64,000 nt of DNA from an uncultured virus (IMG/VR IMGVR_UViG_3300020048_000013) (taxonomy: Duplodnaviria > Heunggongvirae > Uroviricota > Caudoviricetes). The stretch lies in the IMG/VR virus record IMGVR_UViG_3300020048_000013. The stretch is one strand, 5' to 3'. Positions 1-64,000 of the stretch are shown in pieces. The translations under genes and the position numbers were made by a program. The stretch's first letter is position 1, and each line of letters opens with the position of its first letter. The notes below the pieces were generated by a model. That model did not search any database. It worked only from the letters and a program-made list of their open reading frames with translations, and was not told where the DNA came from.

Positions 1-16
1 TGTTAGTAACAATTTG

Positions 17-359
17 TGGACCTGAGGGGAGTTGAACCCCTGTCTTAATTTGCATCGTAAAAAACTTCTACACTTCATAGTTTGTTGTTTATACTGTTTT
101 TGAAACTCGAACAAACACGATTAACAAAACAGTGTCTTTTTCTCATCCTGTATATCAAAGACAAATTTTTACAGGTTCTCCACTTTAATGACAGCCTTCT
201 AATCCGTTGTGGAAGTAATACAGAAAAGAGACTGGTAACTTACGCTACGGCTCTATAAGAGTTTGCAATTATTGTTTGCCAGAAATTAACGACTTACTTG
301 CGTTGTCGGAAGTGCAATCTTAAACTTTGTTCAAACCAATCGAATGCCTGAACAAGCCC
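17..359 (-). ncRNA. ssrA: tmRNA; tag reading frame 266->240 encodes (A)ANSYRAVA*
   Basis: Minus strand starts GGGCTTGTTCAGGCATTCGA and ends GACAGGGGTTCAACTCCCCTCAGGTCCA; acceptor stem GGGCTTG/CAGGTCC with G3:U wobble; resume context ATAATT-GCA then AAC TCT TAT AGA GCC GTA GCG TAA. Confidence 0.93.
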
Positions 360-384
360 ATATATCAAAGAACTATTACAAATT

Positions 385-544
385 GTATTGCTGGTGGAAA
401 TTTTTGACTTTTCTGATTAGTTGATACATTAGGATATTCAACATCTTCACCAGTATTCACCCTTCGTGTGTTTAAGTTCACCGGTTCCTAACCATATATT
501 ACTTAAACATCTACACCATTTGACCTAACTCAAATTTGCAATAC
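385..544 (-). ncRNA. Unassigned ~160-nt structured RNA (A)
   Basis: Terminal helix GTATTGC/GCAATAC, internal GTTTAAGT/ACTTAAAC and TTAGG/CCTAA pairings; no ORF; lies between boxA-like spacers in the RNA cluster. Confidence 0.55.
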
Positions 545-574
545 TATTTATATTTTAAAGAACTAAAATTATTC

Positions 575-626
575 GGAATGCTATTATCCTGTTTTATGTA
601 GGTTTTATTTTTGCTGTTAGCATTCC
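575..626 (-). ncRNA. ACAGCAA stem-loop element
   Basis: GGAATGCTA-ACAGCAA...TAGCATTCC; begins 5 nt after tRNA-Met. Confidence 0.65.
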
Positions 627-631
627 TTTAG

Positions 632-702
632 TAGCGGGACCCAGATTCGAACTGGGAACGCTAGCTTATGAGGCTCGCAAGTTACCGTTACTATATCCCG
701 CC
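632..702 (-). tRNA. tRNA with CAT anticodon (Met, or Ile2)
   Basis: GGCGGGA/TCCCGCT acceptor stem, anticodon loop CTCATAA, T-arm CCCAG-TTCGAAT-CTGGG; CCA not encoded. Confidence 0.9.
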
Positions 703-729
703 ATTATATTTATATTTTAAAGAACATTC

Positions 730-816
730 GGAAAACTATTTATTCGCGCGAAGCTTTCGCTAGCACAAATTTGGAATCGAACCAAATTAACCATTTTATT
801 TTGCTGTTAGTTTTCC
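730..816 (-). ncRNA. ACAGCAA stem-loop element with an embedded tRNA-like T-arm (Y-RNA/YrlA-like architecture)
   Basis: GGAAAACTA-ACAGCAA...TAGTTTTCC closing stem; internal ATTTGG-TTCGATT-CCAAAT followed by a GAAA-capped helix. Confidence 0.65.
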
Positions 817-821
817 TTTCG

Positions 822-895
822 TACTCCCACGGGGACTTGAACCCCGACACTCGCCTTGAAGGGGCGAGACCCTAGACCAGTTAGGTGATGGGAGC
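822..895 (-). tRNA. tRNA-Glu(TTC)
   Basis: GCTCCCA/TGGGAGT acceptor stem, anticodon arm TCGCC-CCTTCAA-GGCGA, T-arm CGGGG-TTCAAGT-CCCCG. Confidence 0.9.
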
Positions 896-916
896 ATATT
901 TCAATGAACTTATTGT

Positions 917-945
917 AATATAAGAAAAAAATTAGGGTTTGTCAA
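917..945 (-). promoter_or_regulatory. Sigma70-type promoter for the downstream RNA genes
   Basis: TTGACA-N17-TATATT. Confidence 0.75.
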
Positions 946-1732
946 GTGATTTATTTTCTTTTATTCTATATCTACCACAACATTCTCTTGAACAAAACAT
1001 CGTTTCTTTTTCGTTTGTATATATTTTTTTACAATCTTTACATATTAATGTAAATTTTGGTTTATAACCATCATACAACTGTTCTAATTTATCATACTCA
1101 TAATGAGTTTTAACCCAATCAAATTCTGTCTGTAAATCTTCTTTAAACAACATTTTGAATTTATATCCGAGATTTTCTGTAGCTTCTTGTTTCTGTTTCA
1201 TTGTTTCTTTTGTTTTATCTGTTAAAAATCCTTTAATTTCTATAACTGTATTATCATCAAGAAAATCTGGGAAATACATATGTCTATTGTTGTATATTAT
1301 AGCCCCTTCATATCTTTTTACTTCTAACTTATGGTCTAATCTATAAATTACCCAAACCAACTCATAAGTAGAATCACATCTTATTCCTTTATAATATCCA
1401 TGTTTACTTCTACCAGAACCTCGTCTATATCCTCCGCAATGTTTATCTCGACATTCGCGAGAACAGCAGGTTCGAGTATTTTTAATAGTAGCATGCCATG
1501 TATTTTCACACCATTTACATTTTTTAAGAACTCTAATAGTTCTCAATCCTATGTTTTTGTTAGCAATTTTAACTTTTTCAGAATTTTTAGCAGATATAGA
1601 TTTTTTATTTAAAGTTTCTTCTGAAAATATTCTACTATTGGCGCATTTTCTAGAACAAAATTTTTTTGTGTATTTTTGTTTGTCGTTATTTTCAAATTCC
1701 ATATTACATTTTGGACAATTAATTAACGACAT
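932..1732 (-). CDS. Putative free-standing homing endonuclease (PD-(D/E)xK) with CxxC/CSRxC zinc-binding modules
   Basis: DSTYE...YFPDFLDDNTVIEIKG nuclease motif; three CSRxC repeats; located between two tRNA-Glu genes. Confidence 0.75.
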   Translation of the reverse strand: MSLINCPKCNMEFENNDKQKYTKKFCSRKCANSRIFSEETLNKKSISAKNSEKVKIANKNIGLRTIRVLKKCKWCENTWHATIKNTRTCCSRECRDKHCGGYRRGSGRSKHGYYKGIRCDSTYELVWVIYRLDHKLEVKRYEGAIIYNNRHMYFPDFLDDNTVIEIKGFLTDKTKETMKQKQEATENLGYKFKMLFKEDLQTEFDWVKTHYEYDKLEQLYDGYKPKFTLICKDCKKIYTNEKETMFCSRECCGRYRIKENKSLDKP

Positions 1733-1840
1733 TTCATTCCTTTTATTATTATTTATAAAAATAATTGAATAGTTGTTTATTTTGTTGAAAAAATTATTTT
1801 TCTTTAAAATATTTCTATGTAAATGAACGAATAAATTTTG

Positions 1841-1913
1841 TCATCCCAGGGGGGCTCGAACCCCACATTACCAAAGTGAAAGTCTGGTTTCCTACCAATT
1901 AGAAGATGGGATG
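1841..1913 (-). tRNA. tRNA-Glu(TTC), second divergent copy
   Basis: CATCCCA/TGGGATG acceptor stem, anticodon arm CCAGA-CTTTCAC-TTTGG, GGTTCGAGCC T-loop. Confidence 0.88.
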
Positions 1914-1922
1914 ATAATTTTC

Positions 1923-1988
1923 TGCATACTATTTGTCTTTTGGCACGGACTTTCGCCCGTAGATTTTTGTTTTTGCTGTGAGTATGCA
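1923..1988 (-). ncRNA. ACAGCAA stem-loop element
   Basis: TGCATACT-C-ACAGCAA...AGTATGCA, with inner ACGGGC-GAAA-GTCCGT hairpin. Confidence 0.65.
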
Positions 1989-2025
1989 AGGAGAGAAAAT
2001 ATATCAATGAACTATTTATAATATC

Positions 2026-2078
2026 GGGAAGCCTTTTTTTCTATTCCATTAGAAGTTTGAGTCTGCTGTATGCTTCCC
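2026..2078 (-). ncRNA. ACAGCA(G) stem-loop element
   Basis: GGGAAGC-AT-ACAGCAG...GCTTCCC. Confidence 0.6.
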
Positions 2079-2103
2079 TTTTATTTCAATCTCTTTAAAA
2101 TAT

Positions 2104-2278
2104 TTGGGTGGATTTTTCGATACATTGTGATACTAGGGTTTAATTAATATTCATATATCTGTCAGTAGCCGTTAGGCAAAATTTTGTTTGCAGTATGGAT
2201 TCCTATAGTATTTCGGCTTTGTTTCAGAATCCGACAGCCTTGATAACTAGTTATATGCACTAGAACTCAACCACCCAA
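2104..2278 (-). ncRNA. Unassigned ~175-nt rod-like RNA with an internal bubble (B); 6S-like shape
   Basis: TTGGGTGG/CCACCCAA terminal helix; ACTAG/CTAGT and CTGTC/GACAG helices flank an AT-rich bubble; first element after the 2315-2343 promoter. Confidence 0.55.
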
Positions 2279-2314
2279 TTTTAATTTATTCTTCTATTTC
2301 AATTAACAGACTGT

Positions 2315-2343
2315 AATGTAACACTTTTTTATTGCTTTGTCAA
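2315..2343 (-). promoter_or_regulatory. Sigma70-type promoter heading the RNA cluster
   Basis: TTGACA-N17-TACATT with extended -10 TG. Confidence 0.75.
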
Positions 2344-2346
2344 GGG

Positions 2347-2886
2347 TTATTTTAATTTTTTTACTTGATAATAAAAATAACCATCTTTTTCGATTTTATG
2401 TTTTTTAATTTCTCCTTCATGTGTATATCTATAGAAAGCTTCACCAATTTTCAAATAATAATAACTGCTTTTAGATAATATCTCTCTCCAAAAGGATTCA
2501 TTATTAATTTTTCTATTAAAACCAATATAGAATTCGCCATCTTTCATATCTTTTATATCGACAGGAGAAAATACTAAACTATTTGCTGAATTTTTTTCAA
2601 TACAAGTACTCCTCATTGTGAAAGGAATCATTGCCCACATGTCTCTGCCTTCAATTTTACAAAATCCGTTTGTATCTTTTATATTAAGATAAATAAACGA
2701 TTTTCCGCCAATATCAACTACCCAAAACATTCCAGCAGGAACTCTCATACGATCATCATAATGTCGTGTTTCTTTTTTTGGATTCATTTCATTGACTAAT
2801 GAAGTAAGTTCTCTAACTTTTTGAAAATGTGATTTTCCGTCATCAATAAGAATATTATTTACTATTCTTTCGTAATTTTTGTTCAT
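2347..2886 (-). CDS. Hypothetical protein
   Basis: 179-aa ORF with AAGGAG SD. Confidence 0.7.
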   Translation of the reverse strand: MNKNYERIVNNILIDDGKSHFQKVRELTSLVNEMNPKKETRHYDDRMRVPAGMFWVVDIGGKSFIYLNIKDTNGFCKIEGRDMWAMIPFTMRSTCIEKNSANSLVFSPVDIKDMKDGEFYIGFNRKINNESFWREILSKSSYYYLKIGEAFYRYTHEGEIKKHKIEKDGYFYYQVKKLK

Positions 2887-2907
2887 CGTAAACTCCTTTT
2901 TTGTTTT

Positions 2908-3297
2908 TTATTTATAATTATTTTTTCTAAATTCCAATTCGTCTGTAAACACTTTTTTAATAAAATCGGGCAATCTGGTTTGTGTTTTGATTATGTTTTC
3001 TATATGGTCTGTTTCCAAATCTTTTAATAAAATCCATTTCAATTTAGATTTTCCGGATTTTCCTCTTGTTCCCCAAGTAAAATTATCTCTAATTTTTTCG
3101 TGTGGATCGTCGGTATATATAGACAAATCTACTTCGTCTCCGTTCTGAATTCTGTGAATATAATCCAATCCGCCATCATTCATATAAGTATTTCCATTCT
3201 TATCTATATGATATTTGGCATCATGAGTAGAATATGATTCTAAAATTGTTCCGTCTGGAGTCATCATTTTATTTACTAACAGTTGTCTATAATCCAT
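2908..3297 (-). CDS. Hypothetical phage protein
   Basis: 129 aa, SD AAGGAG; DGGLDY and WGTRGK motifs. Confidence 0.75.
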   Translation of the reverse strand: MDYRQLLVNKMMTPDGTILESYSTHDAKYHIDKNGNTYMNDGGLDYIHRIQNGDEVDLSIYTDDPHEKIRDNFTWGTRGKSGKSKLKWILLKDLETDHIENIIKTQTRLPDFIKKVFTDELEFRKNNYK

Positions 3298-3312
3298 TTT
3301 AAAATCTCCTTT

Positions 3313-3675
3313 TTAACATCCGACCACTATTTCTTGTTTTATTGCTGATGGTTTTGTAAGATAATCGTAAAGTTTTTCGGCAGTACTGAAATCTATATCA
3401 TTTCCGTCTTTATCTGTAATCATTCCAGTTTTCCATTTCTTTCCATAATCCAATTCATACATAAAATATTCTATATCTGAACCATATTCTGCCGTTTTAG
3501 ATAAATCGAAAATATCATTCAATAAATCGACAACTATTCTTGATAATCTTCCGTTATTATAAGAAACAGCAAAACAATCAAAAGCTTTGCTGACTGCTTC
3601 GGCAAAATCCAAATCAATCTTTTCTTGTTCTTCCATTCTTTTCAATATAGTCACAAATTTATCTTTATTCATCAT
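3313..3675 (-). CDS. Hypothetical phage protein
   Basis: 120-aa ORF in a tightly packed run. Confidence 0.7.
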   Translation of the reverse strand: MMNKDKFVTILKRMEEQEKIDLDFAEAVSKAFDCFAVSYNNGRLSRIVVDLLNDIFDLSKTAEYGSDIEYFMYELDYGKKWKTGMITDKDGNDIDFSTAEKLYDYLTKPSAIKQEIVVGC

Positions 3676-3676
3676 T

Positions 3677-3880
3677 TTATTTATTCCATTTAAAACTTTT
3701 TTTCAACAATAAAGAAGTTAATACATCTATACCGATGGCTTGCCAAAAAGTTATTTCGTTTATACCATCAATTGATGGCACCAAACAACCATTCCATAAC
3801 CATTTCAAAACAAATCCAAATAAAATGAATAAAGATACAATGGCTATAATTTTTCCAATAAGAACTCCTAAATCAAACAT
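3677..3880 (-). CDS. Small membrane protein
   Basis: Two hydrophobic segments; WLWN...ITFWQA. Confidence 0.7.
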   Translation of the reverse strand: MFDLGVLIGKIIAIVSLFILFGFVLKWLWNGCLVPSIDGINEITFWQAIGIDVLTSLLLKKSFKWNK

Positions 3881-3882
3881 TT

Positions 3883-4068
3883 TTATTCCTCGTCATTTTC
3901 TTTAGTAGTAAAACTAACAGGACCGCCATCATCAACCATTTCAACCCAACAATTTTCGGGCATTACTATCACATTATACCCCATTCCTTCCAATTCTTTT
4001 TTCTGTTTTGTCAATTTCGTTTCGCTTATTAGATTAGATTCGTTTCTCAACACTAACAATTTTTTCAT
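3883..4068 (-). CDS. Hypothetical protein
   Basis: 61 aa, SD AAGGAG, downstream of promoter 4100-4128. Confidence 0.65.
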   Translation of the reverse strand: MKKLLVLRNESNLISETKLTKQKKELEGMGYNVIVMPENCWVEMVDDGGPVSFTTKENDEE

Positions 4069-4080
4069 ACAATTCTCCTT

Positions 4081-5010
4081 TTATTTAATTTCTTTCAGTA
4101 ATATACCAATATTTTTTTGTTTTGTCAAGACAATTTTATATGGTTGTTCATTTAAATTTACATATTTTTCCTGCATTCCTAATAAAACATTTCTTATATC
4201 CTGAACTGTATAGTCTTTAGATATTTTTATATTTAATTCTGGAGACCATTTATCAAAAAATCTTTTCCTTGCTTTATAGAAATCTCCGTCTTTATCTCTG
4301 TAATTATTTCGAAAACCAGCTATTGTAGAACTATTCGGTTTAGTATTATTTTCAAAATTATTATTCATATTCCAAAAATAATAAGTTTTAAATCCTTCTT
4401 TTAATAATGAGCATTGTAAATCTTTACCCATGCTAAATTTAATATCTTCGTCGTAATAAAATTCTTTATTGTCTAATTTTTTAAAATTTCTCATTATATA
4501 AAGAGCTTCAGGACAAGCTTTATCGGCAAGGTATAATACTGGATTTTTATGTTCCATTCTATACATCTTATTGATATAAATTAAAGAATTATCCTTTCTC
4601 AAACTATAATTACCCAATCCATACTGAACTGATATAGTACCTATTTTATAATCATTAAAAGCAGTTCTAATGTTCTGTTCATATACAGCAAGAAGCTGAA
4701 TATATTCCTGTGTAAGAATAACATCATCGTCTAAAAAGAGAGCATAATCTTCTGTTGTATCATAAAAATGTTTCTTGAGAATATTCCTTGCTAAGTTAGG
4801 TCTTTTGACTTCTTCTGATTTAATGTAGGTTATGTCGGGATGTATATAGTAATCAGTTTCTTCGTATTGTTGTGCAAGAATAACGATATTAAATTTTATT
4901 CCGAAAGACAAAATAGTTTTAAGCTGTTCCTGATGTTTGCTCTTTCGATAATTTCTCAAAGAAGGATTATCTCCAAACCATGATATTATGTATATATTAT
5001 GAATCAGCAT
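4081..5010 (-). CDS. GT-A fold glycosyltransferase; paralogue of the N-terminal domain of 8051-9754
   Basis: ALFLDDDVIL DxD motif; shares YIISWFGD, PNLARN and YI(M/F)RNFKKLDxKEFYYD with the 567-aa protein. Confidence 0.7.
   Translation of the reverse strand: MLIHNIYIISWFGDNPSLRNYRKSKHQEQLKTILSFGIKFNIVILAQQYEETDYYIHPDITYIKSEEVKRPNLARNILKKHFYDTTEDYALFLDDDVILTQEYIQLLAVYEQNIRTAFNDYKIGTISVQYGLGNYSLRKDNSLIYINKMYRMEHKNPVLYLADKACPEALYIMRNFKKLDNKEFYYDEDIKFSMGKDLQCSLLKEGFKTYYFWNMNNNFENNTKPNSSTIAGFRNNYRDKDGDFYKARKRFFDKWSPELNIKISKDYTVQDIRNVLLGMQEKYVNLNEQPYKIVLTKQKNIGILLKEIK
4100..4128 (-). promoter_or_regulatory. Sigma70-type promoter
   Basis: TTGACA-N17-TATATT. Confidence 0.7.
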
Positions 5011-5011
5011 A

Positions 5012-5548
5012 TTAACAATCCACAAATTCAATTATTAAAACATCATTTTTAATATTTCTAACAGAACCAAATCGAGTTTTATATCTTCTACCATATCTAT
5101 CAATAAATTTTAAAAGGGAATCTACCGAAACATCGAATACAGGCAATCCAAAATTTCGAACATCGTCGATTAGAATCACATGATTATATAAAGAATTACA
5201 TATAGCAAATAATTCCTGATATAATGGATTCTTACCATCATGATTTTGATCGGGTTGTTTGTGAGCATCCAACCAAAATAAAGCAGATTCCGTCAAATCT
5301 CCAACAACATTTTTAAAACAATCTCCACCAGAATCTCCTGTTATCAAATCTACGTTTTTATTGTCTTTGAATTTTATTCTATTTTTATTTTGTAATTTAG
5401 TTTCTATTTCGAACGATATTATTTTTTCAAATTTACATTCAATAGCTGCTTTAACACCGTCTCCAGAATGTGTTCCTGTTTCTATAAAAACATTTCTATT
5501 AAATTTACATTCAATAAAAAGATTACTTCTCGAATTTAATTCTTCCAT
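5012..5548 (-). CDS. Class I SAM-dependent methyltransferase-like protein
   Basis: FIETGTHSGDG, ISFE, GDS, FWLDAH, ILIDD motifs. Confidence 0.75.
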   Translation of the reverse strand: MEELNSRSNLFIECKFNRNVFIETGTHSGDGVKAAIECKFEKIISFEIETKLQNKNRIKFKDNKNVDLITGDSGGDCFKNVVGDLTESALFWLDAHKQPDQNHDGKNPLYQELFAICNSLYNHVILIDDVRNFGLPVFDVSVDSLLKFIDRYGRRYKTRFGSVRNIKNDVLIIEFVDC

Positions 5549-5555
5549 ATTTCTC

Positions 5556-6341
5556 CTATTTTTTTATAAGATGGCCTTTCTTTTTTAACCATTCTTCGCT
5601 TGGGCACGATTGTATACCCAAAGCATTATAATCGACTTTAATATTTAATTTATCAAATATGATATGATTATTCCATAACCATTTTCCCCTAGTTATTCCA
5701 TATCCATTACTTTCTCCCAGAATAAAAGGAACTGGTTTGAGAGGACTGTTTTCATAATCAAATGGATGCGGCAAAGAATATTTATGACAATAAAACAACT
5801 TGTTGGAAGATTTTTTAATCCTATTAGAACCTTTTATTTCAAAATCCCATGGATTTTCAGAAAAGTCTATAAAACTCATCAATATCTCTCTATTCCACAA
5901 TCCTTGAATAGAAAGTCTATAAATTAAATCTTTAGTTACTTCGAAATAATTATCATATTCACATTCTTTATAAGATCCCTTCAATTTTTTGAAATAAAAA
6001 CATGCTATATTTGGATTTTCATCCATCCATTTTTGACACTTATTCAACTCATTCTGATCCACATCATCCTGCAAAAAAAAATCTTCCAACATGAGAAAAA
6101 CATATTTTGTGTTAATGGCTGATAAATTATCATATAATTTTTCACTCCAAGAATAATTGTCTGCATATTTACTATTCAATATCTTTATATTCAAACCATC
6201 GTGAACATATTTTTTGGTTTCGGTACATAAAGCAACATCATAAGGACAATCTTTCCAGTATGTTTTAATGAGCTCAAAGAACGGAAACCAAACAGATTCA
6301 TAAGCATCGCAACTATTAACAAATAAAGTACAATTATTCAT
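5556..6341 (-). CDS. GT-A fold glycosyltransferase
   Basis: VNSCDAY...WSEKL...LMLEDFFL...PWDFE. Confidence 0.75.
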   Translation of the reverse strand: MNNCTLFVNSCDAYESVWFPFFELIKTYWKDCPYDVALCTETKKYVHDGLNIKILNSKYADNYSWSEKLYDNLSAINTKYVFLMLEDFFLQDDVDQNELNKCQKWMDENPNIACFYFKKLKGSYKECEYDNYFEVTKDLIYRLSIQGLWNREILMSFIDFSENPWDFEIKGSNRIKKSSNKLFYCHKYSLPHPFDYENSPLKPVPFILGESNGYGITRGKWLWNNHIIFDKLNIKVDYNALGIQSCPSEEWLKKKGHLIKK

Positions 6342-7099
6342 ATAATCTCCTTTGTAAATTATCCCAACCATCTAAAGAATCATTATTCAACGATTTTAAA
6401 ATTATTTCATATAATAATTTATAATTAGCTTCGTGACCATAAAAATAAAAAAATGTAGAATGTGCAGTAGACATATATGGATAATTTAAAAAATACTTTT
6501 TGAAATGACTATTATTTTTTAATACAGCATCAATTTCCAATTCGTCTTCAAAAAAATCTTTATAAATCGGATCACCAGAATATATTAAATCAGCATCAAA
6601 CTTACAATCTTTCAGATATTCAACAGAAGAAAAATATTTTGTATAATTCATTTCTTGAACTTTCGACCATACATGTTTGCTCTTTTTTTTATCTGTCATG
6701 ATACTGTTCTCATGCAATATTATTTTTGGAGAAAATGCCAAAACTTTTATTTCATTATTTATTTTATCCTGCAAATATTTTGCTAATAATAATGCAAATG
6801 TTCCAGATTTGGAACTACCAAATAAAAACAATTTATCAAATTTCAAAGTCATAATAGTTTGTAAAATTTCTTCACAAACATCTTCATAATCCAATATCAA
6901 ATATCCCATAACTTCTGGATGATTAGATGCTAAACTTAAATATGATTTATCATGTTGTCTGANNNNNNNNNNGTTGTCTGAAATCCATATCTGGTAATAT
7001 TATTCTATTTACTTTTCTACCAGACAAAAAAATAATTAAATCTTTATGTTTTTCATAATTTATAAGATCATACATTATGGAATTTAAATAATTAATCAT
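6334..7099 (-). CDS. Alpha/beta-hydrolase-like protein; ORF continues across the N gap
   Basis: FGSSKSG nucleophile-elbow-like motif, AFSP, late His; both gap flanks repeat TCAGACAAC and join in frame to ATG at 7099. Confidence 0.6.
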
Positions 7100-8054
7100 A
7101 ATTCAACTCTTTTAACAACAGATTAATTCTTATAGTATTTGTATGTTTATTTTCAAAATTTTTTCTTGCATTTTGTATAATTCTTTCTCGTTCTTTTTCG
7201 TTTTTTAAATAATACAATGTTTTTTCTTTCCAATTATTTTCATTTATTTCAACAAAAGTTTCGCCATCAACAAATCCTAATTTTTCTGATAAATATGGTT
7301 TGTCTGCCAAAGCTAAACATCCAGAAGACGCACATTCAAAATATTTTTTGATAGGATATTTATATTTCTCTGGAGCACCAAAAAGCATTATTTTTGTTTC
7401 TTGTAAAGTTTTTATATATTCTTCGCCAACTTTCAAAACCTTCTTTTTTTCTTCATCATAATTCACCAAAAAATTATTATCATATTTAGATGCTTTGTTT
7501 TTATTTCCAGTAATAATTTTAATATTATTTTTCTGAGAAAAATCATTTATTTCATTATTTATAGTCTGTCTCAATGAATAAAAATCGGTATTGGATCCGA
7601 AAATACAAACATCATATTTTTTATCATTATTTTGAAATTTATAAACTTTTTCGTCTAAAGACCAAGGAAAAAATATAATATTTTCATTTTTTAAAAATTT
7701 ATCACACATTGCTTTCGCAAATATTTTTTTAATATCCGATTCTTTCATATATTCATTCGAATTTTTTAATAAATTATAATTTTCGTGAAAATCGCTCAAA
7801 AACATATATTTATTCGGAAATTTTAAATTAAAAAATTCGCCACTATATACTATTCCCACATTATGATGACAAACAACAATATCAATAAAATTATCTTTAA
7901 TTATTTTTTCCATATAATTATTTTCTATATTATACTCGTGGTTTTTTCCATAAAAAAAAATATTAAAATGTTTTGAAAGTTCTTTGTTAAAAAGATTTTC
8001 ATAAATAGTAGCGGTACCTTCGAAATTTGTTCCAATCAATAGCATATTTTTCAT
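7092..8054 (-). CDS. GT-B glycosyltransferase (CgeB/Glyco_trans_1_2-like)
   Basis: KKYFECASSGCLALAD, GFVDGETFV, ERERIIQNA...KHT C-terminal signature. Confidence 0.85.
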   Translation of the reverse strand: MKNMLLIGTNFEGTATIYENLFNKELSKHFNIFFYGKNHEYNIENNYMEKIIKDNFIDIVVCHHNVGIVYSGEFFNLKFPNKYMFLSDFHENYNLLKNSNEYMKESDIKKIFAKAMCDKFLKNENIIFFPWSLDEKVYKFQNNDKKYDVCIFGSNTDFYSLRQTINNEINDFSQKNNIKIITGNKNKASKYDNNFLVNYDEEKKKVLKVGEEYIKTLQETKIMLFGAPEKYKYPIKKYFECASSGCLALADKPYLSEKLGFVDGETFVEINENNWKEKTLYYLKNEKERERIIQNARKNFENKHTNTIRINLLLKELNYD

Positions 8055-9754
8055 ATATACAACCAATCATCGTTTATATCTAAATACTCTACTATAGAAT
8101 CTGCTATTATTTCATTATCAGAATTATCTCTTTTGGATTCTTTCATTATAGCATCAACAACATCATCTAAATTTTTCCAAGGTATTGTGTTTGGCAAATC
8201 GCTATTATGAACACAACGCCTCCCCATCAAACCCAATTCTATAACAGTATTAGACAATCCGTCATGAGTCGTCAATCTAACTCCAATAAAACAATTTTTA
8301 TAAATTTCATATAATTCTTTTTTTGATAATTTTGTAGGACTGTCTATGTGAATAATTTTAAAAGGAATTTTTTTCTGAATTTCGTTGATATATTTTGCTC
8401 CATGTTTTTCCAATTTGCCATAAAAATAAACTTCTTTTCCCAACAGTTCGACATTTTTTTTGGCAGTTGTTGGTGTTATTGGTAGTAGTTCAGAAACTAT
8501 TCCAACAGAACTTAATGATTTTTGAATAAATATAGATTTTGCTATATGATTTGTATCATTTAATTTTTTTATATCTTCTAAAAATCTTTTAGTAGTGCTT
8601 AATTTGTTAGCATCGTTTCCACACCAAACTATAATTTTTTTTCCTTTATGATTTTTTATAGCATCCAAGTCAAATTTATTATACAATCCATTAAATATTG
8701 ATGGTTCGTTGATGTCATTATAATTATTTAATTTATATTTTTCTAATAGTTGTTTTTTAAAATGAGATACTGCAGTAGAAACATATATCTGATTTACTCT
8801 TTGTTTTTTTATCATTTTTTTACTATTATCTATTTTTAATTTATAATTTTTAATGTTGTTTTCTTTAATTTCATTTATTTCGGATGTTAGCTGTTTTTTA
8901 TTATTAAAAAAATAATTTGTAATTTTTCCTTTTTTAATATTAATTATATATGGCGTGCTCACAATATCAAATTTCGAATTATTAATATATGGAATCAAAT
9001 CAGAAAAATTTATATTCGTATTGAATATTTTATTCCATTTATCAGTAATTTTTTTTCTTATAACATCTTTATATAATTTTCTAGCGTCTGTTAAAGTAGA
9101 ATTTTCTTTTGGTTGTGATTCTATCATAATTAAAGGAGTATAATAATAAACATTAAAACCGCTAAGAAATAAACGTATAGACATATCACAATTTTGCATT
9201 AAATTATGTTCCGAATCATAATAAAATTCTTTATCGTCTAATTTTTTAAAATTTCTAAATATATATAATCCCTCACTATATCCAAAAAAACTATATATAA
9301 ATTGAATTTCGGTTGTGTTATTAGTACTACTATAAGTATAATATTTCAAAGAAAGAACTCCCACATTTTGAGTATATAAATTGTATAATATTTCTGTCTT
9401 ATATTCTTTTATAGTTTTAATAAAATTTTTATCCAATATAATATCATTATCCAAAAATAAACAATAGTCTTCATCAGATTTATAAAAATGTTCTTTCAAT
9501 TTATTTCTAGCTAAATTTGGAGTTAGTAATATATCATTATTAATTATATACTCTATTCTGGGATGTTTATAAAATTCGTCAGGATTATAAAATTGAGCTA
9601 ATATTATAACTTTTACATGATTATCAAAATTTTTTAATATCCATTTAATCTGATTATTATGCAATTCTTTTCTATAATTGACTAATTCTATATTTTCTCT
9701 ATCGCCAAACCACGAAATTATATATACTGTTTTAAAAAACATAAATTTCAACAT
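8051..9754 (-). CDS. Two-domain glycosyltransferase (GT-A N-terminus, GT-B-like C-terminus)
   Basis: CLFLDNDII; C-terminal WCGND and RLTTHDGLSNTVIELGLMGR. Confidence 0.75.
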   Translation of the reverse strand: MLKFMFFKTVYIISWFGDRENIELVNYRKELHNNQIKWILKNFDNHVKVIILAQFYNPDEFYKHPRIEYIINNDILLTPNLARNKLKEHFYKSDEDYCLFLDNDIILDKNFIKTIKEYKTEILYNLYTQNVGVLSLKYYTYSSTNNTTEIQFIYSFFGYSEGLYIFRNFKKLDDKEFYYDSEHNLMQNCDMSIRLFLSGFNVYYYTPLIMIESQPKENSTLTDARKLYKDVIRKKITDKWNKIFNTNINFSDLIPYINNSKFDIVSTPYIINIKKGKITNYFFNNKKQLTSEINEIKENNIKNYKLKIDNSKKMIKKQRVNQIYVSTAVSHFKKQLLEKYKLNNYNDINEPSIFNGLYNKFDLDAIKNHKGKKIIVWCGNDANKLSTTKRFLEDIKKLNDTNHIAKSIFIQKSLSSVGIVSELLPITPTTAKKNVELLGKEVYFYGKLEKHGAKYINEIQKKIPFKIIHIDSPTKLSKKELYEIYKNCFIGVRLTTHDGLSNTVIELGLMGRRCVHNSDLPNTIPWKNLDDVVDAIMKESKRDNSDNEIIADSIVEYLDINDDWLYI

Positions 9755-9945
9755 CCCATTATTGTTTTATGTGGCAAATCGGCATCTTCATTATTCGACC
9801 AATCATAATCTTTGATTTTTTTATTGCCAATAATATTATCAATTTTGTCTCTGAGTTCTTGTAGTTCTTCTAAAGTAAATTTATGTTTTACTTTATCGAT
9901 TTCCATTGTAATTAAAAATTCTCCCTTCATAATACTATCCTCCAT
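9748..9945 (-). CDS. Hypothetical protein
   Basis: ORF overlapping both neighbours. Confidence 0.55.
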   Translation of the reverse strand: MEDSIMKGEFLITMEIDKVKHKFTLEELQELRDKIDNIIGNKKIKDYDWSNNEDADLPHKTIMGC

Positions 9946-10340
9946 TCAGCATTAATAAACTGTTCTTTTATTTCATCTTTGCTATCTATATTTATATTTT
10001 CTCGTTCTATAAAAATAGGTTTTTTGTATTTTATACTAACTATATATCTCGTAGGATGTTCTCTATCTATACTAACTATTCCTTCGTAATAAGTCTCAGA
10101 TAAAACATCTTCCAATATCGTTTTTGGATCCATTTTATGCATTTTATCCTTAGACCATCCTTCCAAAATTTCATTATATACATCAATAACAGATTTTTGA
10201 CATTCTTCTGTCACGACTGGAGATAAATACCATTTTTTATCGTGAGTATTATTCCATTCCTCTATAATTTTGTTTGGAGCTTGTCTCCATGGTTCTTCAT
10301 CAATAACATCTTCTTTATACCTCTTTTTCAATTTCACCAT
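9927..10340 (-). CDS. Hypothetical protein
   Basis: 137 aa, SD AAGGAG. Confidence 0.65.
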   Translation of the reverse strand: MVKLKKRYKEDVIDEEPWRQAPNKIIEEWNNTHDKKWYLSPVVTEECQKSVIDVYNEILEGWSKDKMHKMDPKTILEDVLSETYYEGIVSIDREHPTRYIVSIKYKKPIFIERENINIDSKDEIKEQFINAEWRIVL

Positions 10341-10357
10341 TCATTTCTCCTTTTAAT

Positions 10358-11299
10358 TTAAAAATCTCCTTTTCCATCTTCTGTAACATATGGTGTTTGG
10401 TTTACGTTCAAAGTAAATAATCCCAAAGAAACCCATTTCTCAAGCACACGAGGACGGTCATCGATTACAAAATGAACATTATATTTTCCTTTTATATGTT
10501 CGTTATATAATTCTTCTTTAATAATATCGTCTTTTCTATGATCTCCTGCTTTTCTCATATATAATTTATTATAAGCCACAAGATTTTTATCAAGCCATTT
10601 TTCTGTTTCTTCTCTGCACGAATCCTGTCTTCCCGACATTAAAATAATTTCTAATTTTTTTTCTCCTATTTTAGCCATTTCATTATAAAAATGAATTAAA
10701 GAAAGCAAATATATAGTAGAAAAAATAGGAGAATCTCCGCCAACAGATTGTTCATCAAAAGTTCTTCTATTGCATGAATTTGCTAAAGTTCCGTCAATAT
10801 CACATATTATGCAATAAGGCAATGATTTATCTTCGACAACATGAACTTTAGAATTTTCAATCATCTTCTTCAATTCTATTTCATATTTTCTCCACGTTCT
10901 TTTAAGAATTGCTTCTCCCAACGAATCTGGTCTGTTTTTATCTCTACTGATGGCTTCCGATAATGTTATAGGAAAATACTTAAATTCGAAAGATGTATTA
11001 GAAGATACTGCGTGCGAAATAAAATCAATATAATCATTAACATATTTCTCGTTTAAATTCATATTATCGATAATTACATTATATCCGCCTCTAATAAAAC
11101 GAGCAATCAAATCTCTTTCTATGTAAGTAACTTGATCTTCGTTTTTATCATTCATAACATAACCATTAATCATTCTGCGAATTTCGTCTCTGTTTATTCT
11201 TCTATAATCAGGATTATCGAGTATGAATTGTTTTGCCCAGGTGCTTTTTCCTGAAGCTTGCATTCCGATTGTAAATATGATATTAATAGGTTTATTCAT
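10358..11299 (-). CDS. pseT: Polynucleotide 5'-kinase/3'-phosphatase
   Basis: P-loop GMQASGKST, NRDEIR; HAD motifs DIDGTL, SGR, IDDRP. Confidence 0.95.
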   Translation of the reverse strand: MNKPINIIFTIGMQASGKSTWAKQFILDNPDYRRINRDEIRRMINGYVMNDKNEDQVTYIERDLIARFIRGGYNVIIDNMNLNEKYVNDYIDFISHAVSSNTSFEFKYFPITLSEAISRDKNRPDSLGEAILKRTWRKYEIELKKMIENSKVHVVEDKSLPYCIICDIDGTLANSCNRRTFDEQSVGGDSPIFSTIYLLSLIHFYNEMAKIGEKKLEIILMSGRQDSCREETEKWLDKNLVAYNKLYMRKAGDHRKDDIIKEELYNEHIKGKYNVHFVIDDRPRVLEKWVSLGLFTLNVNQTPYVTEDGKGDF

Positions 11300-11300
11300 T

Positions 11301-11597
11301 TTATCTCTCCTTTCTTATTTTGGCTGTAATGTTACATCCTTTAAATCTACTAACCCAAATGACTTCCATACCAGCAGGAAGATATTTATTCATCTTTCCT
11401 AAAAGTTTTCTGAATCTTCTTACTGTTCTACATGGCTGATGGGTACTATAATTTCCCGAATATTTTTTTGTGTCTGTTATCCAAATTTTAAAATCTTCAT
11501 TATACCAATAATCCACACGTTTTGGAATTGGATCTAAAATTGTTATACCACAACCTCTATATCTCGGTCTAATTCCTTTTGGTCTTTCATATTTCAT
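11301..11597 (-). CDS. Hypothetical basic protein
   Basis: 98 aa, SD AAGGAG. Confidence 0.7.
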   Translation of the reverse strand: MKYERPKGIRPRYRGCGITILDPIPKRVDYWYNEDFKIWITDTKKYSGNYSTHQPCRTVRRFRKLLGKMNKYLPAGMEVIWVSRFKGCNITAKIRKER

Positions 11598-11622
11598 TTT
11601 ATCTCTCCTTTAATTTGATAGA

Positions 11623-11651
11623 AATATAATTAATTATTTTATCAATGTCAA
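11623..11651 (-). promoter_or_regulatory. Sigma70-type promoter
   Basis: TTGACA-N17-TATATT. Confidence 0.7.
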
Positions 11652-11652
11652 G

Positions 11653-12285
11653 TTAAATTTTATCAAAATAATCATCATTTTTACTACCAAAAGCACAATT
11701 CAATACATGTAATCCAACTTCAGGTTCAACACAATTTCTTAAAATCTGCCTTTTGTTTTTGATATCATACTTACTCAAATCTATAAGTTTTCTATCCTGT
11801 AAACTATCTACAGTTCCATCTCTATGATTTCTATTTCCGTGATTAATTGGTAATATTTCAAAATTACTCCACCATAAATGTCCTCCTGTTTTTGTGGCTT
11901 TAATAAGAGGTTCATAATATGGAATAGTATTCTCAACAACCCACAAACCAGAATAATATTTTTGAAGTAAAATTATTTCTTCGTATAATTTCATATCTGG
12001 ATATTTAGCATCAACTTTTTTATATTTTCGATTTGCTAAATATCCAATATTATATCTTATCTGACTATGTGTTTGACATGGAGGCGAACTCCATATAAAA
12101 TCAAATTCTGAAAAATGTTGTAGTAAATATTCGTGAGCATCCGTTATTATTACTTCGTCATCGGGAAATAGATCTTTATATACATCAGCAATTTCTTTAT
12201 CAAATTCTATAGCAGTAATTTTATGATTATTACCCCACAATTTTCTATTTCCTCCAACACCAGAATACAAATTTAGTATTTTCAT
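11653..12285 (-). CDS. DNA cytosine-C5 methyltransferase (short phage type)
   Basis: LYSGVGG motif I, SPPCQ catalytic motif, VVEN, LRNCV. Confidence 0.9.
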   Translation of the reverse strand: MKILNLYSGVGGNRKLWGNNHKITAIEFDKEIADVYKDLFPDDEVIITDAHEYLLQHFSEFDFIWSSPPCQTHSQIRYNIGYLANRKYKKVDAKYPDMKLYEEIILLQKYYSGLWVVENTIPYYEPLIKATKTGGHLWWSNFEILPINHGNRNHRDGTVDSLQDRKLIDLSKYDIKNKRQILRNCVEPEVGLHVLNCAFGSKNDDYFDKI

Positions 12286-12554
12286 AATTTTATTGTATAA
12301 TTACAAGATTGTTCAACATCATTTGAATTTACTATTATTGTGTCACCGCTGGTGGTCACATAATCACATGGATTATATGTAGGATTGGCATATATTGGAT
12401 ATTCCACCACTCTTTGATATGGCACATATACAGTATTATTTTCCTTTTCGAAAATTGTTCTCAATTCATTATACAATTTTTCTGCTTCTTCTTTCGAAAG
12501 AACTATTTTATCGTAGCCTTTTTCAATAGTTATTTCTGTTTTAATACTCATCAT
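12282..12554 (-). CDS. Hypothetical protein
   Basis: 90-aa ORF, translationally coupled. Confidence 0.6.
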   Translation of the reverse strand: MMSIKTEITIEKGYDKIVLSKEEAEKLYNELRTIFEKENNTVYVPYQRVVEYPIYANPTYNPCDYVTTSGDTIIVNSNDVEQSCNYTIKL

Positions 12555-12555
12555 T

Positions 12556-13080
12556 TTATTTTTCCTTTTTTATATTTTTAACTCTATTATGACATGTATG
12601 CACATTTCCACAATTAGTACAAGTAACACTATTAAAGTCTTTGAATTCTGATTCCTTGCCTTCTACTAAAGGATATCCCATTAAAGTAGTAATGCCGCCT
12701 TCCGACCCGCACTTAGGACAACATTCGTGTTCTTTATAATAAACATCCATATATTCGTGATATTTCTTCGATGATTCTTCGGTATGTTGTAACGGAATAT
12801 AAGGAGCATAAAATACTCCATGATCGATATTATTATCCTTGCCACGAACTACATTTAATTTTTTTAATTCCAAATCCATTTCATACTGAAGAATTTTAAA
12901 TAATCCTTCTTGAGCATTCATACCATGAACGGCTTTCAAATCCTGATACATTTCGTCAGTATAAACCATTTTTAATTTACGAATTGGTCTGAATGTAATC
13001 CATCTCCAAAAACGATATAATTTCGTTTTTATCAATGATACTTTTTCCATTTTTAATTTTATTGTTTTCCATTCATTCAT
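12556..13080 (-). CDS. Miniature gp23 (major capsid)-like protein fused to a zinc ribbon
   Basis: RKLKMVYTDEMYQDLKAVHGMNA and GVFYAPYIPL resemble T4 gp23 RQLKAAYSIELAQDLRAVHGMDA and GIYYAPYVAL; C-terminal CPKC...CTNC. Confidence 0.75.
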   Translation of the reverse strand: MNEWKTIKLKMEKVSLIKTKLYRFWRWITFRPIRKLKMVYTDEMYQDLKAVHGMNAQEGLFKILQYEMDLELKKLNVVRGKDNNIDHGVFYAPYIPLQHTEESSKKYHEYMDVYYKEHECCPKCGSEGGITTLMGYPLVEGKESEFKDFNSVTCTNCGNVHTCHNRVKNIKKEK

Positions 13081-13631
13081 TTTATATTTCCTTCTTTCGT
13101 TTCTTCATAGATACCTATAAAAATTAAAAAATTTACAAGACAAGATTCGCAATAATATAAAATTGTTCTACTACCTTTTTTGAATTTATCTAAAACTTTT
13201 TTCATAAACTCTTTCATTATATTATGTTTGCCTATTTTTTTAACTTTTTCACAAAATTCATATGTTGGGTCATCTTTCGGATTATCGTATTTGATATCTA
13301 CTTGATATTCTTCGCCATCCACCATAGCAACCATATTCGGTACTGTATTTTCATCTACTTTATATGTAGATGTTACAGTCTGGCTTGTTTGTGAAGTTTC
13401 TTCTTTTGGAAACCAGTAATTTTCTCCTTCAACTCTACTATACCCACCACCTTGATATTTTTCTTTTAATTTTCTGGTATATAGTTCGGCTTCTATTTTA
13501 GACATTCTTCTATCATAATCTTTTCGCATTTCTGTCTGTTCGTCTGTCCCCAATTCTTCTTCCAATCGTCTAATATATGCCCTTAAATCATCATTTTTTA
13601 TTGTTGTTGCATATTCATCACGTAAATTCAT
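13077..13631 (-). CDS. Hypothetical protein
   Basis: 184-aa ORF with SD. Confidence 0.65.
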   Translation of the reverse strand: MNLRDEYATTIKNDDLRAYIRRLEEELGTDEQTEMRKDYDRRMSKIEAELYTRKLKEKYQGGGYSRVEGENYWFPKEETSQTSQTVTSTYKVDENTVPNMVAMVDGEEYQVDIKYDNPKDDPTYEFCEKVKKIGKHNIMKEFMKKVLDKFKKGSRTILYYCESCLVNFLIFIGIYEETKEGNIK

Positions 13632-13642
13632 GTTTATCCTTT

Positions 13643-13954
13643 TTATACAAAATAATTTTTAAAAGATTGATATAGATTTTTAGTTTCTACTATATCTACT
13701 GATATTTTTGATAAAACTTCTGCCGATAATTTAAATGCATCGTCTGTTCTCAATTCTTTCATACAATTCATTAAATCTATATTCGTTGGTCTTTTTTCAA
13801 ATCCAGCAACATGATATATACATTTTTCTTCTTCTATATAATATACAGAACACCAATCCATTTTATTTGTCGAAAGTAACTCCAAAATTCCTTTCCATTT
13901 CACTCCTCTATCAGTATGACTTTTATAAAAATTATCATATAAATCTTTTGTCAT
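13643..13954 (-). CDS. Hypothetical protein
   Basis: 103-aa ORF with SD. Confidence 0.65.
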   Translation of the reverse strand: MTKDLYDNFYKSHTDRGVKWKGILELLSTNKMDWCSVYYIEEEKCIYHVAGFEKRPTNIDLMNCMKELRTDDAFKLSAEVLSKISVDIVETKNLYQSFKNYFV

Positions 13955-13996
13955 TTTATTTCCTCTATTTAATTAATTTTTATCCACAACACTCGT

Positions 13997-14500
13997 TCAT
14001 CTGTTTATAATGATGCTATTTTGATCTATTATCTCTTGTAGATCTTCGATGATTGTTTTAACTCGACTAACGCATCCATCATAGTAATTATATATTTCTT
14101 TATTTTGACTATGATAATCTCTCGTAATCTCATCTGATTTCAATATAGTTTCCCATATCTTTTTTTTCTCTTGAAGACGGTCTATAACATTCGAAAAAGA
14201 CGGATGGTTTGGCAAGCGTTCTTGATCTTTTTTAGACATTTCAAATATATATGTATCTAATCTGTTAATTGCATATCCTATAAGTATTTTATCATGAATT
14301 TCATATCCTTCATGCAATTCTTTTTGTATAAACTTTAAATCTTCATCCACCTTAACATCATCATTTTTTTCGCCAACATTACTTATTGGTCGCGGAATTT
14401 CTTGATATAAATCATCTGTCAATTTACTTTCGCCTTTGATTATCCGAGTTGTTATTTCTAAAGCCTTTTTTGCTTGTTCTTCCATGTATGGATCATTCAT
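13997..14500 (-). CDS. Hypothetical protein (probable start MNDPY)
   Basis: SD AAGGA upstream of ATG 14500. Confidence 0.6.
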   Translation of the reverse strand: MNDPYMEEQAKKALEITTRIIKGESKLTDDLYQEIPRPISNVGEKNDDVKVDEDLKFIQKELHEGYEIHDKILIGYAINRLDTYIFEMSKKDQERLPNHPSFSNVIDRLQEKKKIWETILKSDEITRDYHSQNKEIYNYYDGCVSRVKTIIEDLQEIIDQNSIIINR

Positions 14501-14513
14501 TTTTATTTTCCTT

Positions 14514-14681
14514 TCATACTTCTGAAAACACACAATCAAAATATTTATCATATGCATCAGTGACATCATCCCACTTATCTGTAATAAATTCGTCAACCAT
14601 TATATAATCTGCGTCACCAAAACAAACTACTTTAACTTTTCCATATTTTTGAAATATTTCTTTAGCTCTTAATAATGTCAT
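14514..14681 (-). CDS. Small hypothetical protein missing from the ORF track (55 aa, MTLLRAKEIF...)
   Basis: SD GAGGAG, fills the gap between neighbours. Confidence 0.6.
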   Translation of the reverse strand: MTLLRAKEIFQKYGKVKVVCFGDADYIMVDEFITDKWDDVTDAYDKYFDCVFSEV

Positions 14682-14682
14682 T

Positions 14683-14988
14683 TTAAACTCCTCTAATTAT
14701 TTCATTAATTAAAAAATCTGCCATATTTTTAATATCACTAATTTTTACTGCGACAGACTCACAAATTTTATCCATTTTTCGTATTGATACTTCTCCATTT
14801 CTTATAGTATATGAAGTACCATATAAATCATCTTTATACCAAACCCTAACCGTATCATAAATATTAGTGTTACTATGAAAAGATTCGAAATTTACTTCAC
14901 AAACAAAATTTTTATGTTTTTTAGATTTTTCTATAAACTCATTATATAATGTATCATTTTTATATGTATCGTCTTTGGTTATAACCAC
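14683..14988 (-). CDS. Hypothetical protein
   Basis: GTG start with GGAGG SD. Confidence 0.6.
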   Translation of the reverse strand: MVITKDDTYKNDTLYNEFIEKSKKHKNFVCEVNFESFHSNTNIYDTVRVWYKDDLYGTSYTIRNGEVSIRKMDKICESVAVKISDIKNMADFLINEIIRGV

Positions 14989-15290
14989 AAGTCCTCCATA
15001 ACAATACCCCTTTCATAAAGCATATCATCATACTTATCGCATAATTTATCGAGATAATTATATATTGCTTTATTTTTTACTTTTTCTACAGAAGCTTGCG
15101 AATCAAACATTGGATCGCCCATTTCTTTATATTCTACCTCTAATCGTGTAAATTCGCTTTCCATAAATTCTCTAAAATCATTAATAAATTTACACATATC
15201 AAATGATTTCACTGCTCTTTTTATATCTTCTTCTGAATTTACAAAAAGAGTCATTGGCGATTCATTATTGTTTACACAACAATTTTTCAT
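14979..15290 (-). CDS. Hypothetical protein
   Basis: SD AAGGAG. Confidence 0.6.
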   Translation of the reverse strand: MKNCCVNNNESPMTLFVNSEEDIKRAVKSFDMCKFINDFREFMESEFTRLEVEYKEMGDPMFDSQASVEKVKNKAIYNYLDKLCDKYDDMLYERGIVMEDLWL

Positions 15291-15292
15291 AT

Positions 15293-15661
15293 TTACTCCT
15301 TTTTTTCATTTTCAATTCTATTTTTTGTATAAATCATGGCACATAAATTAAAACAGACAGCCGCTGCGTGATCTTCGTCATCTTCTTCACAGAAAACCTG
15401 AATACAATGTCTCAATGCACTCGCTTTAAATCTGTCATATTCTTCTTTAGAACAAGCCTTTTCCCAATTTCTTTCGGAATATTTTTCTGCACCTCTACTC
15501 ATAAGAGTAGCCCAACGATATAACAATGTTTCGTTATATGGTTGATTTTCGGGTATAATTAAATCGAATCTGGGTTTATTGTTCTGCGGTTCTCGCATCA
15601 TACCGCTATCATAATACTGTCTCGTGCCATCGTCCTTCGTTTCATACTCTACCATAATCAT
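15293..15661 (-). CDS. dATP/dGTP diphosphohydrolase-like protein (DUF5664-type)
   Basis: KPRFDLI...GAEKYSERNWEK...ALRH...EDHAAAVCFN. Confidence 0.8.
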   Translation of the reverse strand: MIMVEYETKDDGTRQYYDSGMMREPQNNKPRFDLIIPENQPYNETLLYRWATLMSRGAEKYSERNWEKACSKEEYDRFKASALRHCIQVFCEEDDEDHAAAVCFNLCAMIYTKNRIENEKKE

Positions 15662-15999
15662 CCTTTTTTAATATTATATATTCTCTTGGAAAAATCATCT
15701 ACTTCTAATGGTAAATGAGATTTGTCAGGCGCACTCATGGAACATCTTTCGCATTCTCTAACGCACCATTTATTTGGAAATTCTGTATTACTTTCGGGTT
15801 TGCCATCAGACCCTTCATATGTTCCAGGATCGATAGGAGCAATATCAAGTTCGCTATCACTTAAAAAACAATAATCATCTTCATTATCTTCATCAAGAAT
15901 AATTTTTGGTCTGCTACTAATACCCCAAGCTTTTTCACATTTGCCATCACAAACAACTTTGGCATCCTGACCCATATACTTAATTATTTTTTCGAACAT
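15658..15999 (-). CDS. Cys-containing hypothetical phage protein
   Basis: CDGKCEKAWG...NKWCVRECERC; SD AAGGAG before MFEK. Confidence 0.7.
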   Translation of the reverse strand: MFEKIIKYMGQDAKVVCDGKCEKAWGISSRPKIILDEDNEDDYCFLSDSELDIAPIDPGTYEGSDGKPESNTEFPNKWCVRECERCSMSAPDKSHLPLEVDDFSKRIYNIKKG

Positions 16000-16027
16000 T
16001 ATTTTCTCCTTTTTAAGTTCACAATTA

Positions 16028-16056
16028 AATATAATAAAAAAAGGCTTATTTGTCAA
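16028..16056 (-). promoter_or_regulatory. Sigma70-type promoter overlapping a terminator
   Basis: TTGACA-N17-TATATT. Confidence 0.7.
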
Positions 16057-16066
16057 GCCTTTTTTT
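16036..16066 (-). terminator. Intrinsic terminator at the late/early boundary
   Basis: AAGGCTT-N7-AAGCCTT flanked by A and T runs. Confidence 0.7.
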
Positions 16067-16566
16067 TAAAATTCTACCATTATAGTATAATCACGAAAAT
16101 CTAAATATACCTTTTTAGGACTTATATTCCTAACTACATTATCCCATTCATATTCAATTTTAAATTCTTTTCCATTTATCAATTCGTCTGTATCGAATTT
16201 ATATTCTCCTTCTATATATTCTGATTCGGAATCTTCTTTTCCTCCAAACTTTAATAATTTAGCAATTTCACTTATAGACAAATCGTCTATCACTACTTTC
16301 CATTTTATATTAAAAGAAATTTTTGTAATATATAAATCGATATTTTTAACTCCGCTATCATCATTCTCCATATTCATATTCCATAATATTTCACAAATGG
16401 ATCCGCTATTATCAAATTTATCTTCATCTTTAAATATAAATCCTGGTAAAGCATAAAATCCATCAATATTATCAACGGCAATATTTTTAGAAATATAAGA
16501 ATTACCATCTGCTTCATTTATAATCACGGGATCGGATTCTATATAACATTCCATCAAACTTTTCAT
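16066..16566 (-). CDS. Acidic protein with putative head-targeting N-terminus
   Basis: MKSLMECYIES...IINEA. Confidence 0.6.
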   Translation of the reverse strand: MKSLMECYIESDPVIINEADGNSYISKNIAVDNIDGFYALPGFIFKDEDKFDNSGSICEILWNMNMENDDSGVKNIDLYITKISFNIKWKVVIDDLSISEIAKLLKFGGKEDSESEYIEGEYKFDTDELINGKEFKIEYEWDNVVRNISPKKVYLDFRDYTIMVEF

Positions 16567-17414
16567 TATTTTATATATCCTGTAATTTTATTAATACTCA
16601 TTCTATATCCGACTTTAAACACATTTTCATTACTAAATTTATCAAACACATCAAACTTTTTTCCAGCAGTTATGTAGAAATTTTTATAATAAAAATATCC
16701 ATGTATATTAATGAAAGGATTTTCGATATACATCAATTCTGTTTCTATTCCAGTTCTATCTAACCAAGTTTCTTTAGGTAATACATTGTTTATAACCAAC
16801 TTATATAATTCGTCGCTTAAAGTAGTATTTACTGCTTCTATAGTATCGTTTGATTGAACATATGCTATTATCGTAGAATCTTTCGGTTGATAGGTCAATG
16901 CTATCTTTAAATTGGGTTTTCTGATTATAATTTCATTCCAATGAATAAAAGATGATTTATTTTTAATATTAGCAAATGTATATCCGTCTAATTTCAATCC
17001 TTTATCTTTAAAATCCTGTTGAATATAAACTGTCGCGGTAGAATCAGTGAATTGAGAATTATATAATTGTTCTCTTAAATTTCTAATAATATCATCTTTT
17101 TGACGAATATCAATTTTCAACAATGCTACAGTGTTTTCTAATTTGTCTGCTTTATTTTTAGCTTTATCAAATAAATCTTGCAATTCTTTATTCAGTTGTT
17201 CTTGTGTTTTGACATATACTCTCAATACAGCAATAGAATCTGGTAAAAATGCCAACGAGTCTTTCAATGCTAATTCGTTTTGTTTTAAAACAGAAATAGT
17301 ATTTTGGGAACTGTGTAAATCATTTTTTAAATTACGAATAACGATAAACTGATACACAATAATACCAAGAATTATTATCGCTATTCCTAAATATATTTTC
17401 CATTTTATTGTCAT
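16566..17414 (-). CDS. Membrane-anchored coiled-coil protein (possible spanin-like)
   Basis: N-terminal TM helix followed by ~90-aa coiled coil. Confidence 0.5.
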   Translation of the reverse strand: MTIKWKIYLGIAIIILGIIVYQFIVIRNLKNDLHSSQNTISVLKQNELALKDSLAFLPDSIAVLRVYVKTQEQLNKELQDLFDKAKNKADKLENTVALLKIDIRQKDDIIRNLREQLYNSQFTDSTATVYIQQDFKDKGLKLDGYTFANIKNKSSFIHWNEIIIRKPNLKIALTYQPKDSTIIAYVQSNDTIEAVNTTLSDELYKLVINNVLPKETWLDRTGIETELMYIENPFINIHGYFYYKNFYITAGKKFDVFDKFSNENVFKVGYRMSINKITGYIK

Positions 17415-17689
17415 AATAAACTATTAATGTTATGTTCTATTACTTTTTTTAAATCTATTGTCAATTTCACTTCGATATCTTCATCTACTTTATCTAAAAC
17501 TCCCATTTTATATGAATGTAGATGATCCAACATAGAGTATATTGAATAATTTCTTATTTCGCTCATGTTTGGATTTTGTCCTAATACAAATTTTGCTATA
17601 AGATTACAAAAATGAACCAAATCTTTATCTTCATCTTCTTCTATTATATCATGACCAGATAAAATAATATACTGTTCTCTTAAATTCAT
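17411..17689 (-). CDS. Hypothetical protein with putative head-targeting N-terminus
   Basis: MNLREQYIIL...IIEE. Confidence 0.6.
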   Translation of the reverse strand: MNLREQYIILSGHDIIEEDEDKDLVHFCNLIAKFVLGQNPNMSEIRNYSIYSMLDHLHSYKMGVLDKVDEDIEVKLTIDLKKVIEHNINSLL

Positions 17690-17703
17690 ATAAACCCTTA
17701 TTT

Positions 17704-17731
17704 AAAAAATGTCGGGAAATTCCGACATTTT
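17704..17731 (-). terminator. Intrinsic terminator
   Basis: AAAATGTCGG-N6-CCGACATTTT with a U-tract on the minus strand. Confidence 0.75.
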
Positions 17732-17757
17732 ATATTTTTTAATTCTTTATATCAGAA

Positions 17758-18111
17758 TTATATTTCTTCACCGATAGATTCATCATCACCAGTATCTTGT
17801 TCATATTCTTGCGGAGATGCTCCACCAAGACCATCCAAAACTTTTCTCATAGAATCTATGTATTTAGTTCCGTTATCTTTGGTCATATAGTAGGTTTTTC
17901 CACTAACTTCAATAGCCAATACTTCAACTCCAGCCAAATTTGTTACTGTAAATGGTTCTGAAAATTCAGTTTTTGCGTCAAGATATGCTTCGAATATTGG
18001 TTTTCCAACTCTTTCAGTTGATTTTTTTTCAGGAATTATATTTTTCTTAACAGCAGGTTTTCCTGTTTCGTATAATTTTCTCAATTCCTGTCTTTCTTTA
18101 TTTGTTATCAT
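17758..18111 (-). CDS. Hypothetical late protein
   Basis: SD GAGGAG; TATAAATA at 18139-18146 upstream. Confidence 0.7.
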   Translation of the reverse strand: MITNKERQELRKLYETGKPAVKKNIIPEKKSTERVGKPIFEAYLDAKTEFSEPFTVTNLAGVEVLAIEVSGKTYYMTKDNGTKYIDSMRKVLDGLGGASPQEYEQDTGDDESIGEEI

Positions 18112-18141
18112 ATTACTCCTCGTTGTTATATATATTATTAT

Positions 18142-18561
18142 TTATAATTTTTTATTTCTTTTATTCTTCTTTTTTTCAACATTTTCCAAATGTTCTAAAT
18201 TATCATTCAATATATTTATTTTTTTAAGATATTCTTTTTTAAATTTTTTCAATTCTCTAAGCAAAATATTAATTTTTTTTATATCATTTTTAATAAATCT
18301 ATCTGTCTCTGATGTATCGCCATCAATATCGAAATCTAATTTTATATCACTGCTACAATCTTTTATTTTTATATTTGCTATAATTTTCTTTAATCTATTT
18401 TTATTACACAAATTTTTATCTCTACAAGATCCACAAACAAAATTATTATGACATTCTGATATATCAGCTTCCCATATTACCCAAGCAGTCAATTTCTTCA
18501 CCTCCGAATTTAAAAATTGTCTTCCTTGAGACAAATTTCTTTTTAAATATTTTGATTTCAT
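18142..18561 (-). CDS. Basic hypothetical protein (probable start MKSKY)
   Basis: Start overlaps the upstream TGA (ATGA); CxxxxxCxxCxxxxxC. Confidence 0.6.
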   Translation of the reverse strand: MKSKYLKRNLSQGRQFLNSEVKKLTAWVIWEADISECHNNFVCGSCRDKNLCNKNRLKKIIANIKIKDCSSDIKLDFDIDGDTSETDRFIKNDIKKINILLRELKKFKKEYLKKINILNDNLEHLENVEKKKNKRNKKL

Positions 18562-19469
18562 AATTCTTTTATCCCCACAATAGCAACTATTCCTACAAAT
18601 AAAGATAATATTAATATGAAAGTACATTTACAAAATTTCCAAATACTAACTAACCATTCAGGAATATCACCAACATCAGGAACTTCTCCACTCAAAAGTT
18701 TTATAATTTTACTATACAAATAATCATATGCTTCTTGTACTTTATCTCCAGTAATATTAAAAATTTCTATTAAAGATTGTAAAAAATCATCTACTATCTT
18801 CACTACAGGATTAAATAATTTAGCAAACCATTCTATCATTCTATTTAAAGCATCAGTCATTTCTGTTAAATCCAGATTAATGAATGGAAGCAGTATATCC
18901 AACAATTCTGTTATATACTTCATCACAAATCCAATAGAAGCTGTTAAAATCTTCACAATCATTCTGATAATAGTACTGGAATCGAATGTCTTCCAAAAAT
19001 CATCTTCTGCCAATTCTCTATATAATTTATTAGGGGGAAGCATTATGGGTATTGACGGCAGTCCGACGATAGGAAGTAGAATAGTGAAAGGTCCAAGAGG
19101 AATTGGTAAATTTTCATAAAAATCCAAACAGGTTTCCATTATCCATTTTCCAGCATCTGAAATAAATTCTATCAACCAGTTATATGCTGCGGTAATATCT
19201 TCAATTATTTCATTCAGTCCTTCCCAATCTCCTTCCAAAGCATCGGCTATAGCACCAGGAATTGATGATATTTTAGCATACGGAATAGCCATTTTAGCAA
19301 AAGGATATCCAAAAATTTTCAATAAAGCATCTTTTATGATACCATAATAAACACTCAAAAATCCTGGGGATGTAATACTTACATCTTCTAATCCCAGTCA
19401 GCCACCACATTCTGAAAATGGTTCTGTTAAAACAGGATTTATTATTGTATCAATCGAAGTTTCAAGCAT
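18558..19469 (-). CDS. 303-aa helical protein with in-frame TGA at codon 24 (C-G-G-U); candidate selenoprotein or readthrough gene
   Basis: ATG 19469 overlaps the upstream stop and is in frame with the 266-aa ORF; single TGA at 19400-19398 followed by a hairpin. Confidence 0.65.
19364..19397 (-). promoter_or_regulatory. SECIS-like hairpin immediately 3' of UGA
   Basis: CUGGG-AUUAGAA-GAUGUA-[AGUAU]-UACAUC-CCCAG; loop starts 18 nt after UGA with GU at loop positions 2-3. Confidence 0.6.
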
Positions 19470-19994
19470 TTTTATTAATCTCTATATTATCGTAACATAC
19501 ATTTTCTTCTATAAAAGGAATAGGAAAACTTACAGGACCAGCAAAACTATCTATAGCCACATCCATTACTGCTTTTAATTTAGTAAAACTAACAACTTTT
19601 TCAAATACTGGAGTATCTCCGCCATTAATATTAATCTGTAATTTTCCATTTTTAATTTTTATAATCATATNNNNNNNNNNCCATCCACAATGATAAGAGA
19701 ATCACCAACACACTTATCAATATTACCTGTAGTAGTCTTTGCTGAATAAGTTCCTGTAGGAAGTATTTCATAAACTTTAAATCTCTTGTCTGTATTATCT
19801 ATAATTCGAATAATACTATCTCCATCTAAATATTCAGATGCTATAACTTTTGTGTATTCAGATTTCTCTAGTTTATGATTAACTGGTTCTAATATATCTT
19901 TTTCTTTATTTAAATAACCATTAATCTTTTTCAATGGTTCATTTGTAATTGAATTTTGAACTACAGATGATATATTAGATGATTTACTTTCCAT
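19462..19994 (-). CDS. gp5 C-terminal (spike)-like protein; two track ORFs probably one gene split by the N gap
   Basis: IRIIDNT...YEILPTGTY...VGDSLIIVDG.MIIKIKNG resembles the start of the gp5 beta-helix. Confidence 0.5.
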
Positions 19995-20250
19995 AATTTC
20001 CTCAAATGATTTTTAAAATATTAAAAAAAATTCTTCCCCCAATTTTCCCCACTTAAAATTTTTCATGGTTCTCTCTTTCTGTCTTTACATAAAGTATTTA
20101 TAAAATTTTTTGACGATTTTTGTCATTTTTCGGAAAAAAAAGTAAAAATTTTTAAGTTCATTATTTTATAGCTAATTTTTTTCATTATTCACATTGCCAA
20201 TTTTTTAATTATATATTTTGTTATATATTCTTATTATTACGAGTTTTATG

Positions 20251-23200
20251 TTACTCTATAAAATTAACTATATATCCTTTTCTTGCCCAATAAGACAGAT
20301 TTCTGGAGTCTAATGGATCGGTTTCGTTAGACACATCCATCCTAAAAATATATTTTCCGACACCTAATGGTTTGAATTTATATTCACAGAACCACATATC
20401 GTAATCTTTTAAATATATATTGTATTTATTGTTAATAATCAATTCCGAAATAGAATCTATATCAATTCCGAAATTATCTATACTATATTCATCAGAAAAC
20501 TTTTTTCCCTTATATAATTTTTTTTCTTCACTCATTTCTCCACTCAATTTCTTGTTTGGAGAATTTAAAAAAGTTTCTATCAATTTTCCGTCTTTTGAAG
20601 TTGTGGTTGTGGTTGTTTTTTTTGTTGTGTTCGATTTAGAATAACAACCTCTACAAATATAATTTTTTGGTTTTGTTATACTCATATCTCGTTCAGAAAA
20701 ACTTTTACTACAAACTCTACATTTGAAATATAATTTTTTATAGCATGCTGTACAAATATCTTTTCCGTCTGGCGTTGACTTTTTAGCATGTTCAGAATCT
20801 TCGAGAGCATAATATCTCATACAAGCAGAACATTTATAATGTTTCTTTTTATAGCAAGCATCACAAAAATAAGTGCTGTAAAATTTTGATTTGTGACCTT
20901 TATATAATAGATTTTTATATCCACACGAACATTCAAAATAATATTGTTTAAAACATTCTTTACATACTTGTTCATGTCTTAAAGGAACATCTTTTATATC
21001 TTCGTCTTTTAGAGATTTGTCACATCTGTCACATTTAACAAAATTTTCAGATAAACAATCACTACAATATACTTTTCTATCAGGTCCTATTATGCTTTCA
21101 TCTTTATATAAAACTTTATTACAATTTTCACAATGAATATTAAAGTCAAATTCGGGATATGCTTTGTCATATTGCACAAACCAAGTTCCGTCTGTTATAT
21201 TGAATTTATAATATCCGCGTTCTTCGTTCCTATTTTCCGTTTTATTGAATATTGTTAATTTGCCGTTAATTTCTTTTCCATATTTAAAAGTATCCATGAA
21301 AGGCATTACTATAACTTCTTTTGCTGATTTATTAAAATTATAACTTATTCTTTTATAATCAATGTCAGTTGAATCATAATATCCATTTTTTCTAATCCAT
21401 TTATAAAATTGCGAATATACTATATTATTGAAAGGATAAATTCTATCTACGAAAGGAGCATCCAATTCGGGAATATTTTCCCATAATAAAGCTCTTCCCA
21501 TCAATTTTCCAGTAGTGGCTTCTTTCATTACTACGACTTTAATATCGTCTTGTATATCTAAAGATTTCAATAATAATTCTGTCAATCCGCTTTCCCTTCT
21601 TCCTTCCCAAGTAACACAAGAATCTACCACATCTTTATCATATAGTTCGATATACCAATCGCTTATTGAATCATATGTCTCAAAAATATATTCGACATCA
21701 TCAACATTAGATAATAATTTTAATTCTGTCATCATTTTTTGTACAACAGGATCAGAACCATCTACCTTAATTCCTGGAAATAATTTTTTTAATAAAAATC
21801 CAATTCTGTCTGATGTCATCTGTTTTCCGTCTTGATCTTCTACTTCAAATGTTCCCATTTCGTCTGTTAAATTTATAGATTTTACTATTTCGTCTGACGG
21901 ATAATCGTATCCATAAATATTTAATATTTCTTCAAACTTTTTGGTAATATTTACAGCTTCGTTTAATTTAAAACCAACAACATTTACCATTTTTTCTATA
22001 AGAATATTTTTTCTTTCGCCAGTAAAATAATTAATGGTTTCGTTTTTTGGTTCTATTAATGTTAACGATAAATATATTTTCTCGATATCAATCGGATTAT
22101 ATTCAAAATTACAGAATCTTATAATATCAAAAAGACTTCCTGTGATATTTGTGGTCAATACACTATGATCATCATATAATTCTAAATCGCGTTGTATAGC
22201 ATTTCTTTTCGAATCTTCTGTCATATTAGATATTCTGATTGTGTATATGCCTGGTTTGTCAAAATTTATATTAAAACAAGCATCACAACAATTTGGATTG
22301 GATATGATAACTGATTTATTAGGAACAACGTATCTAGGAATAGTGTTATAAAAATAAATATCGCAAAATTGACATTTATATGCATTTTCAATACAACATC
22401 TTTTACAAGAATATACTAAACCATGACTAGTTTTTATTTCAAAAACATTTTCTTTTTCTACATGCTCTCCACAATATTCACAAGAAATATATTTTTCGTT
22501 ATAACAATCTTCACATAGACATTGATCATCTACCCAATAACAATCTTCTGCCCATATTAATTCATTACAATGTTCGCAATATACAAAAGCATCATGCCAA
22601 CAATCTTCACAATAATATTCATCATTTAATCCAGTCAACATTATTTCTTGCGAATATTCTCTCCTACAAGCATGGCATATAAAAGTATCTTTGTTTTTAT
22701 TAAAAAAAACTCCTTTGGCTTTATCGAATGTATAAGTCGCCTCATCACTATCATTTGTTAAAATTAATTTTTCAGTATGTTCATCAAAAAATCCAAATCT
22801 AAAAGTATCCATATAAGGCATTACTTCGAGTTCTTCTATTTTTTTACCAGTATCAAAGTAAATATATGTATTTCCTCCGTCATTATCACCACCAGATATT
22901 AAAGTATAATCTCTATGAGATATCGATTCTCTGTAAAGATATCCGTTGCTTTTAGCCCATTTGGCGAAAGCATTATGAACAATGAGATTTGCTGAAGGAT
23001 AAGTTCTGTCGAGATATAGATTATCAAAATCATTTAATTCTCCAGCCAAATCCCATAATAAAGCTCTTCCTATTAATTCTCCAGTATCTTTATTTTTTAT
23101 TATTACTATACTAACCCTATCATCTTCGTCAAATGGTTTTAATGCATTTTTTGTAAATCCAGAATCTATTTTATCTTCATTAGTAACGCAAGAAGATAAT

Positions 23201-23541
23201 CCAATTTCCTGATGTAATTTTATATACCAATCGCTAATATTTTTATGAACTTCGAAATCATAGTTATCAGAATTTCTAATATATTCTTTGATTTCTTCAA
23301 TCATTTTGGTAACTGTTTTATCTCCAACAACATCCATATCTGGAAAAATAGTATTTAAAACCTTACCAATTTTATTAGTGTCATATTTTCCTTTACCAAC
23401 TTCATGAACAGTTAGTAGAAAATTTGCATCGACAGATGGTTTTATATCAGTTATTATAGAATCGTCGGGAATGCGATATCCATAGTAATCCAAAATATCC
23501 AATATACGATCATCATATTCTTCTTTTAATATTTTTTTCAT
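20251..23541 (-). CDS. Paralogue-array protein: two copies of the SCV/GRALLW/DRxYP/PxMDTF domain, each followed by CxxC repeats
   Basis: Internal duplication visible in translation; linker FKLNEA. Confidence 0.8.
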   Translation of the reverse strand: MKKILKEEYDDRILDILDYYGYRIPDDSIITDIKPSVDANFLLTVHEVGKGKYDTNKIGKVLNTIFPDMDVVGDKTVTKMIEEIKEYIRNSDNYDFEVHKNISDWYIKLHQEIGLSSCVTNEDKIDSGFTKNALKPFDEDDRVSIVIIKNKDTGELIGRALLWDLAGELNDFDNLYLDRTYPSANLIVHNAFAKWAKSNGYLYRESISHRDYTLISGGDNDGGNTYIYFDTGKKIEELEVMPYMDTFRFGFFDEHTEKLILTNDSDEATYTFDKAKGVFFNKNKDTFICHACRREYSQEIMLTGLNDEYYCEDCWHDAFVYCEHCNELIWAEDCYWVDDQCLCEDCYNEKYISCEYCGEHVEKENVFEIKTSHGLVYSCKRCCIENAYKCQFCDIYFYNTIPRYVVPNKSVIISNPNCCDACFNINFDKPGIYTIRISNMTEDSKRNAIQRDLELYDDHSVLTTNITGSLFDIIRFCNFEYNPIDIEKIYLSLTLIEPKNETINYFTGERKNILIEKMVNVVGFKLNEAVNITKKFEEILNIYGYDYPSDEIVKSINLTDEMGTFEVEDQDGKQMTSDRIGFLLKKLFPGIKVDGSDPVVQKMMTELKLLSNVDDVEYIFETYDSISDWYIELYDKDVVDSCVTWEGRRESGLTELLLKSLDIQDDIKVVVMKEATTGKLMGRALLWENIPELDAPFVDRIYPFNNIVYSQFYKWIRKNGYYDSTDIDYKRISYNFNKSAKEVIVMPFMDTFKYGKEINGKLTIFNKTENRNEERGYYKFNITDGTWFVQYDKAYPEFDFNIHCENCNKVLYKDESIIGPDRKVYCSDCLSENFVKCDRCDKSLKDEDIKDVPLRHEQVCKECFKQYYFECSCGYKNLLYKGHKSKFYSTYFCDACYKKKHYKCSACMRYYALEDSEHAKKSTPDGKDICTACYKKLYFKCRVCSKSFSERDMSITKPKNYICRGCYSKSNTTKKTTTTTTSKDGKLIETFLNSPNKKLSGEMSEEKKLYKGKKFSDEYSIDNFGIDIDSISELIINNKYNIYLKDYDMWFCEYKFKPLGVGKYIFRMDVSNETDPLDSRNLSYWARKGYIVNFIE

Positions 23542-26500
23542 ATTTTCATCTTTTTTATATTATCGATAGTATCATAATTTTTAAAAATTCTATTGAAATT
23601 TGCTTCGTCATATCTCTGTTTAAACAAATCCATCACGGATTCAAAACACGGTTTACAGAAACCATTAATTTCTCCCTGTGATTTGTAGTCTGATTTAGAT
23701 ATAATCAAATCTTTTATAGAAAAAGATTCCATACAATGACGACATTGTTCCATTGCTATATTGTCGCAATAATTACAAACAGTAGATCCATCTCTAAATT
23801 GAGAAATGTGGTACTCGACTCTACATTTTGTACATTTTTTGGCATTGGTTAGGATACATTTATCACAAATATCCAACGAATTATTTTTGCTTTTTAATGT
23901 TTTATAAAATTTTTTCATTTGGTATAATCTGAATACATTGTTACATATTGTACAAGTTTTAAATTTTTCATGATAACATTGTTCACAATAATAAGTCGGT
24001 CCTGTTCCAAACGCATCTCTTATTTTTATTTCTTTATTACATTCTTTACAAGTACTAAATAATGAATGGTAACATTTTTCGCAATAATCATTGCCGTCTG
24101 CTGTTATATTTTTATTATTTTGTCTATCATAAATATTAAGGCAATAATGACATTTGAAATATTTTTTCTGATAACAATCCACACATACTTTTTTACCATC
24201 AACAGAATAAACAGGATCTCTATCGCTATTCAACATTTTATCACAATCGGCGCATTTGAAAAATCTTAAATTATAACAATATGTACAGTATGCTCTATTT
24301 TCATGCATTACATAATCTTGTTTTCTGTTTGATGGAACATATGTATTACATCCCGAACATCTCACTGTTTGTGTTAAAAATGTTCCAGTAGGAGTTCTCA
24401 TTTCATTTCTAATATAATAATATCCTCTATCATTTCTGTCTGTTGGAGTGTGATTATAAAAAGAAATTGTATTATCTTTATTACTATTATCATAATAATA
24501 AAAAGAATCCATATATGGCATTACTCCAATTTCATCTTGAGTTTTTCCCGTTTCGAATCGCATTTTTCTCTCTCTGCCATTAATATCGCCTTCATTATGT
24601 CTCATGGCATCCATATGTAAATATCCTTTACTATCTGCCCATTTGATGTATAAATCGTGCTGTATTTCATATCCAGCAGGATAAGTTCTATCTAGGTATG
24701 AATTGGTTTTATTATCAGTCAAGTCGATTACATTATGCCACAATAAACATCTTCCAATATAATAATTTTTATGAGTGTCTTTAATAACAACTATTTGAAT
24801 ATTTTTATCAGAATCCATATATTTTAATAATTTATCTGTTACTCCGCTAATGACTCTTCTATCCTCTGTCACACAGGAACTAATAGGATGTTCTTGTTGA
24901 TTTCTTAAATATTTATACCAATAACTAATATCATCATATACTTCAAAAGAATATCTTTCTTTAGGAGTAACTAATGCAATAAGTTCAGCTATTAATTCTC
25001 GAACAGTCAAATCTTTGTCTATATCCATATTAGGATACATTAATTTTAAAGTCGCTCCGAATTTTTTTGATTTTTGTGTAATTAATTTTCCCTGTTCCAT
25101 TTTTTGTAATTGTAAAAATCCTTTTTCGGTGGGATGAGGATGTATAGATTTCAATATTTCGTCGTTTGGTTCTTCGTTATATCCAAATTTCGTTAATATT
25201 TTTTTGATTTCTGGAGCCATATCTACGGCTTCGTTTAAAGTATATCCGCAAGAGTCGAATAATTGTTCCAATAAAGTATTCATTTTTTCATTATTAAATA
25301 CTTTAATACTTTCTAAATTATATTTCTTTTCTTTTTCTGCCAAATCTTTTGCACAAGCAATACATATATCTCTATTTTCGTATTTTGTGGATCTGTTTAC
25401 TAATATTTTGCTTTGTTCACAATTATCACATTTAAAATATCTTTCTTTCCAGCATTTTTCGCAACACTGTCTATAGTTTGGTTTTTGTCCAACAAACATT
25501 TCTTTCGTCAGAGTGGCTTTTTTACAAAAATAACATTTAAAATAATTTTTATCATAACAAGCACGACATATTATTTTATTATTTTTGTCTCTAAATGTAT
25601 ATTCATTATCATACATTTGTTTTTTACATATATCACAATTACCTACAACTTCGGGTTCTTTTGCGTAACTTCCGTCACCATCGTAATCATCATCGTAATC
25701 ACCATCGTCGTGATATGCTTCATCTCTTTTGACAACATCATATCCACTTGGTTCGGTTAAATAATCTATGTTTTTTTCATTATCTTCGAAATTTTGTACT
25801 ACATATCCTTTATCAGATTTCCATCCATACTTAAAAGTATCCATGTATGGTAAAATTCCCATATCTTTTCTGCTATATCCATCGAATAAATAAGAAATAT
25901 TTCTATAAGAGGCAGATATCCATCTTTCTTTATCATATGACATACTTTCTCTATAATAATATCCATTAAGTTTTGCCCATTTTACATAGGCATTGTGGAT
26001 TATATTATTTTCTCTTGGATACGTTCTATCTAAGAATGGAGCATCAAGTCCTTTTATATTATGCCACAATAATGCTCTGGCACAAGGTTTATTTGTGGCT
26101 CGGTTTATGAGAATAACAATGCTCACATCGCCACAAGATTGCATTGCATTTAATAATTTGGAAGGAGCTCCACTATCAGTAACACAAGATTTTATTCCAT
26201 GATGCGTCATTTTTTTATACCAATATACCAAATCTTTACTTATTTGTACATCATAATCAATAACATTATTTAACGACAGCATTTTTAAATCGTTTATTAA
26301 ATACTGAATTTCTTTATCTTCTACAATGTTAATTTTTGGAAATAATTTTTTTAACAAAGTTCCAATTCTATTGACCGATATCGTATTTATTTTTCCTTTT
26401 GGATTTATTTCATCTACCTCAAACACTCCATCATTAGAAGTTAATTTTATAGATTTTATTTTATCATCGCTCGGCATTTTTGAATCATAATCATATTTCG

Positions 26501-26615
26501 ACAATGTTACAGCGTGTTTGTTCAAAATGTTTTGAAAATATTTATCCATTATAACAGATTCGCTTAAAGTAAAGTCGAATTCATTAATCAATTTTTCTAC
26601 TAATATTTTATTCAT
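23538..26615 (-). CDS. Paralogue-array protein: two domain copies plus CxxC repeats
   Basis: SCVT, RALLW/RCLLW, DRTYP, PYMD twice; TLSES and TLNEA. Confidence 0.8.
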   Translation of the reverse strand: MNKILVEKLINEFDFTLSESVIMDKYFQNILNKHAVTLSKYDYDSKMPSDDKIKSIKLTSNDGVFEVDEINPKGKINTISVNRIGTLLKKLFPKINIVEDKEIQYLINDLKMLSLNNVIDYDVQISKDLVYWYKKMTHHGIKSCVTDSGAPSKLLNAMQSCGDVSIVILINRATNKPCARALLWHNIKGLDAPFLDRTYPRENNIIHNAYVKWAKLNGYYYRESMSYDKERWISASYRNISYLFDGYSRKDMGILPYMDTFKYGWKSDKGYVVQNFEDNEKNIDYLTEPSGYDVVKRDEAYHDDGDYDDDYDGDGSYAKEPEVVGNCDICKKQMYDNEYTFRDKNNKIICRACYDKNYFKCYFCKKATLTKEMFVGQKPNYRQCCEKCWKERYFKCDNCEQSKILVNRSTKYENRDICIACAKDLAEKEKKYNLESIKVFNNEKMNTLLEQLFDSCGYTLNEAVDMAPEIKKILTKFGYNEEPNDEILKSIHPHPTEKGFLQLQKMEQGKLITQKSKKFGATLKLMYPNMDIDKDLTVRELIAELIALVTPKERYSFEVYDDISYWYKYLRNQQEHPISSCVTEDRRVISGVTDKLLKYMDSDKNIQIVVIKDTHKNYYIGRCLLWHNVIDLTDNKTNSYLDRTYPAGYEIQHDLYIKWADSKGYLHMDAMRHNEGDINGRERKMRFETGKTQDEIGVMPYMDSFYYYDNSNKDNTISFYNHTPTDRNDRGYYYIRNEMRTPTGTFLTQTVRCSGCNTYVPSNRKQDYVMHENRAYCTYCYNLRFFKCADCDKMLNSDRDPVYSVDGKKVCVDCYQKKYFKCHYCLNIYDRQNNKNITADGNDYCEKCYHSLFSTCKECNKEIKIRDAFGTGPTYYCEQCYHEKFKTCTICNNVFRLYQMKKFYKTLKSKNNSLDICDKCILTNAKKCTKCRVEYHISQFRDGSTVCNYCDNIAMEQCRHCMESFSIKDLIISKSDYKSQGEINGFCKPCFESVMDLFKQRYDEANFNRIFKNYDTIDNIKKMKI

Positions 26616-28131
26616 CTATATTTCCTCGAATATTTAATAAATACGTTTCCATCAATTTGTTATTTTTTATATGATAATCAAAGTTCTCAAAATTTCTATT
26701 ATTTTTAAAATCTTTCTTTTCTCGTTCGTCTTCATATTCCATTCTTTCCATTTCTTCTTTATCTTTTTTCTCTCTCGCCTTCATTTTAATATCACAAATT
26801 TCGCAATAATATGCATCATTATGCTTTACTGCTCTGTCTTTTTTAACAGCATAATTACACTCTTCACATTCGATAAAATGGTAATTAACAAAACAGTTTT
26901 CACAAATCACATCCCCGCTTTTTACATTATATAGAGCTTCATCTTCATCAGAAAAATAATAATTACAAACATAACAAAAATGAAGAGCTTCGGCGCATCT
27001 ATCACAATATGAATATTTACCATCTCTTGTTCTATAATAAGTTAGATGTTCTGTATCATAATCAATTTCACAGTCGTGACATGTATCATAACCAGCAGCA
27101 TCATAACAAAAAGTACATACTGAATAATCTTCTCCTTCGATATATCTCGTATCTTCGCAATAATAATCACAAACATAACACCTAACATGTTCTTCATAAT
27201 TCATACAATCACGATGAATTTTTACGATATCACCATCATAATTTTTAATTTTCATGATATCGTCGTCTGCTGATATTTTATTTCCACATTCAAAACACGT
27301 ATTTGATGATACTATATCAGATATATTTATCCCGCCTGGTTCATCGAATTTTTGATCATATTTATTATTTACCGAATGGTTATATAAAACTAATTCATTT
27401 TCTTCGTTAATAATACCAAATTTCATTGTGTCCATATAAGGAAGATAATATAAATTATCAACATCCCCCATATTATAAGATACTTTCGTTTCTACCCCGT
27501 CTATACGCTTTCCTTCAGGACCAGTCATTCCGTTTCTATAATGATATCCGTTCGATTGTGCCCAAGCTCTATATATAGAATTTACTTTTAAATCATTTTG
27601 CGGATATGTTCTGTCAATCATTGGAGCATCAAGTCCTTCGAGTTTTTCCCACAACAAACATCTTCCAACACAATCACCATTAAGAGTTTTCAAAATTACA
27701 ATTTTTATTCTGCCGTCTGCTTCTATAGATTTTAATAATTTTGATGCTCCGTGATCATTAACACAAGAAGATATTCCCCAAGTTTCTGATAAATCAATAT
27801 ACCATTTTGTTATTTCCGAACTGACTTCAAATTCATATTCAGATAAGTCTATATGTTCATTATTTTCATTAGGATCCAAATTTTTTATATCGACCATCAT
27901 AGATTCGACTTCTTGATTTCCTATCAAATTGATTTCGGGAATAATTTCTTTTAATATCTTTCCAATTTTATCAATTTTATATATCTTATGCCTTCCATTT
28001 TCTAATCTCGTTACTCTAAGAGCATTTCCGTCAGGATGAATATTTATCGAAATTATATTAGTATCAATATTATCATAGACAACATATCCATATTTGTTTA
28101 TAATTTTTAATATTCTTTTATCTATAATCAT
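26608..28131 (-). CDS. Paralogue-array protein: one domain plus CxxC repeats
   Basis: SSCVN, GRCLLW, DRTYP, LPYMDT. Confidence 0.8.
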   Translation of the reverse strand: MIIDKRILKIINKYGYVVYDNIDTNIISINIHPDGNALRVTRLENGRHKIYKIDKIGKILKEIIPEINLIGNQEVESMMVDIKNLDPNENNEHIDLSEYEFEVSSEITKWYIDLSETWGISSCVNDHGASKLLKSIEADGRIKIVILKTLNGDCVGRCLLWEKLEGLDAPMIDRTYPQNDLKVNSIYRAWAQSNGYHYRNGMTGPEGKRIDGVETKVSYNMGDVDNLYYLPYMDTMKFGIINEENELVLYNHSVNNKYDQKFDEPGGINISDIVSSNTCFECGNKISADDDIMKIKNYDGDIVKIHRDCMNYEEHVRCYVCDYYCEDTRYIEGEDYSVCTFCYDAAGYDTCHDCEIDYDTEHLTYYRTRDGKYSYCDRCAEALHFCYVCNYYFSDEDEALYNVKSGDVICENCFVNYHFIECEECNYAVKKDRAVKHNDAYYCEICDIKMKAREKKDKEEMERMEYEDEREKKDFKNNRNFENFDYHIKNNKLMETYLLNIRGNIDE

Positions 28132-30062
28132 TATTCGTTGCCACCTTCAATACCAGTTTCTTTTTTATATTGTATTTTATCAGCATTATAACAATCTTTG
28201 CATATAATATCATGACTATTATAACCAAACTTAATTCCTAACCACTTACCAAAATCGTTTCTCAAAGGTTTTTTGAAGTCTTCGGATTTTATTAAAGTTC
28301 TACATTTAATACATCTAGCCATATTGAAATCGTGTGTACATTTTGAACAAACAAATTCGTTTGAATTAGATTTATATCTCGTCATTCTGTCAGCCAAATC
28401 GTCTGTATTACATATCTTACATTTTATTACATATTTGCTACAAAATTCACATACAAACACATCGCCATTATTTATTTTTATAGCCTTATCTCCAGGAGAA
28501 ACATATCCACAATTATAACAAGTTATATATTTTAAATCATTATAACATTTTTTACATACCCTGCGACCATCCCTACCATTATACATGTAATCTTTATATT
28601 TTATTTTATTACACGAAACACAAGTATCATAATAATTATGGACACATCTGTTACATATTTTAGAACCCCCATAACCATCATCAGATTCGACTGTTTTAGA
28701 ATCGTCAATTGATTTATAATATCCGCATGATTTACATTTGAAATACTTAGTATCCAAACAAGATTTACATACATTTCTATTATTTACTTGAAATACTTCA
28801 TCTCTTTTTATATAAGAATTACAATCGTCACATCTTCTATATTTTTGTATACAACATATATCTTCTTGATATTTAGAATAAACACATACTTTTTTTACTT
28901 TAAGTTTGTCGGAATTTTCGTTTATTTTTCTGATATCATTTCCAGAAAAATTTTCATGACAATCATCACAAGAAGCATATTTTAAATTAAAACATTTTTC
29001 ACAAACATAAAATCCATAATATAATTTTGTCGCAGTGTCGGGAGATATAGGAGTTCCACAAGATCCGCATAAATGTTTTTCAAAAAGACTAATTCTCCAT
29101 TTTTCATTATAACCATCATTATATCTCAACATAACAGAAGCACCGTTAGAGTGTCTCAATTCTTTAATATGTCTGGCGTTATCTGGTAAATTATTACTAA
29201 TAATCAATTTATCATCAATATCATATCCGTGTAAAAAAGTGTCCATATAAGGAAAAACTTTAACTTCGTTTGGATGTTTATTAAAATGAAATTCTACAAT
29301 TCTATCTTTTTCGGATATTTTTGTGTAATCGTTAGGACCCATTCCATTTCTGTAATAATATCCTTTATGTCTTGCCCAAGATATAAATTTTGCATGAACT
29401 TCTTCACTTTTTGAAGGATATGTTCTGTCTAAATAAGGAGCATCTAATCCAACAACATTATGCCATAATAAAGCTCTTCCGATTATTTTATTACTTTTAC
29501 CAGGAGCAGCACGATTTTTCATTAATACTAGTTGAATATTAGATTCTTTGTCTATTCCTGTTAATATTTTTTTGGTTATCCCCTGTTCTATTCTTCCGTT
29601 ATCAGTCACGCAAGAACCAACTCCATCATTATAAGCATCAATATATCCTTGTTCTATATCATCTCTTATTTGAATCTCGAAATCAAATGCCGCATCAGAA
29701 TCCATTGTTAATATATTTAATTCTGATATTAATTTTTGAACGTTATGATCTTTAACAACATCTATATTAGGAAAAATCATTTTTAAAACTTTACCGATTC
29801 CCTTTACTGAAGTAACTCGTTCCCTTCCTAAATTATCTATTTTTACTATATCTAATGTTCCAGGAGTGTTTGTTAGTCTTATTTCTTTTATTTTATCTTC
29901 TTCTGGTAGTTTGTATCCGTAGATATTTAATATTTGTTCAAATGTTTTTGAAACTTTAATAGCTTCGTTTAACATAAGACCGCCTTGTTCAACTAACAAT
30001 TCTAATATAATATTTTTTGTATTATCTTCAAAAAAGGTATAATCTTTTAAAATTTTATTCAT
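28131..30062 (-). CDS. Paralogue-array protein: one domain plus long CxxC array
   Basis: MLNEA, GSCVT, GRALLW, DRTYP, FPYMDT. Confidence 0.8.
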   Translation of the reverse strand: MNKILKDYTFFEDNTKNIILELLVEQGGLMLNEAIKVSKTFEQILNIYGYKLPEEDKIKEIRLTNTPGTLDIVKIDNLGRERVTSVKGIGKVLKMIFPNIDVVKDHNVQKLISELNILTMDSDAAFDFEIQIRDDIEQGYIDAYNDGVGSCVTDNGRIEQGITKKILTGIDKESNIQLVLMKNRAAPGKSNKIIGRALLWHNVVGLDAPYLDRTYPSKSEEVHAKFISWARHKGYYYRNGMGPNDYTKISEKDRIVEFHFNKHPNEVKVFPYMDTFLHGYDIDDKLIISNNLPDNARHIKELRHSNGASVMLRYNDGYNEKWRISLFEKHLCGSCGTPISPDTATKLYYGFYVCEKCFNLKYASCDDCHENFSGNDIRKINENSDKLKVKKVCVYSKYQEDICCIQKYRRCDDCNSYIKRDEVFQVNNRNVCKSCLDTKYFKCKSCGYYKSIDDSKTVESDDGYGGSKICNRCVHNYYDTCVSCNKIKYKDYMYNGRDGRRVCKKCYNDLKYITCYNCGYVSPGDKAIKINNGDVFVCEFCSKYVIKCKICNTDDLADRMTRYKSNSNEFVCSKCTHDFNMARCIKCRTLIKSEDFKKPLRNDFGKWLGIKFGYNSHDIICKDCYNADKIQYKKETGIEGGNE

Positions 30063-30681
30063 GCTTTCCTTTTAAAAAATTTGAATATATATCATCTTCT
30101 CTATAATCTATGCTATCGCCATAATCATTATATCGATTGCGTCTTTTGTTTCCATATTCCAAATAATTTCCTCTGCCATCAATTATATGCCAAGTAGCAT
30201 ATTTTCCATCTGGGAAAATGCTTGCATTGGATATCATTACTTCTCCATTGACTTCTCTTGCTTTATCTAGAACATCAAAATGAGGAACACATTCCAATTC
30301 TTTCGCTGATGCTTTGAAATTATAATATAAATCATTGTGGCGATATCCATTAATATGACGATATCCATTTTCTATCATATATCTATTCATCAAAAAATAA
30401 ACATCTCTATTATAAAGCAATCTCATATGATCCACAATAGGAACATTTGCTCCTCTCAAGTTTTTCCACAATATAGCTCTTCCAGCAAATTTATCATCAT
30501 TTTTATTTCGAATCCAAATCATTCTGACATCATCATTTCTTTTCAATATATCGAACATTTTATCAATTCTGCCCTCTAAAATGACATTAGTCCAGCACGA
30601 CGGAACTCCGCCTTTATCGCTATCTAGAAATACTTTTCTAAATTCTTTATTTTCTTCTATATAATACAAATCGTCATTCAT
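30055..30681 (-). CDS. Paralogue-array protein: stand-alone variant domain
   Basis: SCW, GRAILW, PHFD; close to the C-terminal half of 30685-31938. Confidence 0.75.
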   Translation of the reverse strand: MNDDLYYIEENKEFRKVFLDSDKGGVPSCWTNVILEGRIDKMFDILKRNDDVRMIWIRNKNDDKFAGRAILWKNLRGANVPIVDHMRLLYNRDVYFLMNRYMIENGYRHINGYRHNDLYYNFKASAKELECVPHFDVLDKAREVNGEVMISNASIFPDGKYATWHIIDGRGNYLEYGNKRRNRYNDYGDSIDYREDDIYSNFLKGKHE

Positions 30682-30684
30682 TTA

Positions 30685-31938
30685 TTAACCTTTTAATATT
30701 TNNNNNNNNNNTTTTGAATATATATCGTCTGCAGTATATTCTTCATTGGCATATCTTTTCGTTAAAGGATTGCCGTCTGCTCTATATAAATCCCAAGTAT
30801 ATCTTTTTCCGTCTGGGAACGTGCTGGTATTGGCTAACATAAGTTCTCCATTCACTTCTCTAGCTTTATCCATAGTATCAAAATGAGGGAGACATTTTAC
30901 TTCTTCTGCTGTTGCGTGAAAATTATAATATAGATTCCCTTCATATCTACCAATTTCTTTATATCCTTTATTTTTCATATAATCATATATAAAAGATTTT
31001 TCGTTATAATCTGCTGTTCTTAATTGATCTACAAGAGGAGTTTTTGCACCATCTAAATTCAACCATAATATAGCTCTGCCTCTCAGTTCTCCATTTTTCT
31101 TCAGTCTCATTTCAATCATTCTAACATCATCGTTTTTATCCCAAACTTTTATCATTTCGTCAGCAAGGCCATGTCTCATTACATCAACCCAACAAGACCC
31201 TCTTGCGTATTCTATAAATACTTTTTTATAATTTTTCGTTTCTGTTATATCATATGGAGATGGTCTTTCTATATCAACTTTATTATCTATAGCATATTTT
31301 AATTCGTTTATCATTCGTTCTACTTCTTTATCTGATCCGTCAGTCAAGATATTTGGGAATAAATATTTCAACATTTTTCCGACAGGTAATTTTACGTGAA
31401 CAAATTTACCAACACCTTCTAGTTTAGCATCCATCAATCCTTTATCTTCAGCATATAATAAAGTCACCAATGGTTTGTTATTAATTTTGACTTCTTGAGG
31501 AATAACATATCCATTTTTTTTCAGAATTTCTTCTATTTTTGGTTCTATCTGCACAGACTCGTTTAACATAGAAAAACTTTCATTCATTTCTTCGGTTTCA
31601 AATTCTGCTTCTATTTCTTCTTCTCCCTCTGCACAATTTTGACACATTTCTCCACCATCAGTCATCACCATTTCGGAATTGTTGAATGTATTTCCGCAAT
31701 TAACACAAACAAATTTAGAAAAAGAATTTTTATAATCTTCGGTATCTTTACAATAATTACAAATATTGTATAATTCTCCATCTATTTTAAATTCTTCAAT
31801 GTTTTCATCTGGAACCATGCCGTGATGTATATCGCATTTTTTATAAAATTCGATACAATTACTACACACATCTCCTCCGTCAGTAGTGTTTTTATTTGTA
31901 GAATATTTTCCACAATCTAAACATTTAAATTTTTCCAT
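30685..31938 (-). CDS. Paralogue-array protein: N-terminal CxxC repeats plus variant domain
   Basis: MLNES, GSCW, GRAILW, LPHFDT; TATAAATA at 31961-31968 upstream. Confidence 0.75.
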   Translation of the reverse strand: MEKFKCLDCGKYSTNKNTTDGGDVCSNCIEFYKKCDIHHGMVPDENIEEFKIDGELYNICNYCKDTEDYKNSFSKFVCVNCGNTFNNSEMVMTDGGEMCQNCAEGEEEIEAEFETEEMNESFSMLNESVQIEPKIEEILKKNGYVIPQEVKINNKPLVTLLYAEDKGLMDAKLEGVGKFVHVKLPVGKMLKYLFPNILTDGSDKEVERMINELKYAIDNKVDIERPSPYDITETKNYKKVFIEYARGSCWVDVMRHGLADEMIKVWDKNDDVRMIEMRLKKNGELRGRAILWLNLDGAKTPLVDQLRTADYNEKSFIYDYMKNKGYKEIGRYEGNLYYNFHATAEEVKCLPHFDTMDKAREVNGELMLANTSTFPDGKRYTWDLYRADGNPLTKRYANEEYTADDIYSKXXXXILKG

Positions 31939-31980
31939 ACTTATATCCTTTTTTTATTATTATTTATAATTTTTTATATA

Positions 31981-32000
31981 AAAAAAGGGGACATGCCCCT
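31981..32000 (-). terminator. Intrinsic terminator after sheath gene
   Basis: AGGGGCATGTCCCCT followed by T-run on the minus strand. Confidence 0.7.
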
Positions 32001-32024
32001 CTCTTTAATTTTTTAATTTGATTT

Positions 32025-34115
32025 TTAAAATTCCTTAATATTAATACCCATATCGAAATTGACAATATTTATTTGGATATGTTTAATTACTCTGTTTGGT
32101 TGTAATCTAATATCAAGAACAAATTCGTTTGCGTTAATTGTTTCTGCTGTATTATTAGTTTCGTCACAAATCAACTTATAATCATATAATCCACCAATCT
32201 TTTTAAAATATTCAAATATTCCTTTTATTTTATAAAGAGTAGAGTTTCTTGTGGCTTCATTATTAAATTCAAAGAAATTGCTTCTCAAAACTGTTTTCAA
32301 TAAATGTTTTATTCTAATAACCATTCTTCTAACATTTGCTTCTTTGACTATTTCGTCAAGAGTAGTGTTGGTCATATATTCGAATAAATAATTTTTATCT
32401 TCAGTATTATCATATATTATTGCATTTATACCATTATAACTTAATAAATCTTGATTGATTGTTGAATCAAACAATAATTTTGATTGGTTATTGAATTCGC
32501 CTCTATTATAACCTGCACACGGGCTTTGTACTCCGAATATAGAATCGTTTCTACACATCATACCAGCTATATCTCCAGCGACACTAACCCAACGATATTT
32601 GTCGTTATATTTGTCATAGAATTTCTTCATTTGTCCTACTGCGAAAGTAAAACTATTAAATTCTGTTAATGCTCCGATGGAAGTATCTGTTCTTTTGTTT
32701 CCTAAATCAGAAACGACTTCTGTATTAGTATCTCCTTCTGACAATCCGATAGTAGATCTCGTCAAACCAACAATCGCAAGAGACATTTCTGTTTCTTTTG
32801 ATATTAATGGCATTGCGTTGAGATATCCTGATAATAATGAAGAATCTCCACAATCATGACCAATAAGAATTTCTGGAATAAGAAATCCGTTCGGACCAAA
32901 AACACTACTAGCAGATTCGTATAAAGTATCATAATCCACAATGTTGCTATAATCAGTATTGTTGTCTAATATTATATTTGTATATACAGAACTATTTACA
33001 TCAGCATGAAGCAGAGTATTAGTACATCCGTTACTCTTACAATATATATATTTGCTATATTTATTTATGTTAGTGTCTATATAATTACTTTTACCATTAG
33101 ATTGTTTTGATGTCGATGTTAAAGAATTTACAAAAGTCTCTACTATTTCAAAATAATCTTCTTTATTTTTTTTCAATACAATCAAACCAATTTCATTTTG
33201 AGTAAAATCTGGCTTTCTTGGAAGAATATATTCAAAAGTAAATGGGTCATAATTGCTATCATATAGAGGATTATCCATATATCTAACAACAGAATTTGTT
33301 ATCATTCCGCTCGAATTTCTTTTTTGTAATATAACGTCGGCTGTGGTTATTGTACTATCAACAGTCCACGATCCGTCATCAGATTCGAAAGTATATGCCA
33401 ATTTTTCGCTTTGTATATATACTCTATCTCCATCTGATATAACATCTGTCGAGAAAGTCCAATATCCAGTAGAACTAGTTGTTTTTGTTAAATAATATAC
33501 ATTATATGTTCCATCATCAACAACGACTCTATCTCCATTACTAAAAGAAGTTACATCACTTGGTAAGTTATTAACTTCGCTTGGATCATCTACATAAATT
33601 GTTTTAACTGCTAAAGTATTATCAAAAATATCATCTTTGGAAATTGATTGATAATATGAAGTTTCGTCTCTACATATTAAAATGGATATATCGTCTAAAC
33701 TAGTTACATATTTTTTATATATATTTAAATATCCACTAGATATATCCAAATCATCTAATGTCTGTAATGCTATTGTTTCGTTATATAAATCACCCAGAAC
33801 ATTATCGTATGTTATACTTCCTGATTGTATAGACATATAAGCATTCTCTGTAGTAGTTGCAAGAGGTCTTACAACATATAAACTGGAAGCATATTTTAAA
33901 TATCCAGAAGCATTAAACCAATCTATATAATTATAATCTGTAGGATATCCAAATATTTTTATTAATTCCGATTCAGAAGATATTTTAATCGGGGTGTTGG
34001 CAGGACCATAATCAGATTTTAACAACATTCCAACAGATGTTTCTATATTAATAGTAGCAGTTTTTTCCGCCAAAACTTGTTTTTCGTTAAATTCCATACT
34101 GCTGGCATATTTCAT
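32025..34115 (-). CDS. Tail sheath protein (gp18-like), paralogue 1
   Basis: FGYP, YDKYNDKYRWV, AGYNRG, NVRR, FEFNNEATR, ICDETNNT, LQPNRVI. Confidence 0.93.
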   Translation of the reverse strand: MKYASSMEFNEKQVLAEKTATINIETSVGMLLKSDYGPANTPIKISSESELIKIFGYPTDYNYIDWFNASGYLKYASSLYVVRPLATTTENAYMSIQSGSITYDNVLGDLYNETIALQTLDDLDISSGYLNIYKKYVTSLDDISILICRDETSYYQSISKDDIFDNTLAVKTIYVDDPSEVNNLPSDVTSFSNGDRVVVDDGTYNVYYLTKTTSSTGYWTFSTDVISDGDRVYIQSEKLAYTFESDDGSWTVDSTITTADVILQKRNSSGMITNSVVRYMDNPLYDSNYDPFTFEYILPRKPDFTQNEIGLIVLKKNKEDYFEIVETFVNSLTSTSKQSNGKSNYIDTNINKYSKYIYCKSNGCTNTLLHADVNSSVYTNIILDNNTDYSNIVDYDTLYESASSVFGPNGFLIPEILIGHDCGDSSLLSGYLNAMPLISKETEMSLAIVGLTRSTIGLSEGDTNTEVVSDLGNKRTDTSIGALTEFNSFTFAVGQMKKFYDKYNDKYRWVSVAGDIAGMMCRNDSIFGVQSPCAGYNRGEFNNQSKLLFDSTINQDLLSYNGINAIIYDNTEDKNYLFEYMTNTTLDEIVKEANVRRMVIRIKHLLKTVLRSNFFEFNNEATRNSTLYKIKGIFEYFKKIGGLYDYKLICDETNNTAETINANEFVLDIRLQPNRVIKHIQINIVNFDMGINIKEF

Positions 34116-34376
34116 TTATTCTCCTTGTGAATGTATTTCGCGTTCTATTTCGTTATCTGTTTTTGTTAAAAAACCATCTCTCTGTAATCTCTCAATAAAT
34201 TCATCACCAGAATCCGCATATGTTAAAGCATCATAAATTTCTGGTTTTAATAATTTTTTTGCAGAGAGTTCATCGTCACGAAGTATATCATATATACCTC
34301 TATAAAAATTCTCAGAACCTTTATTTATCCAAGATTCACTTATAATGTTTTCATATACGTCGTTTAAATTTTTCAT
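34116..34376 (-). CDS. Small protein with putative head-targeting N-terminus
   Basis: MKNLNDVYENIISES. Confidence 0.65.
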   Translation of the reverse strand: MKNLNDVYENIISESWINKGSENFYRGIYDILRDDELSAKKLLKPEIYDALTYADSGDEFIERLQRDGFLTKTDNEIEREIHSQGE

Positions 34377-34385
34377 AATTTATCC

Positions 34386-35033
34386 TTATACTGATACTGA
34401 ACCAGCACTATATGCTGATATAAATGTCGAAACTGCTGCTGTTAATGCTGTTCCTTCGCCCCACATTACTTCTCTGAATTCTACATCAAATGTTGCATCA
34501 AAAGTTTCAAAATCGCCAGCGCCCTGAGATTTATCCAATCCGCTAAGGTCATTGATAACACAACCAAATAACATCCAAGCAGCTATTTTTTCGCCTTTGT
34601 CATTTGTTTGCCATAATACCAATGGATATTCTATACTAGATTTTTCTCCATAAGTATTTGTTAGGTTATTTTTCTTTGCATTTAACCAAGATTCACAGAA
34701 TTTATAAGCTTTTCCGTCTATATCAGACAAAAATGTAACTTTAAATCCTGAAGGTTGTTCGTAGTCGCCAGCAAAATATGTTTTCATTCCCTGAAATTCT
34801 CTTTCAATACTTTTTACTGCCTTTCCAGGTAATGATGATGATTCTACTAAAAATTTTAAATCAGCGAAATTATCATAATTCCAAGAAAAAGTACAATACA
34901 TGAAATCCATCATAAATCTGTTTTTTCTTGTTCCGTTCTTGAAAACATTTTTAAAATTTTGTAATTGTATAAATTTGTCGGGATCAACACTCCAAGTATC
35001 TCCTGTGACATTATTTATGTTGTCGTTAGCCAT
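34386..35033 (-). CDS. Tail tube protein (gp19-like)
   Basis: GTRKNRF...FLVESSSLPG...FQG...AGD...FETFDATF. Confidence 0.88.
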   Translation of the reverse strand: MANDNINNVTGDTWSVDPDKFIQLQNFKNVFKNGTRKNRFMMDFMYCTFSWNYDNFADLKFLVESSSLPGKAVKSIEREFQGMKTYFAGDYEQPSGFKVTFLSDIDGKAYKFCESWLNAKKNNLTNTYGEKSSIEYPLVLWQTNDKGEKIAAWMLFGCVINDLSGLDKSQGAGDFETFDATFDVEFREVMWGEGTALTAAVSTFISAYSAGSVSV

Positions 35034-35053
35034 AAAAAGCTCCTTATTTTATA

Positions 35054-36877
35054 TTATTTTTCTTTATAACTCATTGTAAAACTTTCACCACTAAAATCGC
35101 CATAAAAATTTACTACAATAGTTTCGATCACCTGGTAATAACTAATAGTTATAATTATATTTATAATTTTAGTTTCTTCATCAATCTCTATATCAAGCAC
35201 ATAACTATTTATATCTACGTTGCATAAAGAATCGAGATAAATTTTCAGAACACTATATATTCTATCTTTATATCTTTCCAACGGCGGTTTGTAAGTTATG
35301 TCATTATTATTTATAATATTAGAAACATATTTTTCAATTTTATTACTAATAAGTGAATTAAATCCGTATTTAAATTTAGCCTTATTCGGTTCGCTTGTGA
35401 AATAATATTTCCAATTATTATTTAAAATATTAATTTTATTTTCTTTTAATAAAATTTCGTCTTCAAATCCGTATAGATTAATATAACTTCCGTCAGAATA
35501 ATCTATAACTTTATCAGTTATTATTGTTCCAGCCACATCTCCAGCAACTGGTATATATCTCGTTTTATCATTATATTCGTCATATTGTTTTTTGAAATTT
35601 GCGATTATTAAATTATTTCTGTTAAATATTGTATATCCCGTCGGATTTTCTGCATAAATTCCAAAATCGTTTATTATATCAGTCAATGTCGTGTAATTAT
35701 TCCACATTGCGGTAATACACATGCAAGAAGTATCTATACATTTTGTTGGAATATAATCCATACTACTATCTATTTCGCAATTTAATATCATATTAAAATC
35801 ATCCATATCAATTTCATCTACAGTCGCTTCCCAATCTGCTGGAAGAACTGATATGAAATTATAAGGAGTGTCGTCAAACATCAAAGTATTATTTATTATA
35901 GAATAATTTGTAGTATTTGCCGAACCGCTAAAATATTTTATGTAAATATGATTGGAATTAGTGTTTATATAAGTATAATAATTATCAGCATCTTCTACTG
36001 TGCTTGCTATATATTTTTCAATCAAAGAGAATAATCCAGCAGAGTTCTTTTTAAATACAAACACAGCAAATTCGCCATTATCGAAATCTGGAGTTATATT
36101 AATGAGTTGATAACATTTTTTTATCTCCCCGTCATTGTCTTGTATACCAGAATAAATTTGTCTTATGTAAGTATGAATATCATAATCTATGTAAGTATAA
36201 GTATCTAATCTTTCAACGAATAAAATTCCGCTTTTATAAATTTCTGTTTCTTCATCTTCTATATAATAACTTGCACCTTCTGATATAGATATTATACTCC
36301 AAGACAAGTTATCTGAAGGGTCGTATGTAGCAATAGCCAAATTTCCTTCCAATCCAGACCATTCACCAATAGCACCATCTGGTATTATATAAGTATCTTG
36401 GTCTTCTGGATCTGACGGTGCTTCTGTTAAAGAACGACTTATAACTTTATCTACATATTCATTAGTCAGAGGGTTTTTCCACGATGATATATTGTCACAT
36501 ATAACAACCGCAGTATCTTCTTCACTATTACAATATCTTTCTATTACGCTAAAAACACTATTTGCATCACTTGGCAAGTTATCAACATCAGCAACAGTGC
36601 TGTTATAAAAATCTGTAATAGAATTTTTAACTGGAATAACATCATCATAAATATCGAGCATTTTGCTTTCTGATAGAACAGAAAGAGGTCTCATGACATA
36701 AATAACATTTTGATATTTTAAATAATTATATATACAAAACCATGATTTATAATTTTCTTCTTGAGGTAATCCGAATTTTCTTATTAAATCGTAGGAGTTA
36801 TAAACGGCAATAGGGGAAACTGATTCCCCTACATTGCTATTCAATAATGATACTGTTATTCTGTCTTTTAATTCCAC
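35054..36877 (-). CDS. Tail sheath-like protein, divergent paralogue 2
   Basis: KFGLP, NYLKY...VMRP, YDEYNDKTRYIPVAGDVAG; shortened C-terminal domains. Confidence 0.8.
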   Translation of the reverse strand: MELKDRITVSLLNSNVGESVSPIAVYNSYDLIRKFGLPQEENYKSWFCIYNYLKYQNVIYVMRPLSVLSESKMLDIYDDVIPVKNSITDFYNSTVADVDNLPSDANSVFSVIERYCNSEEDTAVVICDNISSWKNPLTNEYVDKVISRSLTEAPSDPEDQDTYIIPDGAIGEWSGLEGNLAIATYDPSDNLSWSIISISEGASYYIEDEETEIYKSGILFVERLDTYTYIDYDIHTYIRQIYSGIQDNDGEIKKCYQLINITPDFDNGEFAVFVFKKNSAGLFSLIEKYIASTVEDADNYYTYINTNSNHIYIKYFSGSANTTNYSIINNTLMFDDTPYNFISVLPADWEATVDEIDMDDFNMILNCEIDSSMDYIPTKCIDTSCMCITAMWNNYTTLTDIINDFGIYAENPTGYTIFNRNNLIIANFKKQYDEYNDKTRYIPVAGDVAGTIITDKVIDYSDGSYINLYGFEDEILLKENKINILNNNWKYYFTSEPNKAKFKYGFNSLISNKIEKYVSNIINNNDITYKPPLERYKDRIYSVLKIYLDSLCNVDINSYVLDIEIDEETKIINIIITISYYQVIETIVVNFYGDFSGESFTMSYKEK

Positions 36878-36892
36878 AAAAACCTTATTTTA

Positions 36893-37117
36893 TTATCCAC
36901 CATATCCATTTCTAAAACCCCTAGTGAATCCTTCTTTTAATCCAACATCATACCCAATTTTCATCAAATCAATCATATGTTCTGATGTTAAGTTGTCATA
37001 ATTTAATTTGTGCGAATCCCAATACTTTTGAAATTTTATTTTTAGCATTTTTCTAATATCATTATCGCCACGTTCTTCTATAATTATTTCTTTATATGTT
37101 TCGTTTAAATTAGTCAT
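36893..37117 (-). CDS. Small protein with putative head-targeting N-terminus
   Basis: Probable start MTNLNETYKEIIIEE; GYxxG repeats. Confidence 0.65.
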   Translation of the reverse strand: MTNLNETYKEIIIEERGDNDIRKMLKIKFQKYWDSHKLNYDNLTSEHMIDLMKIGYDVGLKEGFTRGFRNGYGG

Positions 37118-37121
37118 TTTA

Positions 37122-37733
37122 TTATCCACCAAGATTTTCATCTTCTTCTTCTTCATTATCCATAGATCCGATGTCATCATAGTCATCTTCTTCTACTTCT
37201 TCTTCATCTTCTGGAATTTCTGTTTCTTCGTCTTCTGTCGGATTATCTTCCATTTCTTCTTCATTGTTTTCTACTGGAAAAGCATCCATGTTTTGATGTA
37301 TAATACTATAAACAATATCCCAATCTACTTCATCGGGATCCACATCGTTCAACATATCCGCGTTGTCGGTACATAATTCTTTTAATTCATCAGCATCTTC
37401 TGCGGATTGGATTAAAGAAGCAAATTCTCCGTCATAATTAAATATGTCGTTGGAGTCGTATTCTTTATTATATAACATTGGAATTAAATAATTCAGAACT
37501 TCGTCTGTCGGAGAATTGTCTGGTCTGTTGCGATACATTGCAACATTTGATGGATGATTCGGAGCTTTATCCAAATCATCTGGTTCTTCTGAGTCTGGAT
37601 TATATTCGTCATTACCCAATATATCCATATTATCTTCTTCGTCATCACTATATACATCGGGTTCAAATTCTTCTTTTACAAAGCATTCGCCATAACTTTC
37701 GAATATATTTTTCAATCTTTCGTCTTTTTTCAT
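37122..37733 (-). CDS. Highly acidic protein, possibly head core/internal
   Basis: D/E-rich; LKNIFESY; TATAAATA at 37756-37763. Confidence 0.6.
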   Translation of the reverse strand: MKKDERLKNIFESYGECFVKEEFEPDVYSDDEEDNMDILGNDEYNPDSEEPDDLDKAPNHPSNVAMYRNRPDNSPTDEVLNYLIPMLYNKEYDSNDIFNYDGEFASLIQSAEDADELKELCTDNADMLNDVDPDEVDWDIVYSIIHQNMDAFPVENNEEEMEDNPTEDEETEIPEDEEEVEEDDYDDIGSMDNEEEEDENLGG

Positions 37734-37765
37734 TTTATTTTTATCCTTATTCTATTATTTATATT

Positions 37766-38725
37766 TTAATCACTAATTTTATAAATTTTAAATTCGAAAC
37801 TATATCCATTATCTATACACGATTGTTTCTTTAAAATATTTTCTGTTAATTCTTTATTGTACGTATATTCTGATTTAACTTCAATTATTTTATTATCTTT
37901 TGGTATATAAAAATCTGGATAGTATCTATGCTTTTTGTCATCAATAAAAATATACCATAATTTACCTATCACATTTTGTGTGGGATGAATGATGATATTT
38001 TCTTCTCTGTTACCCAATAGAAAATATTCATTTAAAAATTTAAATTCATATCCTTGAATTTTTATAATTTTTCCACTTGGTAATATATAATCGTGTTTTG
38101 TAAATCTTTTAGTCTGTGATTTATTAAAAATTTCTTCACATTGCATTGGATAATCTGTATTATATTTTTTTCGCGATGTTTTTATTTTTTTGTTTTGATG
38201 AACAAATGATTTACTTATATTATCTACACCATATCTATCTATTAATGTATTTTTTCGTTTTTCATATACGGAATTTAATTGTCCAGTATAATCTACATTA
38301 TATTTTTCATTACATGTCTGTTTGCTTTTATTTTTTCCTTTTTCTGATTGTAATGGATAATCAACGCCAAAATTTTTATTATTTGTAATTTTGACTTTTT
38401 CTTTATATTCTGGCGTTTTCGAATATGAATCTACATTATATTTTTTAATAAAAGACAATTTTCTTTTTTTCACGATATTATATTTTTCATCATTAGTTTT
38501 ATTTTTATATGCGTCTGAAATTTTTTTCCTAAATTCCATTACACATGAAGGATTATCTACTCCATATTTTTCTTGACATGTTTTTATAGTTTTTACTGTT
38601 CTATTTTTAAAAAATATAAATTTACACGAATCAGAGCAACACGGAGTTGCTCTTTTATCCGATTCGAATGGTTTATCGCATATTTTACATTTTTTTTTAA
38701 AAATCATAATTTTATTCGATTTCAC
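37766..38725 (-). CDS. Putative homing endonuclease (KYGVD-type repeats plus PD-(D/E)xK domain)
   Basis: Repeated KYGVDN/KYNVD modules; QGYE...YYPDFYIPKDNKIIEVKS. Confidence 0.8.
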   Translation of the reverse strand: MKSNKIMIFKKKCKICDKPFESDKRATPCCSDSCKFIFFKNRTVKTIKTCQEKYGVDNPSCVMEFRKKISDAYKNKTNDEKYNIVKKRKLSFIKKYNVDSYSKTPEYKEKVKITNNKNFGVDYPLQSEKGKNKSKQTCNEKYNVDYTGQLNSVYEKRKNTLIDRYGVDNISKSFVHQNKKIKTSRKKYNTDYPMQCEEIFNKSQTKRFTKHDYILPSGKIIKIQGYEFKFLNEYFLLGNREENIIIHPTQNVIGKLWYIFIDDKKHRYYPDFYIPKDNKIIEVKSEYTYNKELTENILKKQSCIDNGYSFEFKIYKISD

Positions 38726-40940
38726 TAATGTTTATACCCATATCGTAATTGATAATATTAACTATAATATGTTTAATTACTCTATTAGGTTGTAGTCTGA
38801 CATCAAGAACGAATTCGTTAGAATTAATTCTTTCAGCAGTATTATTAGTTTCATCACAGATTAAAAGATAATCATACAATCCGCCAGATTTTTTCAATGC
38901 TTCGAAAAATGCTGTAATTTTGTAAAGAGTAGTGCTTCTAGTACTTTCGTTATTAAATTCAAAATAATTACCTTTCAACACTCTTTTTAAGAATTGTTTA
39001 ATGAATATATTCATTCTTCTGACATTTGCCTCTTTTACTATAAGGTCTAGTTGTGTATTAGTTAAGAATTCAAATAGTATATATGCCTGTGTATCATAAT
39101 CAAAAATTATTTGATTTATTCCGTTTTTAGACAATTCGTCTTGGTCATAAGTTCCAGTGCTTAATAATTTAGAGAAGTTATCATAACCGCCTCTATTATA
39201 TCCTGCCAAAGCACTCTGAGGTCCGTACATCAAATCGTTTCTTGTTAAAAGACCAGCCATATCCCCAGCAACAGGAACCCAACGATATTTATCGTTATAT
39301 TTATCGTAGAAATATTTCATTTGTCCGAATGACATCGTATAAGAGTTAAATTCTGTTAATGCTCCGATAGAAGTATCGTCTCTTTGATTTCCTAAAGAAT
39401 CTATAACAGATTGATTAATTGTTTCTTCGTTTTCTCCAATATATTCTTCGTGATTATATAATGAAACGATAGCAACGCTAAATCCTGTATCATTTGCTAT
39501 AACAGGCATCGAATCGAGATATCCTGATGATCTACCGTTATTAAATCCGATAAGAAGTTCTGGGTTCATCAATCCATTAAGTCCGAAAATTTCGGCAGCT
39601 TCTTCTATTGCAGTAGTTCCTAAAGCTCCAGTCGCATAACTACTCATATCTCTGCCATTCCATGCTGTAGAACCAGTCCAAGGAGCAGAATAATCGACAT
39701 TAGAAACATCGTCTATTGTCATATCTGTTATTGATGAAAGAGTTGTAGAGAAATCGTATTCGTCGTCATTTACTCCTCTATCAAGAGCTTCTGCGATACA
39801 ATATACATATTTACTATTTTTATTGATTACATTTGCTATATATTTTGATAAACCAGCAGTTGTTTTTGCTGTAATATCAAAACTTCCAACAAAAGTTTCT
39901 GCTAATTGCCAATATCCTTGAGTATCTTTTTTAAATATTGCAACACCACATTCATAATTGATGAAATCTGGAGTTGGTTTTATGATATCCTGATAATTTA
40001 CAGGAAGTTTAGTCGAACTGTTATATAATGAACTTCCAAGATATTGAGGAACGACATATTGAACTGTGTTAGATGCTATAACTTTTATTTTAGTTACTGC
40101 GTTATTTACTGGTTGAACAGTTTTTGCTGTAAAAGTTTTAGTTCCAGCTGTTACTGCGTCTAAATTACCAATACAATTATTAACTCCGTCTTCCAAATAA
40201 AATAAAGTATCTGCTGTTACCGCAATAGTTGTATTTACCCAAACAGCAGTAGCGGCATTTTTATTTAAATACCAAATTGTTCCTGATGCTGCTGATATTA
40301 TAGAAAATCCGTGTCCAATTGATCCGCCATAAGCAGAACATGTAACTGGACCATAATTTTCTGCTTGTACTAATGTGGGAACACTTGCACTAACTGTTGC
40401 TGTTACTATATTGCTATTAATATATACGGCAGTTTCAGTAAATATAGGAGAAGCATAATCTCCTTCTTTTGAGCATACTGTTACTGCGATATCATCTTTA
40501 TTAGATATTGTTTTAGCAAAAAATTCTATTTTATCTCCGCCTGTTACTGTTTCGGTATCAAGCAATGCTTCAGCTTTGTCTGGATTATACATATTAGCTT
40601 TTGTTCGAGCGTTAATTGTAACATCATCTTCTGATGGATCATATTCTACACCAACACCAGCATTAGTCCAAGCAGTATTTACGGGTCTAATTACATAAAG
40701 CTCGTTTGCGTATTTTAAATATCCAGCAGCATCAAACCAAGCTTTATAGTTGTATTCTGTAGGATATCCAAAAGTATCTACTAATTGATTTTCTGATTTT
40801 ATATTTATTGGTATATTTCCGTATCCGCTATTTGCAGTTAATATCATACCAGTTCTTGTAGTACCAAATGCTTCTCTTTTAGGTAATCTTACTTCTGATT
40901 CCGTAAAAGTCATACTTGGTGCATAATGTTTATTTGCCAT
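38712..40940 (-). CDS. Tail sheath protein (gp18-like), paralogue 3, probably the major one
   Basis: HYAPSMTFTE N-terminus, RWVPVAGDMAGL, AGYNRG, NVRR, CDETNNT. Confidence 0.95.
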   Translation of the reverse strand: MANKHYAPSMTFTESEVRLPKREAFGTTRTGMILTANSGYGNIPINIKSENQLVDTFGYPTEYNYKAWFDAAGYLKYANELYVIRPVNTAWTNAGVGVEYDPSEDDVTINARTKANMYNPDKAEALLDTETVTGGDKIEFFAKTISNKDDIAVTVCSKEGDYASPIFTETAVYINSNIVTATVSASVPTLVQAENYGPVTCSAYGGSIGHGFSIISAASGTIWYLNKNAATAVWVNTTIAVTADTLFYLEDGVNNCIGNLDAVTAGTKTFTAKTVQPVNNAVTKIKVIASNTVQYVVPQYLGSSLYNSSTKLPVNYQDIIKPTPDFINYECGVAIFKKDTQGYWQLAETFVGSFDITAKTTAGLSKYIANVINKNSKYVYCIAEALDRGVNDDEYDFSTTLSSITDMTIDDVSNVDYSAPWTGSTAWNGRDMSSYATGALGTTAIEEAAEIFGLNGLMNPELLIGFNNGRSSGYLDSMPVIANDTGFSVAIVSLYNHEEYIGENEETINQSVIDSLGNQRDDTSIGALTEFNSYTMSFGQMKYFYDKYNDKYRWVPVAGDMAGLLTRNDLMYGPQSALAGYNRGGYDNFSKLLSTGTYDQDELSKNGINQIIFDYDTQAYILFEFLTNTQLDLIVKEANVRRMNIFIKQFLKRVLKGNYFEFNNESTRSTTLYKITAFFEALKKSGGLYDYLLICDETNNTAERINSNEFVLDVRLQPNRVIKHIIVNIINYDMGINISEIE

Positions 40941-40978
40941 ATTTTAACTCCTAGTTAAAGTTTATTATTTATTTTAAA

Positions 40979-41215
40979 TTAATCTATTCCGTTGTCATTG
41001 TGCATTGCACGTTGCCATTCTCTACCGCTTTCTTCTCCGTATTCTTTACCTTCTTCAAATCCAATATCATAACCGTTTTTGTAACCTTGTTTTAAACCCT
41101 CAGAATATCCTCTTTGATATTCATCTTCGTGTTCAATATTGTCAATTGAGTGACGATTACCGAATCCTTCTCCGAAAATTAAATCTCCATATGTTTCATT
41201 TATATTTTTAATCAT
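40979..41215 (-). CDS. Small protein with putative head-targeting N-terminus
   Basis: MIKNINETYGDLIFGE; GxxxG repeats. Confidence 0.6.
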   Translation of the reverse strand: MIKNINETYGDLIFGEGFGNRHSIDNIEHEDEYQRGYSEGLKQGYKNGYDIGFEEGKEYGEESGREWQRAMHNDNGID

Positions 41216-41217
41216 AA

Positions 41218-41430
41218 TTAATTACCTTTTTTAATTTTATGAGCATATTTATGTTCAATTTTTCGTTCAATAGATCCATCCATATAATATACATATCTAT
41301 CATCCACTCTAACAGCATTAACAAAATATCTATTTCTATCTCCGCCAATATACCAAAATCTATCACCTTTGTTTATATCTGTATATTCTTCATTTAATAT
41401 TATTTCTTTATAATCTTCGAATATGTTCAT
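41218..41430 (-). CDS. Small SH3-like protein with putative head-targeting N-terminus
   Basis: MNIFEDYKEIILNEE; KGDRF. Confidence 0.6.
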   Translation of the reverse strand: MNIFEDYKEIILNEEYTDINKGDRFWYIGGDRNRYFVNAVRVDDRYVYYMDGSIERKIEHKYAHKIKKGN

Positions 41431-41450
41431 CGTTTATCTTTTCTTATTAT

Positions 41451-42902
41451 TTATAATTTCATAGTGATGGAATGTATCCATTTTACATTTTTTAATTTTT
41501 CTTTTTCATTATTATCAGCCCAAACTGTAAAAAACGTATTATCTTTCTTTTTATAAGTATCGTAATTAATATTCATTGTGGATAACACAGAATCAATTTG
41601 TTTTATTGCTTTGTAATCATTCGATTTAATAATAAATTCTGTTGGTATGTCGTGCTCGTCGTTTATATCTTCTTTTATAGGTGCTGTATCTTTTAATTGA
41701 GAATTTAAATAATCTTTTCTTATCCAAAAATAAACAATAGTCGACCAATCTTCCATTTTTTGCACATATTCAGATCGTTCTACCATGAACATATATTTGT
41801 TTTTTTCCAATTTTTCTGATAATTTTTTTCTAAATTGTTTTTGGAAAGAATATAAAGAATATATACTCAACTCGTCTCCCAACAAAAACATTGCCATATT
41901 TTTGCTTTCTTTATTTTTATAATAAGGACCAGTTATTTTAAAATTTTTTAAATATTCGCCTTTATAACCATCAACCAAATCTTCTATAGTCTTTTTAACT
42001 ATTACTAAATCTTCAGAAAATTTATTATAAATATCATTCTTTTTTGATTTTTTCGTAACTACAACGTGTTGATTGAAAGGATCGAATATGGCATCTATAT
42101 TTTTGAAATTTTTAAATTTTGATAATATAACATGACTTATTTTTAATAAATCCATTCCGAATCTCTTTATTATCGAAGTCGGAATTATTACTTGTTCCAA
42201 TTTATTCGTCTCTATATTATCAACAGCATTCATTACTATCTTATTAATATTCGCATCATTTTCATTATCTCTATTATCGTATATTTCTATATTTTTATTA
42301 ACATTATATAATACTTTTATTCGTTTATCAGCAACCAATTCTTTATATAATTGATATAGACTCATTCCGTTACTGAGTGCAACTTCCATTTTAACAAATC
42401 CAATTGTGCGGTCTTTGCTTTTACTATCATCGATATCTTTTAATTTTTTGTTGATGACTCCTTTAAGTCTTTCGACCCACTCAGCAGGACTATCTCTTTT
42501 TACAACATCGACTGATTTTTTTTCAACAGCATCTTTTTTTATACGTTTAACATCTTCTTCTTTATATACATAAGCTTCGTGTTGGATGCCGTCAAATATT
42601 ATAGTCAAATATTCTTTTGTTACGTTAATAATTTCTCCTATACGTCCTATAAATTTAGATCCCATGGCAAAAGATGATGAAACTATTAAAACTCTATCAC
42701 CAATTTTAAATTTTTTTAATTTGGTTATATAAAGATATCCTTCTGTCATCGTCTTTACACTATAATATTTTTGTAATTTCTGAACAAAATCATTAACATT
42801 TATTTTTTGTTGCTCTATTATATTAATAGGAACGTAAGTAAAAGAGGCACTTTTAAATTCGCCCTCTATAAATTTTATAATTTCTTTTAAAACTTCTTCC
42901 AT
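41451..42902 (-). CDS. Multi-domain hypothetical protein with a KOW/SH3-like module
   Basis: FKIGDRVLI...GRIGEI; TATAAATA at 42919-42926. Confidence 0.6.
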   Translation of the reverse strand: MEEVLKEIIKFIEGEFKSASFTYVPINIIEQQKINVNDFVQKLQKYYSVKTMTEGYLYITKLKKFKIGDRVLIVSSSFAMGSKFIGRIGEIINVTKEYLTIIFDGIQHEAYVYKEEDVKRIKKDAVEKKSVDVVKRDSPAEWVERLKGVINKKLKDIDDSKSKDRTIGFVKMEVALSNGMSLYQLYKELVADKRIKVLYNVNKNIEIYDNRDNENDANINKIVMNAVDNIETNKLEQVIIPTSIIKRFGMDLLKISHVILSKFKNFKNIDAIFDPFNQHVVVTKKSKKNDIYNKFSEDLVIVKKTIEDLVDGYKGEYLKNFKITGPYYKNKESKNMAMFLLGDELSIYSLYSFQKQFRKKLSEKLEKNKYMFMVERSEYVQKMEDWSTIVYFWIRKDYLNSQLKDTAPIKEDINDEHDIPTEFIIKSNDYKAIKQIDSVLSTMNINYDTYKKKDNTFFTVWADNNEKEKLKNVKWIHSITMKL

Positions 42903-42921
42903 AAAAAACCTTTATTGTTAT

Positions 42922-45258
42922 TTATAATTCCACTTCGTTAAATCCAATCGTTTGTTTCTCTATATTAATTTCTATGATAATCTGTCTTATTACTTGATTT
43001 GGTTGTAATAAAACTTGTATATGTAGTTCGTTATTGTTTATAACTTCTGGAGGATTGTTTGTGCTGTCACATAATACTACACCATTATTTATGGCATTTG
43101 CTGACATCAATTCCATTAATATATAATTTACTTCATTAGATATAGTTTTTCTTAAATAAGAAGTATTATATTCAAAAATATATGGTTTTAATAAAACTTT
43201 TAATCTTTGTTTAAATTCATTAATAGTTCTTCTTATATTTAATCTTTTTGTTAAAAGTTCTTCGTCGTTATACATTAATATATCATATAAGTAATATTGT
43301 TCATCTGTATAATTTTTTATCACATGATTTATGCTATGATAACATAATAAATCAAGGTTGTCGTCACTTACATTTGTATATATCATTTTTGTGTTATTTT
43401 TTATCGGAGTTGTCTTGAATCCTGCGCATGATGTATATGGATTTTTTGTAATATCTTCCAAAACATAAATACCAGCAATATCTCCAATTATAGGAATCCA
43501 TATAAATTTTTCTAAAAATTCAGAATAACAATATTTCATATTATCATATACTATCGTATAAGTTCCAGTTATTGTTATATATTGAGGATAATTTTTTAAT
43601 CCGAATTGACTTAAAATAACAGTGGTCATATCAGAATATCCGTCCAAATAATCAGTTTCGTCCCATGGAGATATTATTGCTATACAATCAGACCTTTCTT
43701 CAGATATACTGGGACTCAAGTTCATTGTATATGAAATTCCATCATATAATTCTATACCTAATATATATTTTATGGATATATTATTTGTATTTCTATAAAA
43801 ATTTGTTGCCGTTTCAAATGTAGTATAATCGATTAAATTCGTATAATCTGTCGTTATGCTATCATATGTCAACAAACAATCAAGTATTGAATAGTTTGTC
43901 ATCACAATGTCTTTTGCTGTTTCTAACGCTGTTAAATTTCTTTTAAAATAAATATATTTTGAATTTTGATTTATAATATCTTCACAATAATTTCTTTTAT
44001 ATAAAGCATTTAAAGTACTGTCTTTTGAAAAAGATGTTTCAAATACTTCTAAAAGAGAAAACAATCCGTTTATTTTTTTGAATACTAATAATATGAAATT
44101 TTTAGAAAAATCTACATACTTATTTACTATTTTCGAAAATGTTTTTATTGTAGTTCCAGATTGTATTTTGGCATCATATACAACTCTCGTGCATGTTTCA
44201 TATAATAATGTTTCATGATTTCCTGATATTATATGTTTATACTGAACATCATCATATGTTATATATCCGCTGCCACCAGTAGTTACTATTATCGTTTTTT
44301 CTTCGGATTTCAAATATCCTGCTGTTACCGATGATGACGACCAACAAACAGAATTATCATAAAACAGGACCGTTCCCGTATTATCATATAAAGACAAATC
44401 TTCTGTCAATGTAATAACTACATCATCTCCGACAGTAGCAATTGATGATATAGAAACGGATGTATTATTTAAATCTTTTCTTTTCGTATTTCTAAAATAT
44501 AATTCGCTATAATTTTCGTATTCAGAAGGATCAATTTCCGATGGATCGTTTGCTATTGTTATTACTGTATAATTATTTACTCTGGAAACAGTAAATTCTT
44601 TTTCTATTAATGTATCCAATAAGTTAACCGAATAATTTCCGCTATTATTTAAAATGAATTGTTGATATAAATACATATCTGATGTTAAGTTTTCTGGAAG
44701 AGCTGTTACTATTTTTGTAAAAACAGGAACATCGTTTTCAGTAGTTATAACACTTTCATATTCGTCTTGTGAAGTACACATAACGACAGCAATATCGTCT
44801 GATTGAGTTATATCACGATTTATAATAGAACAAAAATAATCTTCATCCATTGATATAGAACCCAATGTATTCAAAGCGATATCTTCCGTATACATATTTG
44901 CTTGTTGTATTTGAGTTTTTAGAACTTCTTCTACATCAGAAGGATCGGAAGGATCGTCTATATGTTTGCCTAATTGTAAACCAAAATTAGTCCATGAAGT
45001 ATTGATTACTCTCATTACATTTATATTAGTAACATATCTCAAATATTCATAAATGTTATACCAAGCTTTGTAGTTATATTCTGTAGGATATCCGAATTTA
45101 TTGATAAAATCTACTTGATCGGTTACTACAATATTTTTATTTCCAGGACCCTTCTCTGCAGACAAAAATGCGACTGTATTTGATGTCGGATTAACTTGAG
45201 TAGATGATGAAATTAAATTTTCATATATATTGATGCTTGGTCTTTTTTGTAGTGCCAT
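42922..45258 (-). CDS. Tail sheath protein (gp18-like), paralogue 4
   Basis: RPSINIYE, KFGYP, WIPIIGDIAG, LNIRR, FEYN, LCDSTNNP, LQPNQVI. Confidence 0.92.
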   Translation of the reverse strand: MALQKRPSINIYENLISSSTQVNPTSNTVAFLSAEKGPGNKNIVVTDQVDFINKFGYPTEYNYKAWYNIYEYLRYVTNINVMRVINTSWTNFGLQLGKHIDDPSDPSDVEEVLKTQIQQANMYTEDIALNTLGSISMDEDYFCSIINRDITQSDDIAVVMCTSQDEYESVITTENDVPVFTKIVTALPENLTSDMYLYQQFILNNSGNYSVNLLDTLIEKEFTVSRVNNYTVITIANDPSEIDPSEYENYSELYFRNTKRKDLNNTSVSISSIATVGDDVVITLTEDLSLYDNTGTVLFYDNSVCWSSSSVTAGYLKSEEKTIIVTTGGSGYITYDDVQYKHIISGNHETLLYETCTRVVYDAKIQSGTTIKTFSKIVNKYVDFSKNFILLVFKKINGLFSLLEVFETSFSKDSTLNALYKRNYCEDIINQNSKYIYFKRNLTALETAKDIVMTNYSILDCLLTYDSITTDYTNLIDYTTFETATNFYRNTNNISIKYILGIELYDGISYTMNLSPSISEERSDCIAIISPWDETDYLDGYSDMTTVILSQFGLKNYPQYITITGTYTIVYDNMKYCYSEFLEKFIWIPIIGDIAGIYVLEDITKNPYTSCAGFKTTPIKNNTKMIYTNVSDDNLDLLCYHSINHVIKNYTDEQYYLYDILMYNDEELLTKRLNIRRTINEFKQRLKVLLKPYIFEYNTSYLRKTISNEVNYILMELMSANAINNGVVLCDSTNNPPEVINNNELHIQVLLQPNQVIRQIIIEINIEKQTIGFNEVEL

Positions 45259-45282
45259 AATATCCTTTTTTATCTAATCTAA

Positions 45283-45576
45283 TTAATTACCCATTTCTTC
45301 CCATCTGCCGTCATATCCATCTGTATCAATCAATTTTACTTTAACATCTTTTGGTTGTATATATATTGGAGCGGTATCTAGCCCTCTATATATACCTAAT
45401 TTTATTTTGGAAAATGCATCTACTCCATCATCGTCTTTGTCTCCATCACGTCTTATAGCAACAGCAATTGTATATATGCTTATTTGATCTCTAATTTCAT
45501 AAAATTCTTCTGATATAGTTTCTTCTTTTTGATTAAGTATTTCTTTATAAGTTTCATTTAATGATTTTTCGGTCAT
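45283..45576 (-). CDS. Small protein with putative head-targeting N-terminus
   Basis: SLNETYKEIL...ISEE; TATAAATA at 45601-45608. Confidence 0.65.
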   Translation of the reverse strand: MTEKSLNETYKEILNQKEETISEEFYEIRDQISIYTIAVAIRRDGDKDDDGVDAFSKIKLGIYRGLDTAPIYIQPKDVKVKLIDTDGYDGRWEEMGN

Positions 45577-45600
45577 TTTATTTTATCCTTTGTTTATTAT

Positions 45601-45608
45601 TATTTATA
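45601..45608 (-). promoter_or_regulatory. T4-type late promoter (representative; also 1750, 18139, 20095, 31961, 37756, 41448, 42919, 57540)
   Basis: TATAAATA recurs shortly upstream of gene starts, usually followed by ATAA. Confidence 0.75.
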
Positions 45609-45612
45609 AAAT

Positions 45613-47925
45613 TTAAAACGGAGTAAATCCTGATCTGAGTTCCCTTTCCTGTATATCTTCTTCCATCATATCAAAAATATCAAAATCTTTCTTTTCTTTT
45701 TTATCTTCCACTATATTCATATTTTTCATTATTCTTTCTAGAACATAATCATTATCATCTCTCAATAAAATATCCAATATATCCTGTTCATTTATAATGC
45801 TCGCAATTTCTTTTTCTACTCCGAAATTTTTATTGATAATTTTCTGAAAAATTTCATGATGATTTTTAATATCATTATGTTCTCCGAGAATATTTTGAAG
45901 CATTATGTCGTTTGATATCGTCAAGAAAAATAACGATGCAATAATAGCCATAACTTTATCGTCTGGTTCTTTGTCTGCTCCAGCATAGCTCTTTCCTTTC
46001 TTTACAAAATTTCCGAGCTGACCGACAGTATCAATATCATAAATCAATAAATTTAAATTATTCGCAATAAGTTTTAAGTTGGCACATCCCAATCTTTTTG
46101 TTTTCATGGTTGTTCTGAATCCAGCAAGCACACTATTTTCCCAATATATATTTTCATATCCCAAATCTTCTAAAGTTCTGTTAGTTTCTCTGCCAGCACC
46201 TTCATTGTTTTCCATAAATATCCAAGCATTATTATAGAATTTTCCAAGTTCGTTTAATATATAAGGAAATTCTCGATATGACATTCCAAATCTTGCCTCA
46301 AATAAACCTACTTGTTTTATAGGAAAAGAAGTCACATCCAATATTTGAAAACTTGTTTCATCACCATCACCAGTTTCTACATTAGTACTTGTATCACATC
46401 CTATTATATATTGATGATTTTTTTCAGGTAAAAAGAACAATCTAATATTTGGTTTATAATCTTTTAATTTTTCTAATCTCGTATTTAGTAAATAATCTAT
46501 ATCGAGAGGTTGTTTATAAATTGTGCTATAATATCTTATAGTATCAGTGCTTAATAAAGATCCGCCCCTACTTTCAAAACTACAGTTATATTCTCGTTCG
46601 AATCTTTGTTCTGCTGGTTCTCCAGTTTCTTTATCGTCACCCAACAATCTGATTGCTAATTTTTTCCATTCTTCATCTCTACCAGGAACCATAGTCCAAG
46701 GAACGAAATAAGGAACATAATCATTTTTCATCGGATGATCTTTATCTAAGTTTGCCTTCCACCAATAATCATAGAAGTGATTTTTTCCGTTTGGAGTACT
46801 TACTAATATTAATTTTGATTCTTTTGATACTGTAATAATAGGTAATGATGATTGAGAAAATTCTCCCCATCCTTTAATAAATGCTGCCTCGTCTATTAAT
46901 AGTATATTGCCAGAAGCACCCCTAGCATTAGATTTTACCTGAATGATTGTTCCATTATCGAATTCTATCGTCGATTTATTCCACTCGACAATGCCCAATT
47001 GAAGTCCATATGGAAGATTTTCAATAGCAATTTTAATTTTTTCCAACACTGCTCTTGCTTCGTCTTTATCTCTACTTACTATAACAACTTTTTTATCTCT
47101 ATTGAATAATGCATACCACACACAAAAAATAGAAACTACTGTGCTGTTATGACTTAATAATCCGTTGGTAAAATATCTTTTTCCATTCTCGACATCAAGC
47201 AAATCATACATTGGTTTCTTTCCACTCAATTTAGTAACAGATAATACTTTATCAGTTCCTTTTTTCGTTATTAATAAATCGCCTTCTTTTATATTTTTAG
47301 CATATTTTACTTTATTTGTTGTTCCATCAAATAGCAAATGATCGTCCGCACATATTAATTTATGATTAACTGTTCTTATTTCATATTTTTCATATGGAAC
47401 AGTTCTTCCAATTCCTCTAAATTTTTGCCAACCAGTATTTGTAAACACTTCGAAATCATCATTTTGTACTATATCTGTAAATTTATCATCGTTTATTGGC
47501 AAATGATGACTGTTTATATTATCAGTTATTCTATCGTAAAATCTTCCAATTTTTATATTCTGTTCTTCTTTACTATACTTATTTCGTATAATAACATGAG
47601 TATTATAATCTACACATTTTCCAGACTGTCTTGACTGCAATATAATATTAAATCTGTTTTTCTGAATTCCTGATAAAATTTCCACTTGATATGGATAAAG
47701 ATCTATTCTTTTCCTTCCTAAATCAGGATGAATATGCCAAAAATAATTATTAGCAAAATATAAAACATCCTGTTCGCATTTTATATATTCTGTTAACATT
47801 TCTTCAGTATAATTTATTTTTACTTTTGCTGCTTTTACATGGGGAATATTTAAATAATTTTTTATTTTCTTTCCATAAGCATCGAGAACCACATCGAGAA
47901 TACTATTTCTTTCATCGTTCATCAA
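45613..47925 (-). CDS. terL: Terminase large subunit (gp17-like) containing an intein
   Basis: LYPYQ, SRQSGK|ST Walker A, LLIDEAAF Walker B, VSTPNG, IGCD, DDKVMA. Confidence 0.96.
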   Translation of the reverse strand: MMNDERNSILDVVLDAYGKKIKNYLNIPHVKAAKVKINYTEEMLTEYIKCEQDVLYFANNYFWHIHPDLGRKRIDLYPYQVEILSGIQKNRFNIILQSRQSGKCVDYNTHVIIRNKYSKEEQNIKIGRFYDRITDNINSHHLPINDDKFTDIVQNDDFEVFTNTGWQKFRGIGRTVPYEKYEIRTVNHKLICADDHLLFDGTTNKVKYAKNIKEGDLLITKKGTDKVLSVTKLSGKKPMYDLLDVENGKRYFTNGLLSHNSTVVSIFCVWYALFNRDKKVVIVSRDKDEARAVLEKIKIAIENLPYGLQLGIVEWNKSTIEFDNGTIIQVKSNARGASGNILLIDEAAFIKGWGEFSQSSLPIITVSKESKLILVSTPNGKNHFYDYWWKANLDKDHPMKNDYVPYFVPWTMVPGRDEEWKKLAIRLLGDDKETGEPAEQRFEREYNCSFESRGGSLLSTDTIRYYSTIYKQPLDIDYLLNTRLEKLKDYKPNIRLFFLPEKNHQYIIGCDTSTNVETGDGDETSFQILDVTSFPIKQVGLFEARFGMSYREFPYILNELGKFYNNAWIFMENNEGAGRETNRTLEDLGYENIYWENSVLAGFRTTMKTKRLGCANLKLIANNLNLLIYDIDTVGQLGNFVKKGKSYAGADKEPDDKVMAIIASLFFLTISNDIMLQNILGEHNDIKNHHEIFQKIINKNFGVEKEIASIINEQDILDILLRDDNDYVLERIMKNMNIVEDKKEKKDFDIFDMMEEDIQERELRSGFTPF
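47146..47616 (-). mobile_element. 157-aa mini-intein in the terminase Walker A motif
   Basis: GK|CVDYNT...CADDH...MYDL...TNGLLSHN|S; too short for a homing endonuclease domain. Confidence 0.93.
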
Positions 47926-48496
47926 TAACCTCTACTTGTTCTATTGTATTTTTCGCCCTTTTCATTATTTCTGAAAGTTCTCTTGTATCTCCGCTGAAAA
48001 TAAAAGTGTTGGTCTGTTGTCCTATATTTGGTGGTTCTTTTTTGAAATCTTTATTATTTTTAGAAGTCCATTGATCATTCATTTCTTTCCAAAATTTTAA
48101 ATTATTATTCAATGATTTGTATAATGAACAAACACTATCAAGCAGTGCTGGTTTTGCTGTACCGTTTTCTATCGGAATATTTTTCAACAGTTCCATTATT
48201 GATTGATTAGTGGCTCTTATTATGTCTCTTATTTCTATATAATCATTAAACATATCTTCAATAGAAAAAGGAGATTTTGTTTCCCCGATATCAGTTCTTT
48301 CATATAACACTGGAGAAGTCGCATTTTTATCATTTTCTTTTACTTTAGCTAATTGAAATTGTAAATCAGTAATGTCTGATTTAAAATTTACATCGTTCAT
48401 TATTTCCTGGACATCATTATTAAGATTAATAATACTATTAATTTCTTTCATATTATCTTCTGTCTTTGGAAAAGTTATTGGTTTTATTTTACTCAC
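47912..48496 (-). CDS. Probable terminase small subunit
   Basis: Directly upstream of and overlapping terL; helical; C-terminal TNTFIFSGDTREL. Confidence 0.65.
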   Translation of the reverse strand: MSKIKPITFPKTEDNMKEINSIINLNNDVQEIMNDVNFKSDITDLQFQLAKVKENDKNATSPVLYERTDIGETKSPFSIEDMFNDYIEIRDIIRATNQSIMELLKNIPIENGTAKPALLDSVCSLYKSLNNNLKFWKEMNDQWTSKNNKDFKKEPPNIGQQTNTFIFSGDTRELSEIMKRAKNTIEQVEVIDER

Positions 48497-48522
48497 ATAT
48501 TCCTCTCTTTTTTATTGAATAA

Positions 48523-48867
48523 TTAATGATCCTTCCAGCTAATCGAAAAAATGGTCTTTGATCCAACATAATCAATATCACATCGTTGAACAACTACATC
48601 CATTTTATATATTTTTTTGTATCTCATAGCAACTTTTTTAGCATATTCATCAGTCCAAATATTATCTTCGTCTATAACTACATTTTCTTTGCTGATGAGA
48701 TGATCGAGATGTCTGTTATAGTGATAACTTTTATCAGACTTTATATTAAAATCATTTGTTATCATTTTTATTAAGTCATTATTGTCGGTCCATATATTAA
48801 TATAGTAAAAATAAAGTTCTATATCATCTTCTAATAATGTATTATATGTTTCTATTAAATTATTCAT
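48523..48867 (-). CDS. NIWTDEY-family paralogue
   Basis: MNNLIETY, ITND, IDEDNIWTDEYA. Confidence 0.75.
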   Translation of the reverse strand: MNNLIETYNTLLEDDIELYFYYINIWTDNNDLIKMITNDFNIKSDKSYHYNRHLDHLISKENVVIDEDNIWTDEYAKKVAMRYKKIYKMDVVVQRCDIDYVGSKTIFSISWKDH

Positions 48868-49211
48868 TTTATATCTTCGTTATATACTACTCCATCATTA
48901 TAATAATTATAACTCATACTATCTTTCATGCTCGCCACATCCTTAAAAAATACATATGTTATACTTACTCTTTCGGAATTATATTTTGTCTTTAATCTTT
49001 GAGCAACTTTTCTAGTATATTCATCAGTCCAAATATTATCTTCGTCTATATTTTGGATTTGTTTTATATTTCTATTATGTTTATTATAATATATATTATT
49101 TGTTATCGAATATACTTCGGTTCGTGTGTCATCATATACTCTGAGAATATAACATTTTATTCTTTCGTCTGCTTCAAGTATTGTCTGATATGTTTCTATT
49201 AAATTTTTCAT
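48864..49211 (-). CDS. NIWTDEY-family paralogue
   Basis: MKNLIETY, IDEDNIWTDEYT. Confidence 0.75.
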   Translation of the reverse strand: MKNLIETYQTILEADERIKCYILRVYDDTRTEVYSITNNIYYNKHNRNIKQIQNIDEDNIWTDEYTRKVAQRLKTKYNSERVSITYVFFKDVASMKDSMSYNYYNDGVVYNEDIK

Positions 49212-49588
49212 TTTTTATTTTTCGAACCAAACTCATATAATATAGTGCCATTATTATTATTTATAAACATTATATGACAATTAACATATGAGCTCAAATC
49301 TTCCATGCCACTGTCTAATATATCAATATGAATTATTTCATTTGTTTTATTGTGTATAAAACTTTCGTAATTATACCAGTTTCTTTCTGATGGATGATGT
49401 TCTTTTGTTTCTAATGTCAATAGTTCACTTCTGACATCGAGAACTTTTTCTTTGAAATAAACAACATCATTCAATAATTCTCTTCTTATTTCGAATTTTG
49501 ATATGCTCGGCTCTACTTTTGAGTAAAGCATTGTTCCTGTTGTCGGTTCTAGTATTTCTGTTATGATTTGGTAGGTGTTGAATTCCAT
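49208..49588 (-). CDS. Hypothetical protein interrupting the paralogue run
   Basis: 126 aa, SD AAGGA. Confidence 0.6.
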   Translation of the reverse strand: MEFNTYQIITEILEPTTGTMLYSKVEPSISKFEIRRELLNDVVYFKEKVLDVRSELLTLETKEHHPSERNWYNYESFIHNKTNEIIHIDILDSGMEDLSSYVNCHIMFINNNNGTILYEFGSKNKK

Positions 49589-49615
49589 ATTATTTCCTTT
49601 TTGTTTTTATTAAAA

Positions 49616-49993
49616 TTAATTAGATCTAAAAATATCTATTACATTATTATATTCTGCATCACATCTTTTTATAATATATTTCCTGTCTTTAATTCTTTTA
49701 GCAACTCGTTTAGCATATTCATCGGTCCAAATATTATCTTCGTCTATAACTAGTTTATATATAGTATTCAATTGTTCACTAAATTTGCTCTTTCCGTTTT
49801 TTAAAAATACGTCGTTAGTTATTATTGTATCTATATTATAATTATTTTTTTCGGCATAAATCATAATATAATAAAAATATAATTCTGCGTCTGGTTCTTT
49901 TTTATAATAATAATCATAAAAAACCCCATAATCTTCATCATCTACTTTTATCTGCTCTATAATGTTTTGATATGTTTCTATTAAGTTATTCAT
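49616..49993 (-). CDS. NIWTDEY-family paralogue
   Basis: MNNLIETY, IDEDNIWTDEYA. Confidence 0.75.
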   Translation of the reverse strand: MNNLIETYQNIIEQIKVDDEDYGVFYDYYYKKEPDAELYFYYIMIYAEKNNYNIDTIITNDVFLKNGKSKFSEQLNTIYKLVIDEDNIWTDEYAKRVAKRIKDRKYIIKRCDAEYNNVIDIFRSN

Positions 49994-50327
49994 AATCCAC
50001 TCTATCTATATAAAGATAATCTTTCATGCTATATTTTTTGCAATCTACACGATAATATTGTTTGTTATATTTTCTCGCAACATATTTGGCATATTCATCA
50101 GTCCAAATATTCTTTTTATCTACAATCACAACAATATCCCTTCTTTTTAAATCTTTATAAAATTTGCTTTTTGTTGTTTTTGCATATACATCATTAGTTA
50201 TTACTAATTTTGCTCTAATATTATGGCTACCAAAAGACATGACACTTTCATAACAAACTATATAATACCAGAATAAATCAACATCTTCTTTTAAAATGTT
50301 TTGATATGTTTCTATTAAATTATTCAT
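49986..50327 (-). CDS. NIWTDEY-family paralogue
   Basis: MNNLIETY, VDKKNIWTDEYA. Confidence 0.75.
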   Translation of the reverse strand: MNNLIETYQNILKEDVDLFWYYIVCYESVMSFGSHNIRAKLVITNDVYAKTTKSKFYKDLKRRDIVVIVDKKNIWTDEYAKYVARKYNKQYYRVDCKKYSMKDYLYIDRVDYE

Positions 50328-50694
50328 AACTTAAATCTCCAATATACGAATAATCAGAGTCGTATTTTACACAAGACACATACTTATTATTTTTTTTAGT
50401 TCTTCTGGCGATGTGTTTAGCATATTCATCAGTCCAAATATTATCTTCGTCTATAATTACATCCCATTCATCTAATTGTTCACTAAATTTACTCTTTCCG
50501 TTTAGTAAAAATATATCATTAGTTATTATTTTTTTTATATTATATTTATTAACATCCGAATAAATTAAGATGAAATAAAAATATAATTCATCATCTCGTT
50601 TTTTTTGATATTCATGAAATATTCCATCAATATCTATATCTACTATTATTTCTTCTTTTATAATGTTATTATATGTTTCTATTAAGTTATTCAT
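50320..50694 (-). CDS. NIWTDEY-family paralogue (probable start 50694)
   Basis: MNNLIETY, IDEDNIWTDEYA. Confidence 0.75.
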   Translation of the reverse strand: MNNLIETYNNIIKEEIIVDIDIDGIFHEYQKKRDDELYFYFILIYSDVNKYNIKKIITNDIFLLNGKSKFSEQLDEWDVIIDEDNIWTDEYAKHIARRTKKNNKYVSCVKYDSDYSYIGDLSYE

Positions 50695-50959
50695 AATATT
50701 TCTTATATAAATCCAATGCTTTTTTCTCGTCAACCAAACCAGCTTTAATAAGCTTGGTATAATAGTCAGAAACAGAACTTAAATGATCCAAAGCAATTTT
50801 TTCAGCTTCTTCAAGAAAATCTGTATGTTCAAATTCTACATATATACCTATTTCGAGTTGTTTTTTATCTGCGTCATCGTGAGTAAAATTTTTCTTTTTA
50901 CTATGACCCGCAGTCATTAAATCTTCTAATAATAGTTCATATTGTTTTATTACATTCAT
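50687..50959 (-). CDS. DUF5661-like phage protein
   Basis: QLEIGIYVEFEHT...AEKIALDHL...DYYTKL. Confidence 0.75.
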   Translation of the reverse strand: MNVIKQYELLLEDLMTAGHSKKKNFTHDDADKKQLEIGIYVEFEHTDFLEEAEKIALDHLSSVSDYYTKLIKAGLVDEKKALDLYKKYYE

Positions 50960-50970
50960 TTTTTATTTCC

Positions 50971-51897
50971 TTATGTTCCGAGAACAGATCCCAAATATTC
51001 TATATTTGCAATAAAATGTAAATAACTTGTAGTTTCAAATAAACACAAATCTAAATTTGTATCATCATAATTAATTCCAGCAAATATACCCAAATATTCA
51101 TCTATTACATTATTATATGTAAATATAACCGATCCGCTTTTTATAAAAAAATATTCATTAGCAACAGTGAATGTATAATCCGTTATTTCTGTTTCTTCGT
51201 TGACTAGATAAGAAGCATTTTCGGATTGGGTTGGTGGAACTGTTGTTCCTTTAGTCAGAGTGCTATCTAGAACATTGTTGTGATGTGATAGTGCTGCAGA
51301 ATCATTAGCACCTCTTATTATTTTTATTATAGGAGTGTATGAATATTCGTCTGTTAATGTTGTCGTTTTTAATTTATAATATAGAGTATAGTTAATTCTA
51401 TATACACCACTTTCTAATATTTTTAAAGTATCTAATACAGAATCATTATCTGCTATTCCGAACAAAGCATCGGTGTCTATTGTATCTATTTCTGACGGAT
51501 CGGGTCTTGAAAAATGTATACTAGAAAAATTTAAATCCGTCATGTCTGTCATACAATTATATAAAGTATTTAATGCAGGAGTTACAATTCTAGAAAAATC
51601 TATATTACCGACATTATTATTATTTGAGTCGGAAATTATATTCATAATTCTACTTTTGTAAGAAGCAAATCCCAATGAACTTAAAATTTTATTGTTATCA
51701 TATTCAGAAAAGTCGTCGGTTAAACAATCCGTCGTTAAAAATTTATTCGAAGTTTCATCTATATCTAATTGATTATAAGATGTTATAAAATCAGTATCGG
51801 ATATATCGTGTTTTATTGTATCATCGACAGATTCTATCGGTATAGATATTAAATTTTTTGAATTTGTGTTTGCTGTTGTTTTTATTATCAAACTCAT
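50971..51897 (-). CDS. Putative tail fibre/baseplate-associated structural protein
   Basis: T/S/N/D-rich, beta-rich C-terminus (ILESGVYRINY), clustered with similar genes. Confidence 0.55.
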   Translation of the reverse strand: MSLIIKTTANTNSKNLISIPIESVDDTIKHDISDTDFITSYNQLDIDETSNKFLTTDCLTDDFSEYDNNKILSSLGFASYKSRIMNIISDSNNNNVGNIDFSRIVTPALNTLYNCMTDMTDLNFSSIHFSRPDPSEIDTIDTDALFGIADNDSVLDTLKILESGVYRINYTLYYKLKTTTLTDEYSYTPIIKIIRGANDSAALSHHNNVLDSTLTKGTTVPPTQSENASYLVNEETEITDYTFTVANEYFFIKSGSVIFTYNNVIDEYLGIFAGINYDDTNLDLCLFETTSYLHFIANIEYLGSVLGT

Positions 51898-54026
51898 TAT
51901 GAACTTACTCCTATTTTTTTAATGGTATATTTACATAAAGTTTTTGGATATAATCCCCCTGCTGTTGGCGTAATACTGCTAAAAAATTTTACATATCTCT
52001 GTGGATCATAAACTTGAGCAGATATTGGAAAGGTTGCTGTAGAATTAACAGCAATAATGTTTGAATATAATGGAATAAATACATAAAAATATCCATCAAC
52101 ATCTGGTATATTAAAATACTTATAAGATGTATTAGTATCAATACCAAATTGCTCCGTTGGTAATAGTTCTATTTCGTCATCATGCTCGAAATTTATATAT
52201 GAATCATGTACCGTAAACTGATTATTTGTAGAATTTACTTTAAGTATATAATATCCTGTCGTCAAAATCTTTTTCAATCTTAAATTTAATTTATCCCATG
52301 TATTTGATGCTGTTGGTTTTGATAAACTTTGTGTATGATTAAATGTCGCCATATAATCTCCACTAGGCACAATCATTCCGCCATCATCTAATTTTTTATA
52401 ATTATTGCGTTTCATATACCAAGAAGAATTTTTTTCACTATTTTCGTGCACATATGCCGATGCGCTCGACGTGACTGCTCCTACTGTTCGAAATGTGGTT
52501 GGAGAGTTGTTTATTATAGATAAATTCATATTTGTATTATTTTCTGAAATATAATCTATATAATTCCAAGGAGTACTTGCGCCATCAGCATTATAAAAAA
52601 TATTTTTTCTATATAAATAACTAGTTTTTCTACGCAAATTTTCTAAAAATATATCATAATCACTAGATGAATTCACGATAACATCTTTATAATCATATCC
52701 CCATGGAGCGCTTGTTGTTCCTACTGATGTATTATCTGTTACGGAAATACTTACCCAGTTTGTCGTTGCTTCAAACCCAAGCCATTTTCTTTTAAAATTA
52801 TTCATCCATAAATTATCGTATGGTGAATGACCATATTCGTTATTAAAATAATTTAAATATGTCGACCAATTTGTGCCAAATAATAATTGAGTACAATATC
52901 CAGGACCATTAGACGCACTATAAATTCCGCGCGGAAGAAAAAGACAATATACATTTGGTGCCCCAGTAATACCATAATCTAGTTTTCCACAAGTCATATA
53001 TTGAGAAAAATTTTCATCTGATATAACATAACCAAAACTTTTGTTTTCAATAGAATTTGCAGATATTTCTGCCTCGTTTATTATTTCCGTCATTTGTTGT
53101 GCTAAAAATTCACAATTATTAACATTAGTTGTTGAATAAATTTCTATATCGTTTGTTATATTTTCTGTTGATAGTATGTTCTTATATGCATCGCCATCAA
53201 ACATTTTATGAATACTTTTTTCTACAATTTCTGTCGCAATGTTTATATAAAATTCTTCCCCAGTTGGAGAAGTTATTGATAATGTTCCGTCTCCATCAGT
53301 ACCTTCAGTTCCGCTATTAATCACTGTTGTAGTAAAATTTTGAAATGGCATTGTATAAATTATTTCTGCTTTGCTTGAAGGAAGATATCCAATAGCATTA
53401 TAATTTTGTATTTCTGTGGTTGATAATATATCACTATATAACACAATATCTTTACTATAATATGTATTATTTAAACCTATATTAAATCCAATAAATCTAT
53501 CTCCGTCTATTGAAGTCAAATCCCAATCTGTTGCCGTTTCGTATGTATATTGTCGAATGGGTTCTGAATTTTTTCTAACAAGTATTTCATATTGAAAACC
53601 GCCAGGTATTGCAGTTTTTTCAATTGTGATACAAAAACTTGTTGATAGATTCAAATCTGCTGTTGTTATAAAATCAGAAAAAGTTTTGTTTATTATAGGA
53701 TATAAACTTATTATTAAATCGCTATTTACTATACTAACTCTCAAATATTTATCTAATAGAGGATCGGTTACTCCATTATGTTGATAGAATAAATCATATG
53801 TTTGTGATAATGATCCAGCAATAATATTATTACATATTGTTCTATTGACATTGAATAAATCATATATAGCAGTCGACATGCTAATTTTTGCTTGTAGCGG
53901 ATTAGAAAAAAGAAAATAACCATTATAAATACTGCTAGTATGATCAGATATCATAGAATAATCTATTGTTGGTCCTGCAACAAAATTTTGGTTAGATGTT
54001 GATTCATTTTTATAAACTAACGACAT
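51897..54026 (-). CDS. Putative tail fibre/receptor-binding protein
   Basis: LamG-like segment (IVLYSDILSTTEI...NSGTEGTDGDGT); T/S/N/Y-rich. Confidence 0.55.
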   Translation of the reverse strand: MSLVYKNESTSNQNFVAGPTIDYSMISDHTSSIYNGYFLFSNPLQAKISMSTAIYDLFNVNRTICNNIIAGSLSQTYDLFYQHNGVTDPLLDKYLRVSIVNSDLIISLYPIINKTFSDFITTADLNLSTSFCITIEKTAIPGGFQYEILVRKNSEPIRQYTYETATDWDLTSIDGDRFIGFNIGLNNTYYSKDIVLYSDILSTTEIQNYNAIGYLPSSKAEIIYTMPFQNFTTTVINSGTEGTDGDGTLSITSPTGEEFYINIATEIVEKSIHKMFDGDAYKNILSTENITNDIEIYSTTNVNNCEFLAQQMTEIINEAEISANSIENKSFGYVISDENFSQYMTCGKLDYGITGAPNVYCLFLPRGIYSASNGPGYCTQLLFGTNWSTYLNYFNNEYGHSPYDNLWMNNFKRKWLGFEATTNWVSISVTDNTSVGTTSAPWGYDYKDVIVNSSSDYDIFLENLRRKTSYLYRKNIFYNADGASTPWNYIDYISENNTNMNLSIINNSPTTFRTVGAVTSSASAYVHENSEKNSSWYMKRNNYKKLDDGGMIVPSGDYMATFNHTQSLSKPTASNTWDKLNLRLKKILTTGYYILKVNSTNNQFTVHDSYINFEHDDEIELLPTEQFGIDTNTSYKYFNIPDVDGYFYVFIPLYSNIIAVNSTATFPISAQVYDPQRYVKFFSSITPTAGGLYPKTLCKYTIKKIGVSS

Positions 54027-55519
54027 TAAGCAGTTTCCTCAAAATATTGAATAGATATTTCATTATTAACACAGTTTGTATAAGTATATATTCCTATCAA
54101 AGTATCTGGATAAGTGTAAGATCCGTCACCAACAAGAATCATGTGTTGAACTTTTATATTATTTACTTCAGAGTTATCCATATATATACCATAACCAGAT
54201 TTCGATGCTGTTACTCCATATCCATAATTTTTAAATTGCGTGAAATGTATATTACTATCATATAGATTATCTATATCAATAATTCTACTAACTTTAAAAT
54301 CTCCATCAACATATACATTTTTAAAAGTTATATTTTCTGCATATTGTATTTTAATAGGAATTGTTGTTGAAGTTATTCCAGAACCTATCACAAATCTCAA
54401 ATTTTCTATTGTAATATTTTTTACTAAATGTGTTCCGTCTGTTCCCTTTATATTAAAAAGGAAAGCATCATTATCTATTGTTAGTGAGTGACCATTTGCC
54501 ATTAATGTAATACCGAAATTTCCCGTTCCTATTGTGTCAATAAAAATTGTATTTTCTGTCAATGTCAAATCGCTTGTAAGGAAAATTATACGATCACTTC
54601 CAAAAGAACTATTATCATTTGCAATACTATCAATAGCATCTTGTATTGTCGGATATTGTCCGTAAGTACCGACGGTCAGAATGTATTTTCCGCTCGACAA
54701 ATAAACTTTATCTATTCCGTCTGTGGTATAGTAATAATCGCCAGCAACATCGTCATATTGAAATATATTATTTTCTTCTCCGACATTTTTTACGAAAGAA
54801 GAAGCATCTGTTCTTCCGAAATAACACAAAGCATTTTGTAAATATTTGTAAATATCTGGACTTGTGGATTCGTTTTTAATAACAACTCTGAACAATATTT
54901 CATTTGTAGTTTCTGCATATCTATAATAATAATCGTTATATAAATTATAAATTACACTATATTGTCTGAATATAAATTTATCGTTAATTGAATAGAAATA
55001 ACCAGTCGAATCAGTAAATTCTCCAGCGATTGTTGATGTATTAGTATCTAAAATATCAGTAATATCAGCCCAATTAACACCATCATCCAAACTTTTTTGC
55101 AAGCGAATGGTTAAATCGTGAGCATCATCATTTTCTTTTATGAAAAATAAAGATAGATTTAATGTTCCGTTATTAGAAAGTCTTTCTAAATCATTAAAGG
55201 AAATTTCCTGACTCAATTCTTTTCCGCTATTTATTCCAAAAATATCGGTATAATTATCGGCAGTCAGATATTTATAATCATCGCCATCAATAATACATCC
55301 GTCATAAGTAGGTTCTGATGGGTCGGGATTAATCCATTTTGATAGAATAACATTATTTTCTGACGGATCGCCATATTGAGCATTTTTTAATTTATTTTTG
55401 AAATAATTATTTTTCAATAAATTAGTATAACCCAATAAATCCATACTCTTAACAAACTCGTTATATAAATTTTTAATATTGTTTATAGTCGTAGTATGTT
55501 CTATCTCATATCTTTTCAT
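54026..55519 (-). CDS. Putative tail fibre/spike protein with a beta-helix-like C-terminus
   Basis: LTVGTYGQYPTIQDAIDSI followed by NITIENL/NITFKNV repeats. Confidence 0.6.
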   Translation of the reverse strand: MKRYEIEHTTTINNIKNLYNEFVKSMDLLGYTNLLKNNYFKNKLKNAQYGDPSENNVILSKWINPDPSEPTYDGCIIDGDDYKYLTADNYTDIFGINSGKELSQEISFNDLERLSNNGTLNLSLFFIKENDDAHDLTIRLQKSLDDGVNWADITDILDTNTSTIAGEFTDSTGYFYSINDKFIFRQYSVIYNLYNDYYYRYAETTNEILFRVVIKNESTSPDIYKYLQNALCYFGRTDASSFVKNVGEENNIFQYDDVAGDYYYTTDGIDKVYLSSGKYILTVGTYGQYPTIQDAIDSIANDNSSFGSDRIIFLTSDLTLTENTIFIDTIGTGNFGITLMANGHSLTIDNDAFLFNIKGTDGTHLVKNITIENLRFVIGSGITSTTIPIKIQYAENITFKNVYVDGDFKVSRIIDIDNLYDSNIHFTQFKNYGYGVTASKSGYGIYMDNSEVNNIKVQHMILVGDGSYTYPDTLIGIYTYTNCVNNEISIQYFEETA

Positions 55520-55540
55520 TAATTTCCTTCTGTTTAATTA

Positions 55541-56833
55541 TTAACAACCACCAGTACTTGGTCCGCCACAGCTACCGCCACCGCCACCTGATCCACCACA
55601 ACTACCTCTCCAATCTTCGGTGCTGCAACTATCAACGAATCCTCCGACATCTTTTTTTAATTTTTTTCTTTTTTTAAATCTTTTCTTTTTAACATCTTCA
55701 TTAATGCCGTTATAATTTTCATTTATTCTATTATAATTAACTTTAAGTTTACCTTCCCAGTCTTTTGTTACTTCTGCATTTTCGTTAATAATTAATTCAT
55801 AAATAGTACCCATTTCCATTACTTTTGAAGGTTCTTCGAGAGATGCTTTCCAAGAAACTTTCATACCTTCAATTAATTGATTTTTAGTACGACAAACAGG
55901 ACAATGATATTCGTTTGATTTATAATTTTCATACATCTTTTCTACATTAGAAGGATCTAATGTGCCATGAGGTTTTCTGAAAAAAACTTGTGATGCACCG
56001 CATTCCTTAGCAAATTTGATATATTTTTCTATATCTTCTTTCGTATTTAAATTTTCATTTAAAACTGCGCTGAATGTAACATCAATACCAACTTTATTTA
56101 ATTCATTTGCAACATTTTTTAATTCGCTTTCTGAAATCATTTTAGATCCAAAAATAGAATCATTAATTTTATCAGAATAGTGATGTCTAGAAATGTTTAC
56201 ATGGTCAATCTTGCCTTCTAATTTTGAAACAAATTCCGAGATTTTATAACCGTTAGTAGTTAGAACTGAATGAGGAAAAGTATCCTTGTCTATAAGATTT
56301 AAAACTTCATTTAAATAAGGACTCATTGTAGGTTCTCCGCCCGTCAAGCTCAATTGATAAAATTGTGATGGTAGAGATTCTAAAACGTTACCTAATTTTT
56401 GTATATAATTACTACATCCAGTCGATTTTTTCCAAAAACAAAAATTACACTTGCCATTACATCCACCAGGAAGAACTATAGATAAATTTGGATTCGTTAT
56501 AGTATTCTCAAATAAATCTTGTTCGTCTAAAATAGTTTCATTCATAACACCATCATTATTATTAAACAAATTTTGTTCATCTAATTCCTTCATCTTTTCT
56601 ATAAATTTCTCTTTTGATAATGACCATGATTGTCCTTTATCTGGACCGTTTATGATTTCAAAGGTCATCATATTAGGATCATATTTACGATATCCCCAAA
56701 ATTTAACTCTTCTTGCACCAATGCTAAGTTCTTCACCATGTTTCGGAAATTTAATCTTAGCTTCATCTAAAATAGTTTCTTCGCAATTTTCATTCAGAAT
56801 TATTTCTTTATAAACTTCGTTTAAGTTGCTCAT
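55541..56833 (-). CDS. Radical SAM protein with putative head-targeting N-terminus and Cys/Gly-rich C-terminal tail
   Basis: CNGKCNFC (CxxxCxxC), LTGGEPT, LTTNG, NISRHH; probable start MSNLNEVY. Confidence 0.9.
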   Translation of the reverse strand: MSNLNEVYKEIILNENCEETILDEAKIKFPKHGEELSIGARRVKFWGYRKYDPNMMTFEIINGPDKGQSWSLSKEKFIEKMKELDEQNLFNNNDGVMNETILDEQDLFENTITNPNLSIVLPGGCNGKCNFCFWKKSTGCSNYIQKLGNVLESLPSQFYQLSLTGGEPTMSPYLNEVLNLIDKDTFPHSVLTTNGYKISEFVSKLEGKIDHVNISRHHYSDKINDSIFGSKMISESELKNVANELNKVGIDVTFSAVLNENLNTKEDIEKYIKFAKECGASQVFFRKPHGTLDPSNVEKMYENYKSNEYHCPVCRTKNQLIEGMKVSWKASLEEPSKVMEMGTIYELIINENAEVTKDWEGKLKVNYNRINENYNGINEDVKKKRFKKRKKLKKDVGGFVDSCSTEDWRGSCGGSGGGGGSCGGPSTGGC

Positions 56834-56834
56834 A

Positions 56835-57518
56835 TTATTGCTCTTTTTTATTATTTTTAGTTTTATTATATTTGTCATTTAAATAATTTATATATTGAAG
56901 AAATTCGTCAGAAGTTTTAATTTTTCCAGCCTTCATCATTTTTTTAGTATAATCGTCGATTTTATGTAGCAATTCTTTTGATTCGGGATGAGCTTTAACT
57001 ACTGCATTAAATGCAGCATTTTTAAAATCTTCCATGTTTTTATATTTACCTTTAAGACCAGCTTCTTTTTCTTTTTTAACAAGAGTGGTTATTGTAGTAA
57101 ATACATTTGCGGGTTGTTTATCTTCTTCAAATTCACCAGCTTCGTTTACTTTTTTTTGTTCTTCTTTTTTAACTTCAGCATCAGCATTGTTTTCTGTATC
57201 TTTATTGTCTGCTTCTACATTAGTATCATTTTCTGTAGCTTCTTCATCTTCGGGTTTAGTAAATTCTTTTTTTGTTATTTCATAATCAGAAATTTTAATG
57301 CTTCCCAAATGATTTTTTTGAGAGTATTTTTTAGCAGAATTATAAGTTCCGAACCATTTTACATCTTTTTCTTCTGGGTCGGCACACCATTTGTTATAAC
57401 GGCATAATACCTGTCCGTCATCACCTTCGATATAAAAATTTTTAGATCCTTCGTATAATTCTTCTCCATCATTTCCTTCGAAAATAATTTCTGTATAGAG
57501 TTTGTTTAAGTCTGTCAT
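56835..57518 (-). CDS. Charged protein with putative head-targeting N-terminus
   Basis: MTDLNKLYTEIIFE, VNEA; TATAAATA at 57540-57547. Confidence 0.65.
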   Translation of the reverse strand: MTDLNKLYTEIIFEGNDGEELYEGSKNFYIEGDDGQVLCRYNKWCADPEEKDVKWFGTYNSAKKYSQKNHLGSIKISDYEITKKEFTKPEDEEATENDTNVEADNKDTENNADAEVKKEEQKKVNEAGEFEEDKQPANVFTTITTLVKKEKEAGLKGKYKNMEDFKNAAFNAVVKAHPESKELLHKIDDYTKKMMKAGKIKTSDEFLQYINYLNDKYNKTKNNKKEQ

Positions 57519-57542
57519 AATAATGTCCTTGTTTTATATTAT

Positions 57543-59060
57543 TTATATTTTTGTTTTTCTTAAAAGCTTCAATTCATGTTCGAAATAGAATTTTTTAAAA
57601 ACTTTAAATTTTGGTATTTCTGGATTTGTATCGTCTATTCTTTTTATAAATCCGATATAGTGTTCCATTTTTGAATTTTTTATCTTGACAATATATCCAA
57701 CTTTTAGTTCTGTTGGTTTTATTTTATGAACATCTTTAGCTTTTTGTGATTTAACGGTTTTATTATCGAAGTTAATAACTACAGAATTATCAAACGATTT
57801 ATAAACTGTTCCCGAAGATGCGTCGTCATTATCAACGACATATACTCTATCGCCAGGAGCGAATATTTCTTCATTATCTAATTTGCTTAAATTCTTTTTC
57901 CATAAATATTCAAGATTGTTACTAAAATCTAAATTAACTCCAACCACATTATTAGAAACTGATGTAACCGTTCCTGTATCTCCAACCTCATAATAAGCAG
58001 AATTTTCGTCGTCTTTTGCAAGAATTTCTACTTTATCGCCAATTTTAAAATCATCTGTTTTTTTAACTTCTGTCTTTTTTTTATTTTCTAAATGAACTAT
58101 GTGCGATTTGTGAGTTGTGAATGTTCCGCCTCTATCAAATCTTACTCTAAAATATCCATCATCAATATCAGAAACTATTACTCCCGGACCATCTATTAAA
58201 GATACGACTTTATCACCAACTTTAAAATTTTTGTCTTCTTTATTGTCTTTTTTATTATCTTTTTTATTATCTTTTTTATCGTCTATTTTATCGTCTTCTA
58301 TAAGTTCTAATGTAGAATCGTGGCATGTAAATATTTCATTACCAAATCTTACTTTATACCATTGGTCTTTTGTATAATATAACACCGTCCCGATATCATG
58401 TAATATCTTGTGGCGAACTCTTTCTCCAGCAGTGAATTTTCTTTCTTCTGGATCAGCTTTTTCTTCTGGTTGTTTTTTATCAAAAAAATCTTTTTTAGCT
58501 AATTTTTCTTTTGGTAGAGTGTGATATTCTCCGTCGCCATAAAATTTTACTGAATTTTTATTTATTATTTCCACAACAGATCCCAAAGGACCAAATGGAT
58601 AATCTTTCATATATATAATATCGCCAATATTAAAACCAACTCTACTCAACTGATGTATATTTGTTTTTTTGAATGATACCGAAGATAACACTTCTTTAAA
58701 ACCAAGATTATCAAAACTAACACTCAACCAAATATCGTTATATATGTCAAAAATAGTTCCTCTTACACCTTTATATTTTTTGCCAGTATATTCTACTCTA
58801 TCACCAATTTTAAACTCGCTTTTCTTTTCTAATTTGTCTTTATTTTCTACCAAAGACAAGTCTCGTTCCATCCAAAATGTCCAAGTTCCATCATCTAATT
58901 TAACAGAATGCTCTATATCATTTTCGCCTTGATAAAATTTAGACATACCATTACTTTTAATTGTTCCATATTTTCTATAATGTTTGTTAAAAACTACATC
59001 ATTAATTTTAAACTTACTTTCTTCGTTTAATATAGTATTATATACATCTGTTATATTCAT
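57543..59060 (-). CDS. Tandem KOW/SH3-like repeat protein (about 8 modules)
   Basis: Repeated F-K-[IV]-G-D-[RK]-V...G-T-[VI] units. Confidence 0.8.
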   Translation of the reverse strand: MNITDVYNTILNEESKFKINDVVFNKHYRKYGTIKSNGMSKFYQGENDIEHSVKLDDGTWTFWMERDLSLVENKDKLEKKSEFKIGDRVEYTGKKYKGVRGTIFDIYNDIWLSVSFDNLGFKEVLSSVSFKKTNIHQLSRVGFNIGDIIYMKDYPFGPLGSVVEIINKNSVKFYGDGEYHTLPKEKLAKKDFFDKKQPEEKADPEERKFTAGERVRHKILHDIGTVLYYTKDQWYKVRFGNEIFTCHDSTLELIEDDKIDDKKDNKKDNKKDNKEDKNFKVGDKVVSLIDGPGVIVSDIDDGYFRVRFDRGGTFTTHKSHIVHLENKKKTEVKKTDDFKIGDKVEILAKDDENSAYYEVGDTGTVTSVSNNVVGVNLDFSNNLEYLWKKNLSKLDNEEIFAPGDRVYVVDNDDASSGTVYKSFDNSVVINFDNKTVKSQKAKDVHKIKPTELKVGYIVKIKNSKMEHYIGFIKRIDDTNPEIPKFKVFKKFYFEHELKLLRKTKI

Positions 59061-59069
59061 AATTTCTCT

Positions 59070-60572
59070 TTATATAATTAATTGAGCATTAATATCTTGC
59101 GTTATACTAATCTTATTTATATTTGTCAAATAAATTAAATCTATAAAAATATCACTTGGGTCATCATCATTAATATAAAATATACCAATCTGTCTGACAG
59201 TATTATCTATATCAACCCAAGAACTACCATTAAATATTTTTAATTGTTCTTCGCTTGGATCACTATTATAGAACAAATCGTTTTCTGATGAATCTGATGG
59301 GTCTGGATCTGTAATTCCGTTAGGAATAGTTAATGTCCAATTTATCAATAATTTATTCAGATTGTATTCTTTTATTTTATTCCAATTAGCTTCGCTGTAT
59401 GCGAGAGCTACATATACACTGTCGTCAACATATTGTGCATTATTGCTATCAATCAATCTATTTTGAGAATTGGCTAAACTTGCGAAATTGATGTCTGTTA
59501 TATTGCCCAGAGTTGCGATAAATCGAATGTCATTCATTCCATTTTCTATACTATCATCTATCAAAAATAAACTTTCGTATATAAAATTATCAACAGAATA
59601 AGAAGAATCTATGCCTGGAGGATAATTTTCATTAATGACTTCTGTAAGTAAATCTACGGAATAATCAGGATATATTTGATATGTTATTTCATAAGTACTG
59701 TTTGTTAACAATACAACTTTATCGCCTTGTTGAGTTGTGTATATAAATTTTAAAAATATACCATCGTTTGTAGTTATAATAGTATCATAAGTTAAATTTT
59801 TTATTAAAATCCCATCAGAATTACTATCTACAATATCAAATTTTCTTCCAGTTAGAGTTAATTCTCCAGAACTTATTTTTGACAAAGTGCTATCTGATAC
59901 ATTAAGTACTTTTATAGTACTCGAATCTTTAGAATTTTCTAATAATACCAAATCTTCAAATCCATCAACATTAAATCCGCCACTACCACTTAAATAAACC
60001 AATTTGTTGGCATTATAAAATTCAATATCGGAATTCTTTTTTCTGATAGGAACGACTATATAAGTTCCAGCATCGTCATTTATTCTTACTGGGTCAATTG
60101 AAGTATCAGATAAATCAAAAATATCGACAATATAATTATCATCAGATATATTTCTACTATCTTTAAAAGTAAGATATTTGTCAGATTCTTCCTTAGTCCA
60201 TTCACTAGGATCTTCGGTTAAAACATAACTAGTATTTTCTACTAATATCCACTTTCTATTAATCCTCAATATTCTCCAAAAATGAGTTCCATAAAAATCG
60301 CTATCAGTATCGCTTGGATCATGACCGCCTTCATTAAATAATTTAATATAATATTCTTCTGCAGATAAATCTAAATTTTCGTTAGTCGTTATAAAACTAT
60401 CTACATCAGATGGATCGTCGGGACATTCTATTCCTATAAGAACAGCATTTCCCCAAGCAACATCATTTCTAGATAATAATCCTACATAAAGTTTATCATG
60501 TATAAGTTTTAAATAATTTATATTATTTATTGTATCTATTCTTACTCCATTTACTATATTATTTGTGCTCAT
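59070..60572 (-). CDS. Probable baseplate wedge subunit (gp8-like)
   Basis: LYVGL...W near the N-terminus, RQIGI...LIYLTN near the C-terminus; position near the gp7-like gene. Confidence 0.6.
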   Translation of the reverse strand: MSTNNIVNGVRIDTINNINYLKLIHDKLYVGLLSRNDVAWGNAVLIGIECPDDPSDVDSFITTNENLDLSAEEYYIKLFNEGGHDPSDTDSDFYGTHFWRILRINRKWILVENTSYVLTEDPSEWTKEESDKYLTFKDSRNISDDNYIVDIFDLSDTSIDPVRINDDAGTYIVVPIRKKNSDIEFYNANKLVYLSGSGGFNVDGFEDLVLLENSKDSSTIKVLNVSDSTLSKISSGELTLTGRKFDIVDSNSDGILIKNLTYDTIITTNDGIFLKFIYTTQQGDKVVLLTNSTYEITYQIYPDYSVDLLTEVINENYPPGIDSSYSVDNFIYESLFLIDDSIENGMNDIRFIATLGNITDINFASLANSQNRLIDSNNAQYVDDSVYVALAYSEANWNKIKEYNLNKLLINWTLTIPNGITDPDPSDSSENDLFYNSDPSEEQLKIFNGSSWVDIDNTVRQIGIFYINDDDPSDIFIDLIYLTNINKISITQDINAQLII

Positions 60573-61965
60573 TTGTAGAAATCTCCTTTGCTTTATTTAT
60601 ATCTTCTTCAGAAAATTCGATAGGATTATTTGATAAATTAATTTTTCCTCTAATAACTTTTCTCGGAAATCCTCTTAATGATGTTATGTTATTATAAGAT
60701 GCTAATAAATCTCCTTTTACTACTTCAGGACCATCTTCAAAAGATGTTAACATATTTTCGTGTATTTTTAAATATCCATTTATTTTTTTAGGCAAACCTT
60801 TTAACGATGTTATGTTATTATATGACACATTAATTCCATATTTAACAAATATTGGGAAATAATTCAATTCTTCTAGTTCGTTATAGGAAATTAAAAAAAT
60901 ACCATTTATTCTTCTAGGACATCCAATTAAACTTTTTATTTCATTATGATGAATTCTAAGTTCTCCACCAATTGACTGAGGACAATTTTCGAACGACGAA
61001 ATATTATTAAAAGATAAATCCAAATTTCCAGTTATTTTTACATTTTTTAAAAATTCTGGAATTTTGGTTAATGATAGGTTGCTTAATGTAACATCTCCAT
61101 CAATAATACCTTCTTCTATTCTTTTTTTAGTATCTCTCAACACTATTCTTATATGTTTTGCCATTTTATCAACAATTGGCTGAGTATCTTTTTTTTCTTC
61201 TTCTGTCAAGTGTTCAAATACGACCACAAAATCTTTTTTAAATAAATCGACCATTTTTACATTTTCATATTTTCCAATAAATTTTATAGCATCAAAAACT
61301 TCTGCTGATATTTTTTTTGGAGGAACATCTTTTGTATCTCTGAGAGTATATGTGTTTAAATGGATTACATAATCCAATTTATCATTTTTCAATATAATAT
61401 AAAACGAAGGACTATATATATTATTAAAATAATCTTCCATTTTTAAACACCATCTCGTGGATTTTATCATGTTATAAGAATCTTTCCATTCCAACAATTC
61501 TATAACTTTAATATTATTTTTTTCGTATATAATCGGATTAATACCATAATCAATCACATACTTTTTTTCAGTTGTTTCTTTATTATATTTCGATATAACA
61601 CTTGATAATTTTTTTATGGAATCGAAATGAAAAATATTTTTATAATTATCTTTAAATTTTTTCAATTTTAATAATTTATCAAAATTTAATATAAGTTCTT
61701 TCGTTTCTTCAAAGTCTTTTGGAAATGTTATATTTTCTTCAAATAATTGTTTATAAATCCATTTTATATATTCACCATTGCTTGTAATACTATTAACAAG
61801 ACCTTCGACTTCCTCATTTCTTTTTTTAACATATTCTTGAATTTCCAATTTTTCTTCCGAGCTCAAAGAATCGTAATTTTGAGTTTTTTCTTTTTGGAAA
61901 ATTCTTGATAAATAATTTTTACTTACTTCTTGTAATATATTTATGTATTGTTCGTGAAGGCTCAT
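60559..61965 (-). CDS. Leucine-rich-repeat protein with putative head-targeting N-terminus
   Basis: MSLHEQYINILQE; central TRWCL domain; repeats of N-x-I-T-S-L-x-G-x-P-x-x-I-x-G. Confidence 0.8.
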   Translation of the reverse strand: MSLHEQYINILQEVSKNYLSRIFQKEKTQNYDSLSSEEKLEIQEYVKKRNEEVEGLVNSITSNGEYIKWIYKQLFEENITFPKDFEETKELILNFDKLLKLKKFKDNYKNIFHFDSIKKLSSVISKYNKETTEKKYVIDYGINPIIYEKNNIKVIELLEWKDSYNMIKSTRWCLKMEDYFNNIYSPSFYIILKNDKLDYVIHLNTYTLRDTKDVPPKKISAEVFDAIKFIGKYENVKMVDLFKKDFVVVFEHLTEEEKKDTQPIVDKMAKHIRIVLRDTKKRIEEGIIDGDVTLSNLSLTKIPEFLKNVKITGNLDLSFNNISSFENCPQSIGGELRIHHNEIKSLIGCPRRINGIFLISYNELEELNYFPIFVKYGINVSYNNITSLKGLPKKINGYLKIHENMLTSFEDGPEVVKGDLLASYNNITSLRGFPRKVIRGKINLSNNPIEFSEEDINKAKEISTNEHK

Positions 61966-61983
61966 TTTTATACCTTATTTATT

Positions 61984-63594
61984 TTACTTTATGTGATCTG
62001 ATTGAGTTGGATTTATGACTGGATTTGGATTTATTTGATTTTTTCCTCGTTCCATGTCGAAAGAAACTATATCGGATTTTGTTATTATTGTATCATAATT
62101 ATCGTCTGCCCATATTACTGTTTGAAGATATAGTGGCGAATAATTATTCGGGTTGGCGAATGCTGTTGTGCCGGGTATTATATGAACTCCATAATAAGCC
62201 ACTTCATTACTCAAATCATCAATATCAGTTAAATCACCAGTAGTTGCTGGAATATCCTGTAATAATACATCGATATCATAACAACACAAGTTTTCTATTT
62301 TATAATTAGGATTTGGTGTTTCTGATATAGTAAATATAGTTTTTAATAAATTTGAAGATATTTCTCCATCCACATAAGCATATCCTTCAAAACTAAAAAC
62401 TGGTGGTGGAATAAAATAATTTTCAGTAGTTGTTGTTAATTTTTCATTATCATCAGAAGGATCATGATGATCGAATTCATATGAATTAAAAGACCCACCT
62501 AAATAAAAAGTTCCAGCACGCACAGTTCTGCTGACTATATCGTCGTTAGTTTCAATATTACCATACCTTTTTACATTACATAATTGCATCAAAACTTCTT
62601 TTTTCTTAGATATTAGTATATCAGAATATGTAGGAAGATTTGTGAGATTATTAAATTCTTTTTGAATAAATTTATTTATGTCAGAAAATTCATAATAACG
62701 ATCAATCCAACCATGAGGATGAACACATGGTTTTATGTAAATATCCCATTCGTGTTTAGGTATAATGCTTGATATGTCATATACAAAATTCATTTGTATT
62801 GGCGTGTTTGTTGTTATTATTGTTGCTTGTTCAGCAATATCTATATTTTCTTGTTCTGTTAAATCAGTGTTATAGTATTTTATAAGATAATAAAATATAC
62901 TCACAAAATTCATATACATCAAAGTTCCTTTGAATATTTCTGCCGTAGGAATAAATTTTAAAAATAATTTTCTATATTCTGTCGTTGCTGTTATTCTATC
63001 ATCAAGTTCTTCGTCTGTTTCTAAAATATAGATATCTGTCGTTGCTGTTAGATTGTTGTCTTTGATGGTTATTATAGAACTTGTGCCGTCAAATGATATA
63101 GAAGTTCCTACCCATTCATAATCGTCTTTTGATATTTTAAAATAGCCCGTTGCTGAAGTTAATTCTACATCAGTTATAACCGATTCAGAATCTATATTTT
63201 TTAAAATTATTTCAGAAGGATCAGTCATATCCAAATAATAATATCCATCATCTTCTTCTGTTAATAATCCAGAAATTTCTACTGTATCTCCATCAGTCAA
63301 TTCGTATTGTGACGATGTTAATATCGGTGTATTATCAAAAAACGAATAATACATATCATACATAATATTATATCTATCTTTAACAAAAGCAAGTTCGAGT
63401 TCTTTTGAAGTTTCTTTCTTTACGCTTTTTTCTAATAGATAATCTGTTTTTATAGACGGATTATACAAATATTTATCGTATTCAAAATCTAAATAATCTT
63501 GATTTTCAAGCATCGAAACAACTTCATTGATGTTTTTCAGATTTAAAATTTTTCTATATATGTCTAATTTATTATACATTATTTTAGTCCGCAA
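61984..63594 (-). CDS. Probable baseplate wedge subunit (gp7-like)
   Basis: FKGT...W...IKPCVHPHGW motif pair. Confidence 0.6.
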   Translation of the reverse strand: MRTKIMYNKLDIYRKILNLKNINEVVSMLENQDYLDFEYDKYLYNPSIKTDYLLEKSVKKETSKELELAFVKDRYNIMYDMYYSFFDNTPILTSSQYELTDGDTVEISGLLTEEDDGYYYLDMTDPSEIILKNIDSESVITDVELTSATGYFKISKDDYEWVGTSISFDGTSSIITIKDNNLTATTDIYILETDEELDDRITATTEYRKLFLKFIPTAEIFKGTLMYMNFVSIFYYLIKYYNTDLTEQENIDIAEQATIITTNTPIQMNFVYDISSIIPKHEWDIYIKPCVHPHGWIDRYYEFSDINKFIQKEFNNLTNLPTYSDILISKKKEVLMQLCNVKRYGNIETNDDIVSRTVRAGTFYLGGSFNSYEFDHHDPSDDNEKLTTTTENYFIPPPVFSFEGYAYVDGEISSNLLKTIFTISETPNPNYKIENLCCYDIDVLLQDIPATTGDLTDIDDLSNEVAYYGVHIIPGTTAFANPNNYSPLYLQTVIWADDNYDTIITKSDIVSFDMERGKNQINPNPVINPTQSDHIK

Positions 63595-64000
63595 GTTTTA
63601 GGAATTATTTTTAATGATATTGTGGAAAATTCAGATTTTCCCTGATCGAAATTGCTACCGAATTTAATGCTAATATTTTCTACTTCAATAATCCATTCAT
63701 TAACTATTTCTAATTTAGTGTCTAATATACACAAATTTATAAAATATGGATCATCTTCTTCTTTCGATTTGGAAATATTAGTAGCAGAATTCAATAAAGA
63801 TTTAATTATCTCTGGTTGATTAACTGAATATAGCATTTTGATAGTTATATCACTCCACTCTATACTATCTGTGAAGTCAAATGCTGATTTGTATTTGGTT
63901 GTATGTATCTCAGGAGTTGATATTGATTCAATCAAAAATCCCGCATCATCTATCAAATTCCAATTTTTTGAAAATGTTACTTTAAATCTGTTTTGTCTAA
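63579..64000 (-). CDS. Tail tube-fold protein (gp19/gp54-like), 5' end outside the window
   Basis: Frame is open to the window edge (RQNRFKVTF); FLIESISTP, WSDITI. Confidence 0.65.
   Translation of the reverse strand, partial: RQNRFKVTFSKNWNLIDDAGFLIESISTPEIHTTKYKSAFDFTDSIEWSDITIKMLYSVNQPEIIKSLLNSATNISKSKEEDDPYFINLCILDTKLEIVNEWIIEVENISIKFGSNFDQGKSEFSTISLKIIPKTCGLK

Follow-up and report, generated by a model that had tools for sequence, protein, structure and literature searches.

On the minus strand of a 64-kb stretch of phage DNA (64,000 nucleotides, the whole of which is referred to below as the window), a gene at 18558..19469 carries a single in-frame TGA at codon 24, and this UGA is probably a selenocysteine (Sec) codon, directed by a SECIS element, in a phage tail protein of 303 residues. 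The evidence described below tips somewhat towards this being the first bacteriophage selenoprotein gene, and a structural one, encoding a tape-measure-like tail protein with an N-terminal C-x-x-U that would be made by SECIS-directed recoding of one UGA. The switch from Cys to Sec would then have taken place within a small family confined to phages, and virion assembly or infection would be tied to the host's selenium status and its SelB machinery, or to Sec components encoded elsewhere in the 197-kb genome. The phage itself is best read as a large, AT-rich, distantly T4-like myovirus from water.

The reading frame and its surroundings

The gene starts at ATG 19469 and comprises 304 codons, ending at a terminal TGA at 18560-18558. 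It reads MLETSIDTIINPVLTEPFSECGG up to the internal TGA (19400-19398) and LGLEDVSITSPGFLSVYYG after it, and then joins a 266-aa ORF called with translation table 11; when translated, the frame opened by the ATG is interrupted solely by this TGA, with 27 open codons before it and 279 after. Directly upstream on the same strand are two small ORFs, one of 109 aa (19665-19994) and one of 68 aa (19462..19668), and the end of the latter, with its TGA stop at 19464-19462, overlaps the start of the target gene (ATG 19469-19467) as ATGCTTGA. A first-pass annotation of the window had proposed an ATG at 19469 coupled to the upstream stop and leading in frame into the 266-aa ORF, and both the sequence and its translation bear this out. 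The C-x-x-TGA that it had placed at codon 24 is likewise present in the sequence, the motif being C-G-G-TGA (TGA at 19398..19400, minus strand) with the TGT of Cys21 (19407..19409, minus strand) as its first Cys and a C as the base following the stop (UGAC). Only two TGAs in the window join long open frames, and the other one (13107) precedes a start codon. A programmed frameshift was also considered and rejected, the reading frame after the TGA being the same as before it.

The 68-aa ORF matched no family. Together with the 109-aa ORF it occupies the position usually held by tail assembly chaperone genes before the tape measure gene, and from this position only such a role is suggested for the two.

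Gene callers annotated products of 266 aa and 244 aa, compared with 303 aa for the full frame. Exactly these two products would be made if the gene had been split by an old nonsense mutation from TGT to TGA, so that ribosomes terminate after a 23-codon leader, melt the hairpin that follows and restart either at TTG 19358 (codon 38, 19356..19358, minus strand, the start of the 266-aa ORF) or at ATG 19292, the product lacking the N-terminal Cys region. We regard such a history as unlikely, with several observations on either side of it. A single transversion would have been enough to give the TGA, since TGT makes up 85% of the Cys codons in the window, and an AGGA situated 3 nt before TTG 19358, within the 3' arm of the hairpin, would permit coupling to that codon; however, 3 nt is a short spacer and TTG a weak start codon.

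Homologues of the protein

A search with phmmer against 1.84 billion representatives (E <= 0.001) gave 13 matches. Six full-length homologues align from query residues 6-14, and their alignments thus begin upstream of the TGA and not downstream of it, the case that the first-pass annotation had set against its own proposal. It had also suggested looking for Cys at this position, and among the nine homologues covering the column eight have a Cys opposite the TGA, in the context C-[LIF]-G-[ILV]. Reading codon 24 as X gives the same result and the alignment is therefore unbiased by the Cys placeholder. Cys codons account for just 13.8% of the codons that are one step from TGA in this phage. In most homologues the Cys at the position of codon 24 is a lone conserved one, in P0007 it forms part of a C-x-x-C, and P0004, the closest full-length homologue with an identity of 40%, carries Ala or Asn in the TGA column and keeps only the first Cys. 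This last case speaks against Sec and, in favour of a split gene, shows that loss of the Cys is possible. A product restarted at the TTG or at the ATG further down would, however, lack the C-[LIF]-G-[ILV] and P-G motifs that are conserved in the family.

The homologues align across the codon, and the substitution pattern in one of the relatives described below fits the target frame only, as for one conserved frame that is coding on both sides of the TGA. This evidence is identical for insertion of Sec and for readthrough without selenium, in which a near-cognate tRNA for Trp or Cys, or else a dedicated Cys tRNA with the anticodon UCA, would decode the UGA at low frequency, stimulated by the hairpin and by the weak UGA-C context, and would in this way throttle the synthesis of a low-copy tail protein. 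UGA-C is the weakest stop context in E. coli, and the UGA readthrough of phage Qbeta is an established precedent. The codon, however, is situated exactly on the conserved Cys in a C-x-x-U, which is a hallmark of Sec and not a site of the Trp type, and we consider decoding of this kind rather improbable.

Further searches for members of the family were performed at both the DNA and the protein level. No related loci were found among viral contigs (using P0001, P0007 and the family), metagenome contigs or genome contigs (using the family), P0001, P0006 and P0009 had no tblastn match in the phage collection, and exact and IUPAC DNA patterns had none in viral and metagenome contigs. A word-indexed protein search returned the target protein itself only, to which a profile added one further known member, and no cellular counterpart of the protein was found in the searches made.

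Contigs from other samples

Contigs from two samples of one study (record 6 of X1 and record 13 of X2) contain the TGA without any difference, which gives the codon the read support that the first-pass annotation had wished to see checked. The TGA at 19398-19400 is also kept in contigs of a third sample, X3, from a different study and year, where record 19 is ~84% identical to the window (24 differences in 147 nt) and record 20 ~92% (8 differences in 98 nt), both without gaps. Differences in X3 are found at 19395, 19401, 19405 and 19406, and none at 19398-19400, and these relatives contain neither a frameshift nor a further stop in the 147 nt covered.

An error of sequencing or assembly, or the recent inactivation by mutation of a gene in decay, is very improbable as the origin of the TGA. 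The depths are low, only 3.3-4.8, and X1 or X2 may be the source sample of the window assembly, but the codon occurs in the contigs of both samples as well as in the two diverged relatives, which come from another study and year. A dead gene is also at odds with relatives free of frameshifts and extra stops and with a frame that is open for 279 codons and conserved.

At the 31% divergence seen upstream of the codon, three bases would by our own arithmetic stay unchanged by chance in about 1/3 of cases, and with only two relatives the fact that the TGA is kept says little about selection; its neutral persistence after a split of the gene is thus not unlikely. When the changes in record 19 were examined by reading frame, 6 of the 16 changed codons were synonymous in the target frame, compared with 0 of 14 and 3 of 16 (with stops) in the other two, and the synonymous changes include the family-conserved P17 and F18. 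The motif in this relative is C-S-G-TGA, with Cys21 kept. Conservation is higher downstream of the TGA, where 2 of 22 nt differ, than upstream of it, where 19 of 62 nt do (Fisher p = 0.05). Both patterns argue against termination at the TGA followed by a restart, in which case a mere leader would retain family-conserved residues through synonymous changes and codons 25-32, then untranslated, would be the best-conserved part in the relatives. A further sample, X4, covers next to none of the stretch.

A putative bacterial SECIS element

Directly 3' of the TGA a two-stem hairpin of 34 nt (19364..19397, minus strand) was identified as a candidate bacterial SECIS. Its lower stem CUGGG/CCCAG (19397-19393 pairing with 19368-19364) is separated by a 7-nt asymmetric internal loop from an upper stem GAUGUAA/UUACAUC (19385-19379 pairing with 19375-19369). 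The upper stem-loop of 17 nt (19369..19385, minus strand), with 7 bp and the loop GUA, begins 12 nt after the UGA, and the apical loop is located 19 nt after the UGA, or reads AGUAU at 18 nt if the closing A-U opens. Folding confirmed the two-stem structure that the first-pass annotation had drawn immediately after the UGA, and made the upper stem one pair longer.

The bSECIS consensus of Zhang and Gladyshev, in the summary given by PMC13188914 (Fig. 2 legend), supplied the four constraints against which the hairpin was compared, namely a loop of 3-9 nt, an upper stem of 4-16 bp, a G in loop positions 1-2 and a spacing of 16-37 nt, used together with an MFE of <= -7.5 kcal/mol. The hairpin agrees with all four (7-bp upper stem, loop GUA, spacing 19 nt) and has an MFE of -11.6 kcal/mol in the 40 nt after the UGA and -10.3 within 60 nt. 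This agreement in spacing and in the G-U at the start of the loop is a further point against readthrough that does without selenium. Folds as stable as this one follow 5 of the 1516 TGA triplets on the minus strand and are found in 0.38% of 9116 background 40-mers, and when the criteria are combined with a fold of <= -11.6 kcal/mol in the 40-nt test this TGA is the only one left among the 1516. The specificity of the constraints by themselves is low, as with a 60-nt look-ahead all four are also satisfied by 39 of the 1516 window triplets (2.6%), 13 of which fold more stably than the candidate hairpin.

Randomised sequences gave a mixed picture of the stability. It was reached by 21 of 2000 mononucleotide shuffles and in 192 of 5000 draws of synonymous resampling (p 0.038), while the local 71 nt are no more stable than their dinucleotide shuffles (z 0.37, 125/200), and local composition may be the cause of the fold. 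Leu and Ser in the lower stem are encoded by CTG and TCC, the rarest codons for each amino acid at 2.2% and 4.6%, respectively. An Rfam search of 19250-19480 (E <= 10) gave chance matches only and no SECIS family; a passage of a preprint describes bacterial SECIS elements as poorly represented in Rfam.

The comparison of the hairpin with the X3 relatives covers its 5' side, the 3' arm falling within 31 nt of the contig ends. Neither relative has a change in the 5' arm of the upper stem, and both retain the GU at the start of the loop, which in record 19 is GUG instead of GUA. In the same record a change from CUG to CUC (G-to-C, 19395) breaks a G-C pair of the lower stem, and with the listed changes alone the 40-nt fold drops from -11.6 to -5.5 kcal/mol; a compensating change in the lower stem of this relative would convert the family-conserved Pro35 to Arg.

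The arrangement is similar to that of bacterial selenoprotein genes with a SECIS inside the ORF, such as fdhF of E. coli, in having the UGA at a Cys position and a stem-loop directly after it. The upper stem-loop of the fdhF SECIS is given in a passage of PMC8659212 as 17 nt long and 11 nt from the UGA, and the one found here is also 17 nt, 12 nt after the UGA, with a loop that starts with GU. Unlike genes of the fdhF type, the target is a phage gene for a helical, tape-measure-like protein of the virion and not for an oxidoreductase, and its upper stem lacks a bulged U. Known bacterial selenoproteins are according to reviews mostly redox enzymes, and a helical virion protein is an unusual context for Sec.

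Genetic code and Sec machinery

When analysing the 65 minus-strand ORFs of at least 90 aa, 51 were found to end with TAA, 13 with TGA and one with TAG. The statement of the first-pass annotation that TGA is a normal stop elsewhere in the window therefore holds, several of the 13 being ATGA overlaps. No in-frame TGA was found in the 63 other ORFs, including those for sheath, tube and terminase, and Trp is encoded by TGG in 212 of 212 cases. A reassignment of TGA throughout the genome (code 4 or 25, or recoding of late genes by a phage suppressor tRNA) could be suspected in an AT-rich genome (~28% G+C) of a phage with tRNA genes, but these counts refute it for the window, where no suppressor tRNA was found either, and we hold it to be next to impossible. 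Phages with recoded stop codons read TGA or TAG as sense in late genes. The present case is similar to them in that a large phage has a stop within one of its late structural genes, and differs in that a single codon is concerned in 64 kb and TGA is otherwise in use as a stop.

Neither tRNA-Sec nor a tRNA with the anticodon UCA was found in the 64-kb window, and no sel genes were found among the Pfam matches of its 65 ORFs (E <= 1e-4, or 0.01 for 15 neighbours). The lack of Sec machinery in the window counts against Sec and is in line with readthrough without selenium, whereas the lack of a UCA-anticodon tRNA there counts against readthrough by a Cys tRNA of that kind.

For Sec, the reading that we prefer, the following course of events is proposed. 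Ribosomes would enter the gene by coupling to the stop of the small upstream ORF and translate 23 codons, and at the UGA-C the hairpin would hold SelB carrying Sec-tRNA. SelB would then deliver Sec in competition with release factor 2, resulting in a product with a C-x-x-U pair near its N-terminus. The residue inserted, the binding of SelB to the hairpin and the role of the protein are here what we infer. The Sec machinery would be supplied by the host, or partly by the ~133 kb of the 197,135-bp phage contig outside the window. As the protein would be needed in few copies per virion, inefficient recoding would be tolerable or even useful.

The interpretation of the codon as Sec in the first-pass annotation has thus gained from the read support, from the Cys in the homologues and from a hairpin that fits the bacterial model. 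The "spike-like" neighbour that formed part of it is unsupported, the proteins of 1096 aa and 1025 aa having matched no family.

Selenocysteine in viruses

Sec decoding is well known in cells, and a passage of PMC8310308 adds two poxviruses that use Sec, the glutathione peroxidase homologue of fowlpox having its SECIS within the coding region. Like the genes for these glutathione peroxidase homologues, which are found in molluscum contagiosum virus and fowlpox virus, the candidate is a viral gene in which UGA would be read as Sec via host machinery. The poxvirus proteins differ in belonging to eukaryotic viruses, in having a SECIS of the eukaryotic type and in being known selenoenzymes captured from the host, whereas the target is a structural gene of a phage. 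In huge phage genomes tRNA-Sec has been predicted, and an involvement of some phages in Sec decoding has been suggested (PMC10747093, in part). What the relevant part of that paper presents is tRNA predictions with no selenoprotein gene named, while here there is a candidate gene and no tRNA-Sec in 64 kb. The literature searched yielded no phage gene for which Sec has been demonstrated or suggested, and two reviews of prokaryotic selenoproteomes mention neither phage nor virus.

If the codon does encode Sec, the selenoproteome would come to include phages and a protein that is associated with the virion and is not an enzyme, and the reproduction of a phage would be tied to a trace element and to a recoding factor of its host. 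There would then be a use for the tRNA-Sec genes that certain huge phages are predicted to carry, and the conserved N-terminal Cys of an uncharacterised family of tail proteins would be chemically important. Phage genes of this kind would moreover be truncated by gene callers, as here to 244 or 266 aa instead of 303.

A tape-measure-like protein

Judged by profile matches and a structural model, the gene product looks like a helical tail protein of the tape measure type. The target protein has weak matches to the PHROGs phrog_1535 (4.9e-05) and phrog_4200 (1.9e-04), the latter being matched by 7 of 11 family members, and the best E-value in the family is 9.4e-08, to phrog_5493. Among the ORFs of the window it is the only one with a match to a tape measure family at the thresholds applied. 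No Pfam family was found for the target protein; in the homologue family there are weak Pfam matches to Baculo_PEP_C (3 of 11 members, best E 1.7e-04) and DUF7217 (3 of 11, best 0.039).

Like known tail tape measure proteins (PHROGs 1535, 4200, 5493 and others), to which these weak profile matches are repeated, the protein has long helices, and its gene follows two small ORFs and is situated downstream of the sheath and tube genes. In contrast to them it is only 303 residues long and several large genes separate its gene from the tube gene, there being six ORFs of 208-1096 aa between the target gene and the sheath and tube genes. Searches of PDB and BFVD with the fold of the model gave no match at E <= 0.001, and the ESM Atlas, searched with the table-11 ORF, gave scores of 0.80 or less only, which carry no information. 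The AlphaFold2 model is mostly helical with a mean pLDDT of 74.9, and the protein ends in a hydrophobic helix (18561..18659, minus strand, approximately residues 271-303, H271-303 in the model) which in the alignment contains a nearly invariant Cys282.

Reading frame and homologues of the target gene

The gene at 18558..19469 (minus strand) was proposed in the first-pass annotation to encode a phage selenoprotein, and the features named there are found in the sequence: an ATG (19469-19467) that overlaps the TGA ending the 68-aa ORF in front of it, 23 codons leading to C-G-G, a TGA as codon 24 (19400-19398) and a frame continuing for 279 codons to the terminal TGA (18560-18558, minus strand), with a hairpin (19364..19397, minus strand) that starts at the first base after codon 24. 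The neighbouring ORF (18142-18627, minus strand) is listed from ATG 18627 with a 70-nt overlap with the target gene, while an in-frame ATG at 18561 makes an ATGA overlap with the terminal TGA; the latter is the more likely start, giving a product of 139 aa.

A word-indexed protein search returned only the target protein itself, called as 244 aa, and an exhaustive phmmer search of 1.84 billion representatives gave 13 proteins at E <= 0.001, ten of them at E <= 1e-10. For six homologues the alignment begins at query residues 6-14, ahead of codon 24. The nearest relative, P0003 (45% identity), has as its first residue a V at query residue 62-68 and lies on a contig of 3717 bp, whose end probably truncates it, and it is uninformative about the N-terminus. 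Among the nine homologues covering codon 24, eight (P0005-P0012) carry Cys opposite the TGA, in the context C-[LIF]-G-[ILV] and in P0007 as C-x-x-C, while P0004 has Ala but retains the Cys three residues earlier. The first alignment query had C standing in for U; when the alignment was redone with codon 24 as X, the X landed on the same Cys column, again in eight of nine. Such pairing of Sec with Cys classically marks selenoprotein genes, and with the codons of this genome only about 14% of random nonsense TGAs would have a Cys codon as their origin.

A nonsense mutation followed by a restart at TTG 19358 would agree with the gene callers' reading of the locus, and a weak AGGA is situated 3 nt upstream of this TTG, but the conserved motifs would then be left untranslated and their conservation without explanation, and we consider this unlikely. 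The reading that explains most is that codon 24 is decoded as selenocysteine, which is fairly probable: the codon falls on a conserved Cys beside another Cys, conservation of the frame extends to either side and is best in the stretch behind the codon, and the hairpin, built on rare codons, is suitable in both geometry and loop.

Read support and diverged relatives

Four sequencing runs were compared with the locus: X1 and X2, two samples of one aquatic study, either of which is possibly the source of the window itself, X3 from a freshwater study of another year, and X4, which gave next to nothing. Contigs from X1 (19118-19495) and X2 (19212-19447) span the codon with zero differences. Two contigs of relatives were found in X3, record 19 (19346-19492, 24 differences, ~84% identity) and record 20 (19346-19443, 8 differences, ~92% identity), both without gaps. 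Differences in these relatives occur at 19395, 19401, 19405 and 19406 and none is reported at 19398-19400, so the TGA is kept in both. An assembly error or a recent private mutation is removed by the X1 and X2 contigs together with the X3 relatives, and an artefact or dead gene, largely excluded, is very improbable.

When analysing record 19 in the target frame, 6 of 16 changed codons were synonymous, among them P12, V13, L14, P17 and F18, of which P17 and F18 are conserved in the family; the other two frames gave 0 of 14 and 3 of 16, the latter with stop codons. In its motif C21 and G23 are retained and G22 is changed to S. Differences number 2 in 22 scorable nt after the TGA versus 19 in 62 nt before it (Fisher p = 0.05). 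By simple arithmetic three bases would survive 31% divergence by chance about one time in three, and the persistence of the TGA in the relatives does not firmly prove that this codon is under selection.

TGA usage in the window

TGA was taken by the first-pass annotation to be a normal stop elsewhere, and indeed it ends 13 of the 65 minus-strand ORFs of at least 90 aa (51 end in TAA, one in TAG). No in-frame TGA occurs in 63 other ORFs of the window, where all 212 Trp codons are TGG. A scan of the window for single stops joining long open frames gave only two TGA cases, codon 24 and a TGA at 13107 located upstream of an ATG start. The RNA genes comprise a full-length tmRNA (14-359, minus strand; Rfam RF00023, 121.6 bits; ARAGORN tag peptide ANSYRAVA*) and, adjoining it, tRNA-Met and two tRNA-Glu(UUC) (631-702, 821-895 and 1840-1913, minus strand) with an HNH endonuclease ORF among them (932-1732, minus strand); no tRNA with anticodon UCA was detected within the 64 kb. 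Genome-wide reassignment of TGA or recoding in late genes is excluded for the window, reassignment having a negligible probability.

The hairpin as a candidate SECIS

The hairpin is laid out as CUGGG, a 7-nt internal loop, GAUGUAA-GUA-UUACAUC and CCCAG. The consensus bacterial SECIS, as outlined in the relevant part of a 2026 review (PMC13188914), has an apical loop of 3–9 nt, an upper stem of 4–16 bp, a G as the first or second loop nucleotide, with G or U as its usual 3' neighbour, 16–37 nt between UGA and loop, and an MFE <= -7.5 kcal/mol. With its GUA loop (or A-GUA-U with the flanking pair), 7-bp upper stem, 19-nt spacing and MFE of -11.6 kcal/mol, the hairpin satisfies all these constraints. 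In E. coli fdhF, as described in another review (PMC8659212), a 17-nt upper stem-loop lying 11 nt from the UGA forms the indispensable portion, and unpairing the lower region loses only about 25% of readthrough; the upper stem-loop here has the same length of 17 nt and begins 12 nt past the UGA.

Among the 1516 TGA triplets on the minus strand five have an equally stable 40-nt downstream fold, and of these only codon 24 also satisfies a first version of the SECIS criteria; under the published constraints with a 60-nt look-ahead 39 pass, 13 of them with folds more stable than the hairpin. Of 9116 background 40-mers 0.38% fold as stably. The lower stem uses the codons CTG and TCC, which make up 2.2% of Leu and 4.6% of Ser codons respectively, and the observed stability was reached in 192 of 5000 synonymous-codon resamplings and 21 of 2000 mononucleotide shuffles. 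As counter-evidence, the 71-nt stretch folds equally well when its dinucleotides are shuffled, and in record 19 a change of CUG to CUC breaks one lower-stem pair. Applying only the listed changes, record 19 folds at -5.5 kcal/mol with the 17-nt upper stem-loop intact save for the third loop base; in both relatives no more than about 30 nt separate the 3' arm from the contig ends, where differences are unlisted. Readthrough of the UGA without selenium, which sequence alone does not tell from Sec insertion, is rated as quite unlikely, below the TTG restart.

Viral selenoproteins in the literature searched are represented, in the part of PMC8310308 concerned, by poxvirus glutathione peroxidases, and a passage of PMC10747093 notes predicted tRNA-Sec genes in huge phages and speculates that such phages encode selenoproteins, naming none. 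The word "phage" is absent from two reviews of prokaryotic selenoproteomes (PMC9312934 and PMC13188914), the deep-Sep paper (PMC12013277) and the GOS survey (PMC2398784), and no phage selenoprotein was found in the open-access literature (main texts) searched by phrase, title and abstract. According to an Actinomarina preprint, Sec machinery is present in at least one aquatic lineage that is abundant and AT-rich, and Pelagibacter lacks selC, which is relevant only to the plausibility of hosts.

The protein and its genomic context

The target protein shows weak matches to two tape measure PHROGs; phrog_4200 is matched by 7 of 11 family members, matches to several other tape measure families also occur across the family (best E-value 9.4e-08), and no other ORF of the window matches a tape measure family. 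An AlphaFold2 model from an 11-sequence alignment (mean pLDDT 74.9, pTM 0.66) consists of long helices, one beta hairpin and a C-terminal hydrophobic helix with a nearly invariant Cys282, and is of low confidence around residue 24; no structural match was found in PDB or BFVD at E <= 0.001. The two small ORFs directly upstream are, by position, putative tail assembly chaperones, and with moderate confidence the gene encodes a tape-measure-like tail protein.

The protein was located on a 197,135-bp contig by a protein cluster look-up. The window is AT-rich (G+C about 23–32%), its minus strand densely packed with genes, and family searches identified both terminase subunits, a tail tube protein, a tail sheath (32025-34115, minus strand) with further sheath-like genes, a polynucleotide kinase and homing endonucleases. 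In named phages the best tblastn matches of the sheath, in Vibrio, Stenotrophomonas and Campylobacter myoviruses, reach only 25–28% identity, and T4-type phages make up the majority of the 2469 matching records; this low identity and the mostly T4-type matches indicate that the window is part of a large, novel, distantly T4-like myovirus.

Four ORFs on the minus strand (42922-45258, 38712-40940, 35054-36877 and 32025-34115) lie in one structural module: three are clear sheath paralogues, matching phrog_23 at 2.7e-37, 1.1e-49 and 5.6e-49, and one is a weaker sheath-like ORF (4.7e-09). A homing endonuclease gene (37766-38725, minus strand) lies between them. It is unusual for one phage to have several sheath genes. 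The terminase large subunit ORF (45613-47925, minus strand) is long (770 aa), and a hint of an intein or intein remnant comes from its residues 174-221, which match Pfam Intein_splicing below threshold (26.6 bits where the cut-off is 35.8; E 6e-06). Distant from the head genes, a 174-aa ORF (12556-13080, minus strand) matches the profile for T4 Gp23, the major capsid protein, over only ~40 positions (Pfam PF07068, 7.4e-12; phrog_138, 3.5e-10); this ORF may represent a fragment of a capsid gene or a copy of a small domain. An auxiliary gene at 55541-56878 (minus strand) encodes a radical SAM protein (PF04055, 6.3e-13), and another at 15293-15661 (minus strand) encodes a small protein bearing the dATP/dGTP diphosphohydrolase N-terminal domain (PF18909, 3.4e-12), a family associated with phage DNA that carries modified bases. 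Three runs of exactly 10 N occur in the window (6963-6972, 19671-19680 and 30702-30711), the second inside the end of a 109-aa ORF, a short way upstream of the 68-aa ORF in front of the target gene.

Follow-up and report, generated by a model that had tools for sequence, protein, structure and literature searches.

Why does one four-residue word, D-P-S-[D/E] (hereafter DPS[DE]), recur in the tail proteins of a phage, and might something read it? An earlier note on the 64,000-nucleotide stretch of DNA analysed here (the window), from an uncultured virus of the Caudoviricetes, listed 18 occurrences, expected well under one by chance and proposed a Ser-directed modification sequon. We scanned the window proteome, i.e. 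the minus-strand ORFs of at least 60 residues (20,499 residues), and recovered every listed site, on the coding (minus) strand and in each case in frame within a real gene; these genes represent 8 of the 73 window ORFs (Table 1). DPSE (n=10) and DPSD (n=8) are the two top-ranking tetrapeptides of this proteome. Amino acid composition predicts 0.39 DPS[DE] in the 20,499 residues, corresponding to an approximately 45-fold excess, and a first-order Markov model expects 0.33 when trained on the proteins that lack the motif. The comparison with shuffled controls that the note had proposed gave the same picture, as 500 within-protein shuffles averaged 0.40 and never exceeded 3, and the Poisson tail for at least 18 sites is about 5e-24. 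The low chance expectation was thus borne out.

Table 1. Coordinates of the motif carriers, their DPS[DE] sites and the candidate enzyme genes
Feature	Position	Strand	Details
Sheath paralog A, 696 aa	32025..34115	-	Pfam Phage_sheath_1C and Gp18_domIII_N; PHROG 23, tail sheath
Sheath A site, DPSE at residue 177	33576-33587	-	1 site
Sheath paralog B, 607 aa, DUF2793 insert	35054..36877	-	PHROG 23 at 4.7e-9; Pfam DUF2793
Sheath B site, DPSD at residue 186	36311-36322	-	1 site, within the DUF2793 match (145-213)
Sheath paralog C, 742 aa	38712..40940	-	PHROG 23
Sheath C site, DPSE at residue 101	40629-40640	-	1 site
Sheath paralog D, 778 aa	42922..45258	-	PHROG 23; fold match
Sheath D tandem pair 1, DPSDPSD, residues 102-108	44935-44955	-	2 of 4 sites
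Sheath D tandem pair 2, DPSEIDPSE, residues 238-246	44521-44547	-	2 of 4 sites
308-aa protein, baseplate/neck block	50971..51897	-	1 site, DPSE at residue 133 (51490-51501)
497-aa protein, baseplate/fibre block	54026..55519	-	DPSE at residues 51 (55358-55369) and 66 (55313-55324)
500-aa protein, earlier called gp8-like	59070..60572	-	6 sites
500-aa protein, sites at residues 53, 85, 121	60405-60416, 60309-60320, 60201-60212	-	
500-aa protein, sites at residues 424, 438, 471	59292-59303, 59250-59261, 59151-59162	-	
536-aa protein, earlier called gp7-like	61984..63594	-	DPSE at residue 125 (63211-63222), DPSD at residue 378 (62452-62463)
Candidate reader, six-gene block with glycosyltransferase-like members	4081..9754	-	Not linked to the motif
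Glyco_trans_1_2 gene	7092-8066	-	Pfam 42.6 bits, cut-off 25
Two-domain glycosyltransferase candidate	8051-9754	-	Atlas features near GT2 and GT1 clusters (strong proximity, lead only)
Sub-threshold glycosyltransferase matches	4081-5031 and 5556-6371	-	Below Pfam/NCBIfam cut-offs
Radical SAM gene within the tail block	55541..56878	-	Pfam Radical_SAM 49.7 bits; CNGKCNFC (CX3CX2C)

As the note had stated for the tail tube, terminase and early proteins, the motif is absent elsewhere: DPS[DE] occurs in none of the remaining 65 minus-strand ORFs of at least 60 residues. These include the tail tube (34386-35033), both terminase subunits, a six-member paralog family (20251-31938), all ORFs below position 32025 and three large proteins of the same block as the non-sheath carriers (51897-54026, 709 aa; 57543-59060, 505 aa; 60559-61965, 468 aa). 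The three plus-strand frames of the window likewise harbour no copy. Among the window genes, we recognised neither a major capsid gene nor a portal gene. The word itself is strict. Of the 22 Asp-Pro pairs in the eight carriers, 18 lead into S[DE], whereas none of the 23 pairs in non-carrier ORFs does so (Fisher p = 4e-9). Position 1 admits neither Glu nor Asn, position 3 is invariably Ser to the exclusion of Thr, Ala, Glu and Asp, and the variants DPT[DE], EPS[DE] and NPS[DE] were not found in the window proteome (0 each). Since Ser is invariant and Thr is excluded, an acceptor or contact residue is a better fit than a generic turn would be. Every one of the 18 sites is internal to its protein, and some occur in tandem (DPSDPSD, DPSEIDPSE and DPDPSD...DPSE), an arrangement that resembles clustered modification sites. 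Because the site at residue 101 of sheath C and that at residue 102 of sheath D share one hairpin loop, and because there are two tandem pairs, we count approximately 15 independent loops rather than 18.

A cause at the DNA level, such as a selected nucleotide word or the repeated insertion of one oligonucleotide, would also multiply a peptide. GATCC starts 14 of the 18 sites, and this pentanucleotide is 2.4-fold over-represented on the coding strand (40 occurrences versus 16.5 expected). However, GAT accounts anyway for 82% of Asp codons; within the motif it is used at 21 of 25 Asp positions (both positions pooled) and at 14 of 18 first positions, the other 4 sites having GAC. Pro is encoded by CCA (9), CCT (7) and CCG (2), so that the note's mention of all four CCN codons needs correction (CCC 0), while the uses of GAT and GAC and of both Ser codon boxes stand. 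The latter, TCN and AGY, differ at all three codon positions and are used at background rates (AGY in 5 of 18 sites versus 33%), and the flanking sequences are unlike one another. Codon use for Asp, Pro, Ser and Glu inside the motif equals the background, indicating that selection acts on the peptide and not on a DNA repeat, as had been proposed. A DNA-level origin is thus already disfavoured by the codon data, and we give it next to no credence.

We then considered the nature of the carriers. Four of them are tail sheath paralogs, with Pfam PF17482 in three and PHROG 23 in all four. The model of sheath D superimposes on the sheath of Klebsiella phage KP1 (9f4a_SA; Z 40.2, rmsd 2.8, 495 aligned residues) and on T4 gp18 (3j2m_U; Z 31.9, rmsd 3.5, 489 aligned). 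Sheaths of the T4 gp18 type are thus the main carriers by Pfam, PHROG and fold; unlike the single gene of T4, there are four paralogs here, which are kept in relatives. The four other carriers were assigned to the baseplate/neck region by position only, since they lie upstream of the genes for terminase and sheath, as in the gene order of T4. For the 308-residue protein, no Pfam, PHROG or NCBIfam match was found, and the 497-residue protein had no family and zero matches in the phage collection. The labels gp8-like, gp7-like and fibre-like given to non-sheath carriers in the note found no backing in Pfam, PHROGs, NCBIfam, the fold search or the protein Atlas, although its site counts per gene hold (1, 1, 1 and 4 in the sheaths; 1, 2, 6 and 2 in the others).

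The sheath family at large does not share the motif. Representative sheaths (n=150) contain 2 DPS[DE] in 109,128 residues, with 2.27 expected, six close homologues of sheath D contain none, and 79 other T4-like loci contain 1 in 315,834 residues (6.7 expected). A syntenic relative, G001, has all four sheath paralogs and 40-72% identity, with 1 DPS[DE] in approximately 18,000 residues; the data for G001 consist of a 61-kb fragment rated 50% complete, in which 45 of the 73 window ORFs are missing by tblastn. The orthologous positions are variable, D-rich loops, often with indels, and are acidic already in relatives. Thus, the sheath A site is an insertion relative to its orthologues, orthologues of sheath B read D-DG or D-DD at the site, the site of the 308-residue protein corresponds to DDDL in G001, and all sites of the 500-residue protein fall in variable or gapped columns of a 10-sequence alignment. 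The absence of the word from orthologues at 40-72% identity argues against the ordinary conserved turn that the note had named as a way to be wrong. Two relatives share the motif in part. In L012, sheath C has three sites: one, a DPSE, occupies the column of residue 101 and two lie at other positions; its three other sheaths have none. In L003, the orthologue of the 500-residue protein has two, one of which shares its alignment column with a window site. Such partial sharing suggests a turnover typical of sequons. These comparisons indicate that DPS[DE] is specific to this lineage and not inherited with the fold. The signal is clean: a 45-fold excess, a strict word and an essentially motif-free syntenic relative as a natural control.

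Sequences and models support a placement of the motif on predicted exposed loops of outer tail proteins, the four sheaths and the four baseplate/neck-block proteins. In the AlphaFold2 model of sheath D (pLDDT 88.9), residues 101-109 form a loop between strands 90-100 and 110-120, and D243 directly precedes helix 244-249. The sites thus lie at a beta-hairpin tip and at a helix start, within an inserted domain (residues ~90-350) that is unaligned in most homologues; minimal sheaths of ~350-390 residues align with just 301-321 of the 778 residues of the model. Inserted domains of this kind point outward in solved sheaths. The hairpin loop is the one shared by residue 101 of sheath C and residue 102 of sheath D. 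In the model of the 500-residue protein, which is poor (pLDDT 60.6), the six sites are all between strands, and three begin a one-turn helix.

The note had predicted surface loops, and both models place the sites in loops that are probably exposed, with the qualification that in 4 of 10 modelled cases P-S-D/E begins a helical turn, after D53, D424 and D471 of the 500-residue protein and D243 of sheath D. This raises another explanation, according to which the motif is purely structural, with Asp capping and Pro-Ser-Asp/Glu starting a one-turn helix (an N-capping box or Asx-Pro turn) that would stiffen acidic surface loops, e.g. against proteases or for stability in the habitat, with no reader involved. 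D-P-S-[D/E] does match the residue preferences at helix N-termini (N-cap, N1, N2, N3), and the loops of relatives are already acidic. Nevertheless, many sequences can cap a turn, yet a single word is used, with an invariant Ser that is not required at N2; 6 of 10 sites in the models are coil only, and orthologues as well as the 79 T4-like loci lack the word or contain less of it than expected. A capping box is moreover generic, not bound to one lineage or protein class, whereas here the ~45-fold excess and the absence from the 65 other ORFs contrast with one or two sites in large control sets. Those 65 proteins share the same cytoplasm and, for the virion ones, the same habitat. We consider this explanation unlikely, though it is the most serious competitor; even if correct, it would be unusual for one turn sequence to have swept through the exposed loops of one protein class in one lineage.

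Judged from the sequences, DPS[DE] is a short linear motif, specific to the lineage and under peptide-level selection, and we give an even chance to its being a tag that one shared factor reads. The motif would have been gained repeatedly in acidic, indel-prone loops of the outer tail, and one common factor would read it on many unrelated proteins. Most plausibly, this factor would be an enzyme, soluble and encoded by the phage, modifying the invariant Ser in the cytoplasm either before the tail is assembled or while assembly proceeds. The large motif-free proteins of the same block and the six-member paralog family speak against such a tag. What we infer is the existence of a reader, the role of Ser as acceptor and the identity of the enzyme. 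In its fullest form, DPS[DE] would be a true sequon, i.e. a strict four-residue acceptor to which the enzyme adds a group on folded outer-tail loops, likeliest a glycan from the genes at 4081-9754; in this way the sheath and baseplate would acquire a coat, and over the evolution of the lineage individual loops would gain and lose the sequon. We put forward this version tentatively, as one that may well prove wrong. The initial proposal of a Ser-directed sequon is thus partly supported, by peptide-level selection, enrichment and location in variable loops, but no enzyme could be linked to the motif.

If the motif is read, it would represent a compact, portable tag for the modification or decoration of phage tails, by which phages could tune their outer surface through sequons scattered over loops without changing folds. 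This would bear on the evasion of host or environmental recognition by virions and provide a sequence-only rule to spot modified virion proteins in metagenomes. A true sequon would be the first one defined for virion modification in a tailed phage.

The recurrence of the word on unrelated outer proteins, in acidic loops, might also reflect non-covalent binding of a common partner, as the note had suggested for a decoration protein; the partner could equally be a fibre protein, a metal ion or some component of the host surface. Four residues make a small site for specific docking of a protein, though, and tandem copies 3-5 residues apart would be awkward for a protein partner. The candidate partners also fail to follow the motif: the paralog family at 20251-31938 is present in essentially motif-free G001, the gene at 60559-61965 is missing between two orthologous genes of motif-bearing L003, and that at 41451-42902 is missing in L012. 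We regard docking as improbable, more so than a structural role.

The tag reading has parallels in known systems. The general O-glycosylation sequon of Bacteroidota, D-(S/T)-(A/I/L/V/M/T), similarly is a short word with an acidic residue and Ser found across many unrelated proteins. It is not matched here, as Pro lies between Asp and Ser, D/E comes next in 18 of 18 sites and DPT[DE] is absent; furthermore, its substrates are periplasmic, whereas phage tails are assembled in the cytoplasm. Mycobacteriophage virions are O-glycosylated by phage-encoded glycosyltransferases (Freeman et al. 2023, as cited in PMC12619734 and PMC12582341), and according to PMC12619734 the glycans are attached C-terminally to capsid and tail-tube subunits. 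Here also, glycosyltransferases are encoded by a phage that might coat its own virion proteins in the cytoplasm. In contrast with those C-terminal sites, the tail tube is free of motifs here and the sites are in internal loops of sheath and baseplate-block proteins; the word is a strict tetrapeptide, in a low-GC T4-like myovirus, and a glycan on it is hypothetical.

For such a modification, the leading candidate would be O-glycosylation by the glycosyltransferase block. The 61-kb fragment of G001 harbours none of the 4081-9754 genes and no glycosyltransferase Pfam match at the syntenic place. Its joint lack of motif and enzymes is a single contrast (n=1), consistent with the idea, although many further window genes are missing from G001 as well; the motif-bearing contigs of L012 and L003 are too short to include such genes. 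The gene at 8051-9754 has zero relatives in viral_contigs. Phage glycosyltransferases may act on DNA instead (PMC12619734, citing Pyle 2024). We find it rather doubtful that these genes in particular glycosylate the motif Ser.

Finally, a radical SAM enzyme encoded within the tail block might modify the Asp, Pro or Ser of the motif in the fashion of a RiPP maturase. Its gene is situated between carrier genes, overlaps the upstream gene by 44 bases and is missing from the G001 fragment, and the protein has a CX3CX2C cluster motif and weak similarity to peptide-modifying radical SAM families. However, no SPASM or RRE (RiPP-recognition) domain was detected with Pfam or NCBIfam, and the NCBIfam matches are all far below their cut-offs. 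The family is widespread, with 282 homologues at up to 75% identity over the core, and the 38 viral loci with a homologue total 2 DPS[DE] (ORFs of at least 100 residues). In seven loci (30 of 97 nearby ORFs scanned), the neighbours show no pattern, including homing endonucleases, tRNA enzymes, terminases and tail genes. With no association between enzyme and DPS[DE] across homologue-bearing loci, we found no support for it as the motif reader and deem this role very improbable. The protein ends in a Gly/Cys-rich C-terminal tail.

In the 73 minus-strand ORFs of at least 60 residues that we translated from the window (20,499 aa), DPS[DE] (Asp-Pro-Ser followed by Asp or Glu) occurs exactly 18 times, which confirms all the sites reported in an earlier note on this DNA. 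They are distributed over eight proteins, all encoded within 32025-63594, and no DPS[DE] is present in the three frames of the plus strand. Composition predicts 0.39 occurrences and a first-order Markov model fitted to the non-carrier proteins predicts 0.33; across 500 within-protein shuffles, the count averaged 0.40 and never exceeded 3, so that the proposed enrichment is borne out against shuffled controls. DPSE (10 copies) and DPSD (8) head the list of tetrapeptides window-wide, and the next-ranked ones (NIWT, IWTD and TDEY) stem from repeated homing-endonuclease paralogs. The word is strict, as DPT[DE], EPS[DE] and NPS[DE] have zero occurrences in the window ORFs. Asp-Pro is followed by Ser-Asp/Glu in 18 of 22 cases in the eight carriers, versus 0 of 23 in the other 65 ORFs (Fisher p = 4e-9). 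The residues flanking the motif show no strong preference.

Codon use within the motif tracks the background. GAT accounts for 21 of the 25 Asp codons over both motif Asp positions (14 of 18 at the first position), for a background of 82% GAT; Ser is encoded by TCN in 13 cases and by AGY in 5 (background 33% AGY), and Pro by CCA (9), CCT (7) and CCG (2). The codon variety described previously thus holds for Ser, with both TCN and AGY, and is slightly overstated for Pro, as CCC is absent from what had been called the use of all four CCN codons. GATCC is over-represented on the coding strand (40 vs 16.5 expected), as frequent in-frame GAT-CCN would produce. With motif codons at background frequencies, the signal resides in the peptide; a cause at the DNA level has a negligible probability, and we rejected it.

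The window belongs to a 197,135-base contig, and the motif counts cover the window. Its G+C content is 28%, and the recognisable genes are all on the minus strand. The baseplate/neck block, terminases, sheath and tube are ordered as in T4. On sequence grounds, the phage is new. Megablast against 50,697 phage records gave no match to the window, a sheath search of the phage collection returned distant T4-like phages only (~25% identity), and the motif-bearing 500- and 497-aa proteins have no match in that collection.

Landmark genes of the window and two of the motif-bearing baseplate-block proteins
Feature	Coordinates	Strand	Assignment
Glycosyltransferase-like genes	within 4081-9754	-	Pfam/PHROGs
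Tail sheath A	32025-34115	-	Pfam/PHROGs
Tail tube	34386-35033	-	Pfam/PHROGs
Tail sheath B	35054-36877	-	Pfam/PHROGs
Tail sheath C	38712-40940	-	Pfam/PHROGs
Tail sheath D	42922-45258	-	Pfam/PHROGs
Large terminase, T4 type	45613-47925	-	Pfam/PHROGs
Small terminase		-	Pfam/PHROGs
497-aa protein	54026-55519		
Radical SAM gene	55541-56878	-	Pfam/PHROGs
500-aa protein	59070-60572		
Homing endonucleases, polynucleotide kinase		-	Pfam/PHROGs

Among relatives, the 61,040-base viral contig G001 is syntenic and encodes orthologues of all four sheaths, the tube, the terminases and five baseplate-block proteins, 40-72% identical to those of the window. The 12.8-kb contig L012 carries four sheaths and the tube (50-63% identity). 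Scanning genome contigs with A1 yielded nothing, and a metagenome scan yielded a single 2.1-kb contig. Scans of viral contigs with the radical SAM protein alone, the 567-aa glycosyltransferase and the tail tube added no relatives, the tube leading to G001 again. Four sheath paralogs flank one tail-tube gene in the window (32025-45258), in L012 (597-12610) and in G001 (19349-36537, loci L004-L006), an arrangement that at least two relatives share at 50-63% identity. At 770 aa, the large terminase is long, and it has a sub-threshold Pfam Intein_splicing match at residues 174-221 (26.6 bits, cut-off 35.8); any insert would be common to G001, because the orthologue there has 792 residues.

The motif is largely missing from these orthologues. 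G001 has one DPS[DE] in ~18,000 aa of plus-strand ORFs, and neither the more distant 22-kb relative nor six close sheath D homologues (51-54% identity) have any. Among 2,264 sheath homologues, the best 150 representatives contain two DPS[DE] in 109,128 aa, for 2.27 expected. In 79 further T4-like viral loci (L052-L130), fetched with a sheath alignment and analysed as ORFs of at least 100 aa in six frames, there is one in 315,834 aa, for 6.7 expected. Other T4-like tail regions thus mildly avoid DPS[DE] instead of being neutral towards it. In pairwise alignments with G001, the sites take the place of short acidic stretches (DGGT, DDDN, DDTT, DSAD, DTND, D--SD) or extend them; these stretches have conserved flanks on both sides and frequent indels, as is also seen when ten sequences of the 500-aa protein are aligned. 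Judging from these counts and alignments, the motif is not part of the carrier folds.

It nevertheless recurs, with turnover, in some relatives. L012 has three DPS[DE] in its sheath C orthologue, one of which occupies the exact column of the window sheath C site, and zero in its other three sheaths. The orthologue of the 500-aa protein on the 2.1-kb contig L003 harbours two DPSE, its only two Asp-Pro, one of which aligns with a window site; another homologue (P0008) has a single site. Gains and losses are indistinguishable here because the three pairwise distances between the window, L012 and G001 are similar.

We located the sites on structural models. That of sheath D is confident (AlphaFold2, 55 sequences, pLDDT 88.9, pTM 0.79) and matches 9f4a_SA (Z 40.2, rmsd 2.8, 495 aligned) and T4 gp18 3j2m_U (Z 31.9, rmsd 3.5, 489 aligned). 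Minimal sheaths (~350-390 residues) align with just 301-321 residues of the model and most sheath D homologues align only from ~residue 350 on, which indicates that residues ~90-350 form inserted domains. Inserted sheath domains face outward in solved sheaths. The DPSDPSD stretch (102-108) is the tip of a hairpin, in the loop joining strands 90-100 and 110-120, and the sheath C site (residue 101) occupies the loop equivalent to that of the first sheath D site (residue 102). Of the two copies in DPSEIDPSE (238-246), the first follows strand 230-236 as coil and the second has its D243 immediately before helix 244-249. The sheath B site is within a DUF2793 insert, in a protein for which the sheath C-terminal Pfam domain was not detected. 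All six sites of the 500-aa protein are between strands in a poor model (pLDDT 60.6), and three of them start a one-turn helix on P-S-D. These models partly support the main rival explanation, according to which the motif would stiffen acidic loops as a self-contained capped turn; we consider it possible but doubtful. The name 'gp8-like' used earlier for the 500-aa protein is unsupported, since a fold search with its model gave chance-level matches only (best E 0.015, TM ~0.1) and an Atlas search nothing above 0.76.

In our proposal, eight proteins with a common functional class have acquired one strict word at about fifteen loops and kept it while synonymous sites randomised; it is absent from orthologues, yet recurs with turnover in some relatives. 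On these grounds, the best explanation is a shared reader, and we regard it as an even call that some common factor reads DPS[DE] as a tag. Because Ser is invariant, Thr is excluded and copies occur in tandem, a modification of this Ser is suggested. That the motif is instead a docking site appears unlikely. The observation of the earlier note is confirmed and its sequon interpretation is partly supported, the reader enzyme being only a candidate.

Such a candidate is provided by the 4081-9754 block, in which one gene passes the Pfam Glyco_trans_1_2 threshold and two further genes have sub-threshold glycosyltransferase matches. In Atlas, its 567-aa protein groups with phage and bacterial two-domain GT2+GT1 proteins (features 0.95), which serves as a lead only, and a PDB sequence search with two glycosyltransferase-like proteins found nothing useful. 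The block genes have no tblastn match in G001, a fragment rated 50% complete, and five ORFs across its syntenic stretch (50,492-57,145) have no glycosyltransferase match in Pfam. The lack of the block genes in the motif-poor G001 fragment agrees with the anticipated co-occurrence of motif and block, but this is a single contrast in which many other genes are missing too (45 of the 73 window ORFs). We tentatively predict O-glycosylation by the block genes, with a rather low probability. Phage glycosyltransferases may alternatively serve DNA modification (PMC12619734).

Virion glycosylation is known from mycobacteriophages, where capsid and tail-tube subunits are glycosylated at their C-termini (PMC12619734, PMC12582341). 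In contrast, the tail tube of the window has no site, and the sites of the window are internal. The O-glycosylation sequon of Bacteroidota has only Asp and Ser in common with DPS[DE]. Among the papers listed in a literature search for the whole words DPSE or DPSD together with 'phage', none was relevant.

The radical SAM gene is located within the tail block and is absent from the 50%-complete G001 fragment. However, it belongs to a widespread family (282 homologues, with identities of up to 75% over the core), and only two DPS[DE] occur across 38 viral loci that carry a homologue. In seven of these loci the neighbouring genes vary; a scan of 30 out of 97 ORFs listed nearby gave homing endonucleases, tRNA enzymes, terminases and tail genes. 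We therefore rejected it as the motif reader, a role that is very improbable. Its C-terminus consists of a basic stretch and then a Gly/Cys-rich tail, with Cys spaced by Gly runs; in viral contigs, members of the core family have variable N- and C-terminal extensions and often adjoin homing endonucleases. Other tail-block genes missing from G001 do not track the motif either: motif-bearing L003 lacks 60559-61965 between its orthologous genes, and motif-bearing L012 lacks 41451-42902.

Six adjacent genes at 20251-31938 (1096, 1025, 507, 643, 208 and 417 aa) all match one G001 region (38-44 kb) and are therefore a paralogous family, without DPS[DE] or any Pfam, PHROG or NCBIfam match. Their position corresponds to that of the portal and head genes in T4. 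A weak Gp23 Pfam match had suggested 12556-13080 as a capsid gene, which we discarded as tblastn with a 735-aa G001 ORF gave short weak pieces only. Between the sheath paralogs, 37122-37733 encodes a 203-aa protein rich in Asp (17%) and Glu (19%), with 6% Pro, which lacks DPS[DE] and matches neither a known family nor anything in G001. Exactly ten N stand in a row at three places, namely at 6963-6972 between glycosyltransferase-block genes, and at 19671-19680 and 30702-30711 within ORFs (19665-19994 and 30685-31938). The match of the 210-aa ORF at 11653-12285 to the C-5 cytosine DNA methylase domain is confined to the first 86-87 positions of this domain, and the ORF may be a truncated or split methyltransferase. 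Homing-endonuclease genes (DUF7487/PHROG 3339; HNH type) are found between the sheath paralogs (37766-38725) and at the window start (932-1732).
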